From Nemertoderma westbladi (taxonomy: Eukaryota; Animalia; Xenacoelomorpha), in assembly GCA_032718475.1 (NCBI GenBank), contig JAUCBJ010005616.1:1-54762 (forward strand): a stretch of 54,762 nt of DNA, in the 5' to 3' direction. The translations under genes were made by a program, and so were the position numbers. The first letter of the stretch is position 1, and each line of letters starts with the position of its first letter. Below the pieces are notes generated by a model. That model worked only from the letters and a program-made list of their open reading frames with translations, was not told where the DNA came from and ran no database searches. Positions 1 to 54,762 of this stretch are shown here, in pieces.

Positions 1-263
1 TGCTGCTGCAGTGGTTGAGAGCAACTCTCTTCAACATCTGGATTAGGTGATGGGATCTCTACGAACGCTTTAGGTTTATCCAAAAGGACAAAACCATCAA
101 CGCGGGCTTCAGTAAGAGAGACGCCATCCATCGATTCATTGAGAAAACTAATATGAGCTTTATCATTCAAGTAATGCAACTCGATAGAATTTCCACCGGC
201 ACCTACTTCAGTAGAATTATCGGTGTTGGTGATAATAATTTTTTTATTATTGGTTTTAATCAT
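1..263 (-). CDS. Hypothetical protein, runs off the window start (MIKTNNKKIIITNTDNSTEVGAGGNSIELHYL...)
   Basis: ATG at 263-261 with an open frame to position 1. It starts 34 bp after the stop of the 298-918 ORF, a virus-like packing. Confidence 0.5.
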   Translation of the reverse strand, partial: MIKTNNKKIIITNTDNSTEVGAGGNSIELHYLNDKAHISFLNESMDGVSLTEARVDGFVLLDKPKAFVEIPSPNPDVEESCSQPLQQ

Positions 264-297
264 TTTGAGACGGTCTGATAATTGAATGATATTTTTA

Positions 298-918
298 TCA
301 AAAAGATGTCTTGTCTGTTTCAACGACTTGGTTGTCCCACTCTCGCAACAAAACAGTTAGTTCCTGTTTTGACAAATTGAAACCTGTATAATAGTTAAAA
401 CCAACACTGTCAACGTATCTGACGCTGATTTTCCATAAGCCAACATAGTTGGTTCCTTTAAAAGCTGTTACAAATCCAATAAACTCTGGATTTGATAATT
501 CAATGTAGAATTGATCGCTAATAATCTCTAGCGGTGGAGAGAGAAATTGCAATAATTTCCCTCTGTATTGTATTAGAACTTCTGTAAAAGCTTTGTTGAG
601 GACTTTGCATTTGCCCTGTTTCTGAACGTAAACATCACCCGACGCGGGGTTGATGGAAATATTCAAATTTCCCCGCGCAAAACGAGGAGTTGGATATATC
701 CTACCTGGTATAATTGCTGGTCTGGATTGATGTTGGTTGTCGGTTGTTGTTTCTAGAATGTCTAGCAAATAGCGGGTATCTTGATGAGAAAAACAAATTG
801 ATTCGTTGTCTCCCTGAGATTCCACAATAAAATACTTGCTGTAAACAACGGTACAAGTATATTTATTGTAAGTGAATTTCCAGCTATTTGTTGCTCCGGT
901 TTTTTGCGTTAAGGCCAT
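298..918 (-). CDS. 206-aa protein with a C-terminal PC4/Sub1-like ssDNA-binding domain (putative)
   Basis: FIGFVTAFKGTNYVGLWKISVRYVDSVGFNYYTGFNLSKQELTVL resembles the PC4 pattern (V..FKGk.yi.IR....G....GI.L...qw..L). Intronless. Confidence 0.5.
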   Translation of the reverse strand: MALTQKTGATNSWKFTYNKYTCTVVYSKYFIVESQGDNESICFSHQDTRYLLDILETTTDNQHQSRPAIIPGRIYPTPRFARGNLNISINPASGDVYVQKQGKCKVLNKAFTEVLIQYRGKLLQFLSPPLEIISDQFYIELSNPEFIGFVTAFKGTNYVGLWKISVRYVDSVGFNYYTGFNLSKQELTVLLREWDNQVVETDKTSF

Positions 919-1014
919 AATAATAATAATAAATACGAAAAATATTACAAGTGATAAATTTTAAACCGTATCGCTGTAATAAATTGACACCATAGTTCTC
1001 ACTCTAAAATTGTG

Positions 1015-1093
1015 TAAAATCTATATTGAAAATATGACGCTCTTCATTATGATCCAAGCAAGGAAGAGCGTCATATTTTCAATATAGATTTTA
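1015..1093. repeat. Perfect 31-bp inverted repeat with 17-nt spacer
   Basis: TAAAATCTATATTGAAAATATGACGCTCTTC (1015-1045) is the reverse complement of 1063-1093. Confidence 0.9.
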
Positions 1094-2197
1094 ATTATCA
1101 GTATCGAGTTTGTTTTTAGGTCGATACCCAATGCTGGAATCAGTATCATTTTATGTGGCGTCGTTTTCCGACCAACGAATATACAACGAGTAAGATAATG
1201 TAGAAATTATTAAGGAAATAACACAATGTCAGAGTGAGAACAAAAAAAATTAGATATGGTATCAATATATTACCATGAAGATTACTAGAAGTGATGAATT
1301 TTATTAAAAACATTCACTTATATATATATAAATTTGTGATGTGGCATAGTCAACGAAGAAGAGATGGTACGTGTCATAATCATCGACGAATAAGAAAAGA
1401 GATGGAGTGCAACGTGGATGAATGGTTGGTTGCCTGAATAGGAAATACGTGAAAGAATATGAATCATAGGGTTGTGTGTGTGTGTAATAATCAATAATTA
1501 TTATAATAAAAACGTGCAGTATATAATGTTAGTGGTGGTAGCCTTTCAATATGACACAGATGCTGCGGGATTGGTTAGGTTGAGTAACTACTATGCAAAT
1601 GTTGTTTGTATACGTGTAGCCGGGACGTGGATTGGTGACAGCCGTGCTGGAGTTGGCAATCAATATAATATCTGATGTAGTTGGTGGCCACGTTGTCAGC
1701 ATATACAGTATACAGTGGTTGGTTGGTTGGATAGGAAATAACTATGGAAATGTTTGTATACGTGTAGCTGGAAACGTGGCGGAATTTCAACACGTATCCT
1801 ACTGCTGGATTGGTAGGTTGCTCGGTTGAATGGATTGGCGACAGCAGTCGAAGAGTTGGCGATCGAATCGATATAATAGGGTAGTGTGGGGCTAGCCACA
1901 CGATGAGAGGTTTGGTTACGCGCGAAGATGAATATGCTATGGTTGGTTGATGCAACGACACGAACCAATACTCGCGGGTGGTAACAGCTGTAGGAGTAAG
2001 GAGGGCATCGTGAGGTTAGGCTACGCGTAGGTGATAGGCAGCGATTGGCTGAAGGCAAGAATACTGTTGGTGACAGATGGTCATTAAACACCACGATTTA
2101 GCACCGGAATTTGGCATTTTTTAATTGCCTCCGAGATGTGGCCCGTAGCCCAGGCTAGGGAGGAGTGGGTGGAGGGCTATGCTTCTCCTACTACTCT

Positions 2198-4830
2198 TAT
2201 GGTCATCCGATCAGAGACTTGCTGAGAACTTTCAAAGTTAACTGTCAAAATTTTGGTCTTTCTGGAGTTAATAAAAAGACCAACACTAGAAGCAGCATGT
2301 TCTAATGAGCTGAGGAGCCGTTGGGCTCCCTCTAGTGATTCTGAGAGTACTCCTAAGTCATCAGCAAAGTCTAGATCAGTTAGGTACTTGGCAGGATTTC
2401 CTCGACTTCTGGAGTCAGTAGGTGGAGTTATCATCACCCCATCATCATTGTGATGATCTAAGGACATGCGTAGAACATAGTCAACCACAATTATGAACAA
2501 GAATGGTGCAAGTGTGTCTCCCTGGAGGAAGCCCCATAACACTTCAAATGGTTCTGTGTCACCATCAACAGTAGACACAAATGTTGTCGAACCATCGTAT
2601 ACTGATCTGATTGCTGCAATAATTTCATCAGAAATCCCATATAATGAAAGTATGCTGAACATACGTGAGCGTGAGACTGAATCAAAGGCCTTGAAGAAGT
2701 CAACAAAGATAACAGCCAGATGCCTGTCTTTCTTTTTTGATAACTCTTCAATTATCCTTCTAAGTGCCAAAATGGGTTCCATGGTCCCACGACCTTTACG
2801 GAACCCATTCTGATTTCCACGGAGCAGTCTCTCAATGGGATCCCTGATGCGATTTAATAGAATTCTATTGTATAGCTTTGCAGCAATCGAGATCAATGAG
2901 ATTCCTCGAAAGGAACCATAGCGTGTTAGGTTGCCCTTCTTTGGAACTGGCACCAACTTATTTGTTTTCATTTCTTGTGGGACTCTTGTTGTTCGGTACC
3001 TGTCTACTATGATGGGATAGATGAGCTTTAAACACTCAGGTATTTTAAAGACCTCAGGGGGAACACCATCTACTCCACTGGCACGATTGGTCTTAATGCT
3101 CTTTGCAGCAGCCTTCACTTCTGCAAAGGAGATATCGCCAATGGGAATATCTGGGAGTACAGACTCTGATACTTTTACTTCTATAAAGTTATCAGGCAAT
3201 ACCCTGTCATTATTGAGGAGCTTTTCAAAGTGGGCCTTCCAACCATTGAGGCGATCGGCTGGTGATTCAGCCTTAACCTTGGTGGTTGGTTGGCTTTTCC
3301 GCCCAGTAAGCAAGTTGATCGATTTCCATGCCTGGGATGATTGCCTGCTGTCGTCGGCATCATTGATGGCATCAACCTGTTGGTTTATTAGCTCCTGTAG
3401 ATTAACAGAGTACTGCCTGTTCAGGGACCTAGATGCAGCCTTAACTGCATTCTTGGCCGCTGTAGTCTGTTTGACTCAGGACTCTTTCTGCGCCTTATAT
3501 AGGTCATTTCGGCATTTCCGGGTTTTGTTGTCAGTCCAGGGGGCCCTTTTCCTGTTTCGAGGGTATACAGGAACTGTTTCTGCAGCTGCTAACTTAACTG
3601 CTTCTGTGAAGGCAGTATAGCCCACACAGTGATCTGCCGCCTCAGAGGCAAGAACCTCATACCTGTTGCTCAGCTGTAGTGTGAAGCTGGATCTCACACT
3701 TGGCTGTTGCAACAGAGAGGACCAGTCATGTCGCGGCAAGGCAGATTTCGTTGTTCTGCTAGCACGCAGACTAAGTCTTACCTTGGCCACAATAAGGCGG
3801 TGATCACTGGAGAAGGGTCGAAGTGTAAATGCATTACAGTCTTGTATAGAGCTCCTGTACTTTGAACTGGGTTCCAGCCGAAAACAATCCATTTCCAGAG
3901 ATAAAATCCTGAAGATGGACGGAATTTTGGTTGACACTTATTGCTATAGACCCATGGCGATGTAGGTGATTGATGCAGACTTGCATTAAAGTCTCCCAGG
4001 AATGTTAAGAATGCATGCTGATCCACTCCATCAGTAGCTGCTTGCAGATTGTGGTAGAAATTTTCCACCTCCTCTACAGGGGCAACACTAGTTGGAGAGT
4101 AGCACACAATCAGAACCACCTTAGGAAACTTCATAGCCAGTCTTCCAGAACATGAGAAGTTGCAACGGATGATGCGGTTAGAGATTTGGTCTATTTTGTC
4201 CAATGCTGCATGTGCAGTTGGATTCATCAATAGACCAATACCACCATTGCCACTATCATCTGCTGACGCAAGGGCGAGTCGCCAACCGCCCCCTATGTCC
4301 TTAATCAGAACCTCATCAGTCTGTCCAGTCTGCATTCGGTGCTCTTGAACACCCACTGCGCTAAGAGAAAGCTTATCTGCCAAGGCAGTCAGCTCACCTT
4401 GTCGCATTGGGGACCCGAGTGTTAGGGTGTTTACTGAGGCTAGTCTAGTGACTTGCCTCAGATTCACCAATGGCTTTGTTGGTCGGGGTGGAACATGAGA
4501 GTAGCTCCAACTCCAGAATCCCTCTCCCCCTCACAATCTGGCCTCTCTGGTGACCCAGGGTTTGGGCCAGAAAGGTCATCAGGACAGGGACTCAAAGAAT
4601 GGTTGGCTTCTCTCTCTCCAGTAGGGGGTGAGACAGGCAGCCGGTCAGGAGATAACTGACGCCTGTGAGGCCGATTGTGTCTGGTAATTCCACTGGCCTC
4701 TAGTGGCCGGACCTCCGCATTACTAATGTAATCCATAGTGGGGGGTTGGGGGGTGCTTTTTTGCCGAGTCAGCTCTCGGGGCAAATACCACACCCTGGTT
4801 TGCCGTTCCACAGGGTGGGGCAAGCTATTT
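2198..4830 (-). mobile_element. RTE-clade non-LTR retrotransposon (APE endonuclease + RT), frameshifted and 3'-interrupted
   Basis: EN motifs GVQEHR, YSPT and GDFNA (3778-4470) and SDH (3476-3937). RT motifs FRGISL, QNGFRKGRG, FVDFFKAFDSV, GFLQGDTLAPFLF and LDFADDL (2177-3313). Split over several frames. Confidence 0.9.
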
Positions 4831-4869
4831 ACTCTTCTTGTATATCTCTTCTAGCACCTATAAATGAAC

Positions 4870-4986
4870 ATGCTGACGTCAGATTTTGGCTGACCCCCTC
4901 CCCTCCCCTCATCAGCACGTCATCAGATTTTCCCAACCCCCCTCCCCCCCCCCCTAAAGTGCTGACGTCATACTTGGACGGCCCCT
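4870..4986. mobile_element. One end of a small MITE (...GCTGACGTCATACTTGGACGGCCCCT)
   Basis: Terminus resembles common GGGGCCGTCCA...TGACGTCA invertebrate MITEs. The other end is not visible. Confidence 0.35.
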
Positions 4987-5039
4987 ATGTGCCAGGTATC
5001 AATCAAGAAGAAAATGATTACAAACAATAATACGAAATG

Positions 5040-5614
5040 GTTGCAGTAGCGGTAGTCTGGAGAACTTAGATTGATTGGTGTTCGCACAAAGACAAAGTGT
5101 ATCGATGGTCTGCTAGCGGTCTAGCACGTATATTCGTTAAGTTTCAGATTGAACGGATAACAAATAACGAAATGTGAGAATGTGATTTCACTTACAGACA
5201 TTTCGCCCTCGACACGGCCAACGTTTGAAGTGTAGATGGGGTACCCTCCGACAAAGAAGCAACCAGGTTTCTAGTACATAATAATTATATGCCAAGTTTC
5301 TGCTTAAAGAGTTTAATATCAAGGAAACAGTGAAAGGTTTCACTTTTAGATACTTCGTCCTCTAGTGGCAGACAGGAGAACAGCGGACCGATTATGTTCC
5401 CCACAAATACGCAGGCTCTGTTCTAGCACAAATCCACAAGTTTTGGCTATACTGGATCATAAATAACGAAATGAGATAATGATTTATCTTTCAGTCATTA
5501 TCTAGCGCCAGACTGGAAAACTGCTGACTGATTTTTTTCCTTTGAAAGACTCACCTTTTAAAGCAACAGTGGTCAGTTCGATAACGCTCCGCCAACTTCG
5601 TGGCTCGCCCCACA
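5040..5614 (-). mobile_element. Diverged partial copy of the HINE/Helentron-like family found at 29815-31125
   Basis: 5586-5614 is the reverse complement of 29815-29843 (TGTGGGGCGAGCCACGAAGTTGGCGGAGC). Shares CCCTCTAG-type internal motifs. Left boundary approximate. Confidence 0.6.
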
Positions 5615-5751
5615 TTCACACTGTCAAGTACTATGCACCTAGTATTTCAAAATTGGAACATTACGAGCGGAATACAGATGAATAAATTGTATAACACATT
5701 TCTTTTTAGTTTAAATTTCGAGAAAAAAGAAATAAATAAATGATAGAACGA

Positions 5752-8700
5752 TGTGTTACAAAATAAACTGAACTGTAGTCCAATCACCACACTGTGTTAC
5801 AAAATAAACTGAACTGTAGTCCCACCACCACACTGTGTTACAAAATAAACTGAACTGTAGTCCCACCACCACACTGTGTTACAAAATAAACTGAACTGTA
5901 GTCCCACCACCACACTGTGTTACAAAATAAACTGAACTGTAGTCCAACCACCACACTGTGTTACAAAATAAACTGAACTGTAGTCCCACCACCACACTGT
6001 GTTACAAAATAAACTGAACTGTAGTCCCACCACACTGTGTTACCAAATAAACTGAACTGTAGTCCAATCACCACACTGTGTTACAAAATAAACTGAACTG
6101 TAGTCCCAACACACTGTGTTACAAAATAAACTGAACTGTAGTCCCACCACCACACTGTGTTACAAAATAAACTGAACTGTAGTCCAACCACCACACTGTG
6201 TTACAAAATAAACTGAACTGTAGTCCCACCACACTGTGTTACAAAATAAACTGAACTGTAGTCCAATCACCACACTGTGTTACAAAATAAACTGAACTGT
6301 AGTCCAAACACACTGTGTTACAAAATAAACTGAACTGTAGTCCAACCACCACACTGTGTTACAAAATAAACTGAACTGTAGTCCCAACACACTGTGTTAC
6401 AAAATAAACTGAGCTGTAGTCCAACCACCACACTGTGTTACAAAATAAACTGAACTGTAGTCCCACCACCACACTGTGTTACAAAATAAACTGAACTGTA
6501 GTCCCAACACACTGTGTTACAAAATAAACTGATAAAACAAAACAAAAACAAAACAAAATAAACTGAACTGTAGTCCAACCACCACACTGTGTTACAAAAT
6601 AAACTGAACTGTAGTCCAACCACCACACTGTGTTACAAAATAAACTGAACTGTAGTCCAACCACCACACTGTGTTACAAAATAAACTGATAAAACAAAAC
6701 AAAAACAAAACAAAATAAACAGAACTGTAGTCCAACCACCACACTGTGTTACAAAATAAACTGAACTGTAGTCCAACCACCACACTGTGTTACAAAATAA
6801 ACTGAACTGTATTCCCACCACACTGTGTTACAAAATAAACTGAACTGTAGTCCAACCACACTGTGTCACAAAATCAACTGAACTGTAGTCCAATCACCAC
6901 ACTGTGTTACAAAATAAACTGAACTGTAGTCCCACCACCACACTGTGTTACAAAATAAACTGAACTGTAGTCCCACCACCACACTGTGTTACAAAATAAA
7001 CTGAACTGTAGTCCCACCACCACACTGTGTTACAAAATAAACTGAACTGTAGTCCAACCACCACACTGTGTTACAAAATAAACTGAACTGTAGTCCCACC
7101 ACCACACTGTGTTACAAAATAAACTGAACTGTAGTCCCACCACACTGTGTTACCAAATAAACTGAACTGTAGTCCAATCACCACACTGTGTTACAAAATA
7201 AACTGAACTGTAGTCCCAACACACTGTGTTACAAAATAAACTGAACTGTAGTCCCACCACCACACTGTGTTACAAAATAAACTGAACTGTAGTCCAACCA
7301 CCACACTGTGTTACAAAATAAACTGAACTGTAGTCCCACCACACTGTGTTACAAAATAAACTGAACTGTAGTCCAATCACCACACTGTGTTACAAAATAA
7401 ACTGAACTGTAGTCCAAACACACTGTGTTACAAAATAAACTGAACTGTAGTCCAACCACCACACTGTGTTACAAAATAAACTGAACTGTAGTCCCAACAC
7501 ACTGTGTTACAAAATAAACTGAGCTGTAGTCCAACCACCACACTGTGTTACAAAATAAACTGAACTGTAGTCCCAACACACTGTGTTACAAAATAAACTG
7601 ATAAAACAAAACAAAAACAAAACAAAATAAACTGAACTGTAGTCCAACCACCACACTGTGTTACAAAATAAACTGAACTGTAGTCCAACCACCACACTGT
7701 GTTACAAAATAAACTGAACTGTAGTCCAACCACCACACTGTGTTACAAAATAAACTGATAAAACAAAACAAAAACAAAACAAAATAAACAGAACTGTAGT
7801 CCAACCACCACACTGTGTTACAAAATAAACTGAACTGTAGTCCAACCACCACACTGTGTTACAAAATAAACTGAACTGTAGTCCAACCACCACACTGTGT
7901 TACAAAATAAACTGATAAAACAAAATAAACTGAACTGTAGTCCAACCACCACACTGTGTTACAAAATAAACTGAACTGTAGTCCAACCACCACACTGTGT
8001 TACAAAATAAACTGAACTGTAGTCCCAACACACTGTGTTACAAAATAAACTGAGCTGTAGTCCAACCACCACACTGTGTTACAAAATAAACTGAACTGTA
8101 GTCCCACCACACTGTGTTACAAAATAAACTGAACTGTAGTCCAACCACCACACTGTGTTACAAATTAAACTGAACTGTAGTCCCAACACACTGTGTTACA
8201 AAATAAACTGAACTGTAGTCCCACCACACTGTGTTACAAAATAAACTGAACTGTAGTCCAACCACCACACTGTGTTACAAAATAAACTGAACTGTAGTCC
8301 CAACACACTGTGTTACAAAATAAACTGAGCTGTAGTCCAACCACCACACTGTGTTACAAAATAAACTGAACTGTAGTCCCACCACACTGTGTTACAAAAT
8401 AAACTGAACTGTAGTCCCACCACCACACTGTGTTACAAAATAAACTGAACTGTAGTCCAACCACCACACTGTGTTACAAAATAAACTGAACTGTAGTCCC
8501 ACCACCACACTGTGTTACAAAATAAACTGAACTGTAGTCCAACCACCACACTGTGTTACAAAATAAACTGAACTGTAGTCCCACCACACTGTGTTACAAA
8601 ATAAACTGAACTGTAGTCCAACCACCACAATGTGTTACAAAATAAACTGAACTGTAGTCCAACCACCACACTGTGTTACAAATTAAACTGAACTGTAGTC

Positions 8701-11700
8701 CCAACACACTGTGTTACCAAATAAACTGAACTGTAGTCCCAACACACTGTGTTACAAAATAAACTGAACTGTAGTCCCACCACACTGTGTTACAAAATAA
8801 ACTGAACTGTAGTCCAACCACCACACCGTGTTACAAATTAAACTGAACTGTAGTCCCAACACACTGTGTTACAAAATAAACTGAACTGTAGTCCCAACAC
8901 ACTGTGTTACAAAATAAACTGAACTGTAGTCCCACCACACTGTGTTACCAAATAAACTGAACTGTAGTCCCAACACACTGTGTTACAAAATAAACTGAAC
9001 TGTAGTCCCACCACACTGTGTTACAAAATAAACTGAACTGTAGTCCAACCACCACACTGTGTTACAAAATAAACTGAACTGTAGTCCCAACACACTGTGT
9101 TACAAAATAAACTGAACTGTAGTCCCACCCCACACTGTGTTACAAAATAAACTGAACTGTAGTCCCACCACAACACTGTGTTACAAAATAAACTGAACTG
9201 TAGTCCAACCACACTGTGTTACAAAATAAACTGAACTGTAGTCCCACCGACACTGTGTTACAAAATAAACTGAACTGTAGTCCCACCACACTGTGTTACA
9301 AAATAAACTGAACTGTAGTCCCACCACACTGTTTTATAAAATAAACTGAACTGTAGTCCCACCACCACCCTGTGTTACAAAATAAACTGAACTGTAGTCC
9401 CACCACCACACTGTGTTACAAAATAAACTGAACTGTATTCCCACCACACTGTGTTACAAAATAAACTGAACTGTAGTCCAACCACACTGTGTCACAAAAT
9501 CAACTGAACTGTAGTCCCACCGACACTGTGTTACAAAATAAACTGAACTGTAGTCCCACCACACTGTGTTACAAAATAAACTGAACTGTAGTCCCACCAC
9601 ACTGTGTTACAAAATAAACTGAACTGTAGTCCAACCACACTGTGTTACAAAATAAACTGAACTGTAGTCCCACCACACTGTGTTACAAAATAAACTGAAC
9701 TGTAGTCCCACCACCACACTGTGTTACAAAATAAACTGAACTGTAGTCCCACCCTGAACTATAGTCCCACCACACTGTGTTACAAAATAAACTGAACTGT
9801 AGTCCCACCACCGCACTGTGTTACAAAATAAACTGAACTGTAGTCCCACCCTGAACTATAGTCCCACCACACTGTGTTACAAAATAAACTGAACTGTAGT
9901 CCCACTGTGATACAAAATAAACTGAACTGTAGTCCCAACACACTGTGTTACAAAATAAACTAAACTGTAGTCCCACACTGTGTTACAAAATAATCTGAAC
10001 TGTAGTCCAACCACACTGTGTTACAAATTAAACTGAACTGTAGTCCCAACACACTGTGTTACAAAATAAACTGAACTGTAGTCCCAACACACTGTGTTAC
10101 AAAATAAACTGAACTGTAGTCCCAACACACTGTGTTACAAAATAAACTGAGCTGTAGTCCAACCACCACACTGTGTTACAAAATAAACTGAACTGTAGTC
10201 CCACCACACTGTGTTACAAAATAAACTGAACTGTAGTCCCACCACCACACTGTGTTACAAAATAAACTGAACTGTAGTCCAACCACCACACTGTGTTACA
10301 AAATAAACTGAACTGTAGTCCCACCACACTGTGTTACCAAATAAACTGAACTGTAGTCCAATCACCACACTGTGTTACAAAATAAACTGAACTGTAGTCC
10401 CAACACGCTGTGTTACAAAATAAACTGAACTGTAGTCCAACCACCACACTGTGTTACAAATTAAACTGAACTGTAGTCCCAACACACTGTGTTACAAAAT
10501 AAACTGAACTGTAGTCCCACCATACTGTGTTACAAAATAAACTGAACTGTAGTCCAACCACCACACTGTGTTACAAAATAAACTGAACTGTAGTCCCAAC
10601 ACACTGTGTTACAAAATAAACTGAGCTGTAGTCCAACCACCACACTGTGTTACAAAATAAACTGAACTGTAGTCCCACCACACTGTGTTACAAAATAAAC
10701 TGAACTGTAGTCCCACCACCACACTGTGTTACAAAATAAACTGAACTGTAGTCCAACCACCACACTGTGTTACAAAATAAACTGAACTGTAGTCCCACCA
10801 CCACACTGTGTTACAAAATAAACTGAACTGTAGTCCAACCACCACACTGTGTTACAAAATAAACTGAACTGTAGTCCCACCACACTGTGTTACAAAATAA
10901 ACTGAACTGTAGTCCAACCACCACACTGTGTTACAAAATAAACTGAACTGTAGTCCAACCACCACACTGTGTTACAAATTAAACTGAACTGTAGTCCCAA
11001 CACACTGTGTTACCAAATAAACTGAACTGTAGTCCCAACACACTGTGTTACAAAATAAACTGAACTGTAGTCCCACCACACTGTGTTACAAAATAAACTG
11101 AACTGTAGTCCAACCACCACACCGTGTTACAAATTAAACTTAACTGTAGTCCCAACACACTGTGTTACAAAATAAACTGAACTGTAGTCCCAACACACTG
11201 TGTTACAAAATAAACTGAACTGTAGTCCCACCACACTGTGTTACAAAATAAACTGAACTGTAGTCCCAACACACTGTGTTACAAAATAAACTGAACTGTA
11301 GTCCCACCACACTGTGTTATAAAATAAACTGAACTGTAGTCCAACCACCACACTGTGTTACAAAATAAACTGAACTGTAGTCCCAACACACTGTGTTACA
11401 AAATAAACTGAACTGTAGTCCCACCCCACACTGTGTTACAAAATAAACTGAACTGTAGTCCCACCACCACACTGTGTTACAAAATAAACTGAACTGTAGT
11501 CCAACCACACTGTGTTACAAAATAAACTGAACTGTAGTCCCACCGACACTGTGTTACAAAATAAACTGAACTGTAGTCCCACCACACTGTGTTACAAAAT
11601 AAACTGAACTGTAGTCCCACCACACTGTTTTATAAAATAAACTGAACTGTAGTCCCACCACCACCCTGTGTTACAAAATAAACTGAACTGTAGTCCCACC

Positions 11701-13442
11701 ACCACACTGTGTTACAAAATAAACTGAACTGTATTCCCACCACACTGTGTTACAAAATAAACTGAACTGTAGTCCAACCACACTGTGTCACAAAATCAAC
11801 TGAACTGTAGTCCCACCGACACTGTGTTACAAAATAAACTGAACTGTAGTCCCACCACACTGTGTTACAAAATAAACTGAACTGTAGTCCCACCACACTG
11901 TGTTACAAAATAAACTGAACTGTAGTCCAACCACACTGTGTTACAAAATAAACTGAACTGTAGTCCCACCACACTGTGTTACAAAATAAACTGAACTGTA
12001 GTCCCACCACCACACTGTGTTACAAAATAAACTGAACTGTAGTCCCACCCTGAACTATAGTCCCACCACACTGTGTTACAAAATAAACTGAACTGTAGTC
12101 CCACCACCGCACTGTGTTACAAAATAAACTGAACTGTAGTCCCACCCTGAACTATAGTCCCACCACACTGTGTTACAAAATAAACTGAACTGTAGTCCCA
12201 CTGTGATACAAAAAAACTGAACTGTAGTCCCAACACACTGTGTTACAAAATAAACTAAACTGTAGTCCCACACTGTGTTACAAAATAATCTGAACTGTAG
12301 TCCAACCACACTGTGTTACAAATTAAACTGAACTGTAGTCCCAACACACTGTGTTACAAAATAAACTGAACTGTAGTCCCAACACACTGTGTTACAAAAT
12401 AATCTGAACTGTAGTCCCAACACACTGTGTTACAAAATAAACTGAACTGTAGTCCCACATTATGTTACAAAATAAACTGAACTGTAGTCCACACTGTGTT
12501 ACAAAATAAACTGAACTGTAGTCCCAACACACTGTGTTACAAAATAAACTGAACTGTAGACCCACCACCACACTGTGTTACAAAATAAACTGAACTGTAG
12601 ACCCACCCTGAACTATAGTCCAACCACACTGTGTTACAAATTAAACTGAACTGTAGTCCCAGCACACTGTGTTACAAAATAAACTGAACTGTAGACCCAC
12701 CACCACACTGTGTTACAAAATAAACTGAACTGTAGTCCCACCCTGAACTATAGTCCAACCACACTGTGTTACAAATTAAACTGAACTGTAGTCCCAGCAC
12801 ACTGTGTTACAAAATAAACTGAACTGTAGTCCCACACTGTGTTACAAAATAAACTGAACTGTAGTCCAACCACACTGTGTTACAAATTAAACTGAACTGT
12901 AGTCCCAACACACTGTGTTACAAAATAAACTGAACTGTAGTCCCAACACACTGTGTTACAAAATAAACTGAACTGTAGTCCCAACACACTGTGTTACAAA
13001 ATAAACTGAACTGTAGTCCCACACTGTGTTACAAAATAAACTGAACTGTAGTCCCAACACACTGTGTTACAAAATAAACTGAACTGTAGTCTCAACACAC
13101 TGTGTTACAAAATAAACTGAACTGTAGACCCAACACACTGTGTTACAAAATGAACTGAACTGTAGTCCCAACACACTGTGTTACAAAATAAACTGAACTG
13201 TAGTCCCACCACACTGTTACAAAATAAACTGAACTAAACTGTAGGCCCACACTGTGTTACAAAATAAACTGAACTGTAGTCCCACACTGTGTTACAAAAT
13301 AAACTGAACTGTAGTCCCACACTATGTTACAAAATAAATTGAACTGTAGTCCAACCACACTGTGTTACAAAATAAACTGAACTGTAGTCCCACCCACCAC
13401 ACTGTGTTACAAAATAAACTGAACTGTAGTCCCACCACACTG
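5752..13442. repeat. Tandem satellite with 38-41-bp unit TGTGTTACAAAATAAACTGAACTGTAGTCC(C/A)ACC(ACC)ACAC, about 195 copies with higher-order blocks
   Basis: Directly visible. Variant patterns recur at about 1.07-1.11 kb and about 2.3 kb spacing. Confidence 0.97.
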
Positions 13443-13861
13443 CTTCCACAGTCACCTACTGCAATGCCAATTATTGCGCTCGTATTATTACTGTACATCC
13501 TAAGGAATGGCTCCTCTGTATGGCTTCATGAAGGAAACATCTCTCTGTATGTCGTGTATGGTTCACAGCATGGGGTCTACTGTTAGTGTCTACTGTACGT
13601 ATTTCGGCCTAATTTTGCTATTTACTATTAATTTTACTTTAAATACTGTTTCCTTGTTTTCGGTTACGCTACAATTTAAATTTTGGACATATAATATACA
13701 TTTTATGTACATAATATATAAACAAACTAATCTATTTTAAGGGTTAAAATATACTTGGTAATTTAATTTTGTTTGGAGCTTTTCGTATAATTTGTAATGT
13801 TGGAGTCCTTATTTACATAACATTATAATCATTCCATAACAATAATATTATATCATATGGA

Positions 13862-14551
13862 ATGGCTCCACCACGAACTAATTTATTAGAATGGCTCCGA
13901 GTCCATCTGGAGCACAAGTCATTTGGATCGCAATTAATGTGGTTAGATGAGTCTAATAAAACGTTCAAAGTAACCGGAAGTCATGGTAACACAAAAACCT
14001 GCAAAACAGAAGATTACAAGGTTTATACAGAATGGCAAAAATATTCCCCTAGCGGGCGATACAAGAATTTATCAACTGGCGAGGCTCGGAAAAGGGCTAA
14101 ACATTCTTTCAATGCCAATATGTTATCTTTTACTAAGGAAAAGGGAAAACTCCCACGTCGTTTAGAACTATTAGAAAAAACCTCTTGTAGCCGAAGTTAC
14201 CAATTTATCATTGGGGAATCTTCTACTAACATAGACTCTAGAACCAATGCTGGTGCATTTCCTGAGTTCGTTCCTCCCAATTATTCGGAATTCATCACTG
14301 CTGATACGCCTGAAGCATTTATGTTGCAACAAACGACGGTTGCTGGAGATTGTTGTCAGGATGCCGATATTGGTCCCACCAGTAGTAGTGACCTTGGCTA
14401 CAACATAGTTGAAGTTGAAGGAATAGCAATGCATCGCGCTACTGGGTCGACTACGTTCGATATTCCAAACTTATTGAAAAACTATTACGACCCGATGATT
14501 GGTGTTGCGAGCGGTGCGACGGTCTATGGAGACAGTGAGTCCGAGTTGTAG
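13862..14551 (+). CDS. Interferon regulatory factor (IRF)-like protein, 229 aa, N-terminal IRF DNA-binding domain, single exon
   Basis: LLEWL...LMWLDESNKTFKV...SH...EDYKVYTEW...SGRY...KHSFNANM...RSYQF follows the IRF tryptophan-pentad layout with 3 of 5 Trp retained. Acidic C-terminal tail and no IAD recognised. Confidence 0.8.
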   Translation: MAPPRTNLLEWLRVHLEHKSFGSQLMWLDESNKTFKVTGSHGNTKTCKTEDYKVYTEWQKYSPSGRYKNLSTGEARKRAKHSFNANMLSFTKEKGKLPRRLELLEKTSCSRSYQFIIGESSTNIDSRTNAGAFPEFVPPNYSEFITADTPEAFMLQQTTVAGDCCQDADIGPTSSSDLGYNIVEVEGIAMHRATGSTTFDIPNLLKNYYDPMIGVASGATVYGDSESEL

Positions 14552-14901
14552 ATAAACAATGTGTTCTACATAAATATCGGTTTTTTGGTCTCCAACATTT
14601 GATATTGAACTTAAAACCCCTGAGAACTCCACCCACGTATTATGTAGTAATGTCTAGATTGAAGAAACGGTCATCGATTTATTTCCTACTACTGTGTAGT
14701 AATCACTAACTCGTTATAGTTTGTTAAAGGAAGATACTCATCCTTCCGAGGAGAGAGGAAGAGTAATTAAATGAACGGAGAAGTCGCAACCCAAACATCA
14801 AATCGCCTACTGGCGTCTCAAACCTGAATGTACCCAAATATTGATTAGTGATTTCGTTAGTAGGCCTACCGGTACTCATTCACAAACACCTATGCACTAT
14901 A

Positions 14902-17068
14902 GGGTGTAAACGTTACGCCGACAGCCGCCAGCCGACAACCGCCAGCCGACAACTGACAACCGAAGCCGACAACCGACAACAGCCAGCCGACAACTGAAGC
15001 CGACAGCCGACAACCCACAGCCGACAACCGAAGTCGATAACCGACAGCCGACAATCAACAACCGACAGCCGACAACCGAAGCCGACTACCAACAGCCAAC
15101 AACCGCCAGCCGACAACCGACAACCGAAGACGACAGCCGACAACCGACAGCCGACAACCGAAGCCGGCAAGCGACAGCCGACAACCGACAACCGAAGCCG
15201 AAAACCGATAAACGACAGCCGACAACCGAAGCCGACAACCGACATTCGACAGCCGACAACCAACAGCCGACAGCGAACAACCGATAGCAGACAACCGATA
15301 GTTTTCACTTTTCGGTCGATATATTGTAGATTATATTTTATATGAAGAATTTGTATTTGTTTTAAGAATTATGGTGTATTTATTAAATATAATAAAATAG
15401 CCTAGCGCTGATGCAAAACCATGCAACTTTTGAACGCCCGCCTCAGCTATTTTTCAACGAAATTCAGGTTGTGCTACATAATTAGAATCCTTGCATGGCC
15501 AGCTTTCTTGCAGTACCAACTAACAGCTATAAGGTAGAATAATAACTGCGGTGAGAACACTTTTTTTAAACGCTTGTAGCTAAAGATTGAATAAAAAATA
15601 AAAATTCTGGCTCACCCAGTAAGAGGTCGGGAAATGAAAATAATCCCTGTTTCAAATTTCATAAAATCTCATTAAGATTTGCAGAAAAATTAGGTGGGCT
15701 GTTGGGGGGTGGGGGGGGGGGGGGGGGGGTGTCACTGAATTACGACACTATATTCCGGGACATACATGGTATACTGTGTGACATTTTTTTTACATTGCTA
15801 CCCTTCTTATGTAGTACAATTGAATGCAATACATTCATTGAGTAGTCCCATAAGGGCCCAATTAGAAAGTTTACGTCATTATTGGCGGAAAGTTTACGTC
15901 ATTATTGGCGGGTTGTTGTGGTGTTTTAGTATCCATAGTAAAAGGAGCATGTTACAAGCAAAGTAATCAAATGCTTACCGTGCCAGTGGAAGTGTAAAGA
16001 AGGTTACTTACTAATATCACTGCTATATTATGGATGGCCAGTAATCGTCAAGCAACATGACCTTCCAATAAACTCTGATACTCTAACATTACTGTGTTAT
16101 GGATAGTCAGTGTTCTTCAAGTATATCGTCATGCGTGCGCCCATGTGAAGAATACCAGGATTACCAGGGGCGCTTATTTCTGTCTTATAACAGGCCCATG
16201 TGAAGAATACCAGACTTTGTGCCGTTATATTTCACTTTGCAGTTACCCCAATATAAGAATACCAGGTTTTCACCAAAACCACAGGTTACAGAAGGGCTGA
16301 ATCTAACCAAAAAAATTAACAAATTAGTATATGTACAGGTTAGAAGACAGAAATAAGCGCTATAAAACACTTAATAAAGATAAATTTAAAAAAATTATAA
16401 ATCTTCATATTTAAATTTTCAATAAAAAGTCGACCGAAAAGTGAAATCCTGGTATTCTTCACATGGGCGTTATAACTTGTACAAATACTAATTCGTTTAT
16501 TGTTTTGGTTAGATTCAGTGGTTAGATTCAGTAACCTGTGCTTTTGGTGAAAACCTGGTATTCTTCACATGGTGATAACTGCAAAGTGAAATATAACGAC
16601 AGAATTTCTGGAATTCTTCACATGGGCCCATGCGTGACCATTAATTATTGGTACTGTATTTAATAATCTTATATCGGTGTTAAAGATAGTTCATTATCTT
16701 AAATAATCAATAATGTGCACTTAATTTTTTTATAAGTATAGAGTTTAAAAGTACACAAGGCTCAAATTCGTTTAGAAATGATTATTGCAGTTTATTAATA
16801 TTTTCTTCACCAAATTGCTCTTTTTATTGTTGTTATTTAATTACCGTTAATAATGGTTGTCGGCTTTCGGTTGTCAGCTGTCGGTTGTCGTATGTCGGCT
16901 GTCGATTGTCGGCTGTTGGTTGTCGGCTGTCGGCTGTCCGTTGTCGGCTGTCGATTGTCGGCTGTCTGTTGTTGATTGTCGGCTGTCTGTTGTTGATTGT
17001 CGGCTGTCGGTTGTCGGCTGTTGGTGATCGGCTGTCGGCTGTCGGCTGTCGACGTAACCTTTACACCC
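14902..17068. mobile_element. Foldback/Mutator-like non-autonomous DNA transposon, TIRs built of 7-bp CGACA(G/A)C repeats
   Basis: Termini GGGTGTAAACGTTACG...CGTAACCTTTACACCC. 9-bp TSD TGCACTATA at 14893-14901 and 17069-17077. Inverted subrepeat arrays at about 14915-15300 and 16855-17052. Confidence 0.85.
16138..16628. mobile_element. MITE (TIR CGCCCATGTGAAGAATACCAG) containing an inverted copy of itself (16193-16469)
   Basis: Outer 8-bp TSD CATGCGTG (16130-16137 and 16629-16636). The inner copy is flanked by TTATAAC duplications. Same family as 17158 and 54449. Confidence 0.8.
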
Positions 17069-17157
17069 TGCACTATACGTCATGGGGACTATAGTTGCAC
17101 ACGAAGTAAGATAACTTTTTGGCATAAAGTTTTATCACAGGTAAAAATATATTGTCT

Positions 17158-17386
17158 CGCCCATGTGAAGAATACCAGGATTTCATTTTTCGGTCGACTT
17201 TTTATTGGAATTTTATATATGAAGATTTTTAATTTTTTGAATATATCTTGATTAAGTGTTTTATAGCGCTTATTTCTGTTTTATAACCTGTACATATACT
17301 AATTCGTTTATTGTTTTGGTTTGAGTCAACCCTTCTGTAACCTGTGTTTTTGGTGAAAACCTGGTATTCTTCACACGGGGGTAACT
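17158..17386. mobile_element. Truncated copy of the CGCCCATGTGAAGAATACCAG MITE
   Basis: Colinear with 54449-54680. The right TIR is missing. Confidence 0.8.
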
Positions 17387-17417
17387 TTGTCTAGTGTGTA
17401 TGGGAAAAGGTTCGTAT

Positions 17418-19084
17418 GTTAGTTCATGGTGCTCATTGGATTGTGTTGGTTCACGGTGCTCGTTAGATTGTGTTAGTTCGTGGGGCTCTTTAGATTGTGT
17501 TAGTTCGTGGTGCTCGTTAGATTGTGTTAGTTCGTGGTGCTCATTGGATTGTGTTGGTTCACGGTGCTCGTTTGATTGTGTTAGTTCGTGGTGCTCTTTA
17601 GATTGTGTTAGTTCGTGGTGCTCTTTAGATTGTGTTAGTTCATGGTGCTCCTTGGATTGTGTTGGTTCACGGTGCTCGTTAGATTGTGTTAGTTCGTGGT
17701 GCTCTTTAGATTGTGTTAGTTCGTGGGGCTCGTTAGATTGTGTTAGTTCATGGTGCTCATTGGATTGTGTTAGTTTACGTTGCTCGTTAGATTGTGTAAG
17801 TTCATGGTGCTCATTGGATTGTGTTGGTTCACGGTGCTCGTTAGATTGTGTTAGTTCGTGGTGCTCTTTAGATTGTGTTAGTTCGTGGTGCTCGTTAGAT
17901 TGTGTTAGTTAATGGTGCTCATTGGATTGTGTTAGTTTACGTTGCTCGTTAGATTGTGTTAGTTCATGGTGCTCATTGGATTGTGTTGGTTCACGGTGCT
18001 TGTTAGATTGTGTTAGTTCGTGGTGCTCATTGGATTGTGTTGGTTCATGGTGCTCATTGGATTGCGTTGGTTCACGGTGCTCGTTTGATTGTGTTAGTTT
18101 ATGGTGCTCATTGGATTGTGTTAGTTCGTGGTGCTCGTTAGATTGTGTTAGTTCGTGGTGCTCTTTAGATTGTGTTAGTTCGTGGTGCTCGTTAGATTGT
18201 GTTAGTTCGTGGTGCTCTTTAGATTGTGTTAGTTCGTGGTGCTCGTTAGATTGTGTTAGTTCGTGGTGCTCATTGGATTGTGTTGGTTCATGGTGCTCAT
18301 TGGATTGTGTTAGTTCGTGGTGCTCGTTAGATTGTGTTAGTTCGTGGTGCTCGTTAGATTGTGTTAGTTCGTGGTGCTCATTGGATTGTGTTGGTTCATG
18401 ATGCTCATTGGATTGTGTTAGTTCGTGGTGCTCGTTAGATTGTGTTAGTTTGTGGTGCTCTTTAGATTGTGTTAGTTCGTGGTGCTCGTTAGATTGTGTT
18501 AGTTCGTGGTGCTCATTGGATTGTGTTGGTTCATGGTGCTCATTGGATTGTGTTAGTTCGTGGTGCTCGTTAGATTGTGTTAGTTCGTGGTGCTCGTTAG
18601 ATTGTGTTAGTTAGTGGTTTAGATTGTGTTAGTTCGTGGTGCTCTTTAGATTGTGTTAGTTCGTGGTGCTCGTTAGATTGTGTTAGTTCGTGGTGCTCGT
18701 TAGATTGTGTTAGTTAGTGGTTTAGATTGTGTTAGTTCGTGGTGCTCTTTAGATTGTGTTAGTTCGTGGTGCTCGTTAGATTGTGTTAGTTCGTGGTGCT
18801 CATTGGATTGTGTTGGTTCATGGTGCTAATTGGATTGTGTTAGTTCGTGGTGCTCGTTAGATTGTGTTAGTTCGTGGTGCTCGTTAGATTGTGTTAGTTC
18901 GTGGTGCTCATTGGATTGTGTTAGTTCATGGAGCTCATTGGATTGTGTTAGTTCGTGGTGCTCATTGGATTGTGTTAGTTCATGGTGCTCATTGGATTGG
19001 GTTGGTTCATGGTGCTCATTGGATTGTGTTGGTTCGTGGTGCTCATTGGATTGTGTTGGTTCGTGGTGCTCTTTAGATTGTGTT
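17418..19084. repeat. 27-bp minisatellite TTAGATTGTGTTAGTTCGTGGTGCTCG, about 62 copies
   Basis: Directly visible. Two 22-bp variant units near 18600 and 18700. Confidence 0.95.
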
Positions 19085-19569
19085 TGTTATTGTTATTTTT
19101 TTTGTAGACCTCAAAAATCATTGTTCCCAAAAATTTTACCCGTTATATCACAGTCTTATTGCGGTTTTTCAACTAAAACAAATCATTTAGACCTAAAATC
19201 AAAATCAATCTCAATTTTATTATGTAAAAAATATGTGCTAACCGCGCTGGAGATCACATTCACTTTCGGTCAATTTGGGGCCACTATCTGAGTTAATCTT
19301 CCTATACTACCTATTTTGTATTGTTACTTCCTATCACCACTACTTAAACTATCAGACTAAATATTGGACATATTGTACATATTATATAATGTATTATGTA
19401 GTGTATTAATTGTACATATTTTAGTCTGATAGTTTAAGTAGTGCTGATAGGAAGTAGTGTTTAGTGGTTTCAGTAGTCAGTTGTATGTACGAGCTATGCC
19501 CTGTTGAAGGCCTGTTATTTGTATTTAAATACATGTTGGGTTGACATATTGGCAATAACTGTTTTATTT

Positions 19570-22500
19570 GGGTCAGAGTAAAACGCGGATCCGGATCAGG
19601 ATCCGGATTCTATCATTTAACATTGTCCCTATGGAAGTCGACTGAATTTACATTTTTAGGGTGTAATCTGCGGATCCGCGCACTGCTAAATTTACCGAAT
19701 CCGTAACCGAGTGTAAAATGCGGATTGGCCTTTTTTCAGATCCGGAACGGAGTGTAAAGCGCGGATTCATGTTTTAGGCTAAATCCTGAACGGAGTGTAA
19801 AACGCGGATTCATTTTTCTACTGAATCCGGGATTGGGTGTAAAATACGGATTCAGGTTTATTACAAAGTTTTATTGGATCCGGAATGGAGTGTAAAACGC
19901 GGATTCTAGTTAATTACCAAGTTTTGTTGGATCCGGAATTGAGTGTAAAACACGGATTTACGTTAGTTACCAAGTTTTATTGGATCCGGAATGGAGTGTA
20001 AAACGCGGATTCTAGTTAATTACCAAGTTTTGTTGGATCCGGAATGGAGTGTAAAACACGGATTTACGTTAATTATCAAGTTTTATTGGATCCGGAATGG
20101 AGTGTAAAACACGGATTTACGTTAATTACCAAGTTTTATTGGATCCGGAATGGAGTGTAAAACACGGATTTACGTTAGTTACCAAGTTTTATTGGATCCG
20201 GAATGGAGTGTAAAACACGGATTTACGTTAATTACCAAGTTTTGTTGGATCCGGAATGGAGTGTAAAACGCGGATTCTAGTTAATTACCAAGTTTTGTTG
20301 GATCCGGAATGGAGTGTAAAATACGGATTTACGTTAATTACCAAGTTTTATTGGATCCGGAATGGAGTGTAAAACACGGATTTACGTTAGTTACCAAGTT
20401 TTATTGGATCCGGAATGGAGTGTAAAATGCGGATTCAAGTTAATTACCATGTTTTATTGGATCCGGAATGGAGTGTAAAACACGGATTTACGTTAGTTAC
20501 CAAGTTTTATTGGATCCGGAATGGAGTGTAAAATACGGGTTTATTTACGTTAATTAAAGTTTTATTGGATCCGGAATGGAGTGTAAAACGCGGATTCTAG
20601 TTAATTACCAAGTTTTATTGGATCCGGAATGGAGTGTAAAAACGGATTTACGTTAATTACTAAGTTTTATTGGATCCGGAATGGAGTGTATAACACGGAT
20701 TTACGTTAATTACCAAGTTTTGTTGGATCCGGAATGGAGTGTAAAACACGGATTTACGTTAGTTACCAAGTTTTATTGGATCCGGAATGGAGTGTAAAAC
20801 GCGGATTCTAGTTAATTACCAAGTTTTGTTGGATCCGGAATGGAGTGTAAAAACGGATTTACGTTAATTACTAAGTTTTATTGGATCCGGAATGGAGTGT
20901 ATAACACGGATTTACGTTAATTACCAAGTTTTGTTGGATCCGGAATGGAGTGTAAAACACGGATTTTCGTTAGTTACCAAGTTTTATTGGATCCGGAATG
21001 GAGTGTAAAACACGGATTTACGTTAGTTACCAAGTTTTATTGGATCCGGAATGGAGTGTAAAATGCGGATTCAAGTTAATTACCATGTTTTATTGGATCC
21101 GGAATGGAGTGTAAAACGCGGATTCTAGTTAATTACCAAGTTTTGTTGGATCCGGAATGGAGTGTAAAACACGGATTTACGTTAGTTACCAAGTTTTATT
21201 GGATCCGGAATGGAGTGTAAAACGCGGATTCTAGTTAATTACCAAGATTTGTTGGATCCGGAATGGAGTGTAAAACACGGATTTACGTTAGTTACCAAGT
21301 TTTATTGGATCCGGAATGGAGTGTAAAATGCGGATTCAAGTTAATTACCAAGTTTTATTGGATCCGGAATGGAGTGTAAAACACGGATGTACGTTAGTTA
21401 CCAAGTTTTATTGGATCCGGAATGGAGTGTAAAACGCGGATTCTAGTTAATTACCAAGTTTTGTTGGATCCGGAATGGAGTGTAAACCTCGGATTTACGT
21501 TAATTATCAAGTTTTATTGGATCCGGAATGGAGTGTAAAACACGGATTTACGTTAATTACCAAGTTTTATTGGATCCGGAATGGAGTGTAAAACACGGAT
21601 TAATGTTAATTACCAAGTTTTATTGGATCCGGGAAGGGGTGTAAAACGCGGATTCAAGTTAATTAGTAAGTTTTAATGAACAATTTGTAAAACGCATATG
21701 CAATAAGGACCCAGACCCTCATCTAGTTACAATTATTAATTAGTGCAATGTTTATTGTTCTTTAGTAATTTTTCTTGGCTTGCTGACTTTCCTGGTTTTT
21801 TTCGTCTCCGGACTCGGGGTGCACGATGTTTGCGTAGTAAGTTCAAGCGGCTCAACAATGGCTGTATCATTGGTTGGACTCGGAATAACGAATCCCGTAA
21901 ATGGAACCTTTACAAAGTCATCACTGTCATCCATGTTTAATAAGAAATTAAATAAGAAATTATACTGAACAGTTCAGCCTCCATAAATTACGAAGGCAGC
22001 ACGCTTGCAAGGCCGCTTGCAAGGCAAATAGAGTACGCTATGATGCAGTACAAACTACCGCCAGCTAAGCAGAACAGTGATTCTTGTTTGTAAGGGAGGT
22101 TGGGATGGATAAGCCAATCAGGGAACAGGACAGTAATCCTACCATACAATTGTCTACAGAGCCGCTCTACCAGAGAGGTCATGTTCCCACGGTAGTAGTT
22201 TTTCAGCTAATCAATATCTAATAATGTCTGACGGCCAAACATCACCATCGCCCTTATTAATAATTTATTGGGAAGCATTGACCCCTATTAAGGTGTCCCC
22301 CAGAGCCGGATTAAGCTTATGTGTGGCCCCTAGACATAGACAAATTATTAAGGTGTCTATTAACTATTAAGGTGTCCCCCATTAATGTTTGTGTCCCTCA
22401 TTAATATGTGTCCCTCATTAATAGTTGTGTCCCTCATTAACAAACTCAGTAATTAACGTAAATCCGCATTTTACACCCCTTCCCGGATCCAGTAACACTT

Positions 22501-23204
22501 TGTAATTAACCTGAATCAATCCGCGTTTTACACCTCTTCCCGGATCTAGTAACACTTGGTAAATAAATTGAATCCGTGTTTTACACTCCTTTCCGGATCC
22601 AATAAAACTTGGTAATTAACATAAATCCGTGTTTTACACTCCATTCCGGATCCAATAAAACTTTGTAATTAACGAAAATCCGTGTTTTACACTCCATTCC
22701 GGATCCAATAAAACTTGGTCATTAACGAAAATCCGTGTTTTACACTCCATTCCGCATCCAATAAAACTTGGTAATTAACGTAAATCCGTGTTTTACACTC
22801 CTTTCCGGATCCAACAAAACCTGTTAATTAACATAAATCCGCGTTTTACACTCCATTCCGGATCCAACAAAATCTGGTAATTAACGAAAATCCGTGTTTT
22901 ACACTCCATTCCGGATCCAATAAAAATTGGTAATTAACGAAAATCCGTGTTTTACACTCCATTCCGGATCCATTAAATCTTGGTAATTAACGTAAATCCG
23001 TATTTTACACTCCATTCCGGATTCACAAAATATATGAATCCGCGTTTTACACTGCAATACGGATTGCGTATTTCAGAATCCGCATATTACACTCAGTTAC
23101 GGATTGTATGTAAATCCGGATCCGCCTTTTACACTCGCAAATCCGGGTCCTGATCCGTATCCGGAATCCGGATCCGGATCCGGATCCGCGTTTTACACCT
23201 ACCC
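19570..23204. mobile_element. Foldback/Mutator-like non-autonomous element with long asymmetric TIRs of 53-bp tandem repeats
   Basis: Termini GGGTCAGAGTAAAACGCGGATCCGG...CCGGATCCGCGTTTTACACCTACCC. 9-bp TSD GTTTTATTT at 19561-19569 and 23205-23213. The 53-bp unit occurs about 34x forward (about 19860-21675) and about 11x inverted (about 22448-23020). Confidence 0.88.
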
Positions 23205-23961
23205 GTTTTATTTTGATCACCCTAAAGATGCACCACCTCCTTTGACTACTCTATGATGTTTACCCCGCGCCCGGTGACCTGGGCCCAATGTGTTAATTAA
23301 AATGTTCTGGAACATCACTAAAGCGTACTTTTTCATCCGTACATTACCCTCTTTTGCCTATTTCGCCAATTTCCGCAGAATTTCCATGAATATAAAAGTA
23401 TGATGCACAATATCAATTTTTATAGTCTCTTATGGGTCATTATCAAGGTTATTTAGAATCCAAAGAATAAGATATATTGATTGGGAATTACTCTTGTGTT
23501 TTATGCTAGATTGTGCGATGACGGAGATTGACGACGACTAACGGCAAACTGGTAGTTTTATATACTGCTGGTTGCCGAATTAATGTTTTCCATTTCATTG
23601 GTAATAATATAATCAATGTTATGTACTAGTTGCCTAGTAACGTCGCAAGCGTGCTGCATAACTTTAATTGATTTACATTATTGTGATGAATGTAGGTAAT
23701 CATTGTAGAATAAATATATTGTCAAGTTTAGTATATTTGGCATCTAATTATAAAATGTTCGTTAAAGGTTAACTTTATTTATTTCAGCCAAATCACCATC
23801 TATTTCTTTCTCGTGCGATAATGGGGTGACGACACGAGCTAATGATATATATATCACTTGCATCTTCGATAATCCAATACAAATAAAATATCCCATAAAG
23901 TTTTTATATTTCTTATCGTTATTTCTTATAATTGGTGTTGTTTATTAGAGATCGAGCAACC

Positions 23962-23998
23962 ATGGGTGATTACGGGCACCCAGGTGCACCCCCTACAA
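23962..23998 (+). CDS. SSUH2: SSUH2 first coding exon (MGDYGHPGAPPT)
   Basis: ACCATGG start context, donor A|GTACGT, phase 1 matches the next exon. Confidence 0.6.
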
Positions 23999-26900
23999 GT
24001 ACGTTTCAATAATTTATCTAATACCATATTATTTTCACTTTGCTAACTAAACTTGGTATGTAACTAATCGTGCATAATATTTGTCAAATTAATATTTAGA
24101 ATGTGTTTATTAAATTTGGGAAGATTATTCCACGTGCGGGAAATTACTTGTCATATAATTTTGTCAGAAACACATTTGTACAGCCACTTATATCAACGTT
24201 GTATTTTTCAGGTACTAAACCATTTCAACCGGGGAAGGGCGTAAAGGTACCACAAGAAAATATATCTAAAGCGCCATCTGATGACGCCGTGGTGAAACTA
24301 TCAAATAGCGATATTGAAAAAATTCCCGGATATGAGAACACCGTTTTATCACAAAATGGTGAGTTTAAACTACTTTTTATATTGTGACTTTTGGGCTTTG
24401 GTGAGCTCATTATTTATTTAATTAGATTAGCTGACACAAGAGAGAAATACAGTGCTACTATTATGAATTATTAACGTTGATTGTTACTGCCACGTGACAG
24501 TTGTCCTATAGAAATGAATTTCGATAATTATTCCCGGGGTGGTAAAGGATTATAATGTTAAAACACCAATACATAATAAATTGTATAAAATATGATATAT
24601 GATAATGATACATAAAACTTCCCTTACACTTACCACGACTGTTTTGTGATTGGGCCTTTGCAATGTAGACTAATTACATATCTATTAAAACTAATTATAC
24701 TTATTTGTGTGTAAATTAATAATTGTTTAGATGCTAAAGATCTTCCAGCACCGAAAACTGATCCCGCTGATATATCAGAAAAGCCGCCAGAACAGTATGA
24801 ACAGTAAGTTTAACTTGCAATTATTATTTCTATAATTACAATTCGACTGCCTATCAATATGGTGTAGGTACGACTCATAACCTCAGAGTGAATTAATGTG
24901 ATTCCGAAATTATGCGCGCCAATTATTCCAAACCAACCAATATTATATTTCTATTTTTTTACTCGAATTATATAACTTTCACAATGATTTAAAACAACTT
25001 TTATTTATTTCAATATATTTGTAGGAACTAGAAATTAATTATTGAATATTGACTCTTAATGTACGCAAAATGCCGGTTAAACAAAGTCGGATATTTTTCC
25101 GTGCAATAATGGGCAGTATATGGTCGAATATTTTAATATATTAATATTATTATTTATATATTTATATATTATTTATATTATTATTTATTATATTAATTCG
25201 AATATTCCAAGCGGTGAAGTTTTATTGATTACGAATTAAATATTGTAATTTTAGTGCTTCTGTTATCACTGAGGAAGATGCGGTAAATATCTTTCAGAAG
25301 TATACGTTCCGTAGATGTTGCTATGGCTCTGGACCAGCACAGAGTGGCGTTGTTACCTCGTACGCATCCGCCAACGCTTTCCGAGTGAGTGAATCTTTAT
25401 TCCCTTTTATATATTTTCCCAACGTCGTTATTTAAACACTCGATTGTTAAACCCACTAGATCACTTTCCTTTATTGGTACCACGGATTCGCGATTCCTTT
25501 GCAGATAAATTAATTAAACCAAAAAAATTAACCAACATTCGCCATTATTGGTCCGCGTAGCGAGACATCTAGTATTCACGCCGTTGTTGGGGATGTTGTT
25601 GTTGTTAATTTCTCGTTAGGTTTTGGTATTAAGGATTGATACGGCCCCAGTGGTTCAGTTGGCAGAGCGTGGGGCTTGTAATCTCTAGGTAACGTGTTCA
25701 ATCCCCCATTCCGGTGAATGTTTTTTGTTGTAAGTTTGGTAGTACAGCCATTCAAGGAGACAGTTCATGTGTTAGTAGACGCGGACCTTTGCGCGATTTC
25801 GCGCTTGTTTAACATCACAAACTGCAGTACCGGTACCGTATAACAGTTACATTATTAATCTTCGTCATTTCAGTTTTAAGGGGTAGAATTCGGAATAGTC
25901 CCTTTTCTAAAAAAAAATATAAAATGAATGCGGAAATGTAAACTGATTCCGCAACACCCGCCCGTTACACATAATCCATATTCATCCAAAAATGAATAAA
26001 GAGCTACCCAACCAATATTAATCTAATACTGCGTTTAGTATAAGTTTATCAGTAGTCGTACTGTAGGGCCAATATATGTACTACCACCGGGATCAGTACT
26101 CGCGGTTATTCTGAGTTAGAAGCACAACTAAAGACATTGGCTTATATTTTCAGTACGTACTGAAGTCGTTCACGGAATCTCGCTACGTTTATTGGAGATC
26201 CGAGCCGTACTTCGGACAGGTTATCGACGGTCCGTTTAATGGAGAAGCTCCTTCACCGTGGGACATCGAGGTGGAGCCCGATCGAATATTCCAGAAACAC
26301 ACCAAGTACCGAGAAATAGCACACACCGCTACCGTTAAGCCGTGCTTCAAGTGTATCGGTCAGGGATTTCTAAAGTGCAGCAAGTGTAGTGGTAAAGGAA
26401 CCGTGAGTAACTATTTATACAGATATACATCAGGTTATTATAGTAGAAACACGTCGGTAGACGGGACAGGCACTGTGCCGTGCCGTGCCGTGCCGTGCCG
26501 GTGCCGTGCCGTTGCCGTGCCGTGCCGTGCCGTGCCGTGCCGTGCCGTGCCGTGCCGTGCCGTGCCGTGCCGTGCCGTGCCGTGCCGTGCCGTGCCGTGC
26601 CGTGCCGTGCCGTGCCGTGCCGTGCCGTGCCGTGCCGTGCCGTGCCGTGCCGTGCCGTGCCGTGCCGTGCCGTGCCGTGCCGTGCCGTGCCGTGCCGTGC
26701 CGTGCCGTGCCGTGCCGTGCCGTGCCGTGCCGTGCCGTGCCGTGCCGTGCCGTGCCGTGCCGTGCCGTGCCGTGCCGTGCCGTGCCGTGCCGTGCCGTGC
26801 CGTGCCGTGCCGTGCCGTGCCGTGCCGTGCCGTGCCGTGCCGTGCCGTGCCGTGCCGTGCCGTGCCGTGCCGTGCCGTGCCGTGCCGTGCCGTGCCGTGC

Positions 26901-29900
26901 CGTGCCGTTACCCCCCCCATATTGGATATTATTTGCAGGATATAGAGCTAGTGATATAGATATTTTTACATCGATATAACAACAACGGTTAAGGACAGTA
27001 CCATAATTACAGGTGATGATAATTTTACTACGCAGGTCTAGTATGTAGCCCTGGCTGGGTTGGGTTATGCTATGCCATTGCTGCTGTAATATTCTGCAAA
27101 GAGTGGTTGCTATCAATATGAACTGTTCGCTTTTCAGATTATAATTATATAATATTTTTAGATATTTTGCTTAATTTAAATTTAAAATTAATATTTTGCT
27201 TTTAGATAATATTTTTTTTCCCGCGTAGAGACCGTGTAACACCTGTGGGGGTTCGGGAACTCAAACCGTAACGGGTTCGAGTAAACCACTACCTGACGGA
27301 ACGGTGCCGGAGCCGGTGGTAAAACCGTGTGGAACCTGTAAGTCCACCGGTCGAACCAAGTGTAAATTCTGTAACGGAGAAGGTGTTACAAAGTGCCGAC
27401 TCTGTCAGGGACATCGGATGCTAAAACACTATATCGAGATGAAAGTCGTGTTGTAAGTAATACATTGATGTCGCGTTAGAAATAAAAAAATAATGTAAAG
27501 TTTTCTCCGGCCGATAGGCCAGGGGTTACGCACAAAGTCCTCAAACGTATTTCCAGTGCGGTCTCCCCAGAACTATACTCCCTAGAGGAAATTCCAGTAC
27601 TCATTTAGCTACCACTTAAGAATGCAAGGCAAAGGTGCGCCATGGCTAGTCCCTTTAAACCATTCGCGCCGAAACGAAAACTGCCCTGGCCCTTGGCTGG
27701 TATCGAATCCACGACCTGCGGAGAGATGTGAATACAATGCAACTACTACTACACCAGGGTGGCACTTAAGTTTAAATAATACATCATTATAATTTTTGTC
27801 GTGTTGTATGTATTACATAACAACATTATATTAATTTACTTTACTACATTACCTATGGGAAGTGCACATAGAAGAGACAGTCATATCAGTGCAGATACGT
27901 TCAGTGATGGATGTAGTTCTGTATTTGAAGTTTATAATTGAACGTAGCTGTGGAGGGGGTATGTGGCCAGTGCTCTGTGATATCCACTTGAAATTCCCTT
28001 ACTTACGTAAGTGGGAGTTACCCATGTTCATGTTGAGTTGTGAGGCAATGCGGAAAGGTAACTGTAGCTCGAGACTGGGGCAATCAAGTGCTCTAACTAA
28101 GGTTCTATAGCAACTCCGATAGGCAATGATCGATAATTGTGGGGTACCAGAGAGTAGATATAGTGTATTATTCTCCAAATAGTTCCCAAGAAGTAAGAGG
28201 CCGCGTTGCACCTAGCGGTGGTAGGCGTCGAGTTTGTCGATATCCTTTCGGCGTAGGGATACAATAGTCAGAGTTAATCTGTAGATTATGACAGGGACGG
28301 CGAGTGTATTCCACATCTTAAAGATGGTCTCTAGGTTGAGCCACCTTGCTGTCCATCCTTTGGTATGGAACACTTGCGACAACATGTTTATTGTCTGGAT
28401 AACATCATGGAGGTTGCTAGCGGGGTTAGAATTTCCCAGTTTGTGTCCGAGGAATTTCAGATGGTCCGACATTTCGATTAGTGATCCGTTGACTGTAATG
28501 AAACATTCCTTGTGGGTCATATAGTTACGGTTTAGGATCGTCCATTTTGTTTTCTTCATGTCGATTTGGAGGGATATCTGAGCGGCTTCCTGTATGAGTA
28601 TTTCGCACATCTTCTCGACGGATTTAAGCGAGGTTCCCAGGAGTAGGTAATCGTCAGCATAGGCCACTGTACCAAGCCAGGATGTGTCAATTCGGCATCC
28701 GAGGTTACTATGTTATATTCCGCTTCTGATGTTGGAGGTGTAAAGATTGCAGAGGATGGGTGAAATGAGTGATCCCTGTTTCAATCCCCGCGAGACTTTT
28801 ATTGGGGTTGGGTCGACTAGATCGCCAAATTTGAGGAAGACTTTGCTCGATCCAAAGTAAGCTGAGATAAGGCAAATTATGTTAGGATTAACATTGTTGT
28901 TCAGCATCTTTTCTACTAAGATATTGTGGTCAACGTTATCGAAAGCCGCCTCAATGTCAAGTTGGCAAACGTATACTGGCGATCTTTTCGATGTGTTTTG
29001 TTCCACCGTTTCCAGTATTGTAGCGACTACTATGTCAGTGCTGTGTTTTCTCTTGTAGGCAGTTTTGTTCCCATGTGAGGTCAAGTTGTTTAGATAGTCA
29101 GCTAGAAGGATATGTTTGAGCACCTTGGCAAGTAGGCTGATGGATTAGACGGGCCTGTATGATGTAGGTTCTTGGGTAGAGCGACCCTTTCCTTTGTAGA
29201 TACTTGATATCACTGTATGACCAAATGCAGAGGGGACCGATGATGAGTCGGGCAAGTGTGTCAGAAATTGGATCAGGATTAAGGGATAGGAGGTGTTCAA
29301 CAGTCATAGATACATAGTCAGGGGCCTTGCCTCTGGAAAGTGAAGATATCGCCCGTTTAACTGCGAGGGGGGTTAGGGAGGTTAACTGAAACTAAATATT
29401 AGGTAACTTACTGCGTTTGTATTAAAAAAAAAAATTAAGGCCTAGAGATAACAATATGGTTAATAATTGTTAAAGTCTTTATTTCATTGTCATTTTGCAG
29501 CAAAAACCGAATTGATACTCACGTACAGGAGGGAACTGATATACCCGACGATATGGTAACCATGGCATCAGCTGACGTACTTTTCGATCAGACCCTGGAA
29601 ATGGTTTATCCAATCAGCGAATCTCCTTGGTCCGACATTAACTCGAACTCACAGAGACTGATCCAGCACCATACTACTGCCTTCCCAAACGAGCGAATAC
29701 TGAAACAGGTTCGTTTCTAATTGTAATTGTAATTAAGAAATGATTTAATTCGTCACATTTTAACATAATTTTCTCACAGACACAACCTCCGATGTATCCC
29801 TGTATTCACCTTCTTGTGGGGCGAGCCACGAAGTTGGCGGAGCCTTAGCGAATTGACACTGTTAGGGGGTGGGTCAATTTATGCAAATAGTTGTCGTCGT

Positions 29901-32900
29901 CGTCGTCGTCGTTGTCGTCGTCGTCGTTGTCGTCGTCGTCGTCGTCGTCGTCGTTACGATTTTGACATGCTAATAACTTTGTCGGATTTAAAGCTGCCAA
30001 GTTGAAAATTTGTAGGTATCAATATGAGCAAAAGTTGAGATTTTTGAGAGACTTTCAGACACCATCAGTGCAATGGTCTCCCGCTAGAGGGCCACATGTC
30101 TAAACATTAAATGCCCTCCCATTTCTTTGCTTTTAATCCGTTTAAGCTGAAACTTGGCAGATATGTATTAGACCATTAGCTGTGACTTTCAAAGGAGGCG
30201 AATCCATCTGCAGTTCTCCAGTCTGCCGCTAGAGGGCCAAAGGTCTGAAAGTGAAATCGTTGTCGTCGTTACGATTTTGACATGCTAATAACTTTGTCGG
30301 ATTTAAAGCTGCCAAGTTGAAAATTTGTAGGTATCAATATGAGCTAAAGTTGAGATTTTTGAGAGACTTTCAGACACCATCAGTGCAATGGTCTCCCGCT
30401 AGAGGGCCACATGTCTAAACATTAAATGCCCTCCCATTTCTTTGCTTTTAATCCGTTTAAGCTGAAACTTGGCAGATATGTATTAGACCATTAGCTGTGA
30501 CTTTCAAAGGAGGCGAATCCATCTGCAGTTCTCCAGTCTGCCGCTAGAGGGCCAAATGTCTGAAAGTGAAATCGTTGTCGTCGTTATGATATTGACATGC
30601 TTATAACTTTGTCGAATTTAAAGCTGCCAAGTTGAAAATTTGTTTTGTTGAAAATCAGTTCAACAGTCACCCGCTATAGGACTACTTTATGCCTGAAAGT
30701 GAATAGATTCTCCCGTCTCATTGATTTTAATCAGTTTAAGCTGAATCTTGCCATATATTCTGGACCACATGCTGCGTCTTTGTGGGGGGGGGGGGGGGGG
30801 GGGGGGAGATTTAATCGGTCTGCCGCTATACGACGAAATTTCTGAAAGTGAGATCCGTCTCTCATTTCGTTATCCGTTATTCAAGATGAAACTTGGCCGA
30901 TGTACGTATGTACTATTCATCCATAGGCTGTGTCTTTGTGGGGCTGGAGACCCTAATCCATCTTCAGTTCTCACTATACCGCTAGAGTCAGAAATGTCTG
31001 AATAGAAATGAAAGAGGTAAAAAGTGATTAGGCGAAATCTGCTTAAAATTTGCTAATACAGTAATACTTTCGAATTAGTACTTAAATTAAATTTAAGTCA
31101 CGTGCTGCGCGAAGGCCCCACTTCGTGTCTTACAGACACACAACCTCCGATGTATCCATGTATTCACCTTCTTGTCTTACATACACACAACCTCCGATGT
31201 ATCCCTGTATTCACATTTTTGTCTTACAGACACACAACCTCCGATGTATCCCTGTATTCACATTTTTGTCTTACAGACACACAACCTCCGATGTATCCCT
31301 GTATTCACCTTTTTGTCTTACAGACACACAACCTCCGATGTATCCCTGTATTCACCTTTTTGTCTTACAGACACACAACCTCCGATGTATCCCTGTATTC
31401 ACCTTTTTGTCTTACAGACACACAACCTCCGATGTATCCATGTATTCACATTTTTGTCTTACAGACACACAACCTCCGATGTATCCCTGTATTCACATTC
31501 TTGTCTTACAGACACACAACCTCCGATGTATCCCTGTATTCACCTTTTTGTCTTACAGACACACAACCTCCGATGTATCCATGTATTCACATTTTTGTCT
31601 TACAGACACACAACCTCCGATGTATCCCTGTATTCACATTCTTGTCTTACAGACACACAACCTCCGATGTATCCCTGTATTCACATTTTTGTCTTACAGA
31701 CACACAACCTCCGATGTATCCCTGTATTCACATTCTTGTCTTACAGACACACAACCTCCGATGTATCCCTGTATTCACCTTTTTGTCTTACAGACACACA
31801 ACCTCCGATGTATCCCTGTATTCACATTTTTGTCTTACAGACACACAACCTCCGATGTATCCCTGTATTCACATTCTTGTCTTACAGACACACAACCTCC
31901 GATGTATCCCTGTATTCACATTTTTGTCTTACAGACACACAACCTCCGATGTATCCCTGTATTCACATTCTTGTCTTACAGACACACAACCTCCAATGTA
32001 TCCCTGTATTCACATTCTTGTCTTACAGACACACAACCTCCGATGTATCCCTGTATTCACCTTTTTGTCTTACAGACACACAACCTCCGATGTATCCCTG
32101 TATTCACATTCTTGTCTTACAGACACACAACCTCCGATGTATCCCTATATTCACCTTTTTGTCTTACAGACACACAACCTCCAATGTATCCCTGTATTCA
32201 CATTCTTGTCTTACAGACACACAACCTCCGATGTATCCCTGTATTCACCTTTTTGTCTTACAGACACACAACCTCCGATGTATCCCTGTATTCACATTCT
32301 TGTCTTACAGACACACAACCTCCAATGTATCCCTGTATTCACCTTCTTGTCTTACAGACACACAACCTCCGATGTATCCCTGTATTCACCTTTTTGTCTT
32401 ACAGACACACAACCTCCGATGTATCCCTGTATTCACCTTTTTGTCTTACAGACACACAACCTCCGATGTATCCCTGTATTCACATTTTTGTCTTACAGAC
32501 ACACAACCTCCGATGTATCCCTGTATTCACATTCTTGTCTTACAGACACACAACCTCCGATGTATCCCTGTATTCACATTCTTGTCTTACAGACACACAA
32601 CCTCCGATGTATCCCTGTATTCACCTTTTTGTCTTACAGACACACAACCTCCGATGTATCCCTGTATTCACCTTCTTGTCTTACAGACACACAACCTCCG
32701 ATGTATCCCTGTATTCACATTTTTGTCTTACAGACACACAACCTCCGATGTATCCCTGTATTCACATTCTTGTCTTACAGACACACAACCTCCGATGTAT
32801 CCCTGTATTCAAATTCTTGTCTTACAGACACACAACCTCCAATGTATCCCTGTATTCACATTCTTGTCTTACAGACACACAACCTCCAATGTATCCCTGT

Positions 32901-35900
32901 ATTCACATTCTTGTCTTACAGACACACAACCTCCGATGTATCCCTGTATTCACATTCTTGTCTTACAGACACACAACCTCCGATGTATCCCTGTATTCAA
33001 ATTCTTGTCTTACAGACACACAACCTCCAATGTATCCCTGTATTCAAATTCTTGTCTTACAGACACACAACCTCCAATGTATCCCTGTATTCACATTCTT
33101 GTCTTACAAACACACAACCTCCGATGTATCCCTGTATTCAAATTCTTGTCTTACAGACACACAACCTCCAATGTATCCCTGTATTCACATTCTTGTCTTA
33201 CAGACACACAACCTCCAATGTATCCCTGTATTCACATTCTTGTCTTACAGACACACAACCTCCGATGTATCCCTGTATTCACATTTTTGTCTTACAGACA
33301 CACAACCTCCGATGTATCCCTGTATTCAAATTCTTGTCTTACAGACACACAACCTCCAATGTATCCCTGTATTCAAATTCTTGTCTTACAGACACACAAC
33401 CTCCAATGTATCCCTGTATTCACATTCTTGTCTTACAAACACACAACCTCCGATGTATCCCTGTATTCAAATTCTTGTCTTACAGACACACAACCTCCAA
33501 TGTATCCCTGTATTCACATTCTTGTCTTACAGACACACAACCTCCAATGTATCCCTGTATTCACATTCTTGTCTTACAGACACACAACCTCCGATGTATC
33601 CCTGTATTCACCTTCTTGTCTTACAGACACACAACCTCCGATGTATCCCTATATTCACCTTTTTGTCTTACAGACACACAACCTCCAATGTATCCCTGTA
33701 TTCACATTCTTGTCTTACAGACACACAACCTCCGATGTATCCATGTATTCACCTTTTTGTCTTACAGACACACAACCTCCGATGTATCCCTATATTCACC
33801 TTTTTGTCTTACAGACACACAACCTCCAATGTATCCCTGTATTCACATTCTTGTCTTACAGACACACAACCTCCGATGTATCCATGTATTCACCTTTTTG
33901 TCTTACAGACACACAACCTCCGATGTATCCCTATATTCACCTTTTTGTCTTACAGACACACAACCTCCAATGTATCCCTGTATTCACATTCTTGTCTTAC
34001 AGACACACAACCTCCGATGTATCCCTGTATTCACATTCTTGTCTTACAGACACACAACCTCCGATGTATCCATGTATTCACCTTTTTGTCTTACAGACAC
34101 ACAACCTCCGATGTATCCCTGTATTCACCTTTTTGTCTTACAGACACACAACCTCCGATGTATCCCTGTATTCACATTTTTGTCTTACAGACACACAACC
34201 TCCGATGTATCCCTGTATTCACCTTTTTGTCTTACAGACACACAACCTCCGATGTATCCCTGTATTCACCTTTTTGTCTTACAGACACACAACCTCCGAT
34301 GTATCCCTGTATTCACCTTTTTGTCTTACAGACACACAACCTCCGATGTATCCCTGTATTCACATTCTTGTCTTACAGACACACAACCTCCGATGTATCC
34401 CTGTATTCACATTCTTGTCTTACAGACACACAACCTCCGATGTATCCCTGTATTCACCTTCTTGTCTTACAGACACACAACCTCCGATGTATCCCTGTAT
34501 TCACCTTTTTGTCTTACAGACACACAACCTCCAATGTATCCCTGTATTCACATTCTTGTCTTACAGACACACAACCTCCGATGTATCCCTGTATTCACCT
34601 TTTTGTCTTACAGACACACAACCTCCGATGTATCCCTGTATTCACCTTTTTGTCTTACAGACACACAACCTCCGATGTATCCCTGTATTCACCTTTTTGT
34701 CTTACAGACACACAACCTCCAATGTATCCCTGTATTCACATTCTTGTCTTACAGACACACAACCTCCGATGTATCCCTGTATTCACCTTCTTGTCTTACA
34801 GACACACAACCTCCGATGTATCCCTATATTCACCTTTTTGTCTTACAGACACACAACCTCCAATGTATCCCTGTATTCACATTCTTGTCTTACAGACACA
34901 CAACCTCCGATGTATCCCTGTATTCACATTCTTGTCTTACAGACACACCACCTCCGATGTATCCCTGTATTCACATTCTTGTCTTACAGACACACAACCT
35001 CCGATGTATCCCTGTATTCACCTTCTTGTCTTACAGACACACAACCTCCGATGTATCCCTGTATTCACATTCTTGTCTTACAGACACACCACCTCCGATG
35101 TATCCCTGTATTCACATTCTTGTCTTACAGATACACAACCTCCGATGTATCCCTGTATTCACCTTCTTGTCTTACAGACACACAACCTCCGATGTATCCC
35201 TATATTCACCTTTTTGTCTTACAGACACACAACCTCCGATGTATCCCTGTATTCACATTCTTGTCTTACAGACACACAACCTCCAATGTATCCCTGTATT
35301 CACATTCTTGTCTTACAGACACACAACCTCCGATGTATCCCTGTATTCACATTTTTGTCTTACAGACACACAACCTCCGATGTATCCCTGTATTCAAATT
35401 CTTGTCTTACAGACACACAACCTCCGATGTATCCCTGTATTCAAATTCTTGTCTTACAGACACACAACCTCCAATGTATCCCTGTATTCAAATTCTTGTC
35501 TTACAGACACACAACCTCCAATGTATCCCTGTATTCACATTCTTGTCTTACAAACACACAACCTCCGATGTATCCCTGTATTCAAATTCTTGTCTTACAG
35601 ACACACAACCTCCAATGTATCCCTGTATTCACATTCTTGTCTTACAGACACACAACCTCCAATGTATCCCTGTATTCACATTCTTGTCTTACAGACACAC
35701 AACCTCCGATGTATCCCTGTATTCACCTTCTTGTCTTACAGACACACAACCTCCGATGTATCCCTATATTCACCTTTTTGTCTTACAGACACACAACCTC
35801 CAATGTATCCCTGTATTCACATTCTTGTCTTACAGACACACAACCTCCAATGTATCCCTGTATTCACATTCTTGTCTTACAGACACACAACCTCCGATGT

Positions 35901-38900
35901 ATCCCTGTATTCACATTCTTGTCTTACAGACACACAACCTCCGATGTATCCCTGTATTCAAATTCTTGTCTTACAGACACACAACCTCCAATGTATCCCT
36001 GTATTCAAATTCTTGTCTTACAGACACACAACCTCCAATGTATCCCTGTATTCACATTCTTGTCTTACAAACACACAACCTCCGATGTATCCCTGTATTC
36101 AAATTCTTGTCTTACAGACACACAACCTCCAATGTATCCCTGTATTCACATTCTTGTCTTACAGACACACAACCTCCAATGTATCCCTGTATTCACATTC
36201 TTGTCTTACAGACACACAACCTCCGATGTATCCCTGTATTCACCTTTTTGTCTTACAGACACACAACCTCCGATGTATCCCTGTATTCACATTTTTGTCT
36301 TACAGACACACAACCTCCGATGTATCCCTATATTCACCTTTTTGTCTTACAGACACACAACCTCCAATGTATCCCTGTATTCACATTCTTGTCTTACAGA
36401 CACACAACCTCCGATGTATCCCTGTATTCACATTCTTGTCTTACAGACACACAACCTCCGATGTATCCATGTATTCACCTTTTTGTCTTACAGACACACA
36501 ACCTCCGATGTATCCCTGTATTCACCTTTTTGTCTTACAGACACACAACCTCCGATGTATCCCTGTATTCACATTTTTGTCTTACAGACACACAACCTCC
36601 GATGTATCCCTGTATTCACCTTTTTGTCTTACAGACACACAACCCCCGATGTATCCCTGTATTCACATTCTTGTCTTACAGACACACAACCTCCGATGTA
36701 TCCATGTATTCACATTCTTGTCTTACAGACACACAACCTCCGATGTATCCCTGTATTCACCTTTTTGTCTTACAGACACACAACCTCCGATGTATCCCTG
36801 TATTCACATTTTTGTCTTACAGACACACAACCTCCGATGTATCCATGTATTCACATTCTTGTCTTACAGACACACCACCTCCGATGTATCCCTGTATTCA
36901 CATTCTTGTCTTACAGACACACAACCTCCGATGTATCCCTGTATTCACCTTTTTGTCTTACAGACACACAACCTCCGATGTATCCCTGTATTCACATTTT
37001 TGTCTTACAGACACACAACCTCCGATGTATCCCTGTATTCACATTCTTGTCTTACAGACACACAACCTCCGATGTATCCATGTATTCACATTCTTGTCTT
37101 ACAGACACACAACCTCCGATGTATCCCTGTATTCACCTTTTTGTCTTACAGACACACAACCTCCGATGTATCCCTGTATTCACATTTTTGTCTTACAGAC
37201 ACACAACCTCCGATGTATCCATGTATTCACATTTTTGTCTTACAGACACACAACCTCCGATGTATCCCTGTATTCACATTTTTGTCTTACAGACACACAA
37301 CCTCCGATGTATCCCTGTATTCACATTCTTGTCTTACAGACACACAACCTCCGATGTATCCCTGTATTCACCTTTTTGTCTTACAGACACACAACCTCCG
37401 ATGTATCCATGTATTCACATTCTTGTCTTACAGACACACAACCTCCAATGTATCCCTGTATTCACCTTTTTGTCTTACAGACACACAACCTCCGATGTAT
37501 CCATGTGTACGCGCTTTTGAAGACCTTTAGCAGTTTAACCTGCCAAAATTTATATGTCTTTTGATTTATAAATATACTTTAGAAGATGACAAATATTTAA
37601 TACCAATAAACACAACATTAGCAGAAGCCAGCCTAGTGCGCGTCCATTCACCCGCTGGATAATCCCGGGAGACTGGATTCTGTCGGCTTAGATTATTATT
37701 GCAGTGAAGCTTACGGTATTGTATTATTCGATTGATCGTTAATAATTAATTTCTGACTAATATTATTCACTTTCGGGAAATATTAACAGTTCCTTTTAGG
37801 ACGTGGCGCTCTATCTAAGTAAACAGAGATATGACTTATACCAATCACAACGGTAAGTCGGTAAGGCTTATGATTCACGTATGAGGCGTATTCTTTAGGA
37901 AATGCTTAGTTATCAGCCACAATCATGCACACTACCGGTAACGCACAATACTGCTCACTAATTTGCCGACCGTCAATGAATTTTATCATATATAAAGAGA
38001 ATAGCAACGGACTCATGTAGGGCTTATCAAATAGCATTAAATTCAATACACACCACAATAATATAAGTCGCAATCGCTATATATATAACCCGCCTCTCTA
38101 ACCTGTAGTGTATCAAGAAAATTGGGAAATTTGGGTTCTTTATAAATGTTCTCCAAATAATATTCAATCCACTGATATAAGATATGACAACAGTAAAAAC
38201 ATTAAGACGGTAGGTTAAGATATGATATGAACCGATATGTACAGTGATATGCACTGATATGGACCGATATGTGAGTTGTTATGAACCGTGAATTGATATG
38301 TGAATTGATAACAGTCATACGCTCTATAATCTTAAGCCTACTAATGTTTCTTTCTAGAGCCGTTGTTTCTGGCTTAGACAGCAATAACAACAAAGTATCA
38401 GTAAAAAACTGTAAGACTGAACAATCCCAGTATGATCGGCTCAAAGCTCCACATCGACAGAGAGAATCGCTCTGATTGGCTGAAGCCAAACAAAGAACCA
38501 TGCGTCCAATGGCTGTTTCCATTTAAGCAACCGGCTGTTAGATGTCGTAATCTGAATCATCACGGCTAAGCTGTGTAAAAGTATTTGCCGTATTGCGGGT
38601 TTTTTGCCTTACCATGTCCGCTAAAACACGTATATAGCAGAATGACTTTTATGTCCGTTAAAACACCTGTAACGGTACCTTGCGGGCGAGGGGAATATAT
38701 ATACAGTTAGAGAACCTTTTTTAGAGTATTCCAGCGCCTGGGGGGAAACTGGATTGCGAAGCAAAGGGGCCAGTTATATCCCACAGAAGCTTTTACACCG
38801 CTCCCAGAAAATGGGATTTGAGTCTATGAAATATACAAAATCACAGTTTCTAATATACGTAAATACTCTAAACGGTTAGTCTTTCTTGCGCGGACGGCGT

Positions 38901-41900
38901 TTACGCAGTTTTTTAAAGCTAGCCAGAGTCCTTTTCTCTTTGGGGCGAGCCACTTTACAAGGAGGGCTATAACTCCTGGGTGAAGGGTGCAATATGATTG
39001 CATCAGAGGGTGTAGAATTATGGTCGGTGTATCCGCCAGTCGAAGTGCCGGGTTGATTGACATCAACGTCGGGGGAGAGGGGTCTAACGGCTTTGAGAGC
39101 GCGTTTTAAGACAGCCGCTCTTACGGGTCCTTTACGAGTGGTCTGAACGAGGGCCGTGGGTGGACTATAGGCAGCTAGAAACCTCCGGGGTTTAATGGTC
39201 CTTTCCAACTCGCGTTCACGGGCTCGGTATTCGTAAGGCCGTCGATATACTTCCTGTAACTCGATATGCGTGATTTCTGTTCGACAGAAGCGAATAGATA
39301 AGGATGGAACGCATAAATTCCTTCGTAAGCGCGTCCAGGATAATAGCGATGGCGCGAATCACGATGTAAATCAGCCTTCGCTTCCCAAGCTCTAATGTAA
39401 CGTAGTGTGATCATTTCATCTACGCTTTCCAAATCGCGATTAAAAGGGCAATCGAAACTGGCGTGTCCCTTTAGTTGACAATGGTGACATTGAGTCATAA
39501 ATTGAGGGCAAACCGCAAAAACGTGCAAATTATTAAATCTGCAATACGCGCAATAGATTTCCATCGCCGGTTGTTCGTGGAAATAGGAACAGCGGACGTT
39601 TGTGTCCATGGGCGTAACATGGTCTCTCGATGCGCATAACCAACAACGTTGCCGAGAAACATAGTTGGCATGGCGATAATCGTACGCAGTGAGACACTGT
39701 GGACCTTGATACCATTCTAGGATGTAATCGTTGTCGCTGTTCCGAGCGCGATAGGCTGAATCTCCTCAGATTCTAGGCATATTGGTTCGTCTTCCCAGTC
39801 TGTTAAGAATAGAATTTTCGTGATCTATTCTCGGTTTATCGTTACGACGCCGCTGGGTATGATATTTAAATAGAACCATTTCCCTTTCGGTGTCTACATC
39901 GTCCGTATCATGTAAATCGATAGGATGGCCGGTAGTTAGGAGGTCCATATACGTATTATTACGATGTGTATAGCGAGCGGTGAATTTTCGATAGTCCAAT
40001 TCACGCGTAAGTTGCTCTTGGGACGTCGGCGGTTCGATATAACGACCATCGTCCTCCGTAATGGTTGGATCGGTTTCACCGCGTATCAAGCTATCCACAA
40101 ATGCTTGTAAAGGTAGAGTATATCGCTCCCTGATACCAAGATCATCTTCTATCAACTCCGTCATATCTGCTATCTGAGTTTGTTAATATCGAAATGAGTT
40201 TATGTTTAGGCGAGCGGACGTCGCTGCCTACCTCTCTTTGCCCCCGGACAGTGGGATCCTCAGCGCCGATGTACCGTTGTCGCGGTGTTTACGCCAACAT
40301 GTAGCAACAGTACGACAACGATAACCGGCACAAGTCACTCCACTGTCCGTCCCAAAGGCTTGAATCCACTTTAGGTTCTTTCTATAGGAGAGTTGGGTTA
40401 CTTTCACAATTGCGACTAGCTACTGTAAACACACCTTAGCAGTAACATTCACCTACAAACGCACAAATTCCACACAACTGTCACCAATTGTACACATACA
40501 GGCCATTTGTCCGTTAGTCAGTGCCTTCCAGAATGTCACGTTATTACTGTGTATCCTTGGATACTAACAGTGTGCTATATTCTCTATGCTATGCAATGGG
40601 ACAAGCTTTCTATTGTTCTTTTAACTTGCTTCTAATTCTAGCGTGGGTGTTGCTATGGTGACATTATGGAATGCTAGCGGTAGAATTAGGGTAATTCTCA
40701 TGCATACAGATCTGGGATGCTATTTAATAATAATTCTTTAATTGTCAATATCCTCTTTATGCATGATTTTATTAATTTTATTGGCTATTGACTATATGTC
40801 GGAGATTCTCGCACTCTAATACACTCAATAGGATGAATCTCCGCTCCCATGATCTATTAATTAATGGAATTTTTGGGAATGTTATAAATTGTACAAAATG
40901 ACAATTTATGAAATTCATTTAAAATATGAATTTAAATTTATTCCCGTGAATTTTATTATTTGATGTTAAAATTGACACAATTTGATTCCAGAGCAGGTCT
41001 GGGAACATAGGATCCTTAATTCTATGAAATTTGTCTTTTAAGAGTATCGGTAAGTGCTGCGATATCTTAATTGACTAGAAATTTAAGGGATCTGAATTTT
41101 ACAGATTTTAATAAATATTAAATTAATATTTAAGATGGGCACCGATTTATTCCAGAACTTGTCTGGGGACGTTAACCACTGATTCTAGAATTTGTCTTTC
41201 AAGTATATCGGTGGGTGCCGCGATATCTTAATCGACTAGAATTACAGATGGTCAAAAGGTTTAACAGATTTATTTGCGTTTTACGCTACTGTTATATGGA
41301 CATCACGCTACTATATGTATTATTTAATATAAGGTAGGAGAGCAATATCGCACGAAGCAATGTCAGTGTGAAGAGGCAAGTCGTTTCCAAGGTCTACCCA
41401 GAGCTTGGCTTAGCCGAGACACGAGGATCTGAACTTTGCATTCCTAATACTCTGCCTACCGATAATACTTGAATATAGTAGTGGCTTTATTGTACTTTAA
41501 TAAGTACGGACATGTCATCTTACTGTAGTCACGTATTTATAATATGATACGGACAGTAAGGAAAGAGAAAAAATAATTATTTCTCGCCGTCGCACTAAAT
41601 ATATATTATAAGTAATTACATACGTAATAAACACTAATATATTGCACTAATCTACTAAATAATCACTAAAATAACATTCTACTAAATAAAATTAAAGAAA
41701 ACGATTATAATAAAATTACATAATAATACATACATAAATATAAAATAAAAACAAATATAAAATGATATAGTCACACGCCCACTCCACATGCTATCACGTT
41801 ATGGAGTCCCTAGATATTTGTCGGATTAGGGAAGTAGTCGTAGGAAGAGTATCTTGCCTTCCATAGTTTCCGGACAGTTTTCGGTCTCTTTCCAGTAAAC

Positions 41901-44900
41901 ATAAACGACTAGCTGGGCGATTGAGTTGTTGTGTTACTTTCTCCGCTCCCTTGGCCTGTCTAATCTCAGCCGTGGTAAGATGAGGAGGCCATTCTTCTTC
42001 TTTACTTAAGAAGTCGGATCCACCTAACCAGCCTGGAGTATCTATCATTTCTTGAGGAGTTGCTCCTCTGGAAGCAATGTCAGCTGGATTAATCGTCCCA
42101 AGGCAATGTCTCCATAGATCTACGTTGGAGTTAATATCGTCATTATCTGAGGAGTATGGTGTTCCCTCAGTTGGATCGTCCACATCACTGCTCTCCACTT
42201 CCCTTTCCTTTACTTGGTATACCTGTTGTTGAGGTAATCTCTCTTTGAGAGTTCTACGGGAAGGGCCAGTGAAGTACCAACCTACTCTAGTTCTTACCGC
42301 ATAAGTTTGTAATGGCTGTGGTTGAGCAGGCCGTTTCTCTAATGTTTCGAGCGCCTCGTGCGCGTTTTGGCCGATGAGTATTTGCACTCCAGGATAATCT
42401 GTCTGGAATCGAGGTATCTTAAGATGTTGGATGCTCTCATCTTCGTCCCAATTATAAAGGTCTGCTTGAGTAGTAGCAAAGTTCTTTATAGCCACCATTT
42501 TTACTGACCTTATACCTTGTGTTCCTAACTTATCCTGGGGGGTGGACAACACACCTACATAGTAATCTGCCGTTAGGGTAGATTTCCAAACCTGCATAAT
42601 TCCTGACATATTCAATTTAGTCCGGAACTTGGGTTGTCCAGCAAAGATATCTTCGGCTAGTTCTTGATCGATGAATGTTCCTGTGCTGCCGGAGTCAAGT
42701 AGGGCGTTCACTATGTAACTCTTGTTGAGACCATGAACTCGAACTTGCACTACAGGAAATTCTCTTATTCCTATGTTGGAAGTTGGAACTTTCCAAGATG
42801 GTTGTTTGTCAAAAGGAGTTGGAGTAAACTCGTCAGTGTCCTTTTCATCCGTAAGTGCTCGATACACTGTGGTATTTATTAGATAACAGGATTCGTTGGC
42901 ATCGGAGAATTCGTCTGTATAGAATCCTTCCCACTCAGAACCTTGGTCAGTGTCGTTCACATCACTGAATTGGACATGTAGTTCGGGCTCACTTACCTGA
43001 CTCGGGTTGTCTCGTTCGAACTCACTGTGTAACAAGATGTGATGTTTCGCGCCACACTTTGCACACTTTACGTCGGAGTAACAGGTTCGCCGTTGGTGTC
43101 CTGATCTGAGGCAATTATAGCATAACCGCTTATTCCACAGGACTGTACGTCTGTCTACAGGGGATTTCTTTAGAAATTCAGCACACGCACTCAAACGGTG
43201 GGGCCCGTCGCACAGCGCACATTTTGGTTTGATGTTACTCACCTTACCTTGGGTAACGTTATGCACTCTCGTTCTTTCTTCGGGCTTTCTTCCGTGAATT
43301 CTCTTAGGAGACGTAGGAGGAGTTGTTGTTACCTGTTCTCTCCTGTCACTGATTCGAGACTTGTATTTACTTACGTCTTTATAGGTCTTGTTATCATAGT
43401 AAGATTTTGCTGTGTCTTTCCCGCTGTCCTCTTCTTGAGAAGCTTGGCTTTCGCCGTCGTCAGTATAACACACTGGTATTATCCTTCTCCTAGAAACGGG
43501 TTTCTCACTTACCTTATTTTCCGATGTTTTCTCTCTGGACTGCCTTATGAGTTGTAATTTTACTTCACTATCTAAGAAGGACATGAGATCAGCCATGGTA
43601 GGACTTCGTCGTTGTTGTTCATTCATGTACAACACTTTCTTGTCCCAGCGTGTACATACTCCACCCTTTGGTAAAGTAGAGACTACGGCTCCAATAACCA
43701 TGGAACTCTGATATTCATGCGACTTACCTAACCAGTCCAGTTGTCTACAGATTTCCTGAATTTCATCAGAAAACTCTATAATCCCGCTACTAAGGAAGTG
43801 TCGAGGGGCTACTAATTTTGCATACAAATACTTAGCTATGTTATCCTTGTTACCATACCTGATGTTTAATGTATCCCAAACTTGTCTTAATCCTTCTGGA
43901 TGTCCAATAAACTTTAACGCCATTAACTTGGGAGGTCCTTCCAAGCACTTGATGAGGAACCTAAGTTTCTCTCCGTTAGATAGCACAGAGTTCTGTATGC
44001 TGTCTTTGTAATATTCGTTGAAAGGTAACCATTTCATCTCATCTCCATTGAATTTGACGATCTCTCCCACTTTGACCGCTTGGCGGGCTTCTGTTCTAGC
44101 CATCTGACGCGTAAAGCTTTCTTGGGCCATCGTGTTATTTAATATCGAATTATCGGTATATAAAGTTCTCGGATCATTATCAGGTCTATAGGGAATATCA
44201 TTAATAACAGGTCTATAATCACCCTTAATAGGGTTTGCTATAGGAGTTTCAACTTCACTAGCAGTATAGATGCGTGTAGGCTCCACACCTTGCGCATGTA
44301 ATACTTCAGACCTAACAGGTTGACACAATGTTACAGGGGGTATTGGTATGCCCTTTTGTATATTGACTAATTTGTCGCGTTCTAGCGCGATACTTTGCTG
44401 CACTTCTTGCAACTCTGCTCTACCTTCCCTCACTGTTCCCTTAAGTTGGTGGACAGTCTCCTGCATCTGTCCTAGCAGGAGATTCATCCCCCGCCGTCCC
44501 TCTTCCACCCACTCAACCGCCGAAGCGGGAGTCGCCAACATAGTAGCGGGCTGACGCGGGACGACGGGAGACAAATTTTTGATTTCTCTCTCTGCTATCT
44601 GGACAGGGATATTCTCTTGGACTGTTCTACCGGGTACAGGCAGTGTAGTACTATGCAAAGGGAATTTAGAGTTAAGCTCTGGAAGTACAGGGGTCCCTAA
44701 CACAGAAGTGACTTTGGGAACGACAGGCCTAATTATTTCAGGCTCATCAACTATAGTAGGGAGTCCTTTGACCTTAATAATTTGGGCTGTAGGTTCTATA
44801 CTACTCAAGTCTGTGCTAGCTAGCTGTCTTCTAACAGCTGGGGGCAAATCAGGCAATTTGCGACGGTAAGATGTTTTTCTATGCCTACTTAGATGAGATC

Positions 44901-47900
44901 TATTTCCTCCGCCTTCAGGATCGGTGGTCTCGCCTTCCTCCGAGGATGTGTATCCCTGGCGCTTGGGAGTAGATTTTCTCATCATCTGCATTTGATTAGC
45001 AGTAAACTGTTTATTTATACTGTCTTGCGTCTCTTGCAGATTTTCCAACTCCAGTTGGATAGTCTCCTCAGACGCTCTCCGTTCTGCTTCTGCCACTGTT
45101 GCCTTTCTTTCGGCTTCCGCCGCTTTTCTTTCGGCTTCTGCTTCTGCCGCTTTTGCCTTTCTTTCGGCTTCTGCTTCTTTTCTTTCTGCTTCTGCTTCCG
45201 CCGCCGCTGCTGCTGCTACCTTTCTTCTCTCTATCAGTTCTTTCTTTACTTGTTCTTCTCGGACTCTAATGAGGCGGAGTTTTTCATCACATTCAGCTTG
45301 GTTTGCAGCTAACATTTCGGCATCGATTGAGTCCAACACAAGCTTGGTTCCTTCACTATTAGGGGAAAGTCCAGACAGCCGTCTCCTCAACTCTTCGTCT
45401 CCTAGGAATCGCTGATAGTCGGACAAATAAATGTCGATAGCGTCTCTAGTTCGCGGCTTCTCTGCTGATGTTAATTCGCTTTCCACCTCACTTTCCACTT
45501 CGCTTTCCACCTCACTTTCCACTTGAGAAGAAGTGGCGTCGGTTGATTCTTCATAGGTTGGCCGCTCATCATAAACCGTATCCGCCATCTTCGCTCCGCG
45601 TTCGGGCGTCCGCTCAACAGTATCCGAACTACTGGAGCTATCGGGCCGCTGAGAACTAGGTTCTTGGCTAGGAGGTTGCTGCTGTTTTATAGCTTCTTCT
45701 TGATCCCGCTTGACTTGGGCCCGAATGCCTATGGCAGACCAACGGCGCTTCACTAACTTCGCAAATTGCGAAATCCTTTCTACCAACCTAGGTTCTGACA
45801 CAACCACTGCAGGGGTTGCCCTTCTTACAGTATGAGGGGTTTCAGACCTCGGTCTGGGATTCTCTACACTTTGATCTGAGAAACAGGCTGTTGTTTCTAG
45901 GAGACTATCTGACAGAGTTTGCCTTGTGTCAGCCATGTTTGATTGTACAGTCGAATGCCTACTGCTATATTACAGTTAAAGCAAGTCTAGTAATTCAGTA
46001 TCACTGTTAGCCTAATAATTAATTACCGATACTGCTACTCAGTGTAGCGTGATATATATATAATATATTAGAATACCGGTATGCTTATAATATATATATA
46101 AGTATTATTACAGACTAGATTTGTCACAGAGTACCGGTATATAATTTTAGCACAAATGTATATAAATATATAATAGGCCTATCGTGAATACCGGTATACA
46201 GCTGACACTTATAGTATATATAAGTATAATTATTACTAGAATTAATTACAGAATACCGGTATGATTTCAGCTCAAATTTATAGAAATAAATATAATAAGC
46301 CTATGGTAAATACCGGTATGTCAATTATTTTAGAATAATTGAATTTCTGAATATTTTAGGGTTACTTGGTTACTTTAACTTACTTTATTACCGTTATTTA
46401 AGCAGCAGTCCAACTGATATTGAGACCTAGTTGTTGTATGGCAGGCCTACTATTTATAAATCGTTTGAGTTGATTTATAATATTTATATACCCGTTTAAA
46501 AGGGTTTTGTCAATATTTGAAATAAATGTTATTATTTCTGGGGGAGTCACTACACAGAAGCTGTGCGCTCTCAGTGAAGTGCTACCTATGGGACACTAAA
46601 ACAGATAATTCTAATTTACCTAAGTTACTTAATACTACAAATTACTTACGATATGGGTGAGATTAATTCTCTAATTAAACACAACAAAATATTACGTACG
46701 AATTTTTTAGGGTAATTTTACAGGAAGTCTACAAACCAGCCTAACAAGGGTTAGAATTCTGGTTATTACAATGGACAGGGTACTACGGTATTTGAAAATA
46801 ATAAGTAGTAGTAAATACACTGCGTTGTCCAGATATGAAAATACCACCGCCTGACGACCTATAACCGTATCGCTATAGGTACTACGTTATGTATCACGGA
46901 TTGTTCCTACCCAGTAGTTAATAGAGCTAACGAATGTGCCTATCAACCACTTTACAACACAAATATACTGCCTACACACTAATTACTTCGGAAAGCACTG
47001 TACACTAAACCCTAAATTAGGTACAAGTACTGGTATAACAAATAATCAGCAGTTAAATATACTTGAACAGTTAAAAGAACTACGGCATCTGCTGGAGTGA
47101 CCGAAGCACAAAGTCACCAGTCTTTACCTACGCCAAGCAGCCCGTGTAGTACCGGGGTTAATTTAACTATAACGGTATGTGTAACAAACACAATTACTGT
47201 AGGAATAAACTTGGGGACATGAATGTTGCGAATAATCGCATAAACTCTGAATAATAAATATTACGCTACCCGTACAGAATACTCAAACAAAATACAGACC
47301 AAATGCTGGCAGACTACCACCATGCCTAAATAAACTACTGTATGTGCAGATTCCAAAACGGTTAGTTAGTATGCGTTCTAACACGGTAGTACGACTTATT
47401 CTTTAAGAGGGGATTGACCTTACAGTTATGACTGCCCCAACTTACTAACTAGCACTTTATCAGACAAACTCTACACAAGCAGCAATCTCTTCAGACCTAA
47501 TAATAGCTAGACAACAATCCAGCCTACAAAATATCTGAGTAATAACTATTACGGTACCTGAACAGACCACACAAACAAACACAGGCCAAAACGCTGGCAG
47601 ACTACGATCAAGCCTAAATAAACTACAGTATATGCAGATTCTGAAATAGTTAGTTAGTATGCGTTCTAACACGGTAGTACGACTTATTCTTTAAGAGGGG
47701 ATTGACCTTGCAGCATATGGCTGCCCCAACTTACTAACGGCACTCTATCAGACAAACTCTACACACGCCGTAATCTCTCCAAACTCAACAACAATCCGAC
47801 AACAGTCTGGCCTACAATTATCTGAACAATCTGAGCAGACTTACACGTCTTCAGCTCAATATTAACTTACTAGGAAATAAAACTGACAGAAATAAGTAAA

Positions 47901-50900
47901 CTATACAAAAGAATGAGGGGTGATCAATCCCTATTCCCCTGGCAGCCTACAATATACAATAGATCACAATCGAAATAATACTAATGTACTTATACTGGAA
48001 GTACCGGTTAGGACAGTTGGGCCTACGGACCTACAGAAGTACCGGTTCTGGCAGTTGGACCTACGGACCTACAGCAGTACCGGTTCTGGCAGTTGGGCCT
48101 ACTGACCTACAGAAGTACCGGTTCAGGTTTACCGGTCGACCGGTACTTTCAACTTTATTGCTTACTGCAATAAAGTCAATGACTGTTATTGTACGCGCTT
48201 TTGAAGACCTTTAGCAGTTTAACCTGCCAAAATTTATATGTCTTTTGATTTATAAATATACTTTAGAAGATGACAAATATTTAATACCAATAAACACAAC
48301 ATTAGCAGAAGCCAGCCTAGTGCGCGTCCATTCACCCGCTGGATAATCCCGGGAGACTGGATTCTGTCGGCTTAGATTATTATTGCAGTGAAGCTTACGG
48401 TATTGTATTATTCGATTGATCGTTAATAATTAATTTCTGACTAATATTATTCACTTTCGGGAAATATTAACAGTTCCTTTTAGGACGTGGCGCTCTATCT
48501 AAGTAAACAGAGATATGACTTATACCAATCACAACGGTAAGTCGGTAAGGCTTATGATTCACGTATGAGGCGCATTCTTTAGGAAATGCTTAGTTATCAG
48601 CCACAATCATGCACACTACCGGTAACGCACAATACTGCTCACTAATTTGCCGACCGTCAATGAATTTTATCATATATAAAGAGAATAGCAACGGACTCAT
48701 GTAGGGCTTATCAAATAGCATTAAATTCAATACACACCACAATAATATAAGTCGCAATCGCTATATATATAACCCGCCTCTCTAACCTGTAGTGTATCAA
48801 GAAAATTGGGAAATTTGGGTTCTTTATAAATGTTCTCCAAATAATATTCAATCCACTGATATAAGATATGACAACAGTAAAAACATTAAGACGGTAGGTT
48901 AAGATATGATATGAACCGATATGTACAGTGATATGCACTGATATGGACCGATATGTGAGTTGTTATGAACCGTGAATTGATATGTGAATTGATAACAGTC
49001 ATACGCTCTATAATCTTAAGCCTACTAATGTTTCTTTCTAGAGCCGTTGTTTCTGGCTTAGACAGCAATAACAACAAAGTATCAGTAAAAAACTGTAAGA
49101 CTGAACAATCCCAGTATGATCGGCTCAAAGCTCCACATCGACAGAGAGAATCGCTCTGATTGGCTGAAGCCAAACAAAGAACCATGCGTCCAATGGCTGT
49201 TTCCATTTAAGCAACCGGCTGTTAGATGTCGTAATCTGAATCATCACGGCTAAGCTGTGTAAAAGTATTTGCCGTATTGCGGGTTTTTTGCCTTACCATG
49301 TCCGCTAAAACACGTATATAGCAGAATGACTTTTATGTCCGTTAAAACACCTGTAACGGTACCTTGCGGGCGAGGGGAATATATATACAGTTAGAGAACC
49401 TTTTTTAGAGTATTCCAGCGCCTGGGGGGAAACTGGATTGCGAAGCAAAGGGGCCAGTTATATCCCACAGAAGCTTTTACACCATGTATTCACATTTTTT
49501 TCTTACAGACACACAACCTCCGATGTATCCCTGTATTCACATTCTTGTCTTACAGACACACAACCTCCGATGTATCCCTGTATTCACCTTTTTGTCTTAC
49601 AGACACACAACCTCCGATGTATCCATGTATTCACATTTTTTTCTTACAGACACACAACCTCCGATGTATCCCTGTATTCACATTCTTGTCTTACAGACAC
49701 ACAACCTCCGATGTATCCCTGTATTCACCTTTTTGTCTTACAGACACACAACCTCCGATGTATCCCTGTATTCACATTTTTGTCTTACAGACACACAAAC
49801 TCCGATGTATCCATGTATTCACCTTTTTTGTCTTACAGACACACAACCTCCGATGTATCCCTGTATTCACATTTTTGTCTTACAGACACACAACCTCCGA
49901 TGTATCCCTGTATTCACATTCTTGTCTTACAGACACACAACCTCCGATGTATCCATGTATTCACATTTTTGTCTTACAGACACACAACCTCCGATGTATC
50001 CCTGTATTCACATTTTTGTCTTACAGACACACAACCTCCGATGTATCCATGTATTCACATTCTTGTCTTACAGACACACAACCTCCGATGTATCCCTGTA
50101 TTCACCTTTTTGTCTTACAGACACACAACCTCCGATGTATCCCTGTATTCACATTTTTGTCTTACAGACACACAACCTCCGATGTATCCCTGTATTCACA
50201 TTCTTGTCTTACAGACACACAACCTCCGATGTATCCATGTATTCACATTCTTGTCTTACAGACACACAACCTCCGATGTATCCCTGTATTCACCTTTTTG
50301 TCTTACAGACACACAACCTCCGATGTATCCCTGTATTCACATTTTTGTCTTACAGACACACAACCTCCGATGTATCCATGTATTCACATTTTTGTCTTAC
50401 AGACACACAACCTCCGATGTATCCCTGTATTCACATTTTTGTCTTACAGACACACAACCTCCGATGTATCCCTGTATTCACCTTTTTGTCTTACAGACAC
50501 ACAACCTCCGATGTATCCCTGTATTCACCTTTTTGTCTTACAGACACACAACCTCCGATGTATCCTTGTATTCACATTTTTGTCTTACAGACACACAACC
50601 TCCGATGTATCCCTGTATTCACCTTTTTGTCTTACAGACACACAACCTCCGATGTATCCCTGTATTCACCTTTTTGTCTTACAGACACACAACCTCCGAT
50701 GTATCCTTGTATTCACATTTTTGTCTTACAGACACACAACCTCCGATGTATCCCTGTATTCACCTTTTTGTCTTACAGACACACAACCTCCGAAGTATCC
50801 CTGTATTCACATTCTTGTCTTACAGACACACAACCTCCGATGTATCCCTGTATTCACGTTTTTGTCTTACAGACACACAACCTCCGATGTATCCCTGTAT

Positions 50901-53477
50901 TCACATTTTTGTCTTACAGACACACAACCTCCGATGTATCCATGTATTCACATTTTTGTCTTACAGACACACAACCTCCGATGTATCCCTGTATTCACCT
51001 TTTTGTCTTACAGACACACAACCTCCGATGTATCCCTGTATTCACATTCTTGTCTTACAGACACACAACCTCCGATGTATCCCCCTATATTCACCTTTTT
51101 GACTTACAGACACACAACCTCCGATGTATCCCCCTGTATTCACCTTCTTGTCTTACAGACACACAACCTCCGATGTATCCATGTATTCACCTTTTTGTCT
51201 TACAGACACACAACCTCCGATGTATCCATGTATTCACATTCTTGTCTTACAGACACACAACCTCCAATGTATCCCTGTATTCACCTTTTTGTCTTACAGA
51301 CACACAACCTCCGATGTATCCATGTATTCACATTTTTTTCTTACAGACACACAACCTCCGATGTATCCCTGTATTCACATTCTTGTCTTACAGACACACA
51401 ACCTCCGATGTATCCCTGTATTCACCTTTTTGTCTTACAGACACACAACCTCCGATGTATCTATGTATTCACATTTTTTTCTTACAGACACACAACCTCC
51501 GATGTATCCCTGTATTCACATTCTTGTCTTACAGACACACAACCTCCGATGTATCCCTGTATTCACCTTTTTGTCTTACAGACACACAACCTCCGATGTA
51601 TCCCTGTATTCACATTTTTGTCTTACAGACACACAAACTCCGATGTATCCATGTATTCACCTTTTTGTCTTACAGACACACAACCTCCGATGTATCCCTG
51701 TATTCACATTTTTGTCTTACAGACACACAACCTCCGATGTATCCCTGTATTCACATTCTTGTCTTACAGACACACAACCTCCGATGTATCCATGTATTCA
51801 CATTTTTGTCTTACAGACACACAACCTCCGATGTATCCCTGTATTCACATTTTTGTCTTACAGACACACAACCTCCGATGTATCCATGTATTCACATTCT
51901 TGTCTTACAGACACACAACCTCCGATGTATCCCTGTATTCACCTTTTTGTCTTACAGACACACAACCTCCGATGTATCCCTGTATTCACATTTTTGTCTT
52001 ACAGACACACAACCTCCGATGTATCCCTGTATTCACATTCTTGTCTTACAGACACACAACCTCCGATGTATCCATGTATTCACATTCTTGTCTTACAGAC
52101 ACACAACCTCCGATGTATCCCTGTATTCACCTTTTTGTCTTACAGACACACAACCTCCGATGTATCCCTGTATTCACATTTTTGTCTTACAGACACACAA
52201 CCTCCGATGTATCCATGTATTCACATTTTTGTCTTACAGACACACAACCTCCGATGTATCCCTGTATTCACATTTTTGTCTTACAGACACACAACCTCCG
52301 ATGTATCCATGTATTCACATTTTTGTCTTACAGACACACAACCTCCGATGTATCCCTGTATTCACCTTTTTGTCTTACAGACACACAACCTCCGATGTAT
52401 CCCTGTATTCACCTTTTTGTCTTACAGACACACAACCTCCGATGTATCCCCCTATATTCACCTTTTTGTCTTACAGACACACAACCTCCGATGTATCCCC
52501 CTGTATTCACATTTTTGTCTTACAGACACACAACCTCCGATGTATCCCTGTATTCACATTCTTGTCTTACAGACACACAACCTCCGATGTATCCATGTAT
52601 TCACCTTTTTGTCTTACAGACACACAACCTCCGATGTATCCCTGTATTCACATTCTTGTCTTACAGACACACCACCTCCGATGTATCCATGTATTCACCT
52701 TTTTGTCTTACAAACACACAACCTCCGATGTATCCCTGTATTCACATTCTTGTCTTACAGACACACCACCTCCGATGTATCCATGTATTCACATTTTTGT
52801 CTTACAGACACACAACCTCCGATGTATCCATGTATTCACCTTTTTGTCTTACAAACACACAACCTCCGATGTATCCCTGTATTCACCTTCTTGTCTTACA
52901 GACACACAACCTCCGATGTATCCCTGTATTCACCTTCTTGTCTTACAGACACACAACCTCCGATGTATCCCTGTATTCACATTCTTGTCTTACAGACACA
53001 CAACCTCCGATGTATCCCTGTATTCACCTTTTTGTCTTACAGACACACAACCTCCGATGTATCCCTGTATTCACCTTTTTGTCTTACAGACACACAACCT
53101 CCGATGTATCCTCATATTCACCTTCTTGTCTTACAGACACACAACCTCCGATGTATCCATGTATTCACCTTTTTGTCTTACAGACACACAACCTCCGATG
53201 TATCCATGTATTCACCTTCTTGTCTTACAGACACACAACCTCCGATGTATCCCTATATTCACCTTTTTGTCTTACAGACACACAACCTCCGATGTATCCA
53301 TGTATTCACCTTTTTGTCTTACAGACACACAACCTCCGATGTATCCCTGTTGCCGAGGTACATGTTGGATATAAGAACCGCCGTTTCCGGTTCTGGATTT
53401 ACGGATTAGACCGAACTGTCTACGAGACCGATTATCCACACTCTTGTCTGTGCTGCCGCACTTGCAATATTCTATAA
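23962..53477 (+). CDS. SSUH2: SSUH2 homologue, 8 coding exons: 23962-23998, 24212-24358, 24731-24803, 25255-25384, 26154-26402, 27229-27452, 29501-29708, 53325-53477 (1221 nt, 406 aa)
   Basis: All introns are GT-AG and phases join without stops. Protein motifs: CCYGSGPA, YVLKSFTESR...EPY.G..IDGP.NG..P.PWDI, HTATVKPC, repeated CxxCxGxG, RILKQ|THNLRCIPVAEV...FWIYG..R.VY..DYP and a C-terminal CCRTCNIL (CaaX-like). These are characteristic of SSUH2/C3orf32. Confidence 0.88.
24212..24358 (+). CDS. SSUH2: SSUH2 coding exon 2
   Basis: ttttcag acceptor, G|gtgagt donor, encodes ...IEKIPGYENT.... Confidence 0.8.
24731..24803 (+). CDS. SSUH2: SSUH2 coding exon 3
   Basis: tttag acceptor, gtaagt donor, phases 1 and 2 consistent. 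Confidence 0.75.
25255..25384 (+). CDS. SSUH2: SSUH2 coding exon 4
   Basis: Encodes ASVITEEDAVNIFQKYTFRRCCYGSGPA...NAFR, with ttttag and gtgagt sites. Confidence 0.85.
25643..25716 (+). pseudogene. tRNA-derived sequence (SINE head or tRNA pseudogene, anticodon loop CT-TGT-AA, Thr-like)
   Basis: A-box-like TGGTTCAGTTGG and B-box-like GTTCAATCCC. The stems pair poorly. Confidence 0.55.
26154..26402 (+). CDS. SSUH2: SSUH2 coding exon 5
   Basis: Encodes YVLKSFTESR...CFKCIGQGFLKCSKCSGKGT, with ttttcag and gtgagt sites. Confidence 0.9.
26475..26908. repeat. (GTGCC)n pentanucleotide microsatellite, about 85 units, intronic
   Basis: Directly visible and nearly perfect. Confidence 0.97.
27229..27452 (+). 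CDS. SSUH2: SSUH2 coding exon 6 (four CxxC motifs)
   Basis: Encodes RPCNTCGGSG...CGTCKSTG..CKFCNGEG..CRLCQG, with gtag and gtaagt sites. Confidence 0.9.
27495..27765 (-). mobile_element. Probable tRNA-derived SINE
   Basis: Minus-strand head with A-box-like TGGTGTAGTAGT and B-box GGATTCGATACC, followed by a ~200-bp body. Boundaries approximate. Confidence 0.5.
27800..29385 (-). mobile_element. 5'-truncated, frameshifted LINE (RT domain, clade uncertain) in SSUH2 intron 6
   Basis: LDIEAAFDNVDH and GLKQGSLISPILCNLY (28713-29123), AYADDYLL and KFLG (28212-28667). Confidence 0.85.
29501..29708 (+). CDS. SSUH2: SSUH2 coding exon 7
   Basis: ttttgcag acceptor, encodes ...VYPI...RILKQ, donor CAG|gttcgt in phase 0. 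Confidence 0.88.
29815..31125 (+). mobile_element. Helentron/HINE(DINE-1)-like non-autonomous element inserted in the first 47-bp unit
   Basis: Splits TTCT^TGTC with no TSD. Short subterminal inverted motif GTGGGGC/GCCCCAC, 3' hairpin CGAAG-GCCCCA-CTTCG, (CGT)n tract at 29892-29954 and an internal ~318-bp tandem duplication. Confidence 0.65.
31126..37505 (+). repeat. 47-bp tandem array A (about 136 copies), amplified SSUH2 intron 7/exon 8 junction
   Basis: Unit attcac(a/c)tt(t/c)ttgtcttacag|ACACACAACCTCCGATGTATCCCTGT matches 53304-53350. Confidence 0.97.
37506..38797 (-). repeat. 3' LTR
   Basis: Near-identical to 48190-49481. One difference seen: GGCGTATTC versus GGCGCATTC. Confidence 0.95.
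38876..39208 (-). CDS. Possible small basic accessory ORF (110 aa, K/R-rich C-terminus)
   Basis: Overlaps the end of the zinc-knuckle ORF and ends KKLRKRRPRKKD. No family recognised. Confidence 0.3.
   Translation of the reverse strand: MERTIKPRRFLAAYSPPTALVQTTRKGPVRAAVLKRALKAVRPLSPDVDVNQPGTSTGGYTDHNSTPSDAIILHPSPRSYSPPCKVARPKEKRTLASFKKLRKRRPRKKD
39175..40164 (-). CDS. Accessory triple zinc-knuckle ORF (329 codons) with one in-frame TGA at 39768-39766
   Basis: ORFs 39766-40164 and 39175-39609 are in the same frame with 52 sense codons between them. Motifs CWLCASRDH-x9-C, CAYCRFNNLHVFAVC and CHHCQLKGHASFDC. Confidence 0.65.
41794..45936 (-). CDS. BEL/Pao Gag-protease polyprotein (1380 aa) with RT, most of RNase H and the integrase core deleted in frame
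   Basis: Capsid-like FNGD...W..F...EKLRFLIKCLEG. Knuckles CALCDGPHRLSAC, CYNCLRSGHQRRTC and CAKCGAKHHILLH. Protease ALLDSGS. Then only WRHC...NPADIASRG...W..G.DFL...WP and RPASRLCLLE remnants. Confidence 0.92.
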   Translation of the reverse strand: MADTRQTLSDSLLETTACFSDQSVENPRPRSETPHTVRRATPAVVVSEPRLVERISQFAKLVKRRWSAIGIRAQVKRDQEEAIKQQQPPSQEPSSQRPDSSSSSDTVERTPERGAKMADTVYDERPTYEESTDATSSQVESEVESEVESEVESELTSAEKPRTRDAIDIYLSDYQRFLGDEELRRRLSGLSPNSEGTKLVLDSIDAEMLAANQAECDEKLRLIRVREEQVKKELIERRKVAAAAAAEAEAERKEAEAERKAKAAEAEAERKAAEAERKATVAEAERRASEETIQLELENLQETQDSINKQFTANQMQMMRKSTPKRQGYTSSEEGETTDPEGGGNRSHLSRHRKTSYRRKLPDLPPAVRRQLASTDLSSIEPTAQIIKVKGLPTIVDEPEIIRPVVPKVTSVLGTPVLPELNSKFPLHSTTLPVPGRTVQENIPVQIAEREIKNLSPVVPRQPATMLATPASAVEWVEEGRRGMNLLLGQMQETVHQLKGTVREGRAELQEVQQSIALERDKLVNIQKGIPIPPVTLCQPVRSEVLHAQGVEPTRIYTASEVETPIANPIKGDYRPVINDIPYRPDNDPRTLYTDNSILNNTMAQESFTRQMARTEARQAVKVGEIVKFNGDEMKWLPFNEYYKDSIQNSVLSNGEKLRFLIKCLEGPPKLMALKFIGHPEGLRQVWDTLNIRYGNKDNIAKYLYAKLVAPRHFLSSGIIEFSDEIQEICRQLDWLGKSHEYQSSMVIGAVVSTLPKGGVCTRWDKKVLYMNEQQRRSPTMADLMSFLDSEVKLQLIRQSREKTSENKVSEKPVSRRRIIPVCYTDDGESQASQEEDSGKDTAKSYYDNKTYKDVSKYKSRISDRREQVTTTPPTSPKRIHGRKPEERTRVHNVTQGKVSNIKPKCALCDGPHRLSACAEFLKKSPVDRRTVLWNKRLCYNCLRSGHQRRTCYSDVKCAKCGAKHHILLHSEFERDNPSQVSEPELHVQFSDVNDTDQGSEWEGFYTDEFSDANESCYLINTTVYRALTDEKDTDEFTPTPFDKQPSWKVPTSNIGIREFPVVQVRVHGLNKSYIVNALLDSGSTGTFIDQELAEDIFAGQPKFRTKLNMSGIMQVWKSTLTADYYVGVLSTPQDKLGTQGIRSVKMVAIKNFATTQADLYNWDEDESIQHLKIPRFQTDYPGVQILIGQNAHEALETLEKRPAQPQPLQTYAVRTRVGWYFTGPSRRTLKERLPQQQVYQVKEREVESSDVDDPTEGTPYSSDNDDINSNVDLWRHCLGTINPADIASRGATPQEMIDTPGWLGGSDFLSKEEEWPPHLTTAEIRQAKGAEKVTQQLNRPASRLCLLERDRKLSGNYGRQDTLPTTTSLIRQISRDSIT
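48190..49481 (-). repeat. 5' LTR
   Basis: Direct repeat of 37506-38797, upstream of gag on the minus strand. Confidence 0.95.
49482..53350 (+). repeat. 47-bp tandem array B (about 82 copies), last unit is the real SSUH2 terminal-exon acceptor
   Basis: Same unit as array A. The final copy continues ...ATCCCTGT-TGCCGAG into unique coding sequence. Confidence 0.97.
53325..53477 (+). CDS. SSUH2: SSUH2 terminal coding exon (THNLRCIPVAEV...CCRTCNIL*)
   Basis: ttgtcttacag acceptor, phase 0 matches exon 7, typical SSUH2 C-terminus. AATAAA at about 53782. Confidence 0.88.
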   Translation, partial: THNLRCIPVAEVHVGYKNRRFRFWIYGLDRTVYETDYPHSCLCCRTCNIL

Positions 53478-53576
53478 ACTATACACTGGATTGCCTAACT
53501 TTAAATCATAGCTGGTTGTTTGCATATAAACTATACACTGGATTGCCTAACTTTAAATCACAGCTGGTTGTTTGCA
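53473..53576 (+). repeat. 52-bp tandem duplication spanning the SSUH2 stop codon and start of the 3'UTR
   Basis: TATAAACTATACACTGGATTGCCTAACTTTAAATCA(T/C)AGCTGGTTGTTTGCA occurs twice. Confidence 0.9.
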
Positions 53577-54448
53577 TACATTTATATCGTTATTATTTAT
53601 CAAATCATTACTACTTAAATTTTCTGTAATATGAAACAACAAGTTATAAAGCTATATGGCTAGAAAGCATTACTCATTATTATTAAATGATTTGTAAATA
53701 CTAATTCAATTTATAAAGTGTCATAATTTTTGGTAATAATTGTTAAGTTGTATCTTTTTATTCATTAAAAACACAGTTAAAAATAAACTCATGAGGGAGT
53801 CTACTGTAAGATATTAATGTTTGTGTGGTAGCTGCTTCGTCTGCATCTCTTCAGCCTGTCGCGCGCTGGAGACCGAAATGTCCAAAGTGAAAACCGTTTC
53901 GTTTCGTTGATGTTAACACATTAACCTTGGATTAACATGTACCTTGCAAGAATATGAGAATTAAAGACCTGATGGGAACAAAATTACCGTTGAAAAGCCA
54001 ATTCATCCAATGAAACTTTGAACCTGATTTAAGGGACAACAATATAATATTGAAAAAAATGTATACGTTTTTTTCCCATGGTAATGAATACTTTATTGTT
54101 GCTTAATTCTTAAATAAAAGATAAGAGTCATAGTGTTACAAAATTAATTGAACTGTTTAGTATTTTACTATATTGTTTCCATAGTTACTGCGATTCAAAT
54201 TTATGTACTATTCAACTCCTAACGCTGCCTTACTCAATGTTAAATAATTTAGTGTTCTCGAATATTTATTAAGTAACTAGAGAGCCACTTAACAACTTAA
54301 ACCATGATTGGATATTGAGTTCCTCCGTTTTGGTGTTCGCCGCGCAGACACTAAAGTTGCAGTAACTTTTGAGTGAGTGAATGGATTTTGCTCAAATTAC
54401 TTTCAAACCTTTTCTATTTCGATGCTCTTTCAACACATATCATTAATT

Positions 54449-54726
54449 CGCCCATGTGAAGAATACCAGGATTTCACTTTTCGGTCGACTTTTTATTGGA
54501 ATTTTATATATGAAGATTTTTTATTTTTTTTAATTTATCTTTATTAAGTGTTTTATAGCGCTTATTTCTGTCTTATAACCTGTACATATACTAATTCGTT
54601 TATTGTTTTGGTTAGATTCAGCCCTTCTGTAACCTGTGTTTTTGGTGAAAACCTGGTATTCTTCACATGGGGGTAACTGCAAAGTGAAATATAACGGCAG
54701 AAAGTCTGGTATTCTTCACATGGGCC
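54449..54726. mobile_element. Full-length ~278-bp MITE (CGCCCATGTGAAGAATACCAG TIRs)
   Basis: Both TIRs present, plus an internal third TIR-like copy at about 54652-54670. Flanks CATTAATT and (C)ATTAAAT form an imperfect TSD. Confidence 0.85.
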
Positions 54727-54762
54727 ATTAAATTTAAGAAATTCTAAGGGCTACAGTACTCC

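What the first reader, a model, noticed from the sequence alone, without database searches (positions are those of the whole stretch)
29709..53477. SSUH2's terminal exon lies behind about 220 tandem copies of its own 3' splice site
Seen: the 47-bp satellite unit is 21 nt of intron end (branch-like TTCAC, pyrimidine tract, TTACAG) plus the first 26 nt of exon 8. Only the last copy (AG at 53323-53324) runs into the unique C-terminus. All eight exons join into an undisrupted 406-aa frame, so the gene does not look decayed. Established: spliceosomes usually favour proximal acceptors, while terminal exons are defined by pairing the 3' splice site with the poly(A) site. Inference: making normal protein needs hundreds of near-identical decoy acceptors to be skipped. 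This could be an extreme case of terminal-exon definition, a copy-number-tunable expression or isoform switch, or a satellite that has disabled this allele. It also shows a satellite born from a splice junction, helping expand a probably short intron to 23.6 kb.
Basis: partly seen in the sequence, partly recalled or inferred. Interest (0 to 1): 0.92.

Follow-up and report, generated by a model that had tools for sequence, protein, structure and literature searches.

The report
Retrotransposon-split splice-acceptor "mirage" in SSUH2
The border between the last intron and last exon of an animal's SSUH2 gene is copied head-to-tail 219 times and was recently split by a retrotransposon; the cell likely still splices to the final, true copy, which would make this a large example of a repeat type already known from lancelets rather than a new switch.

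Summary
Observation confirmed, with corrections. Eight exons join to a 406-aa SSUH2 homologue without stops; the 23,616-nt last intron holds 219 copies (1+136+82) of a 47-bp unit made of intron end plus exon-8 start, 212 with an AG. Homologues align without a gap at the junction, so the unit is the real border. (1) Half the intron is a very young 12-kb LTR element that split one array and brought 17 sense-strand AATAAA. (2) An isolated, diverged first copy marks the old 71-nt intron. (3) The unit has no stop codon, so 27 upstream acceptors also reach the native C-terminus in frame. This is a 'mirage' minisatellite (lancelet globin, Adh3; PMC3087553), and the scan already noted 13 such arrays elsewhere in this genome, several larger. 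Most likely (0.65) only the last acceptor is used, because only it is followed by a full exon and poly(A) signal; the main rival (0.17) is recent damage by the LTR element. No RNA could be examined here, so acceptor use is inferred. Interest 0.3.

The parts
23962..27452 (+). SSUH2 exons 1-6 (23962-23998, 24212-24358, 24731-24803, 25255-25384, 26154-26402, 27229-27452)
   Evidence: GT/AG ends and open joined frame; exon 5 finds 609 proteins at E<=0.001, named SSUH2 homologues
29501..29708 (+). SSUH2 exon 7, phase-0 end; donor GT at 29709-29710
29709..29779 (+). Remnant of the original short intron 7 (71 nt); its last 22 nt are a diverged relative of the unit's intron part
   Evidence: 15-16 of 22 identical to the unit, against 6-13 for the gene's six other acceptors; shuffle p 0.003-0.014
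29780..29815 (+). Isolated first copy: exon-like part 2 nt short, so out of frame; stop at 29846 if used
29816..31121 (.). 1.3-kb insertion with short inverted ends, a GTC microsatellite and an internal 315-bp repeat; cuts the first copy off from the array
   Evidence: its left end recurs inverted near 5590-5614, so it is likely a dispersed element
31122..37505 (+). Array A: 136 copies of the 47-bp acceptor unit (exon-like starts 31136 to 37481)
37506..49481 (-). Young LTR element: LTRs 37506-38797 and 48190-49481 (1,292 bp, 1 mismatch, TG...CA), 5-bp target-site duplication 37501-37505 / 49482-49486, 1,391-aa gag-like ORF 41794-45969 with DUF1759 and no Pfam reverse-transcriptase match; carries 17 AATAAA on the SSUH2 strand
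49487..53324 (+). Array B: 82 copies counting the functional one (exon-like starts 49509 to 53325); holds a 39-copy higher-order duplication
53325..53477 (+). Exon 8 coding part, 50 aa, ending in a CaaX-like CNIL; acceptor AG 53323-53324
   Evidence: 76 of 86 homologues covering the junction end in Cxxx
53782..53787 (+). Candidate poly(A) signal AATAAA with a G/T-rich stretch downstream
   Evidence: G+T fraction 0.68; use not shown

Best explanation
A 47-bp piece spanning the intron-7/exon-8 border of SSUH2 is tandemly amplified to 219 copies and interrupted by two insertions, and the gene likely still makes normal mRNA by joining exon 7 to the last copy, because only that AG is followed by a full exon and a candidate poly(A) signal. 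Shown: anatomy, copy number, open frame, junction register, insertions. Inferred order of events: a short intron (about 70 nt) had its acceptor border duplicated; unequal exchange amplified and homogenised the copies while the outermost intron end was left out; a 1.3-kb element cut off the first copy; a 39-copy block was duplicated; an LTR element then landed in one of the two blocks very recently. Inferred choice of site: the acceptor sequence cannot single out the true copy (64 copies match it over the 22 intron bases, 36 over -22 to +25), so what follows the AG must decide. Decoys carry only 25 nt of exon, then G-poor repeat, and no usable donor; the last copy runs into purine-richer exon sequence and the poly(A) region. 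The array is likely a tolerated passenger that may lower splicing efficiency.
For: Gapless junction in 76 of 86 homologues. Frame intact over 406 codons; in a substitution-only simulation a neutral copy stays stop-free 5.7% of the time at 5% divergence and 1 in 1,500 at 14%, and the unit differs from the old intron end at 6-7 of 22 sites, so the gene likely stayed under selection during much of the array's life. Exon 8 keeps the CaaX-like end found in 76 of 86 homologues. All 7 real donors have G,T at +5,+6; none of the 3 GT sites of the commonest unit does. Unit G 0.11, purines 0.34, against 0.22 and 0.45 for unique exon 8 and 0.47-0.59 purines for exons 1-7. Array copies are not held to the protein code: 9 of 10 variant types in codons 1-8 change the residue. 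Variant order continues across the LTR element (21 of 23 copies identical to a block 39 copies on; 3 of them left of the element; best score in 100 shuffles 8 against 19). Literature: lancelet mirages do not seem to disturb splicing (PMC3087553 and PMC3902484, passages); duplicated acceptors with short exon pieces used only the distal site in vitro (PMC5389562, passage); last-acceptor and poly(A) recognition are coupled (PMC3890989, introduction passage).
Against: No transcript of this gene was seen, so acceptor use is untested. The in vitro analogue spliced very inefficiently. Poly(A) pairing cannot by itself separate the last copy from those 47, 94 and 141 nt upstream. The LTR pair differs at 1 of 1,292 sites, far too young for damage to show in the frame (98% stay open at that divergence). 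Exon 8 matches 14 of 24 conserved columns (0.58) against a homologue mean of 0.73, sd 0.13, the lowest relative standing of the well-aligned exons 5-8. The age argument rests on 22 bases, and mean pairwise divergence among 211 units is only 4.2%, at half of which 32% of neutral copies stay open.
Confidence: 0.65

Rival explanations
1. The array was tolerated, but the recent LTR insertion has crippled this allele: it placed poly(A) signals behind array A, making a decoy terminal exon, and may drive antisense transcription.
For: All 17 sense-strand AATAAA of intron 7 lie inside the LTR element. The last acceptor of array A (37481) reads in frame for 27 residues to a stop at 37562, with AATAAA at 37605, the same layout that would define the true exon. 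The element is too young to have left lesions.
Against: The sequence downstream of 37605 is poor in G+T (0.41 against 0.68 for the native signal), the 'exon' there is LTR sequence, and intronic poly(A) signals are commonly suppressed by U1 (listing of PMC5499120; abstract start only).
Confidence: 0.17
2. The array is a working isoform or dosage switch: a sizeable share of transcripts use upstream acceptors, every third of which inserts 47-residue blocks while keeping the native C-terminus, and copy number tunes the share.
For: The unit has no stop in any + frame; 28 of 82 acceptors in array B reach the native stop. An intronic VNTR's length correlates with expression and exon skipping in human ABCA7 (PMC11095487 passages).
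Against: Stop-freedom is unremarkable: 11% of shuffled units, 50% if the exon part is kept, are stop-free; 0 of 18 single-base variants in 47-bp units make a stop against 18 of 141 possible (p about 0.09), one 49-bp unit does carry a TGA, and four 49-bp and one 48-bp spacing shift the frame. Variants are mostly residue-changing.
Confidence: 0.1
3. The copy number, or the array itself, is an assembly artefact.
For: No reads, second haplotype or genome could be examined; long repeats are often mis-assembled.
Against: 34 distinct unit variants among 216 units in ordered, nested blocks, no N in the window, an LTR element with a clean 5-bp target-site duplication inside the array, and variant order that continues across it.
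Confidence: 0.04
4. The intron is removed in steps through the copies (recursive or micro-exon splicing).
For: Each copy offers an AG and three GT dinucleotides; one GT would close a 24-nt in-frame micro-exon.
Against: The AG is followed by AC, not GT, so no donor is rebuilt; the GT sites lack the +5 G, +6 T of all 7 real donors; the gap from that GT to the next AG is only 23 nt.
Confidence: 0.04

Closest known systems
Lancelet 'mirage' minisatellites (Adh3, globins BflGb6 and BflGb9, troponin C, PGBD5); PMC3087553 and PMC3902484, passages read; the original Adh3 paper was not held
   Same: Head-to-tail copies of the host gene's own intron-exon border; BflGb6 has the same acceptor geometry (intron 3' end plus exon start); many copies keep splice signals; inner copies homogenised, boundary copy left out.
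   Different: 219 copies against 3 and 6 for BflGb6; precedes the terminal exon; split by a 12-kb LTR element and a 1.3-kb insertion; no relative closer than about 42% identity was found, so the host is not identified; normal splicing and length polymorphism are not shown here.
Human F7 intron-7 37-bp VNTR (PMC1557585, abstract read)
   Same: Minisatellite whose first unit spans an exon-intron border; identical pseudo-sites stay silent although potentially functional.
   Different: Donor side, where a 5'-to-3' scan picks the first site; here the acceptor next to the exon is the last one transcribed.
Engineered duplicated beta-globin 3' splice sites with 14, 55 or 205 nt of exon (PMC5389562, passage; constructs credited there to Reed and Maniatis 1986, not read)
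   Same: Acceptor plus a short exon piece placed upstream of the true acceptor; the distal site was the only one used.
   Different: Two sites in vitro against 219 in a genome; splicing was very inefficient there.
Bel/Pao-type LTR retrotransposons (family assignment from DUF1759 is recalled; Pfam and Atlas hits are)
   Same: TG...CA LTRs, 5-bp target-site duplication, gag-like ORF with DUF1759; Atlas look-alikes carry DUF1759 and aspartic protease families.
   Different: No reverse-transcriptase match in the long ORF, so likely internally deleted and non-autonomous.

Membership tests
Mirage minisatellite | Tandem unit spans an exon-intron border of the host gene | tested here: met
   22 nt intron end + 25 nt exon 8; junction fixed by 76 of 86 gapless homologues
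Mirage minisatellite | Minisatellite-sized unit (10-160 bp reported) | tested here: met
   47 bp; range from PMC3087553
Mirage minisatellite | Many copies keep the splice signal | tested here: met
   212 of 219 keep an AG
Mirage minisatellite | Concerted evolution inside, boundary copy excluded | tested here: met
   Mean pairwise difference 4.2% among 211 units; boundary intron end 15-16 of 22 identical; nested blocks
Mirage minisatellite | Length differs between haplotypes or cells | not testable with these tools
   No genome held, no runs listed
Mirage minisatellite | Regular mRNA splicing is not disturbed | not testable with these tools
   No RNA holder listed; protein and DNA look-ups blank
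Recursive (ratchet) splice sites | AG directly followed by a GT donor | tested here: not met
   AG is followed by AC in the unit
SSUH2 family | Full-length similarity to named SSUH2 homologues with conserved C-terminus | tested here: met
   Top BLASTP hits 35-42% identity over 300-410 residues, E to 1e-88; names; Cxxx end
Bel/Pao LTR retrotransposon | Paired LTRs with short target-site duplication and DUF1759 gag | tested here: met
Bel/Pao LTR retrotransposon | pol with reverse transcriptase and integrase (autonomous element) | tested here: not met
   Pfam finds only DUF1759 in the 1,391-aa ORF and nothing in two shorter ORFs scanned; 3 of the element's ORFs were scanned, not all

The most novel reading that the evidence does not exclude
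The young LTR element has turned array A into a second, decoy terminal exon (in-frame acceptor, 27 codons, stop, AATAAA 41 nt later), so this allele is a natural, datable experiment in which poly(A)-site pairing picks one acceptor out of hundreds of identical ones and yields a truncated SSUH2 without its CaaX end; and homogenisation of the array reaches into the real exon, driving changes into the protein (Thr where 55 of 66 homologues have Arg at the first exon-8 residue).
Probability: 0.15. Interest if true: 0.6.

Novelty: new member of a known kind. Interest (0 to 1): 0.3.

Why it matters
Alone it adds one more large mirage to a genome that seems full of them. Its use is as a test locus: the true acceptor has 35 identical twins over 47 bases, lies before a terminal exon, and an insertion of known relative age has put rival poly(A) signals in the middle of the array. 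3'-end and junction reads from alleles with and without the LTR element would separate exon-content from poly(A)-pairing models of 3' splice-site choice. The isolated first copy and the two insertions also give an order of events for how such arrays grow from a 70-nt intron.

Tried and rejected
Expression could not be tested: no RNA holder was listed for exons 1-5 (no evidence either way), so no reads were laid. Protein searches with exon 7 (122-2000 aa), exon 5 (147-2000 aa) and three units plus exon 8 (53-170 aa) found nothing; a 22-nt exon-8 pattern had 0 matches in metagenome contigs; the scan's own notes held no look-alike of exon 8. These blanks are not evidence. No whole genome is held, so no genome-wide count was made here. 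Rejected: the array as a selected coding repeat (stop-freedom expected by chance, variants mostly residue-changing); recursive splicing (no AG|GT); the isolated first copy as the working acceptor (out of frame, stop after 22 codons); exon 8 starting downstream of the repeat (would leave an 8-residue gap not seen). Other arrays in the window were not shown to be junction-derived (flank translations). Literature: searches found the mirage papers; one search found no acoel genome paper holding all five terms; one search gave no SSUH2-CaaX paper among the 10 listed, so the prenylation reading rests on general knowledge. Supplements were not opened; Additional file 4 of PMC3087553 holds the BflGb6 alignment and could refine the comparison.

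Full report
Observation. The window holds two 47-bp arrays, 31122-37506 and 49485-53350. A search for the exon-8 core with up to 2 mismatches finds 219 copies on the + strand and none on the - strand: one at 29780, 136 in array A, 82 in array B. 211 have AG at the standard position, the isolated copy has one 2 nt off register, and 7 have lost it. Eight exons with GT/AG ends join to 406 residues without a stop; intron 7 is 29709-53324, 23,616 nt. Of the gene's 16 exon edges only the start of exon 8 is repeated.

Gene identity and junction. Exon 5 finds 609 proteins at E<=0.001, of which the best 150 were returned. Of 10 looked up, 7 clusters carry an SSUH2 name and 3 have none. 86 of the 150 cover the exon 7/8 junction; 76 of these show no gap from -6 to +11. 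Among the 66 rows without a query gap, 55 have Arg where this gene has Thr at the first exon-8 residue. 76 of the 86 end in Cxxx, as this protein does with CNIL; reading that as a prenylation motif is general knowledge, not tested.

First, an isolated copy 71 nt after the donor. Its 22 intron bases match the unit at 15-16 positions, against 6-13 for the gene's six other acceptors (shuffle p 0.003-0.014). It is the old intron end, left out of homogenisation. Its exon-like part is 2 nt short and would stop after 22 codons. A 1.3-kb insertion (29816-31121) with short inverted ends separates it from array A; the same left end recurs inverted near 5600. Second, the gap between the arrays is an 11,976-bp LTR element in antisense: LTRs of 1,292 bp with 1 mismatch, a 5-bp target-site duplication, and a 1,391-aa ORF with DUF1759 (E 7.5e-12) and no Pfam reverse-transcriptase match; Atlas look-alikes share DUF1759 (top score 0.90). 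The order of unit variants runs on across it: copies 135-157 match copies 174-196 at 21 of 23 (3 of them left of the element), score 19 against a maximum of 8 in 100 shuffles. So A and B were one array, a 39-copy block was duplicated, and the element then landed in one block. It makes 51% of the intron, the arrays 43%. Third, the unit has no stop in any + frame, so 28 of 82 acceptors in array B, the last included, reach the native stop; the 27 upstream ones would add repeat-encoded blocks of about 47 residues each. That is not a sign of selection: 11% of shuffled units and 50% of units with only the intron part shuffled are stop-free, 0 of 18 single-base variants in 47-bp units create a stop against 18 of 141 possible, one 49-bp unit has a TGA, and 9 of 10 variant types in codons 1-8 change the residue.

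Mechanism. The acceptor itself cannot mark the true copy: 64 copies equal it over the 22 intron bases and 36 over -22 to +25. What follows differs. Decoys have 25 nt of exon and then G-poor repeat (G 0.11, purines 0.34); the last copy runs into sequence with G 0.22 and purines 0.45, near the other exons' 0.47-0.59, and then to AATAAA at 53782 with a G/T-rich stretch. The three GT sites of the commonest unit lack the +5 G and +6 T seen in 7 of 7 real donors, so decoys are unlikely to be defined as internal exons, and there is no AG|GT ratchet. In vitro, duplicated beta-globin acceptors with 14, 55 or 205 nt of exon spliced only to the distal site, though very inefficiently (PMC5389562, passage). 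Coupling of the last acceptor with poly(A) recognition is established (PMC3890989, introduction passage). I infer that exon content picks among the last few copies and poly(A) pairing excludes distant ones (0.65). That the gene lived with the array is suggested by the open frame: simulated neutral substitution leaves it open in 32% of runs at 2%, 5.7% at 5% and 1 of 1,500 at 14% divergence, while the unit and old intron end differ at 6-7 of 22 sites. This clock is crude, and unit-to-unit divergence (4.2%) alone would not carry the argument.

Against. No RNA was seen: no holder was listed and three protein searches and one DNA scan were blank; these say nothing either way. Exon 8 matches 14 of 24 conserved columns (0.58; 80 homologues, mean 0.73, sd 0.13), while exons 5-7 sit at or above the mean (exon 5 was the search query, which favours it). 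All 17 sense-strand AATAAA of the intron lie in the LTR element; the last acceptor of array A gives 27 in-frame codons, a stop at 37562 and AATAAA at 37605, though with a weak downstream element (G+T 0.41 against 0.68). The element is too young to have left lesions, so recent damage stays open (0.17).

Comparison. Tandem duplications of intron-exon borders are described in lancelets as 'mirages', including the acceptor geometry (BflGb6), boundary copies excluded from homogenisation, and RT-PCR suggesting normal splicing (PMC3087553, passages; PMC3902484, passage). I found this paper by search before opening the scan's notes. Human F7 has a donor-side case with silent identical pseudo-sites (PMC1557585, abstract); ABCA7 shows that intronic VNTR length can go with altered splicing (PMC11095487, passages). 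The scan's unchecked notes list 13 distinct junction arrays elsewhere in this genome, some with 700-1,300 copies, and several report transcripts that use the copy next to the exon; these are leads, not tests. Four structural membership features of mirages are met; length polymorphism and undisturbed splicing could not be tested.

Verdict. Real, well-defined, and a new member of a known kind. The terminal position, the dated LTR insertion with its decoy poly(A) signals and the preserved boundary copy make it a useful test locus, not a new system. Interest 0.3.

Noticed in passing
window 5752-13442: 7.7-kb array of a 38-41-bp unit with an AT-rich flank on the left and a GC-richer flank on the right; read on the minus strand the unit holds a T-rich run ending in CAG. 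It could be another border-derived array, but the flank translations gave no recognisable protein.
   Followed up: partly
window 13829-14551 (+): Single 240-codon ORF with an IRF DNA-binding domain (Pfam E 2.4e-8) and no visible intron; possibly a retrocopy or short IRF gene.
   Followed up: partly
window 53473-53578: 52-bp tandem duplication that begins 2 nt before the SSUH2 stop codon, i.e. a second small duplication at an edge of the coding sequence.
   Followed up: no
window 28212-29144 (-): Two reverse-transcriptase fragments (Pfam RVT_1) of a broken LINE-like element inside SSUH2 intron 6.
   Followed up: partly
window 26475-26908: 86 copies of a 5-bp repeat (99% identical) in SSUH2 intron 5.
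   Followed up: no
window 38876-40182 (-): Extra ORFs in the 3' half of the LTR element, one with several Cys/His clusters; no Pfam match for the two scanned.
   Followed up: partly
window 19825-21675 and 22442-23022; 14917-15298 and 16855-17051: Two pairs of tandem arrays facing each other as inverted partners (53-bp and 7-bp units), suggestive of foldback-type elements.
   Followed up: no
window 29778-29788: The isolated first copy, read from its AG, spells an Arg codon followed by His-Asn-Leu, the residue most homologues have; it may be a trace of the ancestral exon start or just a 2-nt slip.
   Followed up: partly
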